From positions 5,598 through 69,597 of the forward strand of contig ONJX01000018.1 in the NCBI GenBank assembly GCA_900318255.1: a DNA stretch of 64,000 nt, given 5' to 3'. The position numbers were made by a program, and so were the translations under genes. This DNA comes from an uncultured Prevotellaceae bacterium (GTDB lineage: Bacteria > Bacteroidota > Bacteroidia > Bacteroidales > Muribaculaceae). Below, one piece after another: positions 1 to 64,000 of this stretch. The notes beneath the pieces are model-generated. The model worked only from the letters and a program-made list of their open reading frames with translations. It did not search any database and was not told the DNA's origin. Position 1 is the stretch's first letter, and the number at the start of each line of letters is the position of its first letter.

Positions 1-184
1 CTTTCGACGATATGTCGGGGATGGCTTTGCTGAGTGCGTTGAAGCGCGTTCTCTCGTTCTCTGACAATATACACAATATCAATATAGGCCACTTGCCCGA
101 AATGTGCGAAAGCACATTGCGAATGGGACAATGTGCGATGTCGGTATATTTTTTTAAATTTTCTTGTAGTGGTAATGCGTTCAT
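1..184 (-). CDS. HxlR-family winged-helix transcriptional regulator (5' part, runs off the window start)
   Basis: Not in the ORF track. Manual translation MNALPLQENLKKYTDIAHCPIRNVLSHISGKWPILILCILSENERTRFNALSKAIPDISSK has the HxlR CP..VL..I.GKW..LIL signature; divergent from the cupin gene. Confidence 0.85.
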   Translation of the reverse strand, partial: MNALPLQENLKKYTDIAHCPIRNVLSHISGKWPILILCILSENERTRFNALSKAIPDISSK

Positions 185-328
185 TTTCAATATTACTTAC
201 TTTAAGGAAACTGCCTCACTTTTAGGTAACTTCTTGCAAGGGCTGAAAAAAAGACTTACCTTTGCGGTATCAAAAGTAAAGCGGATTTCCACTGCAAAGT
301 TAGTATAATTTTTAAAACATAGCAAATC

Positions 329-739
329 ATGAGTGAATTAAAAGTTTTGAACAGCGGCGATAAGTTCGCCCACACCTCGGTAGGAAAGGTGCTTGGCTTC
401 GAGGGCAAGCAGTTTGTAAAGGATGTGGTAGGTGCCACATCGTGTGAGATTTCTTTTGGCACACTGCCCACAGGCGTTGCCGTTCCCTTCTATCACAGCC
501 ACAAGGAGAACGAGGAGAACTACATCATCCTCTCGGGCGCAGGTCGTTTCCAGGTGGGCGATGAGGCGTTCGACATCGCCGAAGGCTCGGTGGTGCGTGT
601 AGCCACCAACTGCGACCGCAACATCAAGTGTACCTCGGCCGAGCCTATGACCTACATCTGCATCCAGGCAAAAGAAGGCTCGCTGGGCAACTACACCCAA
701 AGCGATGCCGAGATAACCGAGCATGAGGACAAGATGTAA
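329..739 (+). CDS. Cupin-domain protein
   Basis: PFYHSHKENEENYIILSGAGRFQVGDE cupin motif; TACCTTTG promoter box upstream. Confidence 0.85.
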   Translation: MSELKVLNSGDKFAHTSVGKVLGFEGKQFVKDVVGATSCEISFGTLPTGVAVPFYHSHKENEENYIILSGAGRFQVGDEAFDIAEGSVVRVATNCDRNIKCTSAEPMTYICIQAKEGSLGNYTQSDAEITEHEDKM

Positions 740-764
740 AATCACAACACTGCATCTGCAACAC

Positions 765-796
765 AAAATGACGCTCCAATATTTGGGGCGTTTTTT
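765..796 (+). terminator. Intrinsic terminator after the cupin gene
   Basis: GACGCTCCAA/TTGGGGCGTT stem followed by a T tract. Confidence 0.65.
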
Positions 797-799
797 GTT

Positions 800-968
800 A
801 TAGTTTTTGAGCCTCTGCGGTCTCTAACCTCTAACCGCTCAACTCTAAACTTTGTGAATTAGAAAAAATAGCCGGAGGCCTTTTTCTAATTCTCAAATAT
901 AAGTGGTTCAAACTTATAGGTGGTGAATTGCCTGCACTCTGGGAACTCCTCTTCATGGTTCCACATCA
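800..968 (-). repeat. Diverged copy of the element-end repeat (other copies at 11934 and 12957)
   Basis: Shares GGTCTCTAA..CTCTAAC.GCTCAACTCTAAACTTTG, the GAATTAGAAAAA..TTTTTCTAATTC hairpin and the coding tail ending IFEN-stop. Confidence 0.8.
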
Positions 969-1041
969 AGTGCACTATGCCAAAAGCGTAGGGTTGACAC
1001 TCGCCCAACTGACCGTCATTAAAGATTAGTCTCGTTGTCAT
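886..1041 (-). pseudogene. Chimeric prophage remnant: DUF6712-like N-terminus joined to the ...FEPLIFEN tail of the element's terminal gene
   Basis: Manual translation MTTRLIFNDGQLGECQPYAFGIVHLMWNHEEEFPECRQFTTYKFEPLIFEN; start resembles MTRIITSDEQL (16592) and end matches the repeat copies at 12.1 and 13.1 kb. Confidence 0.55.
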
Positions 1042-1055
1042 TATTGCTTAAAAAT

Positions 1056-1092
1056 AGCGGTTGATTCACTCCGCAGATGTAAACCAACCACT
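1056..1092. repeat. Conserved imperfect palindrome, copy 1 of 4
   Basis: AGCGGTTGATTCAC..GTAAACCAACCACT; homologues at 1802, 5968 and 16606. Confidence 0.85.
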
Positions 1093-1116
1093 TGAAGCCT
1101 TAGGAAGACGGTGTGT

Positions 1117-1671
1117 TTAGAATGTGGGTGATGAAGTGCCTTTTTGATAAATGTAATATATCAGCCTTTCATTGTCTTTCCCTTTCCAGTAAGGCGACTC
1201 GATGTCTAACCAAGTGTCGTTATTTTCGTCTGTGAATATGTCATTGAAGGGAATGTCTTGACCATACCACACTTCGCTGTGAGAAAATTCTTCATCATTG
1301 TTGATGGTAGCATATAGATTGAGGTAAGATTTGCCGTCTTTCCATAGTAGCGACCAGTTGCCTTTAAGGTCGCCGTTACCACTCGTTGTTTCCCAATCAG
1401 TCCAAACTTCTTGCTCACCAACGATAACCTTATGACGGGTTTGCTTTTTTACATAACCCGTTAGACTTCCATCGCTTGCAAAGGTAAGCTGCTCAAAAAG
1501 TTTGACGCTCTCATTTTGCCGTTCTTGCCACCACGAGCCAACGATTTTATCATTATACTTGTTGCGAAGTTCGTTGGTCTTCAATTCATTCTCGTTAATT
1601 GGTTCATCATTGCCACAACCGACAAGAGTTATAGCAACTGCCATAAGCAGCAAAAGTGCGATTTTTTTCAT
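1117..1671 (-). CDS. Hypothetical lipoprotein
   Basis: 184 aa; MKKIALLLL..LVGC lipobox; no domain recognised. Confidence 0.75.
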   Translation of the reverse strand: MKKIALLLLMAVAITLVGCGNDEPINENELKTNELRNKYNDKIVGSWWQERQNESVKLFEQLTFASDGSLTGYVKKQTRHKVIVGEQEVWTDWETTSGNGDLKGNWSLLWKDGKSYLNLYATINNDEEFSHSEVWYGQDIPFNDIFTDENNDTWLDIESPYWKGKDNERLIYYIYQKGTSSPTF

Positions 1672-1801
1672 ATCTAAAAACGGTTTTTACTATCTTTGTC
1701 ATTAATACGCGTAAAAAACATTAATGTTGCTGCAAGCACTTACAATTTAACAATAATTATCATGCGCACCGTCTATTGTGGAAGTGATATAGCGATAAGT
1801 T

Positions 1802-1838
1802 AAGCGGTTGATTTACTGCTAAGGTAAACCAACCGCTT
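1802..1838. repeat. Conserved imperfect palindrome, copy 2 of 4
   Basis: AAGCGGTTGATTTAC-TGCTAAG-GTAAACCAACCGCTT. Confidence 0.9.
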
Positions 1839-1902
1839 TGGCTCTTAAAAGATGTTGACGATAAATTGGAACTTATCTGTTTGTTGCGTTATCATGCCAG
1901 CA

Positions 1903-2466
1903 TCATAATACCAAATGCTTCATCGGATGACCGCCCCACGAACTGTCGTTCACATAACGAAAACCGATAGAGGTGTAAAGTTTCTCGCCAGCAGGATTCC
2001 CATTGTCAACCAACAACCCCACGCAGGGCAATCCCATCCGCTCCGCCTTCTCCTTGGTGGCTTTCAGGAGTTGCCGGGCAATGCCTTGGCGGCGATGTTC
2101 AGGTTCTATGGCAAGCGAGTCGAGATATAGCTCGCCCGCCTGCGTCTCGTCATCCATTCCTGAATGGTCCTTGCCGATGCACTCTTTTGCGGCTTGCACG
2201 AATGCCTGCCTCAGTGAATGTAAATGGCCACCGTCATAGCTGACGGCAATCCCAACTAACCTGTCTTCATCCATGGCCACCAGCGTATTAAGGTAGCTGT
2301 ATTGTGAATCTTCACGCTCCACAAGCATGGTCATCATCTCACGAAAGTCCTCCAGACCATAGCCCGCCTCACAAAAATGCAGGCAGCAATCGTCTGTCAT
2401 CGCCGTCATGATCAGCCGGGCAATATCGGCTGCTTGTCCCCTCTGGGCATTCTTTATCTCAATCAT
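1903..2466 (-). CDS. GNAT-family N-acetyltransferase
   Basis: LAIEPEHRRQGIARQLL acetyl-CoA motif and NPAGEKLYTSIGF. Confidence 0.9.
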   Translation of the reverse strand: MIEIKNAQRGQAADIARLIMTAMTDDCCLHFCEAGYGLEDFREMMTMLVEREDSQYSYLNTLVAMDEDRLVGIAVSYDGGHLHSLRQAFVQAAKECIGKDHSGMDDETQAGELYLDSLAIEPEHRRQGIARQLLKATKEKAERMGLPCVGLLVDNGNPAGEKLYTSIGFRYVNDSSWGGHPMKHLVL

Positions 2467-2476
2467 GATTTATTGC

Positions 2477-3181
2477 TTATTCTAATGTCCATCCATGGTC
2501 GCCATGATAAATCATCAGGCGTGTCATGCCGCCATCAATGCAGATGTTCTCGCCTGTGATGAAACCGGCCTTGCTGGAACAGAGATAGAGCACCATGCAG
2601 GCAATGTCCATGGGATTGCCAACACGACCCACTGGCTGCTGGGTGGCGTCGGGACCTTCATACACGGTGCTGGCGGTATCAATCCATCCAGGAGAGATAG
2701 AGTTGACACGAACCTTACCAGCCAGGCTGACAGCCATAGCATGGGTCAGAGAGGCAATACCACCCTTGGCGGCAGTGTAGCTCTCAGTTTGAGGTTGACT
2801 CATGCGGTCGCGCGAAGACGAAATATTCACGATGGCAGCACCCTCGTCGAAGTGAGGCAGAAAGAGTTTTGTGAGGTAAAACGGAGCGGTCACGCCCACA
2901 CTCATAGCATACTGGAAATCCTCATAACTGCATTCATCAATACCCTTCATCAGCGGCAGGGCATTATTGATAAGAAAATCCAGGTGGCCGTGCTTCTCTA
3001 TCACTTCTTTGGCAAATCGCTCCAACACTTGTTTGTCGGCAAGGTCGCCCACAAAGTGGTTGCCCGGCTGCTTGTCAATCACACAAACCGTGGCTCCTGC
3101 CTTCAGGAACTCATCGGCGATGCACCTGCCTATACCTTGTGCGCCACCCGTCACGACTACTACTTTTTTCTTGAAATCCAT
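2477..3181 (-). CDS. SDR-family oxidoreductase
   Basis: TGGAQGIG Rossmann motif, NNA, YTAAK catalytic motif, VNSISPG. Confidence 0.92.
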   Translation of the reverse strand: MDFKKKVVVVTGGAQGIGRCIADEFLKAGATVCVIDKQPGNHFVGDLADKQVLERFAKEVIEKHGHLDFLINNALPLMKGIDECSYEDFQYAMSVGVTAPFYLTKLFLPHFDEGAAIVNISSSRDRMSQPQTESYTAAKGGIASLTHAMAVSLAGKVRVNSISPGWIDTASTVYEGPDATQQPVGRVGNPMDIACMVLYLCSSKAGFITGENICIDGGMTRLMIYHGDHGWTLE

Positions 3182-3208
3182 AATTGATTCAATTTGCTTA
3201 AATGGAAT

Positions 3209-3529
3209 TTACTTCTTTCTCTTTTGCTTGGGTTCAGGGAGAACCTTGCATGTTTCAATGACCAACTTAGAAAGATAGTCATGGTCATCTACATCTGCTA
3301 TGTAGAAATACTGCTTTGCGCCCTCATAGGGCGGACGCAATTCTTCCGTTCTGAGCAATGGACGTACTGCCTCAGTAGGTTTCAGATAGAAACAGTCATC
3401 ACAGATTAGACCAAATATCTTTCCATTGCAATAGATTCCATAGTCCCCAAACATTTTCTTGGCTACTATATCACCAGCTCCCGAACATTGGTCAACAATA
3501 TATTGCACAAAGTCCTTACTACTTGCCAT
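3209..3529 (-). CDS. TfoX/Sxy N-terminal domain protein
   Basis: KKMFGDYGIYCNGKIFGLICDDCFYLK is typical of TfoX_N. Confidence 0.85.
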   Translation of the reverse strand: MASSKDFVQYIVDQCSGAGDIVAKKMFGDYGIYCNGKIFGLICDDCFYLKPTEAVRPLLRTEELRPPYEGAKQYFYIADVDDHDYLSKLVIETCKVLPEPKQKRKK

Positions 3530-3541
3530 ATAAAATCCGAT

Positions 3542-3694
3542 TTATTCTTTTGTGAATTTATAAACTGCCAGGGTTGGCAACACGACCATAAGCATTAGCG
3601 TAATCTCCACTAAGGCGTATGAACCAAAATAGTCAACCAGTGTCTTGAAGTCATTCAGCATCGTTTTGAGGACGGTAATCTTTACTATCTTCAT
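3542..3694 (-). CDS. Small ORF (50 aa) with hydrophobic C-terminus; possibly a remnant
   Basis: Manual translation MKIVKITVLKTMLNDFKTLVDYFGSYALVEITLMLMVVLPTLAVYKFTKE, in line with neighbouring minus-strand genes. Confidence 0.4.
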   Translation of the reverse strand: MKIVKITVLKTMLNDFKTLVDYFGSYALVEITLMLMVVLPTLAVYKFTKE

Positions 3695-3798
3695 ATATCT
3701 CTGTTCCTATTTGTTTTGTTGCTAAATTGGAATTTACTGACTGACAGAGGTTAACCTGTAAATACATTATCTTAACTTTTTTTGAATTTGTCCTGCTA

Positions 3799-4320
3799 TC
3801 AGATATTTCGTGAATTTTTTACTCTCTCATTCAAAATTTCGCACAATTCCTTCGGTTTAATCGTCAGGCCTTCTGCGGGAAGTGCTTCTTGTGAACCAGC
3901 CACACTCTTGTTGAAGCGGCGAACGGCACGCCCAGCCTTGCTAGCATCTTCAAATTTGTGCAACTCTACGTTTTCTTTGTATTGTATGCCAATCAACTTT
4001 GTCTTTCCCCTTTCTGTTCCCACTTTCGTGAGATAGAAGCGTTCTACATCAGCAAAGTGAACTTCATAAGTCTTTAAACCACTATTCATAATGATTCTAT
4101 CATCCGTAATCATATAATATGGTGTGTGGGTTATTCTTTCTTTCAATATGAGAAATAACATGAAAAGTCCACCTCCGCCAAAGAATAAGATGCCAGCCCA
4201 TACAATGAATGATTGTTCTCCATGCAGAAGCATGAAAATTCCCATTGCAACAACCCCAAAACATACAGCCATTAAGGCTATGTTTTTCCAAATTGAATGA
4301 TATATTCTGATATCTTCCAT
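3799..4320 (-). CDS. Membrane protein with two N-terminal TM helices (STM3941-like)
   Basis: Start placed at MEDIRIY because the TACCTTTG box lies at 4351-4358; two hydrophobic helices then a soluble domain. Confidence 0.65.
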   Translation of the reverse strand: MEDIRIYHSIWKNIALMAVCFGVVAMGIFMLLHGEQSFIVWAGILFFGGGGLFMLFLILKERITHTPYYMITDDRIIMNSGLKTYEVHFADVERFYLTKVGTERGKTKLIGIQYKENVELHKFEDASKAGRAVRRFNKSVAGSQEALPAEGLTIKPKELCEILNERVKNSRNI

Positions 4321-4350
4321 AAATTCCAATTTATCGTTCAAATTATGCCA

Positions 4351-4392
4351 CAAAGGTAGGCATTTTTTCCGCTACCTGCGCTTATTTCTTGG
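4351..4392 (-). promoter_or_regulatory. Bacteroidetes promoter block, duplicated at 8633-8673
   Basis: Plus strand CAAAGGTAGGCATTTTT(T)CCGCTACCTGCGCTTATTTCTTGG occurs twice; contains TACCTTTG (TAnnTTTG -7 box) on the minus strand. Confidence 0.75.
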
Positions 4393-4648
4393 AGATTTGT
4401 TATTCATCAGCCTTTGGTAATCATCTTGAGGTTGGTGAGCTATCGCTTTCCTCCTCCTTGCAAGGCATAGTGCAAGTGAGCTTGCCTCTGTATTAGGCTT
4501 ACGCAATATTTCACGTAGGGCATTGTTGTCACGAACCATGACCAATGGGGTTTGTAAAAAAAGAGCTCATACGGTTGCCAGAAACAAAAAAATGTTTACC
4601 TTTGTGGACGAAAACTGTGCATTTGCACAAAAAACAATCACAACAAAT

Positions 4649-5911
4649 ATGGAAATACAACGTAACATCCATTTAAACAGGCTAATAAGTCGTCGCCACA
4701 ATGGAATGATAAAGGTGGTAACAGGTTTGCGTCGTTGTGGCAAATCTTATTTGCTTTTTAAATTGTTTGACAGGTACTTACGTAATGAAGGTGTTGATGA
4801 CAAACACATAATCAAAATTAATTTGGAAGACCGCCGAAACATGGCATTGCGTGACCCAGACAATCTGTTGGCGCACATTGACAGCAAATTGCAAGATGAC
4901 CAAATACACTACATTCTGCTCGATGAGGTGCAGTTTGTCAGTGAATTTGAGGACGTTCTCAACAGTTACTTGCAAGTGCCCAACGCCGATGTATATGTCA
5001 CCGGCTCAAACGCCAAGTTCCTGTCAAAAGATGTGATCACCGAGTTCCGCGGTCGTGGTGACGAGGTACGCATCCATCCATTGTCGTTCGGTGAATTTAT
5101 GAACGTGCGCGATGGCATGAGTAAAGCTGAGGCACTCAATGAATATGTGACCTATGGCGGCTTGCCTCAAGTAGTTCTCATTGACTCTGTGCAAGATAAA
5201 CGGAAATACCTGCAAAACCTGTTTCGACACACCTATTTAAGCGATATTCGCGAGTGGCATCAAATCAGGAATGATGATGATTTGGAGGAGTTGGTCAACA
5301 TCATCGCTTCGTCTATTGGAGGATTGATAAATCCTCAAAAAATCATGAACACATTTCACTCGGTGAAGCATAGCGACATTGGCAGAAACACTATCAAGCG
5401 TTATCTAGAATACCTTGAAGATGCGTTCCTGATTGAGAAAGCATTGCGTTACAACATAAAGGGCAAAAAGTACATCGACACTCCAGCAAAGTATTACTTT
5501 GACGACATGGGGTTACGCAATGCCCGGTTAAACTTTAGGCAGACCGAACCGACTCATTTGTTTGAGAATGCAGTATATAACGAGTTGAGACTGCGTGGTT
5601 ATTCGGTGGACGTAGGTCAAGTAACCAGATATGTGACTGGCGATGACGGCAAACGCGAGCGTCGCAATCTCGAAGTAGATTTTGTGTGCAATGAGGGATA
5701 CAAGCGGAGCTATATTCAAGTCGCTTATCGTTTGCCAGATGAGGAGAAGCGCGACCAAGAGTTAAACTCGTTACGTAATATCAACGACAGCTTCCAAAAG
5801 GTGGTGATTGTAGGTGACAATTATCCTAAATATCAAAATGATAAAGGGGTATTGTTCATTAGTATTTACGACTTCTTGCTCAACGAAAACAGCTTGAATG
5901 ACAATAATTGA
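4649..5911 (+). CDS. AAA_14 ATPase with DUF4143 C-terminal domain
   Basis: Walker A GLRRCGKS, Walker B LLDEVQ, TGSN, YYFDDMGLRN, EVDFV..IQV; start set at MEIQR after TACCTTTG at 4597. Confidence 0.9.
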   Translation: MEIQRNIHLNRLISRRHNGMIKVVTGLRRCGKSYLLFKLFDRYLRNEGVDDKHIIKINLEDRRNMALRDPDNLLAHIDSKLQDDQIHYILLDEVQFVSEFEDVLNSYLQVPNADVYVTGSNAKFLSKDVITEFRGRGDEVRIHPLSFGEFMNVRDGMSKAEALNEYVTYGGLPQVVLIDSVQDKRKYLQNLFRHTYLSDIREWHQIRNDDDLEELVNIIASSIGGLINPQKIMNTFHSVKHSDIGRNTIKRYLEYLEDAFLIEKALRYNIKGKKYIDTPAKYYFDDMGLRNARLNFRQTEPTHLFENAVYNELRLRGYSVDVGQVTRYVTGDDGKRERRNLEVDFVCNEGYKRSYIQVAYRLPDEEKRDQELNSLRNINDSFQKVVIVGDNYPKYQNDKGVLFISIYDFLLNENSLNDNN

Positions 5912-5967
5912 AACAAAGTCGTGCCCACGCTGTGCACCGTCTGTTGTGAGTGAGATTGCCATAAGTT

Positions 5968-6003
5968 AAGCGGTTGAGATACGCTTGGTTAACTCAACCG
6001 CTT
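5968..6003. repeat. Conserved imperfect palindrome, copy 3 of 4
   Basis: AAGCGGTTGAG..CTCAACCGCTT; the following CTTGAAGCCTTA.GA flank is shared with copy 1. Confidence 0.85.
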
Positions 6004-6027
6004 GAAGCCTTAAGAGACGTTGCTACA

Positions 6028-6465
6028 TCAGTTATTGTCTATTTTGGTGTCTTTCTTAAAACGAGCGATTTCCTCTTTGGAATCGGTCTTATACCAAACC
6101 ATTTCATTCTTTGTGAGTCGGTGGATGTCACACTCAATATAAATTTTGGTCTGACCATCATGTTCCTTGCCGGTAAAGATGTTCATGTGTGCTGTTTCTC
6201 CAACTCGGTAATGAAGGTCGGTAACCGTCCATCCTTCATCGGGCCAATTTGATTCATAAAGCTCAATTCGCCCAGAATAAGACGTTTCAGGATAGAACAC
6301 ATATTTAACGACACTCGCGTCTTGTATCCTACTAGCGAACACTTGTGTCCAAATGCCCTCAAGTCTGCTTGAGTCAAAACTCTTGACATCCTCGTCGCCG
6401 CATGATGTTGCGGCAAGAAGTGTGATAGACAAAAAGATGAAACTAAGCCACTTAAATTTTCTCAT
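6028..6465 (-). CDS. Hypothetical lipoprotein (lipocalin-like)
   Basis: Lipobox AATSC followed by the LEGIW motif common to lipocalin-like Bacteroidetes lipoproteins. Confidence 0.7.
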   Translation of the reverse strand: MRKFKWLSFIFLSITLLAATSCGDEDVKSFDSSRLEGIWTQVFASRIQDASVVKYVFYPETSYSGRIELYESNWPDEGWTVTDLHYRVGETAHMNIFTGKEHDGQTKIYIECDIHRLTKNEMVWYKTDSKEEIARFKKDTKIDNN

Positions 6466-6515
6466 AACTTAAAGATATTATTGAATACTTGTAAATCCCG
6501 ATTTATCTGTTTTTG

Positions 6516-7199
6516 TTAATCAGCTTTGAAGATAATATGCATATAGTTTCCATTTTCATAACCGAAGCGCTGCACGAGCGTGGAACCGTCGTAGATAGCT
6601 TCCAGTTGCAGTTTTATGCCGTTTTCAACAAGTGAGCAGAACGCTTTCGGCTGTTTCAGTTCGTCCTCCGTAAACTTGTAATACTGGCTGTTGTTATTAA
6701 ACTCTATGCGGATGTGATGATCAACACCATCGTAGTTCAAGTTTAGCAGCATGACATTGGGGATGAAAGCCCATTTCACATGAGAATAGTCAGTGTCGTA
6801 GTCGAAGCCATAGCGGGCAGTGATAGCCTGCTGAGTAGACTCGGCAAGTGCATGGCTGAGTCCTTCGTCAGTAACCACCTTTGAAATCAGAGATATGGGG
6901 AAGTCTTGAAAGAAAACATGCAGCATATTGTTGTCAGACACATCAACCTGTACGCCATTGAAGGTTTCACTATGGGCTACCGTTATAGGTCGACCTGCCT
7001 CGTCAGTCCCTTCGACACAATCTTTGTTTTTGTAGGTAATGATATACAGGCCAGGATATTCACCCGAAATGTTCTGCGCATAGGCTTCCTTTTGCTTGCT
7101 CGTCAATTGCTTCACAACATCGTCTTCGCTGCTACAAGATGCGAGGAAGAAAACTGAGAACAATAGCGATATAAATCCTAAAAACTTTAATTTTCTCAT
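6516..7199 (-). CDS. Lipoprotein, DUF4840-like
   Basis: FLASC lipobox; SGEYPG..FPISLISK..ALA..YGFD pattern. Confidence 0.6.
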   Translation of the reverse strand: MRKLKFLGFISLLFSVFFLASCSSEDDVVKQLTSKQKEAYAQNISGEYPGLYIITYKNKDCVEGTDEAGRPITVAHSETFNGVQVDVSDNNMLHVFFQDFPISLISKVVTDEGLSHALAESTQQAITARYGFDYDTDYSHVKWAFIPNVMLLNLNYDGVDHHIRIEFNNNSQYYKFTEDELKQPKAFCSLVENGIKLQLEAIYDGSTLVQRFGYENGNYMHIIFKAD

Positions 7200-7265
7200 A
7201 TTACTACTCTAATTTACACATTTGCTACTACCAATTAACGCAGGAAAATCGCGATTATTATGCTG

Positions 7266-8600
7266 CTACTTTTCAAACTTAACAAACATGTCTCGGAAGT
7301 TGATTATGGTTTTCCTGTGCTGAAGAACGGCGGCAATACCTATATTGCCATGACAATGTTCGTCAGCCAGCGTGCTTTCTTCGTCAACAACGGCCTCAAC
7401 AAGTTGAATCGGCATGTTGCCTATGGAAAGACTAAATGGCCGGATGACTTTCATTTCCCTTGCCCCGGCATTTCCATAGCCACCACCTGAGATTGTGTCG
7501 GTTGTGGCAATTTTATCTATAATTTCACGATGAGAGTTGTAATAAGCAGCATAGAGATAGCAGGCATTATTGCTTGCGTTGCCAGTGTCGAAGAGGAATC
7601 TGAGGCTTTCATCACCTGCAGTCGCTTCCACGTGTGAGTTGTATAGCATGTTACGACCAAAAGCTGGCAGTGGCGATGTTTTGAAAGGGAACAGCATGGT
7701 GCTGTCGTCCATGCAAATTTGTGTTTCGCCGATGGCTGATATGACATCACGGCCTAATATGGGTCCGACTCCTACCAAGTCAAGAAGTTCGCTCTCCTCC
7801 TCCAACCCTACGCCCGCTATGATGTTGCGGACGGTTATCTCGCCTATTTGCAGACTGTCGATGAACGTGCGCAACCCTTTGGAGTTTCCCGTATAGACCA
7901 CGGTGTCGCCAATAAGTGGCAAGCCCTTCTCCCTGACGAACTTCTCGGTGACAAAAGTCATTCCTGCTCCTGTGTCAAAATGGAAAGGTATGGTTTCGCC
8001 ATGAAGCGTTACAGGAATACTCATCAATACCGATTTGGCATCGGGATTTCTTTCATCTTTCTTTCTCATCCACGATTCAATCCGCTTAGGCTTCAGTTCA
8101 TTCATGGCGAATGGAACTGAGACATCATGATTGGGACGCAACAGACTCAGTGCAGGCAACTCACGAAGAGCATTTACATGCTGATAATAATAGCCCATGG
8201 CGTCCAACCCTTGTGTCACGCCTTGCCCTTTCAGCTGGTCAAGAACGTTTTTTATGAAATCGGCCGCTTCGGCATACCTTCCCATCTCTTCCAGCAACTG
8301 AGCACGCAGAATGATGAAATTAAATATTCCTGCCCCTAGGTCTGACTGGTGATTAGACAGCAATTCATTTAGGCATTCCAGCGCACGCTCTTTTTGGTTG
8401 AAGTTACGGGCAATCATAGCCTCGGCCACCACCTTCAAAAAAGGCACCTGAATCGAATCCTTTAATATTGGGTACTCTTTCTCAAGTTCAAACCAATCTT
8501 CAGTATTGATAAGTTCACCAATACGCTGATCAGGTTGCTGAGCCGAAATCGTCCGAAAAGACAACAGCGACAGCAGGATTATAATAATAATTCTTGACAT
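7266..8600 (-). CDS. Secreted retropepsin-like aspartyl protease (two-domain)
   Basis: Signal peptide, TPR-like helical region, two FDTG catalytic motifs (FHFDTGA, FLFDTGN). Confidence 0.85.
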   Translation of the reverse strand: MSRIIIIILLSLLSFRTISAQQPDQRIGELINTEDWFELEKEYPILKDSIQVPFLKVVAEAMIARNFNQKERALECLNELLSNHQSDLGAGIFNFIILRAQLLEEMGRYAEAADFIKNVLDQLKGQGVTQGLDAMGYYYQHVNALRELPALSLLRPNHDVSVPFAMNELKPKRIESWMRKKDERNPDAKSVLMSIPVTLHGETIPFHFDTGAGMTFVTEKFVREKGLPLIGDTVVYTGNSKGLRTFIDSLQIGEITVRNIIAGVGLEEESELLDLVGVGPILGRDVISAIGETQICMDDSTMLFPFKTSPLPAFGRNMLYNSHVEATAGDESLRFLFDTGNASNNACYLYAAYYNSHREIIDKIATTDTISGGGYGNAGAREMKVIRPFSLSIGNMPIQLVEAVVDEESTLADEHCHGNIGIAAVLQHRKTIINFRDMFVKFEK

Positions 8601-8632
8601 ATAAAATCTGATTTATCGTTCTAATAACACAG

Positions 8633-8673
8633 CAAAGGTAGGCATTTTTCCGCTACCTGCGCTTATTTCTTGG
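8633..8673 (-). promoter_or_regulatory. Second copy of the promoter block at 4351-4392
   Basis: Near-identical 41-42 bp sequence upstream of the aspartyl protease gene. Confidence 0.75.
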
Positions 8674-8713
8674 GACTATTTTTAATAATCATCGTATGCC
8701 TGTTTTCCTCATT

Positions 8714-8971
8714 TCAAGCGTGCAGGGGCATGGCGATGTTCACGTGCTCCACGTTGTCCGCTCCCTGCTCCACGCTCTCCACCAGGCGGAGTTGCGACAG
8801 TATCGCCTTCCAGTTCTCGAAAATCTGCTGCTCGGTGCTGCTTGACGCACTGGTGAGCAAGTCAGTGATGTCGTGAAGGAGTGCCCCCACCGTCTCGGGC
8901 GAGATCGACTCCTTCTCCGTCTCCACACAGAATGCGGAGATAAGTTGAGTCAGTTGTGTTGTGTCAATCAT
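8714..8971 (-). pseudogene. Truncated 5' end of a prophage tail/structural gene
   Basis: MIDTTQLTQLISAF.VETEKESISPETVGALL resembles the N-terminus of long Bacteroidales prophage tail proteins; ends abruptly after 85 aa; GC-rich relative to its neighbours. Confidence 0.6.
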
Positions 8972-8989
8972 AAGAAAAAAGTTTTGGAT

Positions 8990-9057
8990 AAATCAGGCTG
9001 CGTCTCGGAAAAGCTCAAGTAAACTTGGCTTTTCACTCAACTTGCACTGATTTTGCG
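8990..9057 (+). repeat. Dispersed intergenic repeat of the family targeted by the IS110
   Basis: ATAAATCAGGCTGCGTCTCGGAAAAGCTC..TTGCACTGATTTTG aligns with the reconstructed IS110 empty site ATAAATTAGGCTGCACCTCGGCATA..TTGCACTAATTTTTG; the same 3' end recurs near 24690-24706. Confidence 0.6.
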
Positions 9058-9166
9058 GTTTTCTGTCGCAAAACTACACTCAAAGTTTGGTTGACGAAAA
9101 GACACAAAAAATAGTTAATTAAACTTATAAAATAAGGTGTCATAATAGTAATCACAATTTTTTGCT

Positions 9167-9174
9167 TATTTTTG
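9167..9174 (+). promoter_or_regulatory. -7 promoter box for the retron operon
   Basis: TATTTTTG matches TAnnTTTG about 30 nt upstream of the ncRNA. Confidence 0.55.
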
Positions 9175-9205
9175 TAAAAAATTGTATTTAATCAATTTTA
9201 ATATT

Positions 9206-9345
9206 GAGCGACAAGAAATAAATTTCAAGCTTTGATTCGGATTTTCCGAATTAGTTTACTGGTATCGGTAAATAGAAATTAATGTATCAAAGTGTACCAA
9301 TCAAACCTTTCAAGGAAAGCAAATTATTTTATTTCTTTGTCGCTC
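9206..9345 (+). ncRNA. Putative retron msr-msd RNA
   Basis: Terminal inverted repeats GAGCGACAAGAAATAAA (9206-9222) and TTTATTTCTTTGTCGCTC (9328-9345, one bulged T); internal hairpins TTCGGA-TTT-TCCGAA, TTTACTG-GTAT-CGGTAAA, CTTTC-AAG-GAAAG; ends 14 nt before the RT ATG. Confidence 0.8.
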
Positions 9346-9359
9346 TTTTTTCTTAAAAA

Positions 9360-10694
9360 ATGAAAAGAAAACAGATGAGTCGTGACGAATATTTTTTCGT
9401 CAAAAATAATAAAGAAAATATCAAAGACCTCCAAATGTTAGCTGACATCTTGGAAGCTATAAATAAGGGCTATTTCCATTATGAATTGCCAATAACGTTG
9501 GATGAAATTAAAGAAATAGCCTCAGATAGAAATAATTCTTATTACAGAATATTCTCAATAAAAAAAAGAAATGGAAATAAACGTCAAATATCAGCTCCAA
9601 ACAATAGACTTAAAGAAATACAAAACTGTATAAGAATTTTACTAACAAGTGTCAATCATAGAGGTAAATCTATAATTGATTATGCGAAACCTCATGTGGG
9701 AAAAGATATTGTTTATAATATGGATATCAAGGATTTTTATCCGTCCATTAATGCTTCACAAATAATTCCAGTCTTTTTTTCTAAATTTAAAAACTATGAA
9801 GTAGCATTGCTTTTAACTTCGCTTGTAACGATGCGCTCAAAATCTGGAATTCCAGTCCTTCCACAAGGGGCACCTTCTTCACCAGCTATTTCAGAATTAG
9901 TTTTAAAGAATCTTGATAGAAAATTATCAGGTTATTCAGAACGACATGGTTTTCAGTACTCAAGATATGTTGATGATATAACATTCAGTTGCTCAAGAAC
10001 TCAGAAATGGATAACATTCGCAGCAGTATTTAATATGATTATTAATTCTGAAGGATTTCAGATAAACAAAAAGAAAAGCCGTGTCTCATTTTATTATCAA
10101 AGACAAGAAGTAGCAGGATTAACGGTTAATGAGCAACTGAATGTTACTAATAAATATATTAAACAACTTCGCACCATTCTCCACAATTGGGAGAAAGATG
10201 GATATGTATTAGCTAGCAACAAATTCTTGATGCACTATTATAAAAATATGACTAATGCAAAAGATTTTATTCCAAAAATGGAACATATAGTAGCTGGCAA
10301 ATTATCTTATTTGAAAATGGTGCGTAGCTATAAACGAAAAAAAAATAGTGAGATTCCGCATCCAGAATTTGATTTTTTTGAAGCTATTGGAATTTCATAT
10401 ACAAAACCTGACGAAAATGAATATACAATAATAAAAACCTCAGATCCTGTTTGGGAAAAATTGCATGATAGATATGTTGCTTTACGAGTTCGTGATTTTA
10501 ACATTATAAATGGCTATGAAGATGACCTGAAATTACAAAAATGCGTCTATCGATATGGCGATGACGCTGGTCCGCTAGTATATGCTGTTAGGAATGATGA
10601 TTCAGAGCAATGGAGAATAATAAAAATCTATAGAAACGGAGTTTGGCGAAATGGTGATGAGGAAGAAGCATATAGACTAAGATATGGTTGTTAA
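9360..10694 (+). CDS. Retron-type reverse transcriptase with an unassigned C-terminal extension
   Basis: KKRNGNKRQISAP, DIKDFYPSI, LPQGAPSSP, YSRYVDD, INKKK and VAGLTVN (VTG-like) motifs; YAKPH in place of NAxxH; AT-rich compared with the host genes. Confidence 0.9.
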   Translation: MKRKQMSRDEYFFVKNNKENIKDLQMLADILEAINKGYFHYELPITLDEIKEIASDRNNSYYRIFSIKKRNGNKRQISAPNNRLKEIQNCIRILLTSVNHRGKSIIDYAKPHVGKDIVYNMDIKDFYPSINASQIIPVFFSKFKNYEVALLLTSLVTMRSKSGIPVLPQGAPSSPAISELVLKNLDRKLSGYSERHGFQYSRYVDDITFSCSRTQKWITFAAVFNMIINSEGFQINKKKSRVSFYYQRQEVAGLTVNEQLNVTNKYIKQLRTILHNWEKDGYVLASNKFLMHYYKNMTNAKDFIPKMEHIVAGKLSYLKMVRSYKRKKNSEIPHPEFDFFEAIGISYTKPDENEYTIIKTSDPVWEKLHDRYVALRVRDFNIINGYEDDLKLQKCVYRYGDDAGPLVYAVRNDDSEQWRIIKIYRNGVWRNGDEEEAYRLRYGC

Positions 10695-10703
10695 ATCATA
10701 TTA

Positions 10704-11005
10704 TCACAAGTGATTTTGGGCGAAATTCTTCTTGTTCAGCGCGTTAGAAATAATCCCCAGGAATTGTAGTCCCAAGTTCTCCTCATAGAACTCCTTGATA
10801 TTCATGACTGAGGCGTAGTATTTGGTGCTGAACCACTTACGTCGTTGGCGTTTTTTTTGCTCGCCAATCTCTTGAATGCATAACCTTAAATTGAAATCGC
10901 GCTCCTCTACTGTCTTGGACCTGCTCATTATCAGCAAATTATTCGTCCATGAAATTTGTATCACCAGTGGTGAGAGTATTTCGCTGGTATTGGGATATGT
11001 CTCAA
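10704..11005 (-). pseudogene. Chimera of a YhcG/DUF1016 N-terminal fragment and the C-terminus of a prophage gene
   Basis: ETYPNTSEILSPLVIQISWTNNLLIMSRSKTVEERDFNLRLCIQE resembles YhcG; IGEQKKRQRRKWFSTKYYASVMNIKEFY resembles a Bacteroidales prophage protein tail. Confidence 0.6.
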
Positions 11006-11025
11006 AGGGTTATATAAAGCAAAAC

Positions 11026-11057
11026 GGTACACTCCAGCCGTAGCCGGAATGTGCCGT
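11026..11057 (-). terminator. Intrinsic terminator-like hairpin
   Basis: ACGGTACACTCC..GGAATGTGCCGT with an adjacent A/T tract. Confidence 0.55.
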
Positions 11058-11217
11058 AATGTATGGAGCGGAAGCGACCGAGTCGCCACCGAATTTGTCA
11101 ATTAAATTACGAGCGAAATTCTTGTGTTTCTGAGGGGTAATAACACGCTGATTATCTGCAACTTACTAAAGTTGCATAAACCATTATCACATTGAATGGC
11201 ATGTTGACAATCGCGCA

Positions 11218-11562
11218 TCATAAAACATTAAGATAGTTCTCAACTTGTTGTTTAAGAATTGGCAAGTCATTAACATAAGTGTCCCAGACAAATTTAGGAC
11301 TGGCGATATAGTAACCATGAACTAACACGTGGCGCATGTCAATAATGTCGCGCCATGGGGTGTCTTGGTTTTCATCACGAAATTCTTTGGTCAGCATATT
11401 TGCCGCCTCTCCTATAATCATGATGTTATAGACAACAGCATGAAAGCACATTCTGTTGTTTGTCATATCTTCAAACGTTTTTCCATCCAAAAACTGGAAA
11501 ACATTGTCAATACACTCAAGAATGTGTTGAAGTCTGTCCTTATCTTTAGATTGCTCTCTCAT
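11218..11562 (-). CDS. HEPN/HepT (DUF86) ribonuclease toxin
   Basis: IIGEAA..PWRDIIDMRHVLVHGY contains the RX4HXY HEPN motif. Confidence 0.92.
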   Translation of the reverse strand: MREQSKDKDRLQHILECIDNVFQFLDGKTFEDMTNNRMCFHAVVYNIMIIGEAANMLTKEFRDENQDTPWRDIIDMRHVLVHGYYIASPKFVWDTYVNDLPILKQQVENYLNVL

Positions 11563-11857
11563 AGATTAATTGTCTATCGTAGTTTGCTTCCTCAGCAATC
11601 AGTGGACGCATGGTGCCGTCTTCAACAAGATCAACATCTCGACCAAGCTTCTCCTTTAACTCTCTCCACATTCGGGCGTAAGCTAAAAGTCCGATTGCCG
11701 TACTATGGTCAAATTCAACAAGGATATCTACATCACTGTCGGGGGTCTCCTCGCCACGAGCGAAAGATCCAAACAGCCATGCTTTCAAGACAGGTTGTGT
11801 CTTGAAATACTCGGCGATTGTCGTTTTGATGTCTTGCGTACTCATGATTAATAGCAC
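11546..11857 (-). CDS. Minimal nucleotidyltransferase (MNT) antitoxin
   Basis: LFGSFARGEETPDSDVDILV (GSX10DXD); overlaps the HEPN gene. Confidence 0.92.
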   Translation of the reverse strand: MLLIMSTQDIKTTIAEYFKTQPVLKAWLFGSFARGEETPDSDVDILVEFDHSTAIGLLAYARMWRELKEKLGRDVDLVEDGTMRPLIAEEANYDRQLIYERAI

Positions 11858-11933
11858 CTAATATACCTCAATGCAAAGATAAATAAAATTATCCAAACGG
11901 CAATCGAAATAGCCCAAAAATGTTGAGGTCATC

Positions 11934-12123
11934 CCGATTTTTGCCAGATGTGATAGAATTTTGGGGCGCCGAGGTCTCTAAACTCTAACTGCTCAACTCT
12001 AAACTTTGAGAACCAGAAAAAAGCATCCGGCTATTTTTTCTAATTCTCAAATATCGGTGGTTCAAATAACTTGTAGGTTGCGGAGTGCCGGAACTTGGGG
12101 AACTGGGCATCGTGCTTTCGCAT
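11934..12123 (-). repeat. Element-end repeat, copy 2
   Basis: 11934-12060 is nearly identical to 12957-13083 (127 bp, 3 differences by eye); weaker similarity continues through the ...PPIFEN coding tail. Confidence 0.9.
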
Positions 12124-12143
12124 GAATTCCACGATGTCGCGCA

Positions 12144-12692
12144 TCATTCGTTATCTTGCAAACTTTCTAAATCAAAATACAGTAGTCTTGTCGCTGCATC
12201 TTCATCTTCTTTGGTCAAGGGCATAAATCCCATCTTATAGTAAAACGACAAGGCGCCAGCATAGGCATCAACTGTTATAAAACGGCATCCAGCCTTGTTG
12301 TCGTTCTTGTACGAACCAACTATCATATTGACAATCATTGCGCCAATTCCTTCACCGTGGCAACTTACACTTGTTGCCAAACGGCAAATCTTCAATGCGG
12401 GATAGCTTTTGAACATTTTGCCTTGTGCAAAGAATTGTTTACGGAATCGATTGTAGGCCGAGTTGCTGGGGAAGTCAGTCAATGAAATACGATCATGGGC
12501 AAGACTGAAATAGCCGTAAACCTCACCGCTGACTTTATCCTCCAGCACATAACTGGTGGCAAGGCGCACTTTAAAGTACAAAGGAGCATCTGTGAGGATG
12601 AAGTCGTTGAGGTCTTCATCTCCACAATCAAAATGGGAAACAGTATCTGTTTCTCCAAGACGGCGCAACTGTATAGCGTCCTTGTCAATCAT
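12144..12692 (-). CDS. GNAT acetyltransferase of the AtaT/TacT toxin type
   Basis: FDCGDEDLNDF, GYFSL, YPALKICRLA, GIGAMIV and GCRFITVDAY..ALSFYYKMGF are characteristic of tRNA-acetylating toxins. Confidence 0.85.
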   Translation of the reverse strand: MIDKDAIQLRRLGETDTVSHFDCGDEDLNDFILTDAPLYFKVRLATSYVLEDKVSGEVYGYFSLAHDRISLTDFPSNSAYNRFRKQFFAQGKMFKSYPALKICRLATSVSCHGEGIGAMIVNMIVGSYKNDNKAGCRFITVDAYAGALSFYYKMGFMPLTKEDEDAATRLLYFDLESLQDNE

Positions 12693-12854
12693 TTAGAATG
12701 AGCAATTGACGCAACGATTACGCATAAACTCATAGTCATGACGGATACGAGTGCTTCTCTCTTTGCTCACCGGCTTGGGCTTCTGCATCCGCATTTCGAA
12801 CTTCTTAGCCTCCTCACCAAAGAGAATAGGTGTTTCTTTAATCGGTCTTGCCAT
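12693..12854 (-). CDS. 53-aa putative antitoxin for the GNAT toxin
   Basis: Not in the ORF track. MARPIKETPILFGEEAKKFEMRMQKPKPVSKERSTRIRHDYEFMRNRCVNCSF; its stop abuts the GNAT ATG; promoter box upstream near 12886. Confidence 0.7.
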   Translation of the reverse strand: MARPIKETPILFGEEAKKFEMRMQKPKPVSKERSTRIRHDYEFMRNRCVNCSF

Positions 12855-12956
12855 TATTTTATCCTCCGTTAGTATATATTATCTTACAAAGTTAATCTTT
12901 CTTTTTGAGATAGTTGCAATAATTGAGCCAAAAACGAAAGAAAAAAGCATTTTTTG

Positions 12957-13147
12957 CCGATTTTTGCCAGATGTGATAGAATTTTGGGGCACCGAGGTCT
13001 CTAAACTCTAACTGCTCAACTCTAAACTTTGAGAATCAGAAAAAAGCCTCCGGCTATTTTTTCTAATTCTCAAATATCGGTGGAGTGAACAATTTTGCTG
13101 TGTCGCTGGTGGCGAACTCGGGGAACTTTTCCTCGTGCTTTCGCATC
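12957..13147 (-). repeat. Element-end repeat, copy 3
   Basis: See copy 2; the minus-strand coding remnant reads SCRIDLRGVAKPTCSTLSGRGLDAKARGKVPEFATSDTAKLFTPPIFEN-stop. Confidence 0.9.
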
Positions 13148-13274
13148 AAGCCCACGACCCGAAAGCGTTGAGCAGGTCGGTTTTGCCACTCCGCGTAGGT
13201 CGATGCGGCAGCTCTGCAAAAGACGCAAAAAAGGCCCACGCGAAGGTGAGCCGTTATTAAGTTTTTGTGAGTTG

Positions 13275-13727
13275 TTATTTTTTTCTCACCACATAGATAG
13301 CGCCAATGGTGAGCAACAGCACCAATGCTGCCGCTAGCGCGGCATTGAATCTGCTGCCATACTCAATCTTGAGCAGGAAAATGCCATAGTTCAACCCGAA
13401 AAGCAGTGCGGCCCCGACCAGACCGATGACCAGTGCCTGACGGGTGCCACTTGGGTTTTCGTCCCAAGTGCGTTTTGAGAGCACTTGCTTGCCGATGGCA
13501 CAAAGCGGTATAAAGCCGATAGCGAGTGCGACCCATAGGGCAATCTTTTGCTTGGCCGCTTTGTCTCGCGTGGCTTCCTCGCTCTTTTGAATCATTTGGT
13601 CAACTTGCTCCTGCATTTGGCGGTATTTACCATCTTTATCAAGCGAGCCATACATCTCCTCGGGAGTGGGCGAGGCAAACGCCTGCAAGGCCATCAAGGC
13701 TAAAACTGCTACTATAAACGTTTTCAT
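13275..13727 (-). CDS. Hypothetical membrane protein
   Basis: Signal peptide plus three hydrophobic segments; overlaps the upstream gene by 4 nt. Confidence 0.7.
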   Translation of the reverse strand: MKTFIVAVLALMALQAFASPTPEEMYGSLDKDGKYRQMQEQVDQMIQKSEEATRDKAAKQKIALWVALAIGFIPLCAIGKQVLSKRTWDENPSGTRQALVIGLVGAALLFGLNYGIFLLKIEYGSRFNAALAAALVLLLTIGAIYVVRKK

Positions 13728-15001
13728 TCCTCTTCTATTACAGCGATAAGACGTTTCACTTTGTCAAGTGTGTAGCCCTCGGTGACGGGAACCACTTCCA
13801 CTACCTCATCGCCCACGTGGTAAGCGCCCATGCGATTGCCGTCGCCTGCAAGGACATACATGCCGCCCTTGAGCGTGAAATAGGTGTTGACGTATGAGTA
13901 GCCGGGCTGGATTAGCACATCGCCATTGTCGGCATCCATGACGCCCATGCGTCCATCAACCGTGATTTTTGCCAAAACACCGTGATTTGACGGGCTGCGG
14001 TCAATCAACTCAATGCGGTTGCACACGCAAGGGATGGTACGATTGTCACCACTGACAATAGCACCATTAATTATGCCATGACGCAACATTCCTTGTCCGT
14101 CACGCTGTGTTACATCATAAAATTCTCTTGGTCCACCATTATCGCGAGCTATAAGCACCTTAACACTTTCATATACTGGTTCAACTATTGCGTAGCCTCC
14201 AGCATTGTACACGCCCCACTTTCCCTCGAGATTTTTCACCAAGAAAACGTCCAATCCAGTCGGCACCGGCACAGATTCCACCTTTAAGAATTGCCCTGCC
14301 TCCTGTCCGTCCTGGTCGTAGAGCACCCATAGCTCTTGACCATTGGGGAAAGTCTTGCCATAGGCTGTAGCCCAATCGCTGCTATAACCGATTTTCTTGT
14401 CATAGCCATTCTTGATGTCAACGCTCGAGAGGTGCTGAAAACCGCCAGAGTTGGGTTGAGGAGTGTGCTGCTGTATTTGCACTTCCGCATTTCGCTCGGA
14501 TTCTTCTTTTTCCATTCTGGCATTATAAGCATCAAGGTCAGCCTTAGTATAATTGAGGTTAATAAATAATTTCAAATAGTCAACCATGCGTTTATAGTCC
14601 CACAAGGCTCGCTTGCGAACGGATTCGGTAGTGGCATTCTCGGCCTTTGCCCGATCTTCCTTGGCCCATTTTTGCATATTGATTATCTCACACCAGGGCT
14701 GATGTTTGAGGCTTTTGCAATGACTGCATGGTTTCACGCCATTGACACCTATTTCATAAATCAAAGCATGCTCGATGGAAGATACTTCTGGCAACGGAGT
14801 GTAGTCGCGCAGATGCGTGGAACTGGAAGATGATGATTCTTCCTCCTTTGGCGCCTCATAATAGGGGCAATTGCTCTTGTGCGCTTCGCCGGTTTTCAAG
14901 TTTACATTGCAATAGGCGCAATGCGGGTCGCCGGGTTGCGGTATCTGCGCATAGGTTGCTGTCGCGACCCCCAGCAAGGCAATAAGGATAATTCGTTTCA
15001 T
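13724..15001 (-). CDS. Secreted protein with Cys/His-rich N-terminus and WG-repeat-like C-terminus
   Basis: Signal peptide; HCAYC..HKSNC and CSHC..HQPWC clusters; GKWGVYN, GRMGVMD and NRMGAY repeats. Confidence 0.65.
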   Translation of the reverse strand: MKRIILIALLGVATATYAQIPQPGDPHCAYCNVNLKTGEAHKSNCPYYEAPKEEESSSSSSTHLRDYTPLPEVSSIEHALIYEIGVNGVKPCSHCKSLKHQPWCEIINMQKWAKEDRAKAENATTESVRKRALWDYKRMVDYLKLFINLNYTKADLDAYNARMEKEESERNAEVQIQQHTPQPNSGGFQHLSSVDIKNGYDKKIGYSSDWATAYGKTFPNGQELWVLYDQDGQEAGQFLKVESVPVPTGLDVFLVKNLEGKWGVYNAGGYAIVEPVYESVKVLIARDNGGPREFYDVTQRDGQGMLRHGIINGAIVSGDNRTIPCVCNRIELIDRSPSNHGVLAKITVDGRMGVMDADNGDVLIQPGYSYVNTYFTLKGGMYVLAGDGNRMGAYHVGDEVVEVVPVTEGYTLDKVKRLIAVIEEE

Positions 15002-15013
15002 AGTCAGCAGGTT

Positions 15014-15595
15014 TTAATATTGGAAAAACATGGCTCCCGGTGCGTCGGGATTCTTGATTCGGCGGACGATGATTTCGCCGCTGTGCATAGGGTAGGCCAA
15101 CTTGGGTGTGCAACCCACGGCCAAGATAATCACCTTCACGTTGTCGCTCTCGATGTAGACATACTTCAAGTTCCAGTTCTTGCTCAAATCCACGGTGTCA
15201 AGTTTACTTTCTCCTAACCACAGTTTCTCAAGGTTGGGGAACAAAGCGAGGTCTTCGTAGGTCGACACCTCAAACATGTCTGTGCGGTACTGCGTGAGGA
15301 TGAGTGACTTAACAGAATCGGCCTCAACCCTTGAGATGTGGCCGTCGCCATCGGTGTCGCCTTTGAGCAGTGCGCGCCGCTCAATGTTGCGGTCGGCAAA
15401 AGTGAGACTTTGCGCACCGGCTTTGAAGGCGAAAAAGGCACATAGGGAAATAATGAAAATAATCAAGACCACTATCCAACCTTTACGGCCCGGCTTTGTG
15501 TCCTCCATCATTTCCAGGTTATTCCTGAGCTGTTCAAGCTCCTGGATCTGCTTAATTTGCTGCTGATTGAGTTCTTCGTCCATAACATTAGTCAT
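15014..15595 (-). CDS. Membrane-anchored protein with an EF-hand-like loop and LRR-like segment
   Basis: One TM helix, DTDGDGHISRVE, FPNLEKLWL..LDTVDLSKN. Confidence 0.65.
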   Translation of the reverse strand: MTNVMDEELNQQQIKQIQELEQLRNNLEMMEDTKPGRKGWIVVLIIFIISLCAFFAFKAGAQSLTFADRNIERRALLKGDTDGDGHISRVEADSVKSLILTQYRTDMFEVSTYEDLALFPNLEKLWLGESKLDTVDLSKNWNLKYVYIESDNVKVIILAVGCTPKLAYPMHSGEIIVRRIKNPDAPGAMFFQY

Positions 15596-15772
15596 TGGAT
15601 TCTATATGTTATACAGAAAACTCTTCATGAAGGAAGAATCCAGATTGGCCTAAACGAAGAGTAAATGACAATCGCAAAGGTATAACAATATTTTGATAAT
15701 CAGAGTTTTTTCTAAAGATTTTTAATGTTTTTTGCAGCAAAACTACTCAAATTGTTATATTTCTAACTAAAC

Positions 15773-15840
15773 AATCTTTAGCCTTTGCCACCTAAATAAT
15801 TCACTATTGCAAGATAAGCTTTGCAATTTCCTCGCGGGCA
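15773..15840. repeat. 68-bp perfect direct repeat, copy A (copy B at 19185-19252)
   Basis: AATCTTTAGCCTTTGCCACC..CCTCGCGGGCA is identical in both places and includes the 3' end of a hydrolase coding sequence. Confidence 0.92.
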
Positions 15841-16592
15841 GCGCTGCCTTCGGAGCATGGCCATAGCGGATAAACATGCCCAAGCTTTTGTGCAACATGA
15901 AGCGTTGCTTTCACACCTGCAGTTTTCATCATCTGGTAGGTTTTAACCACATCGGTATAGAATATCTCCCAAGTGCCTATGAAAAGGTAGGTGGGCGTCA
16001 GACTCTGCATATTGCCGTAAAGGGGTGAAATCATCGGGTCGCGCGGGTCAATGTCGATGGCTTTGGAGCGCAAGCCCAAATAGTTCGCCCACCGATGATC
16101 GGTGAAGCCGCAGAGGTTGGCGAGGTCGATAAATGGGAATAGCGTGGCGGTGAACCAGTGGCGAATGGTGGTGTCGTACCATTCCGTGATGCGGAACAGG
16201 TACGCCACCAGCTGCTCGATGCAGTCGTCCAGGCTGGCTTCGAGCGAGGCGATGAGCCGTGCCACCCGGTCACGGCTTGCCGGTGCCACGTTCTGGTTGC
16301 TCACAATGCCGAAACCGTTGGGCGTGAGCACCAGGTCGAGGCTCGGCACGGCACGCATCATGGCCTCATGCGCCACGACGCACGCGGCGGTGACGCGCAC
16401 CGGCTCGTCGGGGTCGAGCGTGAGGAAAGTGTCGGCGAAGTCGTCGCCTACGAACTGCGAGAACAGCCACCGCTCGGCGGTCTGGAGCCACGACAGCACC
16501 TTGTCGTACAAGGGCGTTTCGCCCTGCGCCGTGGCGAAAGCGTTGGGCAGGTATCGCCGCAACTGTTCATCTGATGTGATTATTCGTGTCAT
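15804..16592 (-). pseudogene. In-frame fusion of a DUF6712-like prophage head-tail protein and the C-terminus of an alpha/beta hydrolase
   Basis: About the first 185 aa contain AVPSLDLVLTPNGFGIVSNQNVAPASRDRV (Bacteroidales prophage protein, GC-rich); the remainder, DPRDPMISPLYG..FIGTWEIF..LGHVYP, is an esterase tail with lower GC. Confidence 0.7.
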
Positions 16593-16605
16593 TGTTATAA
16601 TAGAT

Positions 16606-16642
16606 TAGCAGTTGATTTACTGTAAAGGTAAACCAACTGCTA
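16606..16642. repeat. Conserved imperfect palindrome, copy 4 of 4
   Basis: TAGCAGTTGATTTAC..GTAAACCAACTGCTA, with a compensatory G-C to A-T change relative to copy 2. Confidence 0.9.
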
Positions 16643-16671
16643 CTATGCGTAAAAGACAAACTATTGTGCCG

Positions 16672-17550
16672 CTATTTTCTCTTTTTTGATTGTCGTTTTT
16701 GGGGTTCTCGATATCGGATAGGATTATCCACATCGCCACCAAAGGCGGCTTTGAGAAATTCTCCAACGGGTAATCCTATGTCAACCCTACCTACTCGTAA
16801 ATGCGGTGTAACAATAGGCGATGTCGTCCATCTTCCTGTCATTGGATTAACGTAGCGATTGACACCCACATCGGTACTAAAGCAGTCGCTAAACCTTATA
16901 TTGGCATAGCCTCCATAAGAAGATGTATTTACATAGGGGCTATAGGCGGGTCCAACTATAGGATTGTTGTTGTAGTAATATCCATAGGCGTGCAAGGATA
17001 TATCATTGTTGAGCTGATAACTCAACGTGCCTCCAATGCCATATTGCGTGACAAGTTGTTTTTGCATTGGCATCCAATATTTGTGGGCAATCATTGAAGC
17101 TGATAATTGCCATTTTCCTATATTTTGATGATAGGTTGCTGCTCCCGACGCCACATCCATTAGTCCCGGACGCTGATTTATATTGCCATAGAATGATAAA
17201 TTTGCATATCTCCACAAGTTAAATGAGGGCAATGAGAAGTCTAAAGAGCGGTTGTAAAGCAATTGCGATTTTGGTGGTTCGCAGTATCTAAATTCGGTTG
17301 ATACGTTTGTAGGTATTGTGTACTTTGGTGTTGGTGTATATAGTTCAGCAACGTCAATGCCCATGAATTTTGAACCTGGAATATCATTACCAATCAGCGA
17401 AGAATCATTATGCAATGACTGCTTCAAATTTGTCGAAGACAATTCATTTCCTTTCGACAATGAAATTTGCTCGCTAACCTCGGTTTGGGCATACGTAGTT
17501 AGTGATACTAATAAAACTACAACGAGGAATGCTGGCCTAAGCTGCTTCAT
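16672..17550 (-). CDS. Hypothetical secreted/outer-membrane protein
   Basis: Signal peptide and alternating aromatic beta-strand pattern in the C-terminal half. Confidence 0.65.
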   Translation of the reverse strand: MKQLRPAFLVVVLLVSLTTYAQTEVSEQISLSKGNELSSTNLKQSLHNDSSLIGNDIPGSKFMGIDVAELYTPTPKYTIPTNVSTEFRYCEPPKSQLLYNRSLDFSLPSFNLWRYANLSFYGNINQRPGLMDVASGAATYHQNIGKWQLSASMIAHKYWMPMQKQLVTQYGIGGTLSYQLNNDISLHAYGYYYNNNPIVGPAYSPYVNTSSYGGYANIRFSDCFSTDVGVNRYVNPMTGRWTTSPIVTPHLRVGRVDIGLPVGEFLKAAFGGDVDNPIRYREPQKRQSKKRK

Positions 17551-17576
17551 TTCAATATGTTTCTGTTATCGTTTTA

Positions 17577-27070: not shown

Positions 27071-27324
27071 TTTTCAGGCTCTTTATTCTGTTTCAACTCG
27101 GGCTCGTTGGTAGCTCTAATGCTGTCGATGTTCTCGACAGGAGGTCCATACACATCTTCAATCGCTTTTGCACGTTGAGGCACGTAACCTGGTGGCGGAC
27201 CATAGACGCCCTCGGCAGGATTAGGCCCAAGCTTATGTGTGCATGACGAGATGCCAAGCAATGCGCCAATGGCGACCAAAGTGCGCACGCACCACTTGTG
27301 AACATTAAAATTAAACTTTTTCAT
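27067..27324 (-). CDS. Small lipoprotein, putative rSAM substrate 2
   Basis: True start MKKFNFNVHKW; GISSC lipobox; GVYGPP and DVYGPP motifs. Confidence 0.8.
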   Translation of the reverse strand: MKKFNFNVHKWCVRTLVAIGALLGISSCTHKLGPNPAEGVYGPPPGYVPQRAKAIEDVYGPPVENIDSIRATNEPELKQNKEPEK

Positions 27325-27373
27325 TGAGGTTTTGTGGTTTTGGAGTTTTGAGGTTTTGTGGTTTTGGAGTTGA

Positions 27374-27670
27374 TCATTCTTCCTCGTTGAGGGGAGTTGG
27401 CACTTTGGGAGACAAAATGTCGCTGTTAGAAATTGTGTCATAGACTACATTGCCCTCCTTATCGATGCGTTTTTTGACCAATGTCGCTTCTTGTGACACC
27501 TTCACATTAACGAGTGGACCATACTTAAGATTGTGAATTGGAGGTGTGGGAGTACCGTCATAATCTATCATTCTCTTGCTATGCGAACACGCCGAGATGC
27601 CTAGCAGCGCGCCAATAGCAACTATTGCCCTTGCCGACCATTTCTGGAACCTAAACCCCACCTTTTTCAT
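27374..27670 (-). CDS. Small lipoprotein, putative rSAM substrate 3
   Basis: Leader paralogous to the other two (MKK..KW..R..V..GALLG); GISAC lipobox; LKYGP motif. Confidence 0.75.
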   Translation of the reverse strand: MKKVGFRFQKWSARAIVAIGALLGISACSHSKRMIDYDGTPTPPIHNLKYGPLVNVKVSQEATLVKKRIDKEGNVVYDTISNSDILSPKVPTPLNEEE

Positions 27671-27832
27671 AGCTTTAAATTTAGTGGAACATCATCAACA
27701 CGCAAATATAAATAATATTTCTCACTCTAACAAATTTCAACAGCAAAAATGGCAAAAATATCTTGTGAATAACTATTTGTCATAAGCTGGCAAGGCGATG
27801 GGGCAGTCTCACCACTTAACACTAAGCTCTAA

Positions 27833-28957
27833 CTAAAAAAAGAATGAGCTAAGCACTCGTCGGGTAGCCGATTTTACGTTGTGCAGGGTCACCTCGGTGT
27901 TCATGGCTTCTTTTAATGGCATGTGGGGTGGGGTGGTGGGGACTACTTGCTTGAAACCCATCTTGGTCACGTTGGTGCCAGGTGCTATGCTTCCGCACAA
28001 CGCAATAGTTGGTATCCCTTTTCGCTGAGCTGACTTGAGCACTCCTGCCGGGGCTTTGCCGTGGAGGGTCTGGTCGTCGATGCGCCCCTCTCCAGTGATG
28101 ACAAGCTGGGCATTGGCAATGAGGTCGTCGAAATGTGCCATTTCAAGCAACACCTCAATTCCTGGTTTGATGGTAACGCTAGGCATCGCCATCATGCCAG
28201 CCGCCACACCGCCGGCGGCACCCGCCCCTGGCACGAGGGCGATGTGAGGTGGCAGTAGAGTGGCGAAATGCCTGAGCCCCTTGTCGAGAAGCTCTACCTG
28301 CAGCGGTGTAGCCCCTTTTTGCGGTGCAAAGATGTGGGCGGCACCATTGTAGCCATAAAGCGGGTTATCGACGTCGCACAGCAGCGTGAACCTAGTGTTA
28401 AGCACATTGCCAGGAACCTTATCACTGACGATGCGCTCTATAGCAGCAAGACTCTCGCCACAAGGCGATAACACTTTGCCGTTGGAGTCAATGAGCTTGA
28501 ATCCTAGAGCAGCGAGGATGCCAGTGCCACCATCGCAAGAGGCACTGCCGCCAAGGCCCAGCACTATGTGCCTCGCGCCACCAGCTATGGCATGAGCAAT
28601 CATTTCTCCGGTGCCCAGGGTGCTTGCCGCCATCACGTTGCGGCTGTGCTGTGGCACCAATGCCAGTCCGCTTGCTGTGGCAAGATCGATGAACGCTGTG
28701 TCGCCATCGATGATATATTGTGCCATAACTCGTGGCAGCTGCTGCAACGGTGCAGCCACGCTCACATGGCGTGTGCTGGCCTTGTCGCCTAAGATGCTCT
28801 TGACACAGTCAATGGTGCCGTCGCCGCCGTCGGCGATGGGCACTGTCACCACTTGCGCGGTGGGCAATAGGTCCAGGATCTCCTCGGCTATTGCCTGCGA
28901 TAGCTGCTGGCTAGTGGCGCTTCCCTTAAACTTGTCGATGGCGATTACTATCTTCAT
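27833..28957 (-). CDS. glxK: Glycerate kinase
   Basis: AIDKFKGS, PIADGGDGT, GLGGSASCDGG, CDVDNPL, GAGAAGG, TGEGRID..GK. Confidence 0.92.
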   Translation of the reverse strand: MKIVIAIDKFKGSATSQQLSQAIAEEILDLLPTAQVVTVPIADGGDGTIDCVKSILGDKASTRHVSVAAPLQQLPRVMAQYIIDGDTAFIDLATASGLALVPQHSRNVMAASTLGTGEMIAHAIAGGARHIVLGLGGSASCDGGTGILAALGFKLIDSNGKVLSPCGESLAAIERIVSDKVPGNVLNTRFTLLCDVDNPLYGYNGAAHIFAPQKGATPLQVELLDKGLRHFATLLPPHIALVPGAGAAGGVAAGMMAMPSVTIKPGIEVLLEMAHFDDLIANAQLVITGEGRIDDQTLHGKAPAGVLKSAQRKGIPTIALCGSIAPGTNVTKMGFKQVVPTTPPHMPLKEAMNTEVTLHNVKSATRRVLSSFFF

Positions 28958-28982
28958 GAGAGGTTGTAGCAAAGCATTGTGG

Positions 28983-29909
28983 CTATTCAGTCAGCACCAC
29001 TAGGTAGTTGCTTAGTTCCCAGAATGTTGCTGGGTTGAGTATTTTGATTATTGTCTTGTCGCCGTTTTCTTCGGTAGAGAATGACTGCAGGTCGTGGTTG
29101 GTGAGAATGGTGAATTTCTTGCTTGGGATAGTAATCTCGCTGAGAGTGCGCTTGTCGGCCCTGGTGAAATAAGATATTAAGAGGTTGCCACTTTGCATCA
29201 CCTTGGTCTTTTTCAGGAACTCCGAGTCTATTATCTTGTGGCCTTTTAGCTCCTCTCTAGTGCCTATGGCATAGTAGCACTCGTTGAGCTCTTTGTTGAG
29301 CATCTCGCGTTGCTCCTTTTGTTGATCGCCATTGCTGGGTGCTGGTTGTGTTGGCTCGGTGGGCTGGCTGTTGACCGTGGTGGTGTCGTGTGGCTCGTTG
29401 TGCGGTTCGGCTTTTGGGATAGGGTGCTGCAGCTTTGCGTTGAGTTGGTTTATTCTCGTCTGCTGCAAGGCGAGCTGCTGCCGCAGGTTGTTGATGGCTT
29501 GTGCTATCTCGGTTCTGCTCTTGTCATCGAGCTTGTCTAGGTCGTCATCGAGCTCTGCGAGTGCTCGTAGTCGGTCCTGAATAGTGTTCTTCATCAGCAA
29601 GATGTTGTTGCGCAGCTTTGCCCTTTTGCTTTGCGAGAGTTGAGAGACGCTGGTCTCGTCGATGGCTTGTTCAAGGCTTGTTATCTCGTCAAACCCGTCA
29701 TTAACATCGCTGGTGAGGGTGTTGAGTGTACTTTTGAGCTGCTGTGGTGCGGTGAGCACGTCTTGCGCCGAGGGTTTTAGCTCGTCGTTGCTTCTAATCA
29801 CTTGTGGCTGCTCCTCATCGTTGCTCTTGTCCTTGTCGCGGCAGGCGGTGAGTGAAGTGACAGCCATAAAGGCTATTAACGATAAGATGAAAAAGTTAAG
29901 CGTTCTCAT
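28983..29909 (-). CDS. Coiled-coil lipoprotein, conserved hypothetical
   Basis: LTAC lipobox, long heptad region, C-terminal YYAIGTREELK..FW..S.YLVV domain. Confidence 0.75.
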   Translation of the reverse strand: MRTLNFFILSLIAFMAVTSLTACRDKDKSNDEEQPQVIRSNDELKPSAQDVLTAPQQLKSTLNTLTSDVNDGFDEITSLEQAIDETSVSQLSQSKRAKLRNNILLMKNTIQDRLRALAELDDDLDKLDDKSRTEIAQAINNLRQQLALQQTRINQLNAKLQHPIPKAEPHNEPHDTTTVNSQPTEPTQPAPSNGDQQKEQREMLNKELNECYYAIGTREELKGHKIIDSEFLKKTKVMQSGNLLISYFTRADKRTLSEITIPSKKFTILTNHDLQSFSTEENGDKTIIKILNPATFWELSNYLVVLTE

Positions 29910-30642
29910 CGCGCTGGCTGTATTTGTTCTTGAACTTGGCATACTTATCCACTTTGACGTGGGTTTCGCTGTCTTTGCCTGCGACTATTATCACTATCTC
30001 GCCGCGTGGTGCTTCGTGTGAGAAATGCTCATGAAGTTCGCCTAATGTGCCGTGATGAGTGGTGTCGTGGAGTTTTGAGATCTCGCGGCACACCGACGCT
30101 TCTCGGTCGGCGCCAAAGGTTTCGGCCAGTTGCTGCAGAGTCTTTACTAGTCGGTTTGGCGACTCATAGAAAATCATGGTGCGCGGCTCTTGAGCCAGAG
30201 CTTCTAGGCGTGACGCCCTGCCTTTCTTCACTGGCAGGAACCCCTCGAAGGCAAATCTCTCGCACGGCAGCCCCGAGTTGACAAGTGCAGGCACAAAGGC
30301 TGTGGCGCCAGGTAGTGTCTCTACAGTAATTCCATTGCGGCGACATTCACGCGAGAGCATGAAGCCGGGGTCGCTGATGCCTGGCGTGCCGGCATCGGTG
30401 ATGAGTGCTATGTCTTCACCCGCCTTTAGCCTCTCGATGATGGCGCTGGTGGTGTTGTGCTCGTTAAACTTGTGATGGCTGCGCATGGGAGTGTTGATGC
30501 CAAAATGCTTCATTAGCACGGCACTGGTGCGTGTGTCCTCAGCCAGAATGAGGGCTACATCGTTGAGCACTTTCACTGCGCGCATGGTCATGTCTTCGAG
30601 ATTGCCTACCGGTGTAGGCACCATATATAATTTTCCTGACAT
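29896..30642 (-). CDS. rsmI: 16S rRNA (cytidine1402-2'-O)-methyltransferase
   Basis: PTPVGNLEDMT.RA, AEDTR, DAGTPGISDPG, FYESPNR, REISKLH. Confidence 0.95.
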   Translation of the reverse strand: MSGKLYMVPTPVGNLEDMTMRAVKVLNDVALILAEDTRTSAVLMKHFGINTPMRSHHKFNEHNTTSAIIERLKAGEDIALITDAGTPGISDPGFMLSRECRRNGITVETLPGATAFVPALVNSGLPCERFAFEGFLPVKKGRASRLEALAQEPRTMIFYESPNRLVKTLQQLAETFGADREASVCREISKLHDTTHHGTLGELHEHFSHEAPRGEIVIIVAGKDSETHVKVDKYAKFKNKYSQRDENA

Positions 30643-30732
30643 AAATTATTGAGAGCTAGAATGGTGGAATGGCGATAGTGTTGACTAGGCGACGAGAGCG
30701 ATGCCAGATGTCTGATGTGCGACAAGCAATCG

Positions 30733-31335
30733 TCAATCTCCGAGTCCTAATTCGATGAGCCTCACAAACTCTTTCACCACCTCGTTGCTGCGGTCTAAGC
30801 CAAGGTCATTGGTGATAAAGTCCTTAATCTTGTCGATGCTTGCCAGGCGTTGCATCACGGCAATAGCGTCGGTATATTTCTGCTTGTCGCCGTCGAAGAG
30901 CTCACGCTGGAACATGAAGCGGTCGTTGATGGAGAATGCCTGCGTGATGTCGCGCAAGGGAGTGCCATTGAGTTGTGAATGGGGCTCTGTTGTCGCAATG
31001 GTTTTAGCCTCGTCAAGAGGCTTAGGGGCAGGCTCTGGGGGTGTCGCGGGCTTTATAATGGGCTCTTGCTCAGGTTGAGCCGTGGCAGGTGCAGGAGAAT
31101 CGTCAGTGTGCTCAGTGGGTGGCACAAAAGCGGGTGGCACAGGCTCTGCCTCAGGAGTGTGGGCATTTTGTGCGATAGTGTCGATAATGCTTGCCTGTGC
31201 TGCTATATGCTGTGCTTTTTCTTTGAACTTGTCGATTACCAGTTGTGGCACTTCATCGTTGTGGCGTTGCATCACCAGCAGCAGTCCTTCTAGTTCATAG
31301 ACATTGGTGAGCAGTTGGTCGATAGTAGTGTTCAT
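30733..31335 (-). CDS. Conserved hypothetical protein
   Basis: Pro-rich linker; C-terminal SINDRFMFQRELF motif common in Bacteroidetes. Confidence 0.8.
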   Translation of the reverse strand: MNTTIDQLLTNVYELEGLLLVMQRHNDEVPQLVIDKFKEKAQHIAAQASIIDTIAQNAHTPEAEPVPPAFVPPTEHTDDSPAPATAQPEQEPIIKPATPPEPAPKPLDEAKTIATTEPHSQLNGTPLRDITQAFSINDRFMFQRELFDGDKQKYTDAIAVMQRLASIDKIKDFITNDLGLDRSNEVVKEFVRLIELGLGD

Positions 31336-31365
31336 GTTTTATGTTAACTATGTGTGTTATATGGT

Positions 31366-32790
31366 TTATGGTACAAAAATTCCTAGCAGGAGGCGGTCAA
31401 TCATCTCCTTGAGGTTTGGGCGGCTACCATGCCAGTTGTTGACAAGCACTGCCCAGGTGTATTGTGGATTGTCGGCGGGGAAATAGCCCACATAGCACTG
31501 CACGTCGCGCATGGAGCCCGATTTTGAGGCTATCATGCCGCTAATCGACGAGGCGGGAATCTGTGTGCCTATCTTAGCGTTAATGCCGACTCTTGTCATT
31601 AGGTCGATAAGTCGCAGCTGATGAGAGCCAAAACGGCGACTGCTCATGTAGGTGAGCATGTCGGCAAAGAACTTGACTGGAGCCTTGTTGTTGCGAGCCA
31701 GACCGCTGCCGTCATACTGGAATTTGCCCGAGGCATCAATGCCACGCGCTGTGAAGAGGCTGTCGATGACCTCCACGCCTTGCGCTGCTGTGGGCTCGCG
31801 ATGACTGCCCACCGCGATGGCCTTGAGCAAGCCCTCGGTGAACATGTTGTCGCTGCGTTCAAGGAGCGAGGCTATAATGTCGGAGAGTGCTGGCGACTTG
31901 TGTGTCAACAGCAACCAGCGGCGGCTGGTAGGCTCAAAAGGCCGGTTGTTGAGTCTTATGCCCGCAGTGGCGAGAGTGCGACTCAGGCTGTCGGTGAGCA
32001 AAGCGCCGGGAGTGGGGTTTGCCACATCAAAATAGTAGGTAGTGTCGGCAGCGGTGCCAGTGAGGATGATAGCCGGGTTGGCATACTCCAGCAGCACTCC
32101 CACATTGTCGTCGTTGCCAGGCCGCAAGCGGTTGATGATTTGCACGCCTGGCACGTTTGGCTCAAAGTGGGCATTGGCCGCTGTGCCGTCGCCCTTGCCA
32201 GTGAACACGAGTTTCATGCGGTTGTCGCAGTAGTTGAGGGCGTGCAGGCCCATGCCATAGTCCCATGCCAGGTCATCGGCACACCAGTCGCCGTTGTAGG
32301 CAGGGTAGTAGTACATGCTGTTATCTACAATCACTTTTCCCTCGATTGTGCTGATGCCCTGCTTGTTGAGAGCTCCCACCACCTCATGCACTATGTCGAG
32401 GTTGTCCTTGAAATATACCGAGCCAAGCGTGGGGTCGCCCTGTCCCACTACCACGAGGTTGCCCCGCAGGGTGTTGCCATGAATTTCTCCGTCGAGATAG
32501 ACGGGGGTGCTGAAGGTGAAGTCGGCTCCCAGCAGCTCGAGTGCTGCCGACGATGTAACGGTCTTCATGGTCGATGCCGTGATGCATGCCAGGTTGATGT
32601 TGCGACCGCCCAGCATCTTGCCGCTCTTGATGTCGGTAACTATCACTCCCACCGAGGCATGGCGCATTAGCGAGTCGTCAACGAAGCGATCTATAGCCTT
32701 TTGGGTGCGCTGCGCAGTGATGTCTCGGGCTTGCAGAGTGTTGACAATCACCACAAGCATCAGTAATGTGATTATAAATCTTAGTTTCAT
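31366..32790 (-). CDS. dacB: D-Ala-D-Ala carboxypeptidase/endopeptidase (PBP4, peptidase S13)
   Basis: ASTMK (SxxK), GQGDPTLGS, SDN (SxN), DGSGL, KSGS. Confidence 0.92.
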   Translation of the reverse strand: MKLRFIITLLMLVVIVNTLQARDITAQRTQKAIDRFVDDSLMRHASVGVIVTDIKSGKMLGGRNINLACITASTMKTVTSSAALELLGADFTFSTPVYLDGEIHGNTLRGNLVVVGQGDPTLGSVYFKDNLDIVHEVVGALNKQGISTIEGKVIVDNSMYYYPAYNGDWCADDLAWDYGMGLHALNYCDNRMKLVFTGKGDGTAANAHFEPNVPGVQIINRLRPGNDDNVGVLLEYANPAIILTGTAADTTYYFDVANPTPGALLTDSLSRTLATAGIRLNNRPFEPTSRRWLLLTHKSPALSDIIASLLERSDNMFTEGLLKAIAVGSHREPTAAQGVEVIDSLFTARGIDASGKFQYDGSGLARNNKAPVKFFADMLTYMSSRRFGSHQLRLIDLMTRVGINAKIGTQIPASSISGMIASKSGSMRDVQCYVGYFPADNPQYTWAVLVNNWHGSRPNLKEMIDRLLLGIFVP

Positions 32791-32825
32791 TGAGTTGTGA
32801 ATTATAAGTCGTTCAGTATGGATTC

Positions 32826-32944
32826 GTGCATTATGCATTAGCATTGTGCATTAAGCATTGTCCATTATGAATTATGAATTATGCATTATGCATTATGCAT
32901 TATGCATTGTGAATTGTGCATTGTGCATTATGAATTATGCATTG
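32826..32944. repeat. Degenerate heptamer tandem array (GCATTAT/GCATTGT/GAATTAT)
   Basis: Roughly 17 imperfect 7-mers in the intergenic region; the reverse-complement form occurs near 47762-47800. Confidence 0.85.
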
Positions 32945-32945
32945 A

Positions 32946-33569
32946 TTACATCTCCCATTCTAGGAGGTTAGCTGCAATGCCGTCGGCGAGGTTTACCAGT
33001 GAGCACAGAGGGTGCTCATCGCGGGCGGTGTTGAGGCATTTAGTCAATTCCACGCTTTGCATGGGGAGGTCCCATGCGGCCATGTGCCAGCGTATGGCAA
33101 GCAGCTCGTCATCATAGATTTCAAGGCCGCTCATGAGTGCGAGCATCGCCGATTTCTCGCCGTGCCCCATAGGGAAGTTGCGGTAACTCACCTCATAGCT
33201 GTTCACCTCACGCCAGATGCCGTCAGAGCCCCGTTGCTTCTTGATGGCAGGAGAGTAGATGTCGGCCTTGCAGATGTCGTGAAGCAAGGTTGCGATAATC
33301 ACGCTGTCGCGGTTGAGACGGTCTTCAAGCTCGGGTTTCATGGCGATGACCATCTCACGCAGCTTGAGGCCCGCCTTGCAGGTGTTGAGCGAGTGAACCA
33401 GCAGCCCGCCGTCGCTGTTGAGGTGGTGGTTCACGCTTGCTGGTGCAGTGAAGAAATGAAGCTTTCCCTCATCAAGCATCTCAATGAGGTCGTCGATGCC
33501 TTCTCGGCCAGTAGATTTAAGCAGGTCGATGAACTCGGCCTTATAGCTCTCGATGTCATGTTTATCCAT
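32946..33569 (-). CDS. HD-domain phosphohydrolase
   Basis: FFTAPAS..HH, LLVHS, LLHDICK, GHGEKS, AIRWHM. Confidence 0.88.
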   Translation of the reverse strand: MDKHDIESYKAEFIDLLKSTGREGIDDLIEMLDEGKLHFFTAPASVNHHLNSDGGLLVHSLNTCKAGLKLREMVIAMKPELEDRLNRDSVIIATLLHDICKADIYSPAIKKQRGSDGIWREVNSYEVSYRNFPMGHGEKSAMLALMSGLEIYDDELLAIRWHMAAWDLPMQSVELTKCLNTARDEHPLCSLVNLADGIAANLLEWEM

Positions 33570-33573
33570 TGTG

Positions 33574-33960
33574 CTAATATTTTTTGTTCAATTTTCTACG
33601 AAATCTCTTTCTTGGCTTAGGCCTCTTTGCGCCATTTTTCATGCGCAGGTATTTTGTCCACGAGTAGTGCTTGCGCTGCTCCAGGTAGTCGTAGTTGCTC
33701 TCGTTCTTGTAGGCCTCGCGCTCAAAGCTTATGTTAAAATAGGCATTGCCCTTGAGAAAAAGCCTGATGAGCCACTCCACCAGGTAAATGATATAGAATG
33801 GCAGGTATAGTAGCTCGCGCATCTGAGCCGTGTGAATGCTCTCATGGTTAATAAGGCGCTTGTTGACCTGCACGTCGGGATGCACAAAAAACACGCCAAA
33901 GAGGTTGATGGCCGAGTAGTTGCGCGATGGCGGCAGATATTTAGTGCGAATTATTATCAT
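33574..33960 (-). CDS. Conserved hypothetical protein with HExxH motif
   Basis: INHESIHTAQMRELLY..ISFEREAY. Confidence 0.75.
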   Translation of the reverse strand: MIIIRTKYLPPSRNYSAINLFGVFFVHPDVQVNKRLINHESIHTAQMRELLYLPFYIIYLVEWLIRLFLKGNAYFNISFEREAYKNESNYDYLEQRKHYSWTKYLRMKNGAKRPKPRKRFRRKLNKKY

Positions 33961-34196
33961 TTTCTATGCTAGAGAATAGATGCTATCACACTGCAAAGTT
34001 AATGAAAAGTTTTTAGTTATTGGTTTTTAGTCATTAGTTTTTGGTGCTGATTAATGATATTTCGCCCAAAAGAGCCTAAAACACAAGGCAAAGAATAAAA
34101 ACTGATTTCTGATTTCCTGAAATCTGAAAACTTTTCACTACCTTTGCGCCCGATTTTAAGACAAATGTTATTATTAACAAGTAAAAACAATTCATA

Positions 34197-35147
34197 ATGT
34201 TAACTCTCGACAACAAGAAAAAGCTTAAACGTGAGATACTTGCCTATTTCCTGCTCACGGTGGGTAGCGCTCTGTTTGCCATTGGCGACGTGATGTTTGT
34301 CAACCCTTATCTGATGGCGCCTGGCGGCACTTATGGCTTGAGCAACGTGTTCAACACCCTGTGGCCGTGGAAGATTTCGCTCTACGCCCTGTGCATGGAT
34401 GTGCCACTGCTCATCATTGGCACTTGGATTTTGGGACCCAAGTTTGGTGTCAAGACCATTGTCTCAACGGCGTTGATATTTTTGTTCACATTCATTCTGG
34501 AAAGCTGGTGGGGTTACAACCCAGTGATACACGACGGTGAGATTGTTAAGCAGGCTGGAGCGTCGATGGTTGAGATTCCTCACAATGGCGGTTGGTTCAG
34601 CCCCGACTATTTCCTTAACACCGTTGTTGCCGGCATCATCTACGGCCTTGCCATTGGTCTCATCTTCCGCTCAGGAGCCACCAGTGGTGGCAGCGACATC
34701 ATCTCGATGATATTGCACAAATACACCAAGATTTCTTTGGGTACACTAGTGATGATAGTGGATGGCATTATCACCTTGAGCACTCTCATTGCCTTTGGCG
34801 ACATACGCCTGCCTATCTACTCGGTGATTATCATCTTCATTGAGGGCAAGGTGATTGACCTTGTGGTTGACGGCATGAAGAGCTATAAGACAATGTTCAT
34901 CATTACCGATAACCCCGAACCAGTGCGCAACTTTATCATCAACAACCTCAAGCGTGGTGGCACCTGCATCACTGGCAGTGGCCTCTACAAGGGTAACGAG
35001 CGCAAGATGGTGTATGTCACACTCGACCGAGCCGACATGATTAAGCTGCGCTCTGTGCTCTATCGCATCGACCCAAAAGCCTTTGTCAACATCATGGAGA
35101 GCTCCGAGATTTTGGGACAAGGCTTCCGCCGCTTGCCGCAAGAGTAG
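34197..35147 (+). CDS. YitT-family membrane protein
   Basis: APGGTYGL, GATSGGSDII, RGGT..G.GLY, DPKAF. Confidence 0.9.
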   Translation: MLTLDNKKKLKREILAYFLLTVGSALFAIGDVMFVNPYLMAPGGTYGLSNVFNTLWPWKISLYALCMDVPLLIIGTWILGPKFGVKTIVSTALIFLFTFILESWWGYNPVIHDGEIVKQAGASMVEIPHNGGWFSPDYFLNTVVAGIIYGLAIGLIFRSGATSGGSDIISMILHKYTKISLGTLVMIVDGIITLSTLIAFGDIRLPIYSVIIIFIEGKVIDLVVDGMKSYKTMFIITDNPEPVRNFIINNLKRGGTCITGSGLYKGNERKMVYVTLDRADMIKLRSVLYRIDPKAFVNIMESSEILGQGFRRLPQE

Positions 35148-35161
35148 CGACCTAGAGTCTT

Positions 35162-35208
35162 AAAAAACGATGACAAGCCAGTGTACTGGCTTGTCATCGT
35201 TTTTTTTA
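35162..35208. terminator. Bidirectional terminator
   Basis: AAAAAACGATGACAAGCCAGT/ACTGGCTTGTCATCGTTTTTT. Confidence 0.85.
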
Positions 35209-35249
35209 GTTGCCACAGTTATGAAATGCTGTGCATGCAAGGCGGCAAG

Positions 35250-36023
35250 TCATGCCTTTTTGGAGTCTCTCTCGATCAGCTCTTGGGCAAGCATCAGGTG
35301 GCTGAGGGCACCGCGGCTCTGTGGGTCATAGAGAATGGCTGGCAGGCCGTGGCTGGGTGCCTCGCTAAGGCGTGTGTTGCGCGGTATCACGGTGGTGAAC
35401 ACCATGTCGCCAAAGTGCGATTTCAGCTCCTCATAGATTTGGTTGGCAAGCCTGAGGCGTGCGTCATACATAGTGAGCAGGAACCCCTCGATGTGAAGCC
35501 CGGTGTTGAGTTTCGACTTGATGATGCGCACCGTGTTGAGCAACTTGCTGATGCCCTCGAGGGCGAAGTATTCGGCCTGGACAGGAATGATCACACTGTT
35601 TGCTGCCGTGAGTGCGTTGACGGTGATAAGTCCCAGCGATGGGCTGCAGTCGATGAGGATGTAGTCGTAACTCTCGCTCACGCTCTTTAGTATGCGAGCC
35701 ATCACCTTCTCGCGGTTAGGCTTCTTGATGAGCTCTAACTCGGCTCCCACAAGGTCGATAATCGAGCCAAGCACGTCGAGCCCCTCTACACATGAGGGCA
35801 CCACAGCGCTCTTGATGGGGTATTCATCTACCAGGCACTCATAGATTGATGCTTGCAACTGTTTTGGGTCAATGCCTAGTCCTGAGGTGGCATTGGCCTG
35901 CGGGTCGGCATCGATGAGCAGAACCCGCTTGCCACATCGTGCCAGCGATGCTGCGAGGTTTATGGCTGTGGTGGTTTTCCCCACACCGCCTTTTTGATTG
36001 GCTAAAGCAATTATTTTTGTCAT
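35250..36023 (-). CDS. parA: ParA/Soj-family ATPase
   Basis: [35 protein letters not shown]. Confidence 0.9.
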
Positions 36024-36138
36024 GTTGTGTTTTTTAGCTAACAAGCCGTCATGCTACTGAGCCCTGGCAAGGCAATTATAGATGTGGCTTGTGTTTTCTT
36101 CAATTAATGTTTTCTAAATCTTTAATTGAGCGAGCAAC

Positions 36139-37374
36139 TCATGAGGCTTGAATCCACAAGTCCTTGATTTTGCGCTTGATGGCAAGCACGTTGCCCAGCG
36201 TGATGAGCGACATGATGACCACCGCCACTATCAGTGCCAGGATGATAGACCCACCTCTCACGTCCATGGCGTTGAGCATGGGCAAGTAATAGGCTCGCAT
36301 CAGCAGCATGAGAATTACCGAGACAACCATCACAGCGCAGTTGATGTAGATTACCATGTTGATATAGGTGCGCGACACTTGGCTAGGAGAATATCCCAGC
36401 ACCAGCAGGTCTTGCAGTTTCTTGGTGTTTTTCTGCAAGAGTAGGTATATGCTCAGCATCAAGATGAAGAATGCCAGTACGCTGATGATGATGCCCACTA
36501 TGATGACGATGCTCACGATGATGTTGAGAAAGCCTTGCGCCTTGCTCTGGTTCATCTTGTCGCCGGCAACCTGATATCCGTGTTCCGAGAAATACCTGCC
36601 AATGCGCTCGTCGCCAGGGCTGTTGACCTCGACAATGAGCCTTGATGGGTTGTGAATGGCGTTAGAGCCAAACTTCTCATTGCTCCACTTCATGAAGTCC
36701 TCGGGCACGACAATGGTGTTAAGGCGCGACGAGAAGCCCACCAGGATGCCCTCAAAGGTCTGCTCCTGGCCGTTGCCGCGGAGTGTGAACCGCAGGTTCA
36801 CCGCTTTAGACACTGCCAGCTCGCTGGCTTGCGGCAGCCCTTGACTTGGTGCGAACCCAAAGTTGTAGAGTGTGAGATAGTCTCTTGAGATGATTACAGG
36901 AATCATGGGGTTGTTGGGGTCAAATTTCCAATGCCGGTCGGTGACATCAAGGAACTCGTTGGGCAACGATTCAAAGAACATCATCGTGCGCATGCCTTGT
37001 CCGCTCACGCTGATGCTGGCGTCAACGCTGTAGTCGTTGCTCGAGAACTTGCCCACCTGGCGGCACCAGGGCTGCGCCTCAATGTCTTCAATGTCGCTGG
37101 CGGTGAACTCGTTGCTGCCTTGCAGCACAGTAGATGCCGTTGACACCTCTCGGGTGATAATCATGAAGTCTTTGCGCAAGAAACTGTCCTCGTCTTTAAA
37201 CAGAGGCTTCACATCCTGATGAAACTGCACAGCAAGTATCACTATGGTTAGTCCCACCAAGCTGGCTAGCGAGAAGCCTATGAGCTGCGACGGACTGATG
37301 TGCTTGCGCAGTAGCTTCCACATCAGAGCGCGGCTGCTATAGTCATGTTGGGTTTTATTGTCGTTCTTGCTCAT
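36139..37374 (-). CDS. ABC transporter permease (FtsX-like)
   Basis: N-terminal TM, large periplasmic domain, three C-terminal TMs. Confidence 0.8.
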   Translation of the reverse strand: MSKNDNKTQHDYSSRALMWKLLRKHISPSQLIGFSLASLVGLTIVILAVQFHQDVKPLFKDEDSFLRKDFMIITREVSTASTVLQGSNEFTASDIEDIEAQPWCRQVGKFSSNDYSVDASISVSGQGMRTMMFFESLPNEFLDVTDRHWKFDPNNPMIPVIISRDYLTLYNFGFAPSQGLPQASELAVSKAVNLRFTLRGNGQEQTFEGILVGFSSRLNTIVVPEDFMKWSNEKFGSNAIHNPSRLIVEVNSPGDERIGRYFSEHGYQVAGDKMNQSKAQGFLNIIVSIVIIVGIIISVLAFFILMLSIYLLLQKNTKKLQDLLVLGYSPSQVSRTYINMVIYINCAVMVVSVILMLLMRAYYLPMLNAMDVRGGSIILALIVAVVIMSLITLGNVLAIKRKIKDLWIQAS

Positions 37375-38015
37375 AGCTTGAATTCTTTGTCAACATTGAT
37401 TTTCACATTGTTGCCCACCGAGGTGGAGATGATGCCGGCACCTTGACGCTCGGCCTCGGCAGTGACCATCTTGGCAACAATTTGGTTGTTGGTCTCATCG
37501 AGGTGGCTCACTGGCTCGTCGAGCATGATGAAGTCGCATGGCTGGCACAGGGTGCGCACTATGGCCACACGCTGCTGCTGGCCTATCGAGAGCTTCGCCA
37601 CCAGGCTGTCAACTTTCTCGCCAATGCCCAGGCGTTCCATCATCGCCACTATTTCGGCACGTGTCTTGAAATTGGTGATGCTGTTCTTGAGCATGATGTT
37701 TTCCATTGCCGTGAGCTCGGGGAAGAGACGCATCTCTTGGGCGAGGTAGGCGATGTGATGGGTGCGCACCTGGCACCACTGGTTCACGCTCAGCTGCCTG
37801 ATGTCCTGGCCGTCGAAGGCAATGGTGCCGCTATAGTCGATGCGGTAGCCATAGATATAGCTGCACAGCGACGACTTGCCAGTGCCGCTCTCGGCGCTGA
37901 TGAGATATTTCTTGCCTCGCTCAAAGGTCACGTTGCGGAGCCATATCTCGCTGCCAGTGTCTTCACGTCCAGCAAAGACTGCCGGTAGTGAATTGTTAAG
38001 TGTAATACAGTTCAT
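37371..38015 (-). CDS. ABC transporter ATP-binding protein
   Basis: AESGTGKS, LSIGQQQR, LDEP, H-loop. Confidence 0.9.
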   Translation of the reverse strand: MNCITLNNSLPAVFAGREDTGSEIWLRNVTFERGKKYLISAESGTGKSSLCSYIYGYRIDYSGTIAFDGQDIRQLSVNQWCQVRTHHIAYLAQEMRLFPELTAMENIMLKNSITNFKTRAEIVAMMERLGIGEKVDSLVAKLSIGQQQRVAIVRTLCQPCDFIMLDEPVSHLDETNNQIVAKMVTAEAERQGAGIISTSVGNNVKINVDKEFKL

Positions 38016-38207
38016 TTTATTGATACTTAGATGGTTACTAAGTCGTTGCCACAGTCATTTCAATCATGGCAATGTCTGCGGTGAGATTAACTTGCAAAAG
38101 TAACGAATTCCTCTCAATCGACATTCATTATTTAAGTATTTTTATAAGAGTTTTACTGGCTTGCAAATGTAAGGCGCACTAGATGCGTTTATTGAACGAT
38201 TACTAGC

Positions 38208-38588
38208 TCATTCCACCTTCATAAAAGCGAAATACACTGCCATAATCAAGAAAGTGAATGCCACAAAGTGGTTCCAGTGGAGATGCTCGTTCTTGAAGAA
38301 AACAGTGACAAACACGGTAAAGACTGTCAGGGTGATAACCTCTTGTATTACTTTGAGCTGCATCAGCGAGAATGGGCCACCATTGTCTATGAAGCCTATG
38401 CGGTTGGCTGGCACCATAAACGCATATTCAAATAGTGCTATGCCCCATGAGAAGAGAATTACAACGATTAGGGGCCAGTGGGTGCTCACTCCCATCTGCT
38501 GAAGCTTCAGGTGCCCATACCAGGCGAATGTCATCACTATGTTGCTCACACAGAGCAGCCCTATTGTGGCAAGTGCTGTCCAGTTCAT
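38208..38588 (-). CDS. DMT-family (DUF486) membrane protein
   Basis: SN.FMTFAWYGHL-like motif, VPANRIG, QLKVIQEVITL. Confidence 0.88.
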   Translation of the reverse strand: MNWTALATIGLLCVSNIVMTFAWYGHLKLQQMGVSTHWPLIVVILFSWGIALFEYAFMVPANRIGFIDNGGPFSLMQLKVIQEVITLTVFTVFVTVFFKNEHLHWNHFVAFTFLIMAVYFAFMKVE

Positions 38589-38738
38589 TTTGATAGTTTT
38601 TTTTCAAGAAGGCGGCAATCGTGCCGCGCGGCGGTGGTGGTTACTTTTATGAATTTCAAAAAAACGGCTGCAAAGTTAATGCTTTTTACGGGATTTCAAA
38701 ATGAGCCATATCACCATTCTGCTTTTTATTGAAAAAAT

Positions 38739-38875
38739 CGGACAAAGAGAACCGTCCCCAATTAGTTCAAAATTGGAAAAAACGGACAAAAAGAACCGTC
38801 CCCAATTAGTTCAAAATTGGAAAAAACGGACAAAAAGAACCGTCCCCAATTAGTTCAAAACGGACAAAAAGAACC
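38739..38875 (+). repeat. 44-bp tandem repeat (starts at 38739, 38783, 38827, 38861; last copies shortened); solo copy at 53539-53568
   Basis: Unit CGGACAAAAAGAACCGTCCCCAATTAGTTCAAAATTGGAAAAAA with no spacers. Confidence 0.9.
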
Positions 38876-38948
38876 GACCCCTTTTTCCGTTTTTTTCCGA
38901 GAGGGTCGGTTTTTTGTGTGTTCTAGTTCTGTTTAGCAGGCCTTGGTG

Positions 38949-39560
38949 TTATGGCTCAATGCTTATGCTCTCGTTGAGGTAGGGCACAAGTCTTCCCCTC
39001 AGGGTAATGCGACCGTTGCCCAGCGTGGGGAATACGTCGGCTATAGCCTGGTCGCTGCCATTGAAGACGGTGATTGTGACGCTGGCATTCATGCGTCGTC
39101 CTATCATGGTGTAGGTTAAGATGGCATTACCTTTTTTGTCATACTTTATATTCTTGTTGCTGATGCGTCCGTGCAGGGTGATGCCGCCCAGTCCGTTGGC
39201 CCCGGCAATCATGTTGTTGAATGCTACCTGGAAGATGCCCTTGTCGCCTTGCATGAGCATGAAATTAGTGTTGTCGTTGAGTCCCATCTCATAGTGTCCG
39301 TAGGAGTTACGCACTTCTTTTGCCTGAAGAACGAAATATCCGTCTTCAATGGCGTTTAGGGCCTTGAGGTGGAATATTGAGTCAACAATCTCGTGGCCTT
39401 TCTTGATGCGCTCTTTGCGTTCTTTCTTTGTCTCGTTGCTGGGTATAGGCGCTGTCTCGTCAATGACGTAGATGTCGTCGTGCACTTGTGCCATTGTTGT
39501 TGCTGGCACGCTAAGTAATGTGACAAAAATCAGAGATAATATTAAATTAAAAGTTTTCAT
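38949..39560 (-). CDS. DUF4251-like secreted protein
   Basis: Signal peptide; GANGLGGITLHG motif. Confidence 0.75.
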   Translation of the reverse strand: MKTFNLILSLIFVTLLSVPATTMAQVHDDIYVIDETAPIPSNETKKERKERIKKGHEIVDSIFHLKALNAIEDGYFVLQAKEVRNSYGHYEMGLNDNTNFMLMQGDKGIFQVAFNNMIAGANGLGGITLHGRISNKNIKYDKKGNAILTYTMIGRRMNASVTITVFNGSDQAIADVFPTLGNGRITLRGRLVPYLNESISIEP

Positions 39561-39676
39561 AACTACAGTGTGTTTTATAGTGTTGTTGCAAAATTACACA
39601 ATTTAAACACACAAGGCATCAAAATACTGCATCGAATATTGTGTTTTTTTGTATTTTTGCAAAAAAAATCGTGAAA

Positions 39677-40564
39677 ATGTCTAGTAAAAGCAGTTTTTCA
39701 TGGCCAATGAAAATCCTATTCCTTTTTTGTGGGATGCTGGTGGCCTTGTTTGTGGTGGTATTGGTCATTGTGTTGATGTTTGGTGCCGACACCAGTAATG
39801 CCAGTTATGTGATAGCGATGTCGGTAGCACAAAACCTGATGGTGTTCATCTTGCCTGTTGTGATGCTGGCTATGATGAGCAGGAGGGCAGAGTTACTGCC
39901 AATGTCTCGCACATTATGGATGGCCAAGGGCCCCACGTTGAAATCGGTCGCGCTCGTGGTGCTGGTGTGGGTGGTGGCTTTGCCTGCCATGAACTATGTG
40001 GTAGAGTGGAACCAGAGCATTGAGTTCCCGTCGTGGCTGCAAGGTTTGGAGGAAGAGCTCCGTGCCATGGAGAGCGATGCGGCAGCTACCTCCAGCCATT
40101 TGCTCAACGCTCAGTCGCTTGGCATGATGATATTTATGGTGCTAGTGGTGGGCGTGCTGACTGGTATGGGCGAGGAGATTTTTTTCCGTGCTGGCCTGCT
40201 TGGCACGATGCTTCATGGCAATGTCAACAAGCACGTGGCGGTGTGGGTGGTGGCTATTGTGTTCAGTGCCATCCACTTGCAGTTCTTTGGCTTTGTCCCG
40301 AGAATGTTGCTAGGCGCCTGGCTGGGCTACTTGCTGGTGTGGACTGGCGAGGTGTGGACGCCCATCATAGCTCATGCCCTCAACAATGGCTCGATAGTTG
40401 TGGCGGCTTATCTCACAAATAAAAACATAATATCATGTAATTACCTTGAGTCGGTAGGCTCCAGCAACCACTGGTTGGCGCTGGGTAGTGCTGTGGCAAC
40501 GTCGTTGCTGATAGTGCTGTTTATGAGGAAGCCTGCTAGAACTTATAACAAATTGACAAAATGA
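39677..40564 (+). CDS. CPBP (CAAX/Abi) intramembrane metalloprotease
   Basis: GEEIFFR, FSAIH, AHALNN motifs. Confidence 0.9.
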   Translation: MSSKSSFSWPMKILFLFCGMLVALFVVVLVIVLMFGADTSNASYVIAMSVAQNLMVFILPVVMLAMMSRRAELLPMSRTLWMAKGPTLKSVALVVLVWVVALPAMNYVVEWNQSIEFPSWLQGLEEELRAMESDAAATSSHLLNAQSLGMMIFMVLVVGVLTGMGEEIFFRAGLLGTMLHGNVNKHVAVWVVAIVFSAIHLQFFGFVPRMLLGAWLGYLLVWTGEVWTPIIAHALNNGSIVVAAYLTNKNIISCNYLESVGSSNHWLALGSAVATSLLIVLFMRKPARTYNKLTK

Positions 40565-41310
40565 GACCATTGTTGATACTGCTGTTGCTGGCGGCTAGTG
40601 TGGCTGCCAGTGCGCAAGAGGTGATTTGTCATCGTGGATATTGGGACACCGATGGCTCGGCCCAGAATTCCCTGCGCTCGCTAGTGAAGGCCGACTCGAT
40701 AGGCGCTTGGGGCTCGGAGTTTGACGTGTGGATGACTGCCGATGGCATGCTAGTAGTAAATCACGATGCCAGTTATGGTGGGGTGACTATTGAGACTGCC
40801 AAGTGGAAGCAGCTCAAAGATATGCGCCTCAAGAATGGTGAGTTGCTGCCCACTCTGGAGCAGATGCTCAAGTGTGGCAAAATGCTCAAGACGCGCCTCA
40901 TCGTGGAGATGAAGCCTCACAGCAGCCGTGAGCATGAGCTTGAGGCGGCACGCAAAATCGTGAAGCTGGTGAGGCATTTGGGCCTGGAAGCCCGTGTCGA
41001 GTACATCACGTTCTCTTATCAGGGCATGAAGAACCTCAAGGAGCTGGCTCCAGCTGGCACTCCAGTTTATTACCTCAATGGTGAGCTGTCGCCTTCTCAG
41101 CTCAATGAGCTTGGTGTTGCCGGCATTGACTATAGCATTAGGGTGATGCGTGAGCACCCTCAGTGGATTGACGAGGCCCATGCGCTAGGCATGAAGGTGA
41201 ACGTGTGGACCGTCAACAGCGAGCGCGACATGCAATGGTGCATCAACTATGGTGTCGATTTTATCACTACTAATGCCCCGGAGCGCTTGCAGCAACTGCT
41301 TAATGAATAA
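40561..41310 (+). CDS. Glycerophosphodiester phosphodiesterase
   Basis: CHRG, QNS, EFDV..TADG..VVNHD, VEMK, WTVN, TTNAP. Confidence 0.92.
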   Translation: MRPLLILLLLAASVAASAQEVICHRGYWDTDGSAQNSLRSLVKADSIGAWGSEFDVWMTADGMLVVNHDASYGGVTIETAKWKQLKDMRLKNGELLPTLEQMLKCGKMLKTRLIVEMKPHSSREHELEAARKIVKLVRHLGLEARVEYITFSYQGMKNLKELAPAGTPVYYLNGELSPSQLNELGVAGIDYSIRVMREHPQWIDEAHALGMKVNVWTVNSERDMQWCINYGVDFITTNAPERLQQLLNE

Positions 41311-41541
41311 TGAGTCCACTTTAAACTATAAAAAAAACGGCGAATTATGCAAATTAAACTAATTTTTCACTGCTGAAAATCAATGCTTTGATTTTCGGCT
41401 TTGCTTGTTTTTGGGGACTATATACTGAAAATATGTACTTTCAGTTGACTCAATAATTATTTTTCGCACATAAAATTAAGTAGAGAAATAAAAAAAAGAT
41501 TACCTTTGCAGGAATATAACCGCTAAATTCTTATATAAATT

Positions 41542-41925
41542 ATGAAAAAGATATTATTGTTACTGGCAGTAGTGTTACCTTTCCTTCTCACGTCATGCGG
41601 CGATGACAAAGATGAGTTGTCGGCTCTTGAAAAGGAACTTGTGGGTGAGTGGGCCATTATTAATGAGCCTGGCTCTGATGCCGACGACTATCATTATGTC
41701 TTCAAAAAAGAGCGCACGGGGTCGAGAAGGCACATCGAGAATGGAAATGTGAAAACCGATGTGTCTTTCTACTGGGTCCTGAAAGGAAATAAGTTGACGC
41801 TGGATTATGGCTCTGGTCAACAGCTGGTTATGGAGATAACCTTAACTATCAATAATCTGCATGTGGTCTATGAGAGCACTGGAGTGGCTCAAGATTACAA
41901 AAGAGTGGTTAGCGCAGAAGAATAG
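41542..41925 (+). CDS. Lipocalin-like lipoprotein
   Basis: LLTSC lipobox; LVGEW motif. Confidence 0.75.
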   Translation: MKKILLLLAVVLPFLLTSCGDDKDELSALEKELVGEWAIINEPGSDADDYHYVFKKERTGSRRHIENGNVKTDVSFYWVLKGNKLTLDYGSGQQLVMEITLTINNLHVVYESTGVAQDYKRVVSAEE

Positions 41926-41970
41926 GTGCATCAGCAGCTCTCTTTAGGAGTATTAGACATCTCTATAAAG

Positions 41971-42498
41971 ATGAAAAAGATAATTTCTAATGACGCGGTG
42001 ACATTGCGTTCGCTCGAGGCCACCGACCTTGATGTGCTCTACCGCTGGGAGAACGATGCGCGGCTATGGACAGTAAGTAACATTATGTCGCCGTCGCCCA
42101 AGAGCTACCTGTGGCAGTATCTTCAGAACTACGACAGCGACCTCTACAATACCCGCCAGTTGCGTCTCATGATCACGTTGACCATGACTGGTGAGCCAGT
42201 GGGCACCGTTGACTTGACCAACTTTGACCCCTTTAACAACCGTGCCGAGTTTGGCATCATGATTGACCGCTCACATGAGGGCAAAGGCTTGGGCGATGCC
42301 GCGTTGAGCCTCACCATTGATTATGTGCGTGACTATTTGGGGCTGAGTCAGATATATGCATTAGTGCCGGTGAGCAACACTGTGTGCATCGCCATGCTCA
42401 AGAAGCATGGTTTCGCCACAGCAGGCATTCTCAAGCAGTGGATAAACCACGGGGCCGAGGTTCACGATGTGGAGATGATGCAGCTGTTGCTTCGTTGA
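41971..42498 (+). CDS. GNAT acetyltransferase (RimJ/SpeG-like)
   Basis: LRSLEATDLD.LYRWEND, RAEFGI, GKGLG, KHGF..AG.LKQW. Confidence 0.88.
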   Translation: MKKIISNDAVTLRSLEATDLDVLYRWENDARLWTVSNIMSPSPKSYLWQYLQNYDSDLYNTRQLRLMITLTMTGEPVGTVDLTNFDPFNNRAEFGIMIDRSHEGKGLGDAALSLTIDYVRDYLGLSQIYALVPVSNTVCIAMLKKHGFATAGILKQWINHGAEVHDVEMMQLLLR

Positions 42499-42537
42499 TG
42501 TATTAACGAATTGACAAGTAAAACAAGCCATGAAAAG

Positions 42538-42912
42538 ATGATTGTTTTCACAGTTTTAATATCACTCTTAATATGTCATTTCCTGGCCGATTACTGCCTC
42601 ACGACACCCCAGATGATTGAGGCTAAAGCCAGTGGCAAGCACTTGCAGCACATAGGTTTGCACGCAGCAGTGCATGCCACGTTGATGGCGGTTGTGTTAT
42701 TATCGTTTTGCGTGAGTTTTGTGGTTGTGTCGGCACTGTTCGCTCTTGAGTTCGTCAGCCACTTTGCAATAGACTACGGTAAAGGCTTCTTAGGTCGCAA
42801 GTTCCCTGCTTTAGGCGATAACACCAAGAAAGCATTCTGGATGCTTTATGGTTTAGACCAGCTGCTGCACTTGCTGGTGATAGTGGTGATAGTGTATTGT
42901 GCTGTCTCTTAA
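42538..42912 (+). CDS. DUF3307-like membrane protein
   Basis: HFLADY, HAAVH, HFAID, DQLLH motifs. Confidence 0.8.
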   Translation: MIVFTVLISLLICHFLADYCLTTPQMIEAKASGKHLQHIGLHAAVHATLMAVVLLSFCVSFVVVSALFALEFVSHFAIDYGKGFLGRKFPALGDNTKKAFWMLYGLDQLLHLLVIVVIVYCAVS

Positions 42913-42924
42913 TCCCGATTTGGG

Positions 42925-43560
42925 TTAATTCAAGCTCACGTCATCGGGCCAGTTTTTCCATAGCTGATATTGGTCGCCAAAGCGCGCGACGGCGTTTTGC
43001 CACAAGGCATCGTTGTTGCTGCTCATCACAAGCTCGGTTACATTGCCTTTGAGCACAGCCCAGTCGTGGCGCTTCAGCTCGCTTGAGAGCTGTCCTACGC
43101 CCCATCCGCTGTATCCCACCATGAATTTCACCTTCTCATTCACGTTCTCGCCATCGGCAAGGAACATCTTCATGACATCGAAGTCGCCACCAAAGAACAA
43201 TCCTGGTGCCAGTTGCTCGCTGCCAGGGATGGCGTCTTTGCCCAGGGTGTGAATGAAAAACATCATGTTGGTGCCCACTGGCCCGCCCAGGTAGAGCGGC
43301 ACTTGCTCCGGGCACTCCACGTCGGGCACGAGCTCGTTGAGAGTGAAGCGCGTGGGCTTGTTCACTATCACACCCATCGAACCTTCTTCGTTGTCGTGAT
43401 CAACGAGGATGGTGATGCTGCGCTTGAAGCAAAAGTCTTCTACTGTGGGTTTTGCCACTAGCAGCGCGCCTCGTGCGGGCTCTGGCTGGTTGTCGAGCAA
43501 ATTGAATATGTCGAGGTTTAAATCTTCCATTTCGAGGGCAAAAATAGGCAATTCTTGCAA
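42925..43560 (-). CDS. YqgE/AlgH-family protein
   Basis: GSMGVIVNKP, LYLGGPV, GYSGW..GQL..E. Confidence 0.9.
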   Translation of the reverse strand: MQELPIFALEMEDLNLDIFNLLDNQPEPARGALLVAKPTVEDFCFKRSITILVDHDNEEGSMGVIVNKPTRFTLNELVPDVECPEQVPLYLGGPVGTNMMFFIHTLGKDAIPGSEQLAPGLFFGGDFDVMKMFLADGENVNEKVKFMVGYSGWGVGQLSSELKRHDWAVLKGNVTELVMSSNNDALWQNAVARFGDQYQLWKNWPDDVSLN

Positions 43561-43629
43561 TTTTTACAAGATTTTTGGGCGCATATCAAGAAAAAACACT
43601 AACTTTACACCCAATTTAGATAAACACTC

Positions 43630-44493
43630 ATGAAAGTACTGAAATTTGGAGGAACATCGGTAGGGACAGTAGAGTCTCTGCGCAATGTGAAATACATTGT
43701 TGAGAATGAGGACGAGCCAGTCGTTGTGGTGGTCTCGGCTCTGGGTGGTCTCACCGACATGCTCATCAAAGCAGCCAACTTGGCAGCGAATAACGACATA
43801 GGCGCCTACCGCATAGTTCAGGACATCACTGCTCGCCACAACGAGATTATGAACACGCTCATCTCAAGCGAGCAGATTGATGACGCTCTCAATCGCGTGC
43901 GAGCACTGTTCTTTGAGCTAAGTAATGCTTATACCGACATCTCTCGCAACGAGGAGCTCACCGAGGCCGACCTTGAGGAGGTGGTGAGCTATGGCGAGCG
44001 GTTGTCGTCGCTCATCATCAGTCTTATCATTGATGACGCGACCTATTTTAACTCGCTCGAGATAGTGCGCAGCTCCAACCATGAGTGTGACCTGGAAGCT
44101 ACTAATGCTAATATTGCTAACACACTAGGCAAGTTCAAGGGCAAGGTGGCAGTGATGGGTGGCTTCATCTCTCGCGACAGCAAGAGTCGCCGCATAAGCA
44201 ACTTGGGCCGTGGCGGCAGCGACTACACGGCAGCCATCGTCGCCAGTGCTCTCAATGCCGACTCACTAGAAATCTGGACCGACGTTGACGGCTTCATGAC
44301 TGCCGACCCAAAGGTTGACCCCACAGCCACCGTCATTCGCCAGATGACCTATGAGCAGGCGCAGCACATGTGTGACCAGGGCGCCAAGGTGATTTATGCG
44401 CCCACTATCAAGCCTGTGGCCGAGAAGCACATCCCCATCTGGGTGAAAAACACCTTCAACCGCGGCGCTACAGGCACGCTCATTGCCGATTAA
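43630..44493 (+). CDS. Aspartate kinase, catalytic domain only
   Basis: KFGGTSVG, VVSALGG, SYGERLS, LGRGGSDYTA, WTDVDG..TADP, KNTF..GTLI then stop. Confidence 0.88.
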   Translation: MKVLKFGGTSVGTVESLRNVKYIVENEDEPVVVVVSALGGLTDMLIKAANLAANNDIGAYRIVQDITARHNEIMNTLISSEQIDDALNRVRALFFELSNAYTDISRNEELTEADLEEVVSYGERLSSLIISLIIDDATYFNSLEIVRSSNHECDLEATNANIANTLGKFKGKVAVMGGFISRDSKSRRISNLGRGGSDYTAAIVASALNADSLEIWTDVDGFMTADPKVDPTATVIRQMTYEQAQHMCDQGAKVIYAPTIKPVAEKHIPIWVKNTFNRGATGTLIAD

Positions 44494-44558
44494 GTCTAGT
44501 GTGTTGCGTTGACAACGCAACTCACAGAACATTCAACTGAAAACTGTAAATCCTAATC

Positions 44559-44855
44559 ATGGCATACCCAAAATTCATCATTACCCAGGATGGTCACCTC
44601 AGGCTTGGGATGGTGACGTTGCATCGTCATCTCATGGAGCATGGCGACGTGTGCCTTGGCGGTGGCTACTGGCGCGTGAATCATGCAGCGAGGCAGGTGG
44701 AGCTCAGTGGCGCCTCTAGCGACTATGGCAAGCCGCAGTGGCATAATGTGGAAAAGGTGCTGCTGCCGCGCGACTATGAGGGCTACACCTTCACCTGGCT
44801 CATAAACGGCAAGCAGCATCCCTTGACCGAGATGCTGCCTGTAGAGTATGTGTGA
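44559..44855 (+). CDS. Conserved hypothetical protein
   Basis: 98-aa ORF; GHLRLG.V..H and GGGYW patterns. Confidence 0.7.
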   Translation: MAYPKFIITQDGHLRLGMVTLHRHLMEHGDVCLGGGYWRVNHAARQVELSGASSDYGKPQWHNVEKVLLPRDYEGYTFTWLINGKQHPLTEMLPVEYV

Positions 44856-44873
44856 AAAACACGTTGATTTACA

Positions 44874-45650
44874 TCACTTCACGAGAATCTTGCGACCTTT
44901 CACTACATAGATGCCTGGTGTGAGGTTGCTCACTTCGCCAGCTCTGATGTTGCTTGCCACGCGCATTCCGAGCACGTTGTAAACGTCGATGATGTCGCCA
45001 GCGGCAGCAATCTCGTTGATGCTAGTAACCTCGCCAGCTCCCAGGTGGTTGGCAGTGAGTGTAAATTGCTGTCCGCCAGGAATGCTGATGTAGCAACGAG
45101 TGGCATAGAAGAAAGCCTTGTCGTTGTCGATAGAGGTGAAGTTGGCGTCGCTGTTGTTGATGGCGAGGATGCCATAAAGGCCCTTGCCGTCGGTCTTTAC
45201 AGGAGCACCGTTCATGGTAACCTCCACGCCACAGCTAGTGGTCATGGTTACTTTTGAATCCTTGTTGGTAACCACAGTGTTAACTTGGAATTTCTTGTTG
45301 CCGGCCTCTCCGGGATAATAGAGGATATAGGGTACGTTGGCTTGAATGCCCTCAGCTTTGCAGTCTTGGAAGTTGAGCACGATTTCGTTGCCCTGTTGTG
45401 TCACGCCCACGAGTTTCTCCAGCTTCACGCCAGCTCCCATCACGTCGTCAAGTTCCTGCTCGGTAATGGCAAAAGGCAGCGACAGAGTGTTCCATCCGGT
45501 AAAGAGATAGCGTTCGGCAGTCACGTTGCACTGCTTACCGTCGTAGCGTTCAAGAGATGTGCCGTTGTAGGTGCTCAGCCTCAACGGAGTCTGTGCTCCA
45601 GCAGTCATAGCTATAGCAGCCAGAGCAATCATGCAGAATAATTTTTTCAT
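44874..45650 (-). CDS. Secreted protein with a T9SS-like C-terminal sorting tail
   Basis: Signal peptide; GWNTLSLPF; VYNVLG..PGIYVVKGRKILVK terminus. Confidence 0.75.
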   Translation of the reverse strand: MKKLFCMIALAAIAMTAGAQTPLRLSTYNGTSLERYDGKQCNVTAERYLFTGWNTLSLPFAITEQELDDVMGAGVKLEKLVGVTQQGNEIVLNFQDCKAEGIQANVPYILYYPGEAGNKKFQVNTVVTNKDSKVTMTTSCGVEVTMNGAPVKTDGKGLYGILAINNSDANFTSIDNDKAFFYATRCYISIPGGQQFTLTANHLGAGEVTSINEIAAAGDIIDVYNVLGMRVASNIRAGEVSNLTPGIYVVKGRKILVK

Positions 45651-45797
45651 AATAGTACGTTTTATATTGGTTAAACTTGCTTTTGAGAGTTTCAAAGATT
45701 GTCGCAAATATAAGTGAAATATTCTAAATCACCAAAAAAACTTTAAACATCGCCCAGTCTTCTCTAGAGGTCACACTTAACATTTAACTCTTATCAC

Positions 45798-46697
45798 TTA
45801 ATCAATCGTCTCCTTGAATTGCTTGCGGCGGAAGACGAAGTTGCGGCCCAAGTATTTCTCGCGCACCACGGGGTTCACGGCGAGCTCCTCGCTGGTGCCC
45901 TGGAAGAGGATCTTGCCTTCAAAGAGCAGGTAGGCGCGGTCGGTGATGCTCAGTGTCTCGGGGGCGTTATGGTCGGTGATGAGGATGCCTATGTTCTTGT
46001 GCTTGAGGCTATAGACGATGCTCTGGATATCTTCCACGGCAATGGGGTCAACGCCAGCAAACGGCTCGTCGAGCATGATGAACCAGGGGTTGATAGCCAG
46101 GCATCGTGCAATCTCGGTGCGGCGTCGCTCGCCACCACTGAGGCGATCGCCCAGGTTCTTGCGCACCTTCTCGAGGTGGAACTCGGCGATGAGCTCCTCG
46201 AGCTTGTCGCGCTGATACTCGGCGCTGGTGCCGGTCATCTCGAGCACGGTGCGAATGTTGTTCTCCACGGTGAGCTTGCGAAACACCGAAGCCTCCTGCG
46301 GCAGGTAGCCTATGCCCAGCTGGGCGCGGCGATACACTGGCAGCTTGGTGATTTCCACATTATTAATATACACGCGACCCTCATTGGGCGTTACCAGGCC
46401 CGTTGTCATGTAGAACGTGGTAGTCTTACCAGCACCATTAGGTCCCAGCAGTCCCACAATCTCGCCTTGTCGCACGTTGATCGACACATGGTTGGCAACG
46501 GTGCGCTGGCGGTACTTCTTCACGAGGTTGTCGGTTTGCAGCACCAGCTTTCCCTCGTTGCCGCATTGCTTGAGCATGGCAGTGACCTTGTCGCTCACCT
46601 CTGTGATTTTATCAGCATTGATGAAGTCATCGCCTGTGGCCACCTGCACTTGCGCAGTGGGTTCTGTTTTCTTGTCGCGGTTGTTAAAAAGTTTCAT
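45798..46697 (-). CDS. lptB: LPS export ABC transporter ATP-binding protein
   Basis: GPNGAGKTT, YLPQEASVFRKL, LSGGERRR, DEPFAGVDP, TDHN; extra N-terminal segment of about 50 aa. Confidence 0.93.
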   Translation of the reverse strand: MKLFNNRDKKTEPTAQVQVATGDDFINADKITEVSDKVTAMLKQCGNEGKLVLQTDNLVKKYRQRTVANHVSINVRQGEIVGLLGPNGAGKTTTFYMTTGLVTPNEGRVYINNVEITKLPVYRRAQLGIGYLPQEASVFRKLTVENNIRTVLEMTGTSAEYQRDKLEELIAEFHLEKVRKNLGDRLSGGERRRTEIARCLAINPWFIMLDEPFAGVDPIAVEDIQSIVYSLKHKNIGILITDHNAPETLSITDRAYLLFEGKILFQGTSEELAVNPVVREKYLGRNFVFRRKQFKETID

Positions 46698-46727
46698 AAT
46701 GTGGTCTCTGTGGGTGGGCAAGAAATG

Positions 46728-47345
46728 TCACTTCTTGATGTTGAGGCGCGACTTGATGTAGTCAGTGAGCAGGTTGATGGCAACTTCGTTGTGACCACCC
46801 TCGGGCACGATGATATCTACAAATCGCTTGCAAGGCTCAATGTGCATCAGGTGCATGGGTTTGAGCACTTTCTGGTAGCGGTCTATCACCTCTTGTGCTG
46901 TGCGTCCTCGCTCAATGCAGTCGCGCGAGATGACGCGTATGAGGCGGTCGTCGCCGTCGGCATCGACAAAGACCTTGATGTCCATCATCTTGCGCAGCCG
47001 TGGGTCGCTCATTACCAGGATGCCCTCAATGAGCACCACGTCGTGTGGGTCCATGTGTACGGTCTCCTCCTGACGTGTGCAGGTGAGATAGCTGTAAGTG
47101 GGCATTTCTATCGACTCGCCTTTCTTGAGCATTTTCAGGTGCTCGAGCAGCAGGTTCCAGTCAAAGGCTGCTGGCTCGTCGAAGTTGATTTTTTGCCGGT
47201 CCTCGATGGGAATGTGGCTAGAGTCCTTGTAGTAGGAGTCTTGTGATATTATGCCAACTTCACCTTTAGGAAGGCGTTCCATGATTTTGCGTACTACAGT
47301 GGTCTTACCCGATCCTGTTCCGCCTGCGATACCAATGATAAACAT
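46728..47345 (-). CDS. udk: Uridine kinase
   Basis: GIAGGTGSGKTT, QDSYY, NFDEP, EGIL, RDC.ERGR. Confidence 0.95.
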   Translation of the reverse strand: MFIIGIAGGTGSGKTTVVRKIMERLPKGEVGIISQDSYYKDSSHIPIEDRQKINFDEPAAFDWNLLLEHLKMLKKGESIEMPTYSYLTCTRQEETVHMDPHDVVLIEGILVMSDPRLRKMMDIKVFVDADGDDRLIRVISRDCIERGRTAQEVIDRYQKVLKPMHLMHIEPCKRFVDIIVPEGGHNEVAINLLTDYIKSRLNIKK

Positions 47346-47591
47346 AATTTTTTGAACTTATTTAGTTTAGTGATAATCAGTATTTTTATTCTTTTGCAAA
47401 TCGCTGCAAGCGAGACCTCATGGATGGCATCTGCTTGCACCAATGTCTAAAATCTCACAAAGATACACTATTTTGCCAAAATAGTCAATACTTGAATGAA
47501 AAATATTCTTATTTTTCTTTCAGAGTTTTTTTACTAGGTTTTAGCCTGGAGTCTATTGCGAGGCTATCACCCATAAAATCTCTGGCATCAC

Positions 47592-47753
47592 CTATCTCTC
47601 AAATGGTTCTTCCTTGTGCTCTTTGGCCTGTTGTGCCAGCTTCTTGCGGTAGGCTTCTAGGTAGAGGTGCTGCCGGTGGCGTCGAGCGGCCTCTTTTTTA
47701 GCCTTGCGCTTGAGGTAATCGTTATGGTGGTTCTCTAAGTAGTTGTCGGCCAT
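47592..47753 (-). CDS. Small conserved Bacteroidales protein (53 aa)
   Basis: Not in the ORF track. MADNYLENHHNDYLKRKAKKEAARRHRQHLYLEAYRKKLAQQAKEHKEEPFER. Confidence 0.65.
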   Translation of the reverse strand: MADNYLENHHNDYLKRKAKKEAARRHRQHLYLEAYRKKLAQQAKEHKEEPFER

Positions 47754-47841
47754 AGTTAAATCAATTCATAATTCATAATGCACAATGCATAATTAATAAT
47801 TACGATCCCCGATCCTCGATCCCCGGTCCCCGATTTCCGTG

Positions 47842-48471
47842 TCATTCTTTGGAGAAGGTGTCGCTGAAGAGGGTGCGGTTTAGGATTGAGCGCCCCAGGG
47901 TGAGCTCGTCGGTATATTCTATCTCGTTACCCACGCTCACGCCGCGTGCCAGGATGGTGACTTTCACGTTGGGGTAGGGGGCTAGACGGCGGTAGATGTA
48001 GAAATTGGTGGTGTCGCCTTCCATGGTAGCACTCAGGGCGAGTATCACTTCTTTTACCTCACCACTTTTTACTCGCTCGGCAAGGCTCTCAATCTCGATG
48101 TCTTGTGGCCCTATGCCGTCCATGGGCGATATGAGTCCTCCCAGCACATGATAGAGGCCGTGGTGCTGGGCGGTGTTCTCGATACTCATGACGTCTTTCA
48201 CATTCTCGACCACGCACACGGTGCTGCGGTCGCGGGAGGGGTTGGCGCAGATGGGGCAGGTCTCGGTCTCGCTAATGTTGTGGCACACATGGCAGTAGCG
48301 AATCTCCTTGCGCAGCTTGATGATGCTCTCGCCAAAGCGTGTGGCAACATCCTCGTTCTGCTTGAGCAGGTAAAGTACGAGCCGTAGTGCCGTCTTGCGC
48401 CCTATGCCTGGCAGTTGTGCAAACTCTGTCACAGCATTTTCCAGAAGTCTAGAAGCAAATTCTTGTTCCAT
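47842..48471 (-). CDS. recR: Recombination mediator RecR
   Basis: [12 protein letters not shown]4 zinc finger, YHVLGG.ISP, TOPRIM EGDTT, YTDE.TL. Confidence 0.96.
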
Positions 48472-48572
48472 GACTGCAAAGTTATACAAAAAACATTAAA
48501 TAGCAAAGTGGTGATTTGTTTAGATGGAAAAAAAGAAGTACCTTTGAAGATTGTTAAATAAAGAATATTATT

Positions 48573-49751
48573 ATGGAGACCGATAAGATAGCAATGCCAG
48601 CCGAGTTTATTGATATCTGCCCTATTCAGGACAGAGATTTCCACAATGAGATGTCGATGCTCGTTAATGAGCCCATGTTCAGGCACATCGTCAAGATGAT
48701 AGCCCCCGACTTAGGCTTCACTAAGGTGAAGATGCTGCTCTTGAGCCTGAACTCCAAGCAGGAGTTTCAAGAGAAAGTGATGAAACCTGTGGTAGATGGC
48801 ATGCTTAAGAAGACCTCGCTGGGGCTCACCTCAAGCGGCCTTGATAACCTGGTAAAAGACGTGCCTAACACGTTTATCACCAACCATCGCGACATAGTGC
48901 TCGACTCGGCGCAGCTGAGCTTCCTCATGCTAGAAAACGACATGGACTCGTGTGAGATAGCAATAGGCAACAATCTGCTCATATATAACTGGATAACACG
49001 GCTTGTGAGATTAAACAAGTGCTTTGTGGTCAAGCGCAACCTGGGCCGCTTGCAGACGATGACCGCCGCCATTCAGCTCTCGCGATACATCCACTTTGTG
49101 CTTACCCAGAAGAAGGGATCGGTGTGGATAGCCCAGCGCGAGGGCCGCTGCAAGGACGGCAACGACCGCACCCAGGAGAGCCTGCTCAAGATGCTCACCT
49201 ATGGCAATCGCGATGTGCCCTTCGTCGAGAGCCTTAAGGAGCTGAACATCGCGCCCATTGCCATCAGCTATGAATATGACCCTAACGACCGCCTCAAGGC
49301 ACGTGAGTATCTGCTCAAGAGCAAGAACCCCAACTACAAGAAGACCCAGGAAGATGATCTTGAGAGCATGAAGATAGGAATCATGGAGAACAAGGGGCAC
49401 ATCCATTATGCCTTCACGCCATGCATCAACGAGCGCCTGGATAAGATTCCTGCCGACCTCGACCGGTTGCTGCTGGTGCAGCGCATCTGTGGCATCATCG
49501 ATCATGCCATTCATGCTAATTACAAGATTTTCAAGACAAACTATATAGCTCACGACTTGCTCTTTGACAACAAGGACTTTGCCGAGCACTACACTGCCCA
49601 GGAAGAAAAAGAGTTTCGCGACTATCTTAACGCTCAGCTCGACCGCATCGACGACATTCCTGTCAACGCCAGCGACCGCAACTACATGCTTAAATACATG
49701 CTGCAGATGTATAGCAACCCACTCACCAATCACATCGAGGCAATAGGGTAA
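48573..49751 (+). CDS. Acyltransferase (PlsC/GPAT family)
   Basis: NHRDIVLD (HX4D), WIAQREGR.KDG.D.TQ. Confidence 0.88.
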   Translation: METDKIAMPAEFIDICPIQDRDFHNEMSMLVNEPMFRHIVKMIAPDLGFTKVKMLLLSLNSKQEFQEKVMKPVVDGMLKKTSLGLTSSGLDNLVKDVPNTFITNHRDIVLDSAQLSFLMLENDMDSCEIAIGNNLLIYNWITRLVRLNKCFVVKRNLGRLQTMTAAIQLSRYIHFVLTQKKGSVWIAQREGRCKDGNDRTQESLLKMLTYGNRDVPFVESLKELNIAPIAISYEYDPNDRLKAREYLLKSKNPNYKKTQEDDLESMKIGIMENKGHIHYAFTPCINERLDKIPADLDRLLLVQRICGIIDHAIHANYKIFKTNYIAHDLLFDNKDFAEHYTAQEEKEFRDYLNAQLDRIDDIPVNASDRNYMLKYMLQMYSNPLTNHIEAIG

Positions 49752-49935
49752 GTGTTAAGGGTGAAGTGTTAAGTGTTAAGTAGGGACAAGGCGTGCCTTG
49801 TCCGCCCATAATCTCACTACTGCCTCCCATAAACGAAAACCGTTCCCCTACCCTCAATCCCCGATCCTCAATCCCCGATCCCCGATCCCCGATTCCCGAT
49901 TCCCGATCTACGTTCCCCGTTCCCCGTTCCCCGTT
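49750..49935. repeat. Intergenic cluster of 7-mer arrays (GTGTTAA; CCCGATC/CCCGTTC) with a REP-like palindrome
   Basis: Tandem heptamers flank GGACAAGGCGTGCCTTGTCC at about 49783-49802. Confidence 0.75.
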
Positions 49936-49987
49936 CCACCTGCAAACGATAATAATTCCTTTTTCTCCTTATAACACCTTTAAATAA

Positions 49988-51250
49988 ATGACTATACAAT
50001 GGTTACCGCTCATAGTGCTGCTCATCGTTAACATTGGTCTTGACTGGTGGCTGTTTCGCAAGTTCAAGCGCGACAAGAAGTGGCCTCGGCTCAAGAGTGT
50101 GTCGCACGCAGTGCTCTCGCTATTGCTCATGGTGATGCTGATAGTGACTATTGCTATACCGCACCGCACGTGTGGCAATGGCACTTTTGTGGCCATCATG
50201 TGGATGTTGTATATCTACTATACTTTTTATGTGCCACGTTACTTAGCCGCCTTAGTGTGGATGCCCACGCACTTGAAGAAGAGTGGCAAGCTCACCCGCA
50301 AGGTGGGAGGCATTGCTGCTACCGCGCTGGGTGTGCTGGTGTTCATATACATGTGGATAGGCCTTTTGTTCGTCCCTTATCAAGTGCATGTGGAGCGTTT
50401 AGAGCTAGAGTTTGAGAATCTGCCCGCAGAGTTTGACGGCTATCGCATCGTTCAGTTCAGCGACTTGCATCTGGGCACTTACAATGGCGACACCCAGTTT
50501 GTTCAGGAAGTTGTTGACAGCATCAATGCGTTGAAGCCCGACCTGATATGCTTCACTGGCGACCTCGTGAGCCGCCGCACCGACGAGGCGTTGCCCTATA
50601 AAAATATCCTCTCCTCGCTTCATGCTCGCGACGGTGTGGTGTCAATCCAAGGCAATCATGATGAGGCTCTCTATTATGACTGGCCCAGTGATGAGGCGCG
50701 TCGTGCCGACAGCGTGGCCCTGATCGACTTGCAAAAGGAGATGGGATGGAAAATGCTTATGAATGACCACATGATCGTCAAGCGCGACACTAGTGAGATA
50801 GCAGTGCTGGGAACCATCTATTTCCGTGGCTGGCCATTCCCAATATATGGCAATCTTGATAAGGCTTATCCCGATTATAATACTGGCAAGCATTTTATAG
50901 TGCTGCTGCAGCACATCCCCTCGGTGTGGAAGCTTGACAGGTTCTACCAAAGGCGCGTGGTAATGGCCCGCTTGTGCGACAAGGTGGATCTCATGCTCAC
51001 TGGGCACACTCATGCCATGCAGTGCATGATAACCCTGTTTGGGCACAAGTTCTCGCCGGCATGGTTTGTTGATGAGTATTGGGGCGGCCTTTATACCGAG
51101 GGCGACCACAAGCTCTATGTGAACATAGGCATCGGCATGGTGGGCATGCCCGCCCGCTTGGGAAGCGCCACCCCCGAGATAACTGTCATAACGCTCAAGA
51201 AACGAGGAGGCTGCATCGTGGATGACAAAGGCAACAGAATAAGTGACTAA
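49988..51250 (+). CDS. Membrane-anchored metallophosphoesterase
   Basis: SDLH, TGD, GNHD, GHTH motifs after four TM helices. Confidence 0.9.
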   Translation: MTIQWLPLIVLLIVNIGLDWWLFRKFKRDKKWPRLKSVSHAVLSLLLMVMLIVTIAIPHRTCGNGTFVAIMWMLYIYYTFYVPRYLAALVWMPTHLKKSGKLTRKVGGIAATALGVLVFIYMWIGLLFVPYQVHVERLELEFENLPAEFDGYRIVQFSDLHLGTYNGDTQFVQEVVDSINALKPDLICFTGDLVSRRTDEALPYKNILSSLHARDGVVSIQGNHDEALYYDWPSDEARRADSVALIDLQKEMGWKMLMNDHMIVKRDTSEIAVLGTIYFRGWPFPIYGNLDKAYPDYNTGKHFIVLLQHIPSVWKLDRFYQRRVVMARLCDKVDLMLTGHTHAMQCMITLFGHKFSPAWFVDEYWGGLYTEGDHKLYVNIGIGMVGMPARLGSATPEITVITLKKRGGCIVDDKGNRISD

Positions 51251-51274
51251 ATTTAATAAGCTGACGAGCTGACG

Positions 51275-51361
51275 AGCTGACAAGGCAATAGCAGCTGTCG
51301 CACTTCACGGACAAGGCACGCCTTGTCCCTACAAGTTCTTAAAACTTCCTACTTCTTACTT
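51275..51361 (+). repeat. 87-bp REP/MITE-like element, copy A (inverted copy at 54905-54991)
   Basis: Core palindrome GGACAAGGCACGCCTTGTCC; about 5 differences from the reverse complement of copy B. Confidence 0.85.
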
Positions 51362-51390
51362 CATTTAACTTCTTTAATCACATAAAAATA

Positions 51391-53535
51391 ATGGCCGATA
51401 AGATTTCAACTTTAATATCGCAAGAGCTTAATATCCCGCTAAATCAGGTGTCAAATACTGTGAGCCTGCTGCGAGATGATAATTCCATCCCTTTCATCAG
51501 TCGCTACCGCAAGGAGGCGACGGGAAACCTCGACGAGACACAGGTTCAGTCGATTGACGCTCGCATGGCTTATTATGACGAGCTGCAAAAGCGCAAGAAC
51601 ACAATCCTGAAAACCATCGAGGCGCAGGAGTTGCTCACCGAGGAATTGTCAAACCGCATCCTCAACTGCTGGGATGCTACCGAGCTCGAGGACATATATT
51701 TGCCTTATAAGCCCAAACGCCGCACTCGCGCGCAGGTGGCTCGTGAGAAAGGCCTAGAGCCGCTTGCCAAGATGATAATGGCGCAAAAGGGTGGTGATGT
51801 GAGCCAGATGGCCTCGAAATTTGTTGATGGCGAGAAGGTGCCTAACGCCGATGAGGCGATTGACGGTGCTCTCGACATCATCGCCGAGTGGGTGAACGAG
51901 AACCAGGCGGTGCGCAACAGTGTGCGTCGCTCGTTCCGCTATGATGCCGTGCTCAACTGCAGCGTGGTCAAGGGAAAGGAGATTGAAGGCAGAAACTATG
52001 AGTTCTATTATGAGTTTTCCAAGCCATTGAAGTACATCTCGTCGCATCAGCTGCTTGCCATAAGACGTGGCGAGAAGGAGGGCTTCCTCAAAGTGAGCAT
52101 CGACATCAATAACGACCGTGCCGTCGATAACGTGTGCCGCATTGTGGTGCGAGGCAAGGGCGAGACGTCGCAGCTAGTGGAGGAAGCTGCCGAGGACAGC
52201 TACGGCCGTCTCATCAAGCCATCGATAGAGAACGAGTTTGCCGCCCTAAGCAAGGAGCGTGCCGATGCCGAGGCCATCGAGATGTTTGCGCAAAACGTGC
52301 GGCAGCTGCTCTTTGCCCCGCCACTGGGCCACAAGCGCATCCTTGCCGTTGACCCAGGCTTCCGCACTGGCTGCAAGGTGGTGTGCCTCGACGAGAATGG
52401 AAACCTGCTTCACAATGACGTGATTTATCCCACTGCTCCCAATTATGACATAGAGGGAGCCACCAAGAAGATTCACAACCTTGTGGAGACCTATAAGGTT
52501 GACGCCATAGCACTAGGTAACGGCACCGCCAGTCGCGAGACCGAGAAATTCCTCAAGAGAATACGTTATCGCCGCGACATCAACGTGTTTGTCGTGAGCG
52601 AGAATGGAGCCTCCATCTATAGCGCCAGCAAGATTGCCCGCGACGAGTTCCCCGACAAGGATGTGACCGTAAGGGGCGCCGTGTCGATAGGACGGCGACT
52701 GCTCGACCCCCTTGCCGAGCTGGTGAAAATCGATCCCAAGTCGATAGGAGTAGGGCAGTACCAGCACGATGTGGACCAGGCCAAGCTCAAGGAGGCGCTG
52801 AACTACACTGTGGAGAGCTGCGTCAACAGCGTGGGCGTGAACCTCAACACCGCCAGCAAGGAACTGCTCACCTACGTCTCGGGGCTGGGCCCAACGCTGG
52901 CGCAGAACATAGTCGATTACCGTGCCCAGAACGGAGATTTCCATTCGCGCCAGGAGTTGCTCAAGGTGCCCAAGCTCGGCCCCAAGACCTTCACTCAGGC
53001 AGCAGGCTTCCTGCGTGTGCCCGAGAGCGACAACCCTCTCGACAACAGTGCCGTGCATCCCGAGCGCTATGCTCTTGTAACCAAGATGGCGCGCGACTGC
53101 AACTGCACTGTGGCCGAGCTTATTAAAGATAAAGAGAAACGCAACCTCATCGACATCAAGCGCTACGTCTCTCACGATGTGGGCGAGTTGACCCTGATTG
53201 ACATCATGCGCGAGCTCGAGAAGCCCGGTCGTGACCCGCGCAGCGAGGTCAAGGCGATGGAGTTTGACGAGAGTGTGCATGAAATCACCGACCTCAAGCC
53301 AGGCATGGAATTGCCAGGCATAGTGACTAACATCACCCAGTTTGGTGCCTTTGTGGATGTGGGTGTCCACAAAGAAGGCCTTGTGCATGTGTCGCAGCTC
53401 AGCGACAAGCGTGTGGAGAACCCCGCTAAGGCAGTGAAACTCAATCAGCACGTGAGGGTGCGGGTAGTGAGTGTGGACCTTGAGCGCAAGCGCATCGCCC
53501 TGTCGATGAAAGGTGTGCAGCAGCCCCGCTCGTGA
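51391..53535 (+). CDS. tex: Tex-family transcriptional accessory protein
   Basis: IPFISRYRKE, EDIYLPYKPKRRTRA, DPGFRTGCK, IGVGQYQHDV, HhH motifs and S1 domain. Confidence 0.95.
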   Translation: MADKISTLISQELNIPLNQVSNTVSLLRDDNSIPFISRYRKEATGNLDETQVQSIDARMAYYDELQKRKNTILKTIEAQELLTEELSNRILNCWDATELEDIYLPYKPKRRTRAQVAREKGLEPLAKMIMAQKGGDVSQMASKFVDGEKVPNADEAIDGALDIIAEWVNENQAVRNSVRRSFRYDAVLNCSVVKGKEIEGRNYEFYYEFSKPLKYISSHQLLAIRRGEKEGFLKVSIDINNDRAVDNVCRIVVRGKGETSQLVEEAAEDSYGRLIKPSIENEFAALSKERADAEAIEMFAQNVRQLLFAPPLGHKRILAVDPGFRTGCKVVCLDENGNLLHNDVIYPTAPNYDIEGATKKIHNLVETYKVDAIALGNGTASRETEKFLKRIRYRRDINVFVVSENGASIYSASKIARDEFPDKDVTVRGAVSIGRRLLDPLAELVKIDPKSIGVGQYQHDVDQAKLKEALNYTVESCVNSVGVNLNTASKELLTYVSGLGPTLAQNIVDYRAQNGDFHSRQELLKVPKLGPKTFTQAAGFLRVPESDNPLDNSAVHPERYALVTKMARDCNCTVAELIKDKEKRNLIDIKRYVSHDVGELTLIDIMRELEKPGRDPRSEVKAMEFDESVHEITDLKPGMELPGIVTNITQFGAFVDVGVHKEGLVHVSQLSDKRVENPAKAVKLNQHVRVRVVSVDLERKRIALSMKGVQQPRS

Positions 53536-53570
53536 ACTAAAAAAGAACCGTCCCCAATTAGTTCAAAAAT

Positions 53571-53620
53571 AAAAAAACATGGAATCTTCACTTGCTTCGG
53601 GTGGGGATTCCATGTTGTTT
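53571..53620. terminator. Bidirectional terminator
   Basis: AACATGGAATC..GATTCCATGTT with A/T tracts, between convergent genes. Confidence 0.8.
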
Positions 53621-53638
53621 TACTGGCAGTTCCAGTAG

Positions 53639-53905
53639 CTAGACTTGCTCTTTGGGCTTCTGCTGTTCAAGGATTTCGAGTGCCATGTCGAGTATAGTGG
53701 GGTCGTCGAGGACAACGATGCCGCCATCGGGCCCTGGCTCGATGTGCACTCCCATGTGAATGCCGAAGTCATAGTTTGACCCGCCAAAGTAGTTTCTCAC
53801 TGTTTGAACACTGAGGTTCAATTTCTCGGCAATCACGTGTGTAGAGCCTTCAGGCAGACTGGCCTTGATGCGTCTGAGCTCATTGAAAGTAATGGTCTTT
53901 GGCAT
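53639..53905 (-). CDS. Small HTH DNA-binding protein conserved in Bacteroidetes
   Basis: ITFNELRRIK..LP.G..IA..L..TVRNYFGG..HIEPGPDGG. Confidence 0.85.
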   Translation of the reverse strand: MPKTITFNELRRIKASLPEGSTHVIAEKLNLSVQTVRNYFGGSNYDFGIHMGVHIEPGPDGGIVVLDDPTILDMALEILEQQKPKEQV

Positions 53906-54132
53906 GATAGTGTTGATTTTTATGATTTAGAAAAACTAGTGTAATTTAAAAATTTGCTATAAAGGTAGTGATTTTCTTTTAATGGAGAAAGAAAAAAGCG
54001 TTATTTTAGAAAAATATTTTCATGTTAGGTGGGTTCTATAAATTAATTGAGATGGATTTTGAATTTATGTCGAGCAGGTTTTTATTCAAAGTTGAAGAAT
54101 AGTAGCGGGCTACATTTCAAGACCTATCAACG

Positions 54133-54843
54133 CTAGCAAATGCCCAGCATGTTTAAAATGGTGGCGTTACTGTCGAGGAATAACGTCATTATTGCAGCCA
54201 GTGCCGCCAGGAGTGCGACGTTGATGACAAGCGCATAAATCATCTGCCTTGACTCGCCATGAGTGAATGAAATGTCAAACCAGAGAGGGAATTTCCGTTT
54301 CAGGCGTTTTGTGATGTAATAGACTATGGCTGCTGCGGCAAGGCCGAGGACTGCTCCACACACAATGTCGCCAGGGTAGTGCACGCCCAGATAGATGCGG
54401 CTGTAGCACATGAGCGACGCCCATGCTATCATGCACCAGGTGAAGGCGCGGTTCTTGAACAAGAATGCGAGTAGCAGAGCAATGCCAAAACAGTTGGCGG
54501 CATGGCTAGAGACGAAGCCAAATTTTCCTCCTCGGTATCCGTTCACGATATGAATGGTGGCTTGCAGGTCGGGGTTGCGCGATGGTCGCAGCCTTCCCAC
54601 AAGAGGCTTGATGATGCTTGCCGACACTTGGTCGGCAATGAGAATCACCACTCCCACAGCCAGCAATAGCGCCAGCATTTTTCGCCACCCTTTCTTCTTG
54701 TAAATCATCAAGAGCAGCATCAGTATCATGGGCAGCCAAGTGGCGATTACTGTCACCAGCGGCATGAGGTTGTCTAGAAATAGAGCGTTCCAACCATTGA
54801 TGGTTGTAAAGATGCTCGCGTCAAATTGTTGTAAAGATTCCAT
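54133..54843 (-). CDS. PAP2-family phosphatase
   Basis: K..R.RP, FVSSHAA, SRIYLGVHYP.D. Confidence 0.92.
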   Translation of the reverse strand: MESLQQFDASIFTTINGWNALFLDNLMPLVTVIATWLPMILMLLLMIYKKKGWRKMLALLLAVGVVILIADQVSASIIKPLVGRLRPSRNPDLQATIHIVNGYRGGKFGFVSSHAANCFGIALLLAFLFKNRAFTWCMIAWASLMCYSRIYLGVHYPGDIVCGAVLGLAAAAIVYYITKRLKRKFPLWFDISFTHGESRQMIYALVINVALLAALAAIMTLFLDSNATILNMLGIC

Positions 54844-54904
54844 TTTTCATTAGGAGTTTATAGGTGGAATGTGGAACGAATGAAGTAAGAAGTAAAGAAG
54901 TAAA

Positions 54905-54991
54905 AAGTAAGAAGTATGAAGTTTTAAGAACTTGTAGGGACAAGGCGTGCCTTGTCCGTGAAGTGCGACATCTACTATTGCCTCGTCAGCT
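54905..54991 (-). repeat. 87-bp REP/MITE-like element, copy B
   Basis: Reverse complement of 51275-51361. Confidence 0.85.
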
Positions 54992-55009
54992 TGTCCCTTG
55001 CTGGCTAAG

Positions 55010-55783
55010 CTAAATTTTTTCTAAGTCGGCTTTTTTCATCCAGCCAGTTTTGTTGCTTGTGGTCTCTATCATGTACCACATAGCAGCGTTGGCGCTTTTG
55101 TCATTGCTGATTGAGTCTATAATCTCGACTTTGGTACCACTAGGGAGTTTAAACTCCTCTTTCTCGCCATCGCGTGGCGACTTGTTGGCTGGTGCCTTAT
55201 CGGTCATCACAATGGCATAGTGGGCTTTTGTGGTGTGGCGATACATGTAGATGGCGCTAGCCATTGCCAGCAACGCAATAATTCCCAGCACTATAGCTCC
55301 GAAGAACCCCGTTTTTTGCAGTGCTACGCCAGTAGCGATGCGGTAGCAAGCTATAGCAGCGAGCATGAGCACAAACATTGCCAGCGAAATCATTGCCCAA
55401 GTGTTGCTCGACAGGTGTCCCACCCATCCCGATATCAAGGTGGTAAAGTAGTTGGTGCCGCTAGTCTCGTTGATTTTGGACTTCTCGTTCACAAACTTGA
55501 GGTTAAATCGAGCGTCGTCATTGCCTGGATCGAGCTTGAGAGCTCGCTCGTAGTTGAGCACAGCGTGTGCTCGGTCGCCCAGGCGGTAGTAGGCGTTGCC
55601 CAGGTTGTAGCGCAACAGTGAAGACTCGCCGTCGCGCAATGCTCGCTCATACATCTGGGTGGCTTTCTTGAACTGTTTCTGCTCGAAAGCTGTGTTGCCT
55701 TGTGCTATATAGTCGATGCCGCTGGCTTGTGATGTCACGGCAGCAATCAATATTGTGAATAATATTATGAGTCGATGTTTCAT
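55010..55783 (-). CDS. batE: BatE TPR/SH3 protein
   Basis: TPR YNLGNAYYR; C-terminal SH3-like GW motif; last gene of the bat operon. Confidence 0.88.
   Translation of the reverse strand: MKHRLIILFTILIAAVTSQASGIDYIAQGNTAFEQKQFKKATQMYERALRDGESSLLRYNLGNAYYRLGDRAHAVLNYERALKLDPGNDDARFNLKFVNEKSKINETSGTNYFTTLISGWVGHLSSNTWAMISLAMFVLMLAAIACYRIATGVALQKTGFFGAIVLGIIALLAMASAIYMYRHTTKAHYAIVMTDKAPANKSPRDGEKEEFKLPSGTKVEIIDSISNDKSANAAMWYMIETTSNKTGWMKKADLEKI

Positions 55784-64000: not shown

Follow-up and report, generated by a model that had tools for sequence, protein, structure and literature searches.

A recurrent hairpin module at the downstream edge of cargo insertions in rumen Bacteroidales prophages: a candidate terminator-promoter

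The 64-kb stretch of DNA analysed here (the window) contains four copies of a hairpin-forming module of ~60 nt, which we interpret, with a probability of roughly 0.55, as a composite terminator-promoter that would mark the downstream edge of moron insertions in a phage family of rumen Bacteroidales. The module is repeated, keeps a constant context, covaries in its stem, is conserved in its motifs and is restricted to junctions that bear cargo; from these features of the sequence, termination and promoter activity are its most likely functions. The carriers are best read as uncultured temperate tailed phages of Muribaculaceae-like hosts.

If this is correct, the sense transcript would pass the cargo stop codon and, 5–50 nt later, fold into a 13-bp stem with a loop of 6–11 nt followed by a U-rich stretch, and this hairpin would end or stabilise the cargo transcript, keeping cargo expression out of the phage structural genes. 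The same DNA would hold a promoter for the Bacteroidota housekeeping sigma factor, with the T-tract TCTTTT at -33 and, 19–20 nt after it, a -7 box, TA(C/T)(C/T/A)TTTG, made up of the last bases of the 5' arm together with the opening bases of the loop. Transcription is predicted to start in the 3' arm, ~18–25 nt before the ATG of a structural gene that the insertion would have cut off from its upstream neighbour (DUF6712, the tail gene located behind the tape measure gene, or a third one); RNAs begun there would lack the 5' arm and therefore would not be terminated.

Searched with a covariance model, the 64 kb yield four copies and no more, which all lie on the minus strand within 16 kb and score 55–78 bits (E 1e-10 to 1e-15); the rest of the window scores at most 15 bits on the minus strand. 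They lie at 1043–1112 (c1, hairpin 1057–1091, 55.1 bits), 1790–1856 (c2, hairpin 1804–1836, 77.9 bits), 5956–6021 (c3, hairpin 5970–6001, 63 bits) and 16594–16660 (c4, hairpin 16608–16640, 65.6 bits), the module being 60–70 nt long in the window and its hairpin part 32–35 nt. The original prediction had placed hairpins with compensatory pairing at 1056, 1802, 5968 and 16606, each behind a cargo stop codon on the minus strand, and on both points it is borne out: covariation among relatives agrees with the pairing, and in each case a cargo ORF ends 6–50 nt upstream of the copy. In c4 the T-tract TCTTTT is followed by a 13-bp stem (GCAGTTGGTTTAC/GTAAATCAACTGC, with the compensatory change GCAG/CTGC) and the loop CTTTACA, with a predicted RNA free energy of -16.0 kcal/mol; its -7 box is degraded to TACCTTTA, and the module stands 15 nt past the stop of 16672..17550 and 18 nt ahead of the DUF6712 ATG (16592). 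The stem of c3, GCGGTTGAG../..CTCAACCGC, includes the compensatory change GAG/CTC; this copy has no -7 box (TAACCAAG), lies 10 nt past the stop of a lipoprotein gene (6028..6465) and 10 nt ahead of an ATG (5962), and has a matching unit, 86% identical, on the viral contig L085. Located 50 nt past the stop of a GNAT gene (1903..2466), c2 has a perfect 13-bp stem, including one G-U pair, and a -7 box degraded to TACCTTAG, while c1, 6 nt past the stop of a lipoprotein gene (1117..1671), has U-G wobbles in its stem, a 9-nt loop, a degraded -7 box (TACATCTG), a T-tract changed to TCTTCCT and a U-rich 3' tail (ATTTTTAA). The four gene starts beyond the hairpins had all been taken for homologous, DUF6712-like genes; this holds for c4 and c1, whereas c3 and c2 precede the start of a tail gene of 650–673 aa, whose place in related phages is behind the tape measure gene.

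Relatives of the module amount to ~80 distinct copies in 65 rumen Bacteroidales genome loci (the host genomes being rumen Muribaculaceae/Bacteroidales) and 5–6 viral contigs, where it lies 5–50 nt past an accessory (cargo) gene, with a phage structural gene starting ~10–20 nt further on. Of the 82 copies that could be assessed, 64 stand directly before a recognisable gene start, belonging to one or another of three structural genes, and shorter stubs follow most of the others. The module occurs at at least three different backbone junctions, always with cargo. At junctions without an insertion, both at DUF6712 (L001–L003, L020) and between the tape measure and tail genes (L189), the structural genes overlap or abut and the module is absent; it therefore belongs to the insertion and not to the phage backbone. 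Nor is it a fixed feature between portal and DUF6712, as had been proposed, being found in none of 80 viral loci with DUF6712, with or without an insert at that junction. Nine viral loci carry other, module-free inserts upstream of DUF6712, and the module is therefore one solution among several. At its upstream edge the insertion carries another promoter, accompanied by a small hairpin.

Cargo variability, which the original prediction had suggested tabulating, proved very high, with 48 protein clusters among the 68 ORFs upstream of the module. The presence of the same 60-nt sequence beside 48 unrelated cargo clusters, at at least three junctions, could indicate a substrate for recombination that moves cargo, either a site for a site-specific recombinase, resembling integron attC, or a portable homology patch, where cassettes would be exchanged, duplicated or looped out, like the promoter-early stem-loops (PeSLs), which mediate such shuffling (PMC2839356), with expression signals being secondary. 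In keeping with this explanation, near-identical copies are found in one metagenome on the island and before an intact tail gene (X10, loose ends 1782 and 1838). There is also a joint, 8674->1795, that is head-to-tail and only 9 nt away from c2. However, no bases are shared at that joint, the module is not accompanied by an integrase or any other recombinase, the short perfect stem is without the bulged bases of attC, and the stub joints between units differ from locus to locus. The differences between strains (4704->5837, 7261->8652, and window positions 7265–13244, missing from L156) likewise have no breakpoint inside a hairpin. We thus regard a role in recombination as improbable; the hairpin had originally been put down as either a moron terminator or a recombination signal, and the strain comparison proposed at that time gives the second option no support.

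Several properties of the stem bear on the level at which it acts. Across 48–80 distinct relatives, 96.6% of stem cells are paired, and both sides have changed at 4 of the 13 stem pairs (e.g. GCAG/CTGC, GAG/CTC, and GTTC/GAAC in L188); the covariation values were reached by none of 500 shuffles and also beat all slid registers. The sense strand has 52 G-U cells against 3 A-C cells, loop length ranges from 6 to 11 nt, and the 13-bp stem has a predicted free energy of about -12 to -22 kcal/mol across the module family. Covariation, tolerance of G-U on the sense strand only and variable loop length together point to an RNA hairpin. In rumen metatranscriptome assemblies RNA depth is 33–68 over the c3 cargo and 0–7 beyond the hairpin, these being depths over assembled contigs, which break at repeats for technical reasons. 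The U-tract is broken up in most copies (TTAACTTAT), and c4, the top terminator-like minus-strand site of the region, is the only window copy to pass a simple terminator scan.

The inverted repeat, whose centre of symmetry falls on a promoter element, might instead act as double-stranded DNA, as the operator of a phage repressor or activator that binds as a dimer across the -7 box. In a lysogen, a means of silencing the structural-gene promoters would be an advantage. Nevertheless we give this explanation very little credence: the spacing of the half-sites varies by 5 bp, which a rigid dimeric site would not tolerate, the mismatches are overwhelmingly G-T on one strand (52 versus 3), a bias relevant to RNA and not to duplex DNA, and the module travels without a regulator gene.

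The promoter half of the proposed terminator-promoter would reside in the Bacteroidota -7 box TAnnTTTG, which spans the 5' arm and loop with the T-tract 19–20 nt upstream, and which is intact in 68 of 80 relatives, always in the form TAHHTTTG. The module agrees with the published Bacteroidota -33/-7 consensus and its gap of 4–5 nt to the start site (PMC6847099, PMC10620806, PMC9723704, PMC4747536); its -33 tract reads TTTT(A/C/G), not TTTG, and the invariance of this tract was partly imposed by the pattern used to search for relatives. That pattern set no constraint on the loop, in which the first five bases (CTTTG) carry 1.3–1.6 bits and the last three 0.06–0.26 bits. The box is broken in all four window copies, where the downstream genes are dead stubs. 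Taking the copies together, all 11 decayed boxes stand before dead stubs and none of the 19 copies before intact genes is decayed, a weak association (Fisher one-sided 0.032, two-sided p 0.056) among related sequences whose relatedness is not controlled. All six cargo operons of the window keep TAHHTTTG boxes of their own. One point against a promoter in the module is that, if constitutive, it would have to be silenced ahead of the tail genes in a lysogen, for which no regulator is identified.

It is possible, though in our view unlikely, that the hairpin serves the moron simply as an intrinsic terminator or 3' stabiliser, the -7 box in its loop being functionless, inherited baggage. The covariation with its sense-strand G-U bias, the location right after cargo stop codons, the fall in RNA depth past c3 (in assembled contigs), the terminator-like c4 and the survival of the window stems where TTTG is lost are all compatible with this. 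What it leaves unexplained is the stem-like conservation of the first five loop bases while other loop bases and loop length are free, the unvarying fit of the box to TAHHTTTG at the right distance from both the T-tract and the ATG, and the confinement of box decay to copies before dead genes. Under the terminator-promoter interpretation, the four window copies, having all retained the stem and lost the -7 box, are copies in which only the stop function seems to survive.

The evidence supports a prophage-derived island at 800–19250, in which structural genes remain only as stubs and accessory genes are intact. The cargo unit upstream of DUF6712 (16672..18656, minus strand) consists of a YhcG PDDEXK nuclease (17577..18656; Pfam, PADLOC PDC-S02) and a 292-aa signal-peptide protein (16672..17550); it has its own promoter, with a -7 box at 18694, and in L123 precedes an intact DUF6712. 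An order of portal, cargo, hairpin and DUF6712 had been read at 16.6–19 kb, with 17577–18656 as the portal gene; we reject this assignment, the Pfam match being to the YhcG nuclease, and the gene is therefore cargo. The true structural fragment there (18768..19080, minus) is the C-terminal part of a 453-aa gene directly upstream of DUF6712 in intact relatives (blastn to ~75 viral loci), a putative portal gene for which there is no Pfam, PHROG or PDB match. Further cargo at 12144..15595 (minus) comprises a GNAT gene (12144..12692), a 150-aa membrane protein, a 425-aa protein and a 193-aa protein, every operon with its own TAHHTTTG box, and an MNT/HepT toxin-antitoxin pair lies at 11218..11857 (minus; Pfam, PADLOC PDC-S09). 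On the plus strand, a retron-type reverse transcriptase (9360..10694; Pfam RVT_1, PADLOC RT families, E 7e-74) splits a minus-strand phage structural gene (within 8719..10865) into fragments 8719–8973 and 10700–10865, which are adjacent in L009 and L010 by blastn. The unit ending at c3 (6028..8600, minus), which is transcribed in rumen metatranscriptomes, encodes a 444-aa retropepsin-like protein (7266..8600), whose cassette is missing from some strains, and two lipoproteins (6516..7199, DUF4840; 6028..6465). A plus-strand AAA_14/DUF4143 ATPase gene (4523..5911; Pfam, PADLOC PDC-S01, E 1e-121), partly deleted in other strains, separates the c3 stub from that of the tape measure gene. The unit ending at c2 (1903..4353, minus; Pfam) carries a membrane protein (3799..4320), a 50-aa ORF, TfoX_N (3209..3529), SDR (2477..3181) and GNAT (1903..2466), and the lipoprotein ending at c1 (1117..1671, minus) belongs to the same cluster as cargo of L140 and L136.

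The backbone stubs are all on the minus strand. The N-terminal 184 codons of DUF6712 (16041..16592; Pfam PF20459, E 9.6e-20) are fused in frame at 16040 to the C-terminus of an alpha/beta-hydrolase (15804–16040; PF07859, E 1.7e-7), and their 89–91% DNA identity to L001–L003, L020 and L123 stops at 16041. By sequence comparison, 886..1041 is an internally deleted DUF6712 with ~20 N-terminal codons (MTTRLIFNDGQL...) and ~30 C-terminal codons (...FEPLIFEN, then the stop), whose full-length relatives end ...KLFEPPIFENKKK... A DUF6712 C-terminal stub (12060–12143) with a terminator hairpin and intergenic leader (11934–12060) occupies 11934..12143 (repeat families D1/D2; blastn match to the DUF6712 3' end of L001–L008 and L020), a second such stub with terminator and leader lies at 12957..13157 (repeats, blastn), and a third copy of the terminator and leader, 65% identical to 11934–12060, is found at 780..906. 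Two starts of the tail gene remain: 1763..1797 (D9/D14 repeats), where ATG has become ATC and the remainder (...GCTATATCACTTCCACAATAGACGGTGCGC) is recognisable against the consensus ATGGCTATATCACTGACAATAGACGGTGCGCA of L130, L140 and L145, and the 11 codons MAISLTTDGAQ (5930..5962), which run on into the antisense of the ATPase gene, a junction also present in L156. The tape measure gene is represented by a C-terminal stub (4372..4554; tblastn E 2e-10, blastn to L085), assigned via PF10145 in the L189 homologue, and by a second tail remnant (8629..8673; D7, D10 and D16 repeats), of which the 29 nt at 8645–8673 are identical to 4364–4392; behind this remnant lies a cargo promoter whose TACCTTTG is intact.

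Such redundancy (three C-termini and two N-termini of DUF6712, two starts of the tail gene and two ends of the tape measure gene) means that more than one phage-genome equivalent contributed. To this extent the original prediction, of related elements that lost their structural genes and kept their morons with no integrase in view, still stands; the window has no recognisable integrase gene, its transposase gene at 20331–21428 being of the IS110 type. Four independently collapsed prophages are not required. A tandem array of at least four separate prophages, every one of them bearing the hairpin between portal, cargo and DUF6712 genes and reduced on its own to a moron, would account for the redundant stubs, and a 68-nt exact direct repeat of the hydrolase 3' end (15773–15840, 19185–19252) flanks one remnant, of which L123 is the intact ancestor, in the manner of att sites. 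This is however the single att-like repeat pair, two of the four hairpins stand at the junction of tape measure and tail genes and not at DUF6712, and many related genomes hold similarly built arrays, in which cargo units are split by fused tail-start/tape-measure-end stubs with variable joints. Moreover two of the DUF6712 C-terminal stubs end alike and have 98% identical 127-nt flanks (at 12957..13157 and 11934–12060), which looks like unit duplication or recombination. We therefore hold the array of separate prophages to be very improbable, and the locus is best read as a decayed, rearranged mosaic of 18 kb, made up of prophage stubs and the cargo that was retained.

Compared with known systems, the island resembles integron cassettes in its arrays of unrelated single genes, with an imperfect palindrome behind each, accumulating at a fixed locus. 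However no IntI integrase, attI or Pc is recognised here, the palindrome is 32–35 nt long, near-perfect and without the bulged bases of attC, and the units are joined by variable backbone stubs and not core sites. With Rho-independent terminators of Bacteroidota the module shares a 13-bp GC-containing stem right after the stop codon and a U-rich tail, but its loop is conserved as a promoter box and its U-tract is interrupted. Morons, in the concept of Hendrix and Juhala, are reportedly units of promoter, gene and terminator inserted between two phage genes in lambdoid and other temperate phages; here too cargo operons with their own promoter lie between structural genes that abut in relatives, are followed by a hairpin and are expressed in the prophage. 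The terminators of classical morons differ from one moron to the next, whereas here one conserved boundary module recurs across unrelated cargos and insertion points and appears to bear a restart promoter. Its closest analogy, on the best reading, may be that of a Bacteroidota counterpart of the PeSLs of T4-like myoviruses, whose promoter and terminator action has been shown by experiment (Arbiol et al. 2010, PMC2839356; Comeau et al. 2014, PMC4122927), the module being known here from sequence. Both have a promoter (in the module a predicted one) for the host housekeeping sigma factor, with the stem-loop between the promoter boxes or over the downstream box, and stems that include G-T pairs; the ORFs that they flank are variable and non-essential and lie beside conserved structural modules, and both are thought to block accessory-gene transcription from spilling into late virion genes. 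The PeSL promoter is of the sigma-70 type, that of the module TTTG/TAnnTTTG, and the carriers of the module are temperate, siphovirus-like prophages of rumen Bacteroidales. Unlike PeSLs, the module is found only at the downstream edge of the insertion, the upstream edge having another promoter and a small hairpin, and consists of one stem sequence conserved over dozens of genomes.

Each of the four palindromes in the window (1057–1091, 1804–1836, 5970–6001 and 16608–16640, in copies c1 to c4 respectively) is not a bare hairpin but the core of a conserved 60–70 nt segment (repeat families D4, D5, D8 and D14; alignment), in a region described as having all its genes on the minus strand, with two (4523–5911 and 9360–10694) listed on the plus strand. 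Read on the sense strand, this module has the form CGTCTTTT(A/C/G)-N9-GCGGTTG(G/A)(T/G)TTAC-loop-GTA(A/T)(A/C)TCAACCGC-T-rich-ATG. A covariance model made from relatives recovered all four copies at 55–78 bits in a scan of the 64 kb and found no further site above 15 bits, palindromic mirror hits on the plus strand (9.5–31 bits) aside. Among 80 distinct copies 96.6% of cells in the 13-bp stem are paired, with both-sided changes at four stem pairs, and shuffles and slid registers all fell far below these values; the hairpins of the original prediction are real and statistically solid. In the same copies G-U cells number 52 and A-C cells 3 on the sense strand, so it is on that strand that the structure matters. 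The loop may be 6, 7, 9, 10 or 11 nt long, which argues against a rigid double-stranded operator, and that reading was rejected because the distance between half-sites varies and the G-T bias is confined to one strand. Predicted free energy averages -18 kcal/mol across the family, and all four window stems are retained at -14 to -19 kcal/mol. The window contains no tRNA or tmRNA genes and no Rfam match at gathering thresholds.

The stem starts 10 nt past a T-tract, and its final 3 nt together with the loop form a putative promoter box. Search patterns left the loop unconstrained, and its first five bases, CTTTG, carry 1.3–1.6 bits compared to 0.06–0.26 bits for the last three. The final stem bases and loop start spell TA(C/T)(C/T/A)TTTG, which by its sequence is a putative Bacteroidota -7 box in the refined form TAHHTTTG (PMC6847099; also PMC4747536, PMC9723704, PMC10620806). 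Of 80 family members, 68 keep TAnnTTTG intact, the T-tract lying 19–20 nt upstream, so that the family as a whole carries the -7 element of Bacteroidota sigma-A promoters. At the -33 position, 19–20 nt upstream of the box, TCTTTT is invariant and is followed by A, C or G, with TTTG there only in a minority; the spacing fits, but the tract was itself in the search pattern. In known Bacteroidota promoters the -7 box ends 4–5 nt before the start site (PMC6847099, PMC10620806, PMC9723704, PMC4747536), and the predicted start therefore falls in the 3' arm, approximately 18–25 nt before the ATG. Some copies have an extra leader of 60–80 nt before the ATG, made of A/C-rich heptamer repeats (CTATAAA, CTAAACC, CACCTAA); such leaders follow the module or the upstream gene at L085 (11690–11840), L187, L191 and L106, and lie upstream of DUF6712 at L019, L022, L029, L034 and L046.

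The box is broken in all four window copies (TACATCTG, TACCTTAG, TAACCAAG, TACCTTTA). Across the family, all 11 decayed boxes lie before dead stubs of backbone genes and none before the 19 intact genes, an association that is significant only one-sided (Fisher 0.032; two-sided 0.056) and ignores relatedness between copies. Six cargo operons in the window keep TAHHTTTG boxes of their own (18694, 15682, 12894, 11881, 8640 and 4358). In the promoters of first cargo genes (4347–4369, 8629–8651 and 18683–18705) the -7 box, TACCTTTG, lies in or beside a small palindrome, for example ATGCC-TACCTTTGT-GGCAT, and at related loci a hairpin is found directly upstream of the cargo-promoter box. Insertions may therefore combine a hairpin with a promoter at their upstream edge as well.

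The original prediction placed each hairpin before the start of a DUF6712-like gene. This holds for c4, which precedes a DUF6712 domain (PF20459, E 9.6e-20) fused to an alpha/beta hydrolase C-terminus (15804..16592, minus strand), and for c1, by DNA and protein similarity. The start after c3 (MAISLTTDGAQ) and the decayed start after c2 belong instead to a different gene of 650–673 aa (MAISLTIDGAQVALKKGSSIEYVSENRIFTDADDY..., or a MILTINGK variant). In related contigs this tail gene comes after the tape measure gene, the latter assigned by PF10145 in the homologue at L189, and a third type of downstream gene (MAQHNTLDVCRVDLF... and MKQQIKPIDACRLDLF...) is found at other loci, placing the module at three or more backbone junctions. 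Sequence searches of PHROGs, Pfam and the PDB gave no name for the 453-aa structural gene upstream of DUF6712, the tail gene of approximately 670 aa, the third downstream gene or the phage fragments. INPHARED, which covers isolated-phage genomes, contains no DUF6712 relative, and our literature search found no paper mentioning the domain.

Our initial expectation, that the hairpin belongs to the phage backbone at the junction of DUF6712 and its upstream gene, was rejected when the hairpin proved absent from all 80 viral loci retrieved with a DUF6712 query. In most of these the upstream gene overlaps the DUF6712 start, while approximately nine have some other insert there with different intergenic sequence. 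Pattern scans found true copies on a few viral contigs (L082/L086, L085 twice, L106, L112) and in 65 genome loci, nearly all in rumen Muribaculaceae, 'Prevotellaceae' or Bacteroidales metagenome-assembled genomes, with as many as seven copies in a single genome. A query with the tail gene added L186–L188 and L191, which have both cargo and module. The same query gave L189, a 36%-identical relative that has neither cargo nor module and whose tail gene ATG overlaps the stop of the tape measure gene. The module thus travels with insertions. Nor is it scattered genome-wide independently of prophage genes: a recognisable backbone start directly follows 64 of 82 assessable copies, and shorter stubs follow most others.

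The genes inserted ahead of the module are diverse. The 68 ORFs ending just upstream of modules fall into 48 clusters, including GNATs, CarboxypepD_reg proteins, retropepsin-like proteases, HTH proteins, CrcB, a Na/Ca exchanger, FGE-sulfatase, dockerin and OMP beta-barrel proteins, and many family-less proteins with signal peptides. Accessory genes in the window encode lipoproteins, GNATs, an SDR, a TfoX_N protein, a retropepsin-like protein, an MNT/HepT pair, an AAA_14/DUF4143 ATPase, a retron-type reverse transcriptase and a YhcG nuclease. Several match defence-candidate families (Pfam, PADLOC), namely the ATPase (4523–5911, plus strand; PDC-S01, E 1e-121), the YhcG PDDEXK nuclease (17577–18656, minus strand; PDC-S02, E 2e-108), a gene originally taken for a portal, and the MNT of the MNT/HepT pair (11218–11857, minus strand; PDC-S09), all three families being candidate anti-phage families, and thus the island appears to be partly a defence island. 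The reverse transcriptase (9360–10694, plus strand) matches the PADLOC models RT-Protease_XI and RT-TIR_XII (E ~1e-70) over its RT part only, its C-terminal 120 aa having no match; the gene is inserted, in opposite orientation, within the remnant of a phage structural gene.

Beyond the cargo, the island consists of fragments of phage genes on the minus strand, and from 22 to 64 kb the window holds ordinary chromosomal genes. The fragments include a true piece of the 453-aa gene that precedes DUF6712 in phages (18768–19080; no name in PHROGs, Pfam or the PDB), three copies of the DUF6712 C-terminus with its terminator and leader (tails ...IFEN*; 886–975, 12060–12143 and 13083–13157), a tape measure C-terminal stub (4372–4554), a 29-nt tape-measure tail remnant (8645–8673) and two pieces of another phage gene split by the reverse transcriptase gene (8719–8973 and 10700–10865). 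An IS110-family transposase (DEDD_Tnp_IS110 and Transposase_20; 20331–21428, minus strand) lies 1 kb past the right end of the island. An exact 68-nt direct repeat (15773–15840 and 19185–19252), comprising the last 12 codons of the hydrolase and its 3' flank, lies on both sides of the c4-containing remnant and resembles an att duplication. There is no hydrolase body upstream of the 19252 copy, and the joint of the DUF6712–hydrolase fusion is at 16040/16041. This remnant has an intact counterpart, L123, with the same YhcG and 292-aa cargo genes, the module and a full DUF6712 gene of 283 aa, 89.6% identical as far as the deletion joint at 16041.

The original interpretation is right in part: collapsed prophages that kept their morons are a fair description of the outcome. 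Four independent collapses are not needed, however, since many related genomes contain arrays with a fused stub (tail start joined to tape-measure end) between successive cargo units, and two of the DUF6712 C-terminal stubs in the window share an endpoint and a 98% identical flank. The fused stubs are joined at different residues in L117, L120, L130, L131, L146, L166 and L167.

The hairpin is best explained, from its sequence and context, as a terminator-promoter module that marks the boundary of moron insertions in phages of rumen Bacteroidales, resembling the promoter-early stem-loops (PeSLs) of T4-like myoviruses. A transcript arriving from the cargo would carry the entire hairpin and U-rich tail, while one begun at the embedded promoter would lack the 5' arm; the module would in this way keep cargo expression from reaching the structural gene, which could still be transcribed after the insertion had broken its coupling to the upstream gene. 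This fits a box that is intact in most of the family and decays only before dead stubs, and a window in which four stems are kept, four boxes are broken and the six cargo boxes survive. There the module appears reduced to its hairpin, the putative terminator half. All copies have a stem suitable for an intrinsic terminator; c4, the top terminator-like site in a simple scan, also has the U-run (5 of 8), which the other three lack. The RNA data are assembled contigs from bovine and sheep rumen metatranscriptomes, and because contigs break at repeats, making their ends near a repeated element unreliable as transcript ends, we used depth contrasts alone. In one assembly (X39) contig depth is 33–68 over the two lipoprotein genes upstream of c3 and 0–7 past the hairpin, a drop that fits the proposed module but is weak evidence for the same reason. 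Transcription in the rumen is seen for the c3 lipoprotein unit at least. We infer all functions of the module from sequence.

RNA-derived contigs of runs X25 and X26 extend from the 292-aa cargo gene into the 5' arm of the module and diverge at 16635 (...AGCAGTT, then ACCGTACTTTTGTG...), with TAnnTTTG at an equal distance from TCTTTT and no palindrome, so a palindrome-less variant of the junction exists in other strains.

We rejected site-specific recombination as the main reading, given the variable stub joints and breakpoints outside the hairpins. Indels of unit size also distinguish strains. Locus L156 is without window positions 7265–13244 and part of the ATPase gene, and contigs of assembly X14 skip from 7261 to 8652 (a promoter and a 444-aa cassette) and from 4704 to 5837; a further X14 joint, 2584 to 5995, rests on a 30-nt side. 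In X10 a minority joint from 8674 to 1795, on a metagenome contig at ~18% of strain depth, places a 6.9-kb multi-cassette block (1795–8674) head to tail; possible sources are a tandem duplication, a circle and a second strain with its array in another order. The joint has no shared bases and lies 9 nt from c2. Leaving aside the 2584 to 5995 joint, none of these breakpoints falls within a hairpin, and we therefore rank a recombination signal below a role in expression.

A 16-nt inverted repeat bears on the related idea of gene capture. It lies flush with the codons of many single cargo ORFs, with the A of the ATG as the last base of GATAAATYGGAATTTA and the TAA stop as the start of TAAATTCCAATTTATC, and occurs at 54 sites (≤2 mismatches) in 1.6 Mb of loci, flanking approximately 14 unrelated cargo protein families, six of them on both sides. 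Window copies are at 3196–3211/3531–3546 (around TfoX, 3209..3529), 3721–3736/4320–4335 and 1860–1875, and others are in L118, L120, L133, L137, L145, L147, L149 and L162. On one side of the flanked ORFs is a standard promoter module, on the other the terminator-promoter hairpin, and candidate roles for the repeat are 5'-3' mRNA pairing, a cassette handle or inversion. If repeats and hairpin served as handles for the capture, exchange or looping-out of ORF-sized units, the result would be integron-like capture with no integron integrase. We think it unlikely that the module is one part of such a true gene-cassette system of Bacteroidota phages, with repeat-flanked units stacking head to tail at fixed structural-operon junctions and persisting after the loss of the phage in chromosomal arrays whose genes serve the surface, defence and metabolism.

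Gut and rumen bacteria owe features of their surface, defence and metabolism to phage accessory genes, and to our knowledge it is poorly understood, beyond E. coli phages, how such genes enter tightly coupled structural operons and leave them intact. A portable 'stop here, restart here' adaptor would account for the presence of unrelated genes between tape measure and tail genes. It would also provide a sequence tag by which to find morons and prophage relics in the genomes of Bacteroidales and, for engineering Bacteroidota, a compact insulator part. The window shows what becomes of such cargo once the phage has disappeared: the passengers are kept, each with a putative promoter and an intact hairpin.

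Integron attC sites, which function with the IntI integrase and attI, are imperfect palindromes of 57–141 nt with bulged bases. The palindrome of the module is, in contrast, near-perfect and 32–35 nt long, and no integrase was found among the window ORFs scanned or read, so these are not attC sites. The closest known system is PeSL, whose layout the module shares. In PeSLs a stop codon is followed by an AT-rich tract and a sigma-70 promoter that lead to a start codon, and a stem-loop with G-T pairs in its stem lies over the -10 box or between the two boxes (PMC2839356, PMC4122927). PeSLs flank variable ORFs, have promoter and terminator activity demonstrated experimentally, and promote modular shuffling (PMC2839356, PMC4122927). 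Like them, the module has a consensus for the housekeeping-sigma promoter of its host (in the family, the window copies being without it), a stable stem-loop over the downstream promoter box, repeated copies flanking variable accessory ORFs, and the same position, mostly 4–50 nt after the cargo stop and with 9–18 nt from stem to ATG. It differs in phylum, in promoter type and in belonging to temperate phages, its setting being a backbone with a PF10145 tape measure gene, prophages and Bacteroidales hosts rather than the hyperplastic regions of T4-like myoviruses. By this analogy the module probably works like a PeSL, while not being a member of that class in the strict sense.

Follow-up and report, generated by a model that had tools for sequence, protein, structure and literature searches.

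Retron defense is usually explained by msDNA that restrains a linked toxin. Lineages that keep an RNA-reverse transcriptase (RT) pair under selection without a linked toxin challenge this picture, and the locus described here, which lies in a window of 64 kb (the whole stretch of DNA that was analyzed), is an example of such a pair. Our data identify a retron that has no partner toxin gene and is carried by a small cassette inserted into the chromosome of a rumen member of the Bacteroidales. We consider it probable that this is a functional two-component retron, consisting of an msr/msd RNA and an RT, that belongs to a type XI-like lineage of Bacteroidota (RT clade 8) lacking the protease and resides on an inserted cassette of about 1.73 kb.

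The original prediction, made from the letters alone, had proposed a retron at this place: a promoter box, a 140-nt RNA closed by 17-bp inverted repeats with internal hairpins, a YVDD RT with retron-like motifs and an atypical region X, a 121-aa tail beyond KLSYLKMVRS, and no co-oriented partner gene. All of these sequence-level statements were recovered where they had been placed (Table 1), and the resemblance of the RT to retron RTs in both sequence and fold, together with an msr/msd-like RNA that is conserved and covarying, bears out the assignment.

Table 1. Features of the retron locus and its flanks, in window positions
Feature	Position	Strand	Remarks
Gene X, 85 aa	8714-8971	-	Host-locus flank, divergent from the retron; common to loci L006, L001 and L097
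Retron cassette (promoter region, ncRNA, RT)	8973-10699	+	About 1.73 kb; about 30% GC versus 42-50% in the flanks
Bacteroidota-type -7 promoter box TATTTTTG	9167-9174	+	Fits the consensus TAnnTTTG
ncRNA	9206-9345	+	140 nt enclosed by the a1/a2 inverted repeat
a1 arm, closing inverted repeat	9206-9222	+	
Candidate branching (priming) G	9229	+	In invariant AAGC just 3' of a1
Two msr hairpins	9234-9252, 9254-9273	+	Near-invariant across the family
Variable, weakly structured region, probable msd template	9274-9315	+	Length and sequence differ among loci
a2 arm	9328-9345	+	Followed by a T-run; RT start 14 nt downstream
Retron RT, 444 aa	9360-10694	+	N-terminal extension aa 1-55; RT core aa 56-323 (9525-10328)
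YVDD catalytic motif	9966-9977	+	
Subclade-specific insert, aa 324-360	10329-10439	+	pLDDT 54-62
Conserved helix DPVWEKLHDRYVALRVRD, aa ~361-383	10440-10508	+	Modeled helix 363-383 (DPVWEKLHDRY...)
Orphan C-terminal module, aa 384-444	10509-10691	+	Structured from aa ~393 (~55 aa); four beta strands and a helix
Gene Y C-terminal stub, ~48 codons	10704-10850	-	Host-locus flank, convergent with the RT

Results

With respect to the RT, Pfam detected RVT_1 (3.9e-20), and the best scores from PADLOC, from the PDB sequence search and from Foldseek were all to retrons. The PADLOC profiles RT-Protease_XI (248 bits), RT-TIR_XII (237), RT_XIII (221) and RT-Toprim_I-C (217) aligned only to residues ~43 to 328, and retron HMMs scored 135 to 248 bits overall, versus 64 for group II introns and 33 to 60 for DRTs. 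In the PDB, the RTs of Ec67 and Ec86 were matched at about 2e-31, while the AF2 model (mean pLDDT 85.5) found its closest structural counterparts in the RTs of Eco2, Ec86 and Eco7. Purifying selection acts on the RT core, as its dN/dS of 0.12 to 0.15 shows. Two of its motifs are unusual in the window copy, in which region X reads Y108-A-K-P-H112 and V251-A-G253 replaces VTG, compared with NAxxH and VTG in other members of the family. Since the family shows no variation at A109, H112, V251 and G253, the motif positions are kept and two residues deviate in the window copy. Judged by its sequence, the locus is a genuine retron, composed of a structured RNA and an RT, and its nearest relatives among genomes are metagenome-assembled genomes of Bacteroidales and Prevotellaceae from the rumen.

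The RNA reaches a minimum free energy of -41.7 kcal/mol, compared with -22.6 ± 3.5 kcal/mol for shuffled sequences (z = -5.4; 0 of 200 shuffles as good). In the window, a1 and a2 form 17 pairs with one bulge, and the fold contains two strong internal hairpins (those listed as msr), with one or two weak hairpins within the variable region. This RNA is kept directly upstream of the RT in 10 nonredundant loci, and the alignment of these loci revealed strong covariation in the a1/a2 stem, where 17 of the 18 aligned pairs have changed on both sides. Across the whole RNA, compensatory changes were found in 19 of 38 pairs and 94% of cells are paired, falling to 38 to 51% in slid-partner controls; none of 500 shuffles matched the observed covariation. 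Two pairs of the first msr hairpin show compensatory changes, and the second hairpin shows no variation. An inner stem, GCUUU (9229 to 9233) with AAAGC (9316 to 9320), is likewise invariant and closes both hairpins plus the variable region. As this helix (helix 2), which holds the proposed priming G, never varies, covariation is uninformative about it.

G9229, located 7 nt downstream of the a1 arm, is invariant throughout the 10 loci and, by its likeness to the AGC context of Ec86, is the candidate priming G. The variable region (9274 to 9315) is probably the msd template. In the window this part is short with weak structure, whereas classical retrons have long msd stems; some relatives (L004 and L095) have a longer hairpin within it. 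An Rfam scan of 8500 to 11500 returned no RNA family match. When the covariance model of the ncRNA was searched against 80 loci of RT relatives at 33 to 44% identity, no credible match was obtained, which indicates that the subfamily is narrow and has an RNA of its own.

The -7 promoter consensus of Bacteroidota is TAnnTTTG, and its single occurrence between 9001 and 10700 is the TATTTTTG box ahead of the RNA. The same box stands 41 to 68 nt upstream of an invariant AAGCTTTGAT in 9 of the 10 homologous loci, compared with a window background of 0.375 per kb. Contigs assembled from sheep-gut metatranscriptomes, which may include contaminating DNA, cover segments of the RT at identities of at least 99%, and one such contig of a variant, to be read with the same caution as to its assembly and possible DNA contamination, spans the msd, a2 and the start of the RT.

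Retron RT profiles cease to align at about residues 325 to 337, shortly after KLSYLKMVRS (which ends at residue 323). The first part of the 121-aa tail, the insert, occurs in the closest relatives only and is missing in P0012 to P0025, while the helix DPVWEKLHDRYVALRVRD that follows occurs in almost every one of the 23 family members, those without the module included. The remaining 61 residues (384 to 444) belong to no family. They are modeled as strands at 393-398, 406-411, 419-425 and 428-431 and a helix at 434-442, with pLDDT values of 78 to 93, and carry the motif YRYGDDxGPLV...W.IIK...W.NG.E.AY.LRY. A profile search of 1.84 billion representatives found this module in this RT family only; no fold match better than an E value of 0.18 was found in the PDB or BFVD, and no sequence match in the PDB. 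The module, of ~55 aa, thus has no relatives by sequence or by fold.

The original prediction had allowed that this tail is a new small fused effector. In this scenario, the RT and the orphan module would make up an entire retron immune system in a single protein that is smaller than Eco2, wherein the ~55-aa module, possibly together with the preceding helix, is a new output or sensor domain, toxic or sensing, restrained by msDNA as Toprim is in Eco2/Ec67. We regard this as unlikely. The RT does group with the clade that fuses effectors C-terminally (the type XI protease, the type XII TIR and the type I-C Toprim), no other effector is present, and the module is not only confidently folded but also conserved between members just 48 to 50% identical overall. 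Its dN/dS of 0.19 to 0.49, below 0.5 where the module is kept, indicates that it does something. However, the module is just ~55 aa in length and resembles no toxin or enzyme fold, and the residues that never vary in it are, for the most part, structural (G, P, V, W, I, W and A) apart from one D and one E. Furthermore, it is missing in L001/L007, L004, L095 and L096, and in L088 and L089 it is broken by a stop or frameshift, with the RT and ncRNA intact; such absence or disruption in about half of the family makes an obligatory effector unlikely. The reading of the module as an effector is weak, given a family-restricted domain with mostly structural invariant residues that several relatives have lost or broken.

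Several further leads on the module received little support. DUF4258, as a toxin lead, aligned to residues 382 to 425 at 14.6 to 15.8 bits, below the cutoff of 25 (E values of 0.02 to 0.04), recurred in just 2 of 11 members and had no Foldseek support, and was rejected. As for a separate open reading frame (ORF) that would encode the module in the short relatives, L088 and L089 retain broken remnants of one and the others have none. A duplication of the palm motif-C hairpin was not significant (hhalign probability 10%, P = 0.003) and is kept as a lead; the YRYGDD hairpin of the module echoes the catalytic SRYVDD hairpin. In the reading that we favor, the extension beyond the core, the helix plus the ~55-aa beta module, would be an accessory part particular to the lineage and not a toxin, and it most likely holds nucleic acid, or else another protein or RT subunit.

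Since the upstream neighbor (8714 to 8971) is divergent and the downstream ORF (10704 to 10964) convergent, the retron has no co-oriented partner. The stand-alone character that the original prediction had considered extends to the family. The genes beside the RT differ in every context examined, and among the 10 nonredundant loci only a WYL regulator recurs, in two of them (at -1 in L088 and at +3 in L004). No effector is conserved next to the RT in these 10 loci, and searches with the C-terminal 121 aa gave no effector family. Neighbors of the relatives, including these WYL proteins, have no homolog within the 64-kb window. Three other candidates were rejected: a hydrophobic 40-aa ORF in the cassette leader (9033 to 9155, minus strand) is not intact in L006 or L001; an AAA_14/DUF4143 ATPase (4523 to 5911) is unrelated to the copy in L004 and shows no pattern across loci; and the adjoining HepT/MntA and GNAT toxin-antitoxin pairs occur in no related locus. 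The absence of an effector beside the retron is a trait of the family and not a loss in this genome.

A different account of this absence holds that the retron was formerly tripartite and has decayed, losing its effector and leaving an ncRNA-RT remnant in a degrading locus. The operon around the cassette is clearly decaying, with gene Y reduced to a stub and several genes missing; the C-terminal module of some relatives has acquired the stops and frameshifts described above; and the WYL gene found beside the RT in L088 and L004 is absent from the window. Decay of the retron itself is decidedly unlikely, however, given an intact RT ORF with all catalytic motifs and a core under purifying selection, as well as an RNA that keeps compensatory changes in 10 loci, all of them without a conserved effector. 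Moreover, WYL proteins are regulators and not effectors, in line with a recent preprint (10.64898/2026.05.14.725207).

A contig from metagenome run X1 joins 8972 straight to 10700, skipping 1,727 nt, and thus represents the empty site; in runs X1 and X6, the depth of the flanks is far above that of the cassette. The cassette is polymorphic, present or absent, in the population. The sequence AATCATA occurs at 8966 to 8972 and again at 10694 to 10700. Regarding the flanks, gene X has no Pfam or PHROG match, and gene Y, a full-length gene of 146 aa in L006, survives in the window as the stub; homology with L006 stops at 10850, and the remainder of the 86-aa ORF, to 10964, is unrelated sequence. 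The identification of this ORF as a gene Y stub replaces an earlier candidate, a YhcG/DUF1016 remnant, for which BLASTP against the intact copy (17577 to 18653) was empty. Gene Y has 3,585 homologs (the best 120 at 74 to 90% identity), is without a Pfam family and stands at the end of a conserved operon, which in L097 and L006 adjoins the genes for RmuC, PriA and a flavin reductase. The flanking stubs belong to this widespread, conserved Bacteroidales operon, and, as part of the explanation that we favor, the cassette probably sits in a 5-nt spacer between two genes of the operon, which is decaying here.

These flanks bear directly on the proposal that the retron occupies a prophage cargo slot, that is, that it is a moron carried by an integrated phage with phage structural genes as the flanking stubs. 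Gene Y carries an IDTGALLAS-like motif that we take to recall tail-completion proteins, and both the gene and the operon that contains it are conserved to an unusual degree among Bacteroidales families, like a spreading element; in addition, 15014 to 15592 marginally matches a PHROG of unknown function (E = 1.3e-4), and an S-AdoMet lyase-like gene is located nearby in L001. Nevertheless, we judge this proposal very unlikely. Apart from 15014 to 15592, neither X, Y, the DUF6712 gene nor the other neighbors have a PHROG match, and gene Y matches nothing in 50,697 phage genomes. Pfam searches of the larger ORFs in roughly the first 37 kb revealed no integrase, terminase, portal or capsid family, IMG/VR viral contigs hold no relative of the RT, and the gene Y operon adjoins RmuC, PriA and flavin reductase genes. 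PHROG and phage-genome searches of the neighbors thus detected no recognizable prophage around the retron; the window instead offers toxin-antitoxin pairs, a YhcG nuclease, an IS110 transposase and housekeeping genes.

Least probable of all is a self-mobile unit that persists mainly by moving between sites and not by defense: the filled or empty site is polymorphic, related cassettes occupy about eight different contexts among the 10 loci, those of the window and L001 lie in opposite orientations beside the same X and Y genes, and direct repeats flank the cassettes of L001 (130 nt), L091 (300 nt) and the window (the 7-nt AATCATA), but the cassette has no integrase, transposase or terminal inverted repeat of its own, defense genes in general are patchy and located in hot spots, the AT-rich 7-nt repeat may have arisen by chance, and we know of no established mechanism of retron self-mobility.

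Discussion

Considering these data, we propose a model for the two-component retron. The TAnnTTTG promoter would transcribe msr, msd and RT as a single RNA, whose two invariant msr hairpins would be bound by the RT. The covarying a1/a2 duplex would set the invariant G9229 beside the variable msd region, at its 3' end, allowing the 2'-OH of this residue to prime the RT, and the msd would then be copied into a short msDNA. Any antiphage output that the locus may have would need to arise either in the RT-msDNA complex itself or through an unlinked partner, which may be encoded outside the 64-kb window.

The locus offers a compact, well-delimited 1.7-kb example with natural variants that have or lack the C-terminal module, which makes it a convenient test case for several questions: whether type XI-like Bacteroidota retrons make msDNA, what role they play without an effector, and how such cassettes spread from one site to another. 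Being short and free of an effector, a retron of this kind from Bacteroidales of the gut and rumen could, furthermore, serve as a DNA-producing tool in such hosts.

Among known systems, a precedent for an ncRNA and RT alone is found in those Ec107-like retrons (clade 2) that have no recurrent accessory genes. They differ from the window in RT clade (175 bits, versus 248 for type XI), host range and ncRNA. The type XII retrons (RT-TIR) have an RT core nearly as similar to ours as that of type XI, but the window RT has no TIR, covers 31 to 319 of the 475 positions of the PADLOC profile and scores 205 bits against an NCBIfam cutoff of 600. The nearest match in both solved structure and sequence is Eco2/Ec67 (type I-C, RT-Toprim; PDB 9i2f and 9lm3), with E values of 2e-31 and, for Foldseek, 4e-18. 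Like the window retron, it is a minimal single-protein retron; unlike Eco2/Ec67, the window RT has no Toprim (PADLOC profile 23 to 298 of 529; NCBIfam Ec67 200 bits versus a cutoff of 450), and its C-terminal addition of 121 aa lacks nuclease features.

Type XI retrons (RT plus trypsin-like protease) share with the window the best RT profile, a single-gene architecture and RT clade 8. However, PADLOC covers only 18 to 307 of the 510 profile positions, and there is no protease domain or Pfam match for one. No ncRNA module was identifiable for type XI (Mestre et al. 2020, PMC7736814), whereas the ncRNA is clear in the window.

The locus fits best with a protease-less, type XI-like Bacteroidota lineage that was described computationally in a 2026 preprint. 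In that text, TXI_C2like (Toro 2026, bioRxiv 10.64898/2026.05.14.725207) is confined to Bacteroidota, lacks the protease, and has a variable C-terminal extension and an ncRNA with three stem-loops; a WYL neighbor (within ±2 genes) accompanies 37% of its loci and is missing from 39 loci. The window retron, which we match to this lineage by description and not by a shared phylogeny, likewise has a Bacteroidota host, a best score to type XI without the protease and a family with C-terminal variability, as well as an upstream ncRNA with a1/a2 arms and about three stem-loops, and relatives of which some have a WYL gene beside them. Unlike some TXI_C2like loci, the window has no WYL gene, which is not obligatory for that lineage, and the retron represents a narrow subfamily that has an RNA of its own. 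An orphan beta module is not described in the available portion of the preprint text (10.64898/2026.05.14.725207), and this small domain at the C-terminal end of the RT is the only truly new feature of the locus.

Retron RT and its conserved upstream RNA

The protein encoded at 9360-10694 is a retron reverse transcriptase (RT), as the original prediction proposed. Its gene is the single long ORF (444 aa, + strand) of an island (9000-10700) with 30% GC against a background of 42-50%, and the sequence-level statements previously made about it (YVDD, YAKPH, and 121 residues past KLSYLKMVRS) were all reproduced, together with the divergent and convergent orientations of the upstream and downstream genes, respectively. 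The only Pfam match was RVT_1 (aa 67-255). The best PADLOC models were all retron RTs, namely, RT-Protease_XI (248 bits), RT-TIR_XII (237), RT_XIII (221), and RT-Toprim_I-C (217), with alignments restricted to aa ~43-328 and the RT part of each profile. NCBIfam retron models scored ~200 bits, well under family cutoffs, and group II intron and DRT models scored 33 to 64 bits. Among solved sequences, the Ec67 and Ec86 RTs are closest (~2e-31), and the first structures matched by the AlphaFold2 model (mean pLDDT, 85.5) were the retron Eco2, Ec86, Eco7, Ec78, and Ec83 RTs, with group II, Abi, and DRT enzymes ranking lower.

The retron assignment is further supported by the RNA at 9206-9345, whose minimum free energy was -41.7 kcal/mol versus -22.6 +/- 3.5 in dinucleotide shuffles (z = -5.4). 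The same RNA lies directly upstream of the RT in all ten nonredundant loci compared, with a nearly invariant core (..CAAGCTTTGATTCGG..CCGAAT..AGTTTACTGGTATCGGTAAA..CAAGGAAAGC) and a middle segment differing in sequence and length. The arms closing the RNA, a1 and a2, are locus specific in sequence, with complementarity kept: 17 of 18 pairs change on both sides. RNAalifold recovered 38 pairs in these ten loci, half of them (19/38) with compensatory changes; by direct count, 94% of cells were paired, versus 38 to 51% with partners slid by 1 to 3 columns, and none of 500 shuffles reached the observed covariation. Covariation says little about the two msr hairpins or the inner GCUUU/AAAGC stem, since these hardly vary. 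In 9 of the ten loci, the invariant core is preceded at a distance of 41 to 68 nt by a box fitting TAnnTTTG, the Bacteroidota -7 promoter consensus. Farther upstream, the stretch 9110-9137 (ATAGTTAATTAAACTTATAAAATAAGG), in which no ORF is kept, is conserved in the window and two related loci (L006 and L001) and may represent a promoter-upstream or cassette-end element. As the covariance model found no match in 80 loci of more distant RT relatives and Rfam yielded none, the RNA is specific to the subfamily.

In a search of 5.8 billion proteins, the RT belonged to a tight family of ~25 clusters at 48 to 97% identity, beyond which lies a broad set of Bacteroidales RTs (35 to 44% identity) of highly variable length. 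The nearest genomes are rumen MAGs of an uncultured Bacteroidales bacterium and an uncultured Prevotellaceae bacterium, and the sequence occurs in runs from bovine and sheep gut metagenomes. The RT core has a dN/dS of 0.12 to 0.15. Sheep-gut metatranscriptome assemblies hold contigs identical or near-identical to RT parts, and one contig of a variant covers msd, a2, and the RT start; these assembled contigs, with possible DNA carry-over, weakly suggest expression of the retron in the sheep gut.

Positions of features in the window and related loci
Feature	Position	Strand	Remark
Gene X, upstream flank	8714-8971	-	
Promoter box, TATTTTTG	9167-9174		Fits TAnnTTTG; sole such box in island
RNA arm a1	9206-9222		With a2, 17 pairs, one bulge
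RNA arm a2	9328-9345		
RT insert	aa 324-360		Closest relatives only; low model confidence
RT helix DPVWEKLHDRYVALRVRD	aa 361-383		Kept by nearly all family members
RT module	aa 384-444		Low-confidence linker, structured from aa ~393
Module strands	aa 393-398, 406-411, 419-425, 428-431		pLDDT 78-93
Module helix	aa 434-442		pLDDT 78-93
Motif-C hairpin SRYVDD	9960-9977 (aa 201-206)		
Module hairpin YRYGDD	10545-10562 (aa 396-401)		
Internal nucleotide repeat	10420-10440, 10609-10629		EYTIIKT (insert), QWRIIKI (module)
Gene Y stub	10704-10850	-	Last ~48 codons of downstream ORF
HepT-like RNase + MNT nucleotidyltransferase pair; GNAT acetyltransferase toxin + small upstream partner	11218-11857, 12144-12854	-	
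YhcG/DUF1016 PDDEXK nuclease	17577-18656		Among inserts separating operon pieces
Operon pieces	19067-18749, 16590-16041, 13158-13057, 10871-10710 (minus strand)		
IS110-family transposase	20331-21428	-	DEDD_Tnp_IS110 + Transposase_20; ~10 kb from retron
AATCATA	8966-8972, 10694-10700		Both cassette junctions
Module in L088	7144-7303		
Module in L089	7187-7345		
Direct repeats, L001	7341-7470, 9224-9353		130 nt, 92% identity
Direct repeats, L091	4124-4423, 6328-6627		300 nt, 96% identity
Operon in L097	1-2914		
DUF4932 gene in L097	3001-4101		

Lack of a linked effector and the C-terminal module

The original prediction left two readings, a stand-alone retron or one with a new effector fused to the RT. 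In the related loci, the RT neighbors are a 117-aa ORF without assignment (L001), a Bro-N protein, with a WYL gene three genes off (L004), a divergent WYL gene and an HATPase_c gene (L088), CHAT and caspase-like genes (L089), transposase-like fragments (L091), DUF6939 (L094), DUF4254 (L095), and ORFs without assignment (L096). The window contains no homologue of any of these neighbor proteins, and the sole mutually related pair among them consists of the two WYL proteins. The absence of a linked effector is therefore a trait of the family, and the stand-alone retron is the better of the two readings.

A fused effector would have to reside in the C-terminal 121 residues, which the family alignment and AlphaFold2 model divide into an insert, a helix, and a terminal module. 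The module region predicted alone adopts the same fold. Its profile, searched against 1.84 billion representative proteins, matched proteins of this RT family or fragments of them, the only other hits being two repeat-protein artifacts; the module has no sequence relative in the PDB, and the best Foldseek E values were 0.6 (PDB) and 0.18 (BFVD). A weak match to DUF4258 did not recur across members and was rejected. The module's invariant residues (D, G, P, V, W, I, W, E, and A) are a mostly structural set. It is present in 12 of 23 aligned proteins, the other 11 stopping before it, and is truly absent at the DNA level in L001/L007, L004, L095, and L096. The L088 copy carries an in-frame stop within YRYGDD (Y*YGDD) and then a frameshift, and the L089 copy, itself intact, is put out of frame by a frameshift just ahead of it; these disruptions may reflect genuine decay or faulty assembly. 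Where kept, the module has a dN/dS of 0.19 to 0.49. Given its absence or disruption in several loci, its mostly structural invariant residues, and its lack of fold or sequence relatives, a new fused effector is unlikely. We take the module to be an accessory domain, useful but dispensable, that would serve in binding or assembly, rather than an obligatory toxin.

The module hairpin YRYGDD...W resembles the RT motif-C hairpin SRYVDD...W (profile-profile comparison, 10% probability, P = 0.003), and an internal duplication of the latter would be a conceivable, if unproven, origin. Separately, a short nucleotide repeat occurs in the insert and the module, both copies being modeled as beta strands.

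An inserted cassette in a decaying operon

The retron is a cassette (8973-10699) in a decaying conserved operon, with no recognizable prophage. Homologues of the flanking genes, X and Y, adjoin each other elsewhere. Y, which matches no Pfam family, is retained in L006 at its full length of 146 aa and has 3585 homologues across Bacteroidales, the best 120 at 74 to 90% identity. The operon is strongly conserved and occurs very widely in Bacteroidales. In L097, it comprises a 122-aa gene, DUF6712, a 255-aa gene, a 166-aa gene, and, last, Y, and adjoins DUF4932, flavin reductase, RmuC, and PriA genes, a synteny common to L006. In the window, only scattered pieces remain, between which lie the YhcG nuclease, unassigned genes, the GNAT toxin and antitoxin, HepT/MntA, and the retron; the two toxin-antitoxin pairs are not found in the related retron loci. 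The prophage setting first proposed found no support: the sole PHROG match among X, Y, and the other neighbors is marginal (15014-15592; E = 1.3e-4; family without assigned function), Y matched none of 50,697 phage genomes, a search of IMG/VR yielded no relative of the RT, and Pfam scans of the larger ORFs, spanning about the first 37 kb of the window, detected no phage hallmark genes.

A contig from metagenome run X1 fuses 8972 to 10700, yielding an empty site (Y stop, 5 nt, X start), and coverage of the flanks exceeds that of the cassette several-fold in runs X1 and X6. The retron is thus a 1.73-kb insertion, polymorphic in the population. The 7-nt repeat AATCATA at its junctions may stem from duplication of the target or from microhomology, or it may be a chance occurrence in AT-rich DNA. 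In both L001 and L091, the retron lies between long direct repeats of the host gene that it interrupts, and in L001 its orientation relative to X and Y is opposite to that in the window; these arrangements hint at a hot spot for repeated insertion or recombination. The content of the Y-X junction differs between genomes: L097 has a DUF4932 gene there, the X1 variant is empty, and the window and L006 contain the retron, suggesting a hot spot for cargo.

Comparison with known retrons

Type XI was defined by the fusion of a clade 8 RT to a protease, without a recognizable ncRNA (Mestre et al. 2020, PMC7736814); some clade 8/type XI ncRNAs were subsequently validated in an experimental census (PMC10849725). 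A May 2026 preprint (10.64898/2026.05.14.725207) describes TXI_C2like, a protease-less type XI-like lineage of 126 loci, restricted to Bacteroidota, with WYL neighbors at 37% of loci and an upstream RNA bearing three stem-loops between a1 and a2; it also points out that recurrent accessory genes are missing from Ec107-like retrons. Our locus fits the preprint's description of TXI_C2like and is a candidate member of that lineage. It is of moderate interest, chiefly because it offers a clean setting in which to test effector-less retrons and the mobility of retron cassettes. To the preprint's description, our analysis adds a narrow subfamily with its own RNA, an orphan module with repeated loss, and the cassette boundaries.
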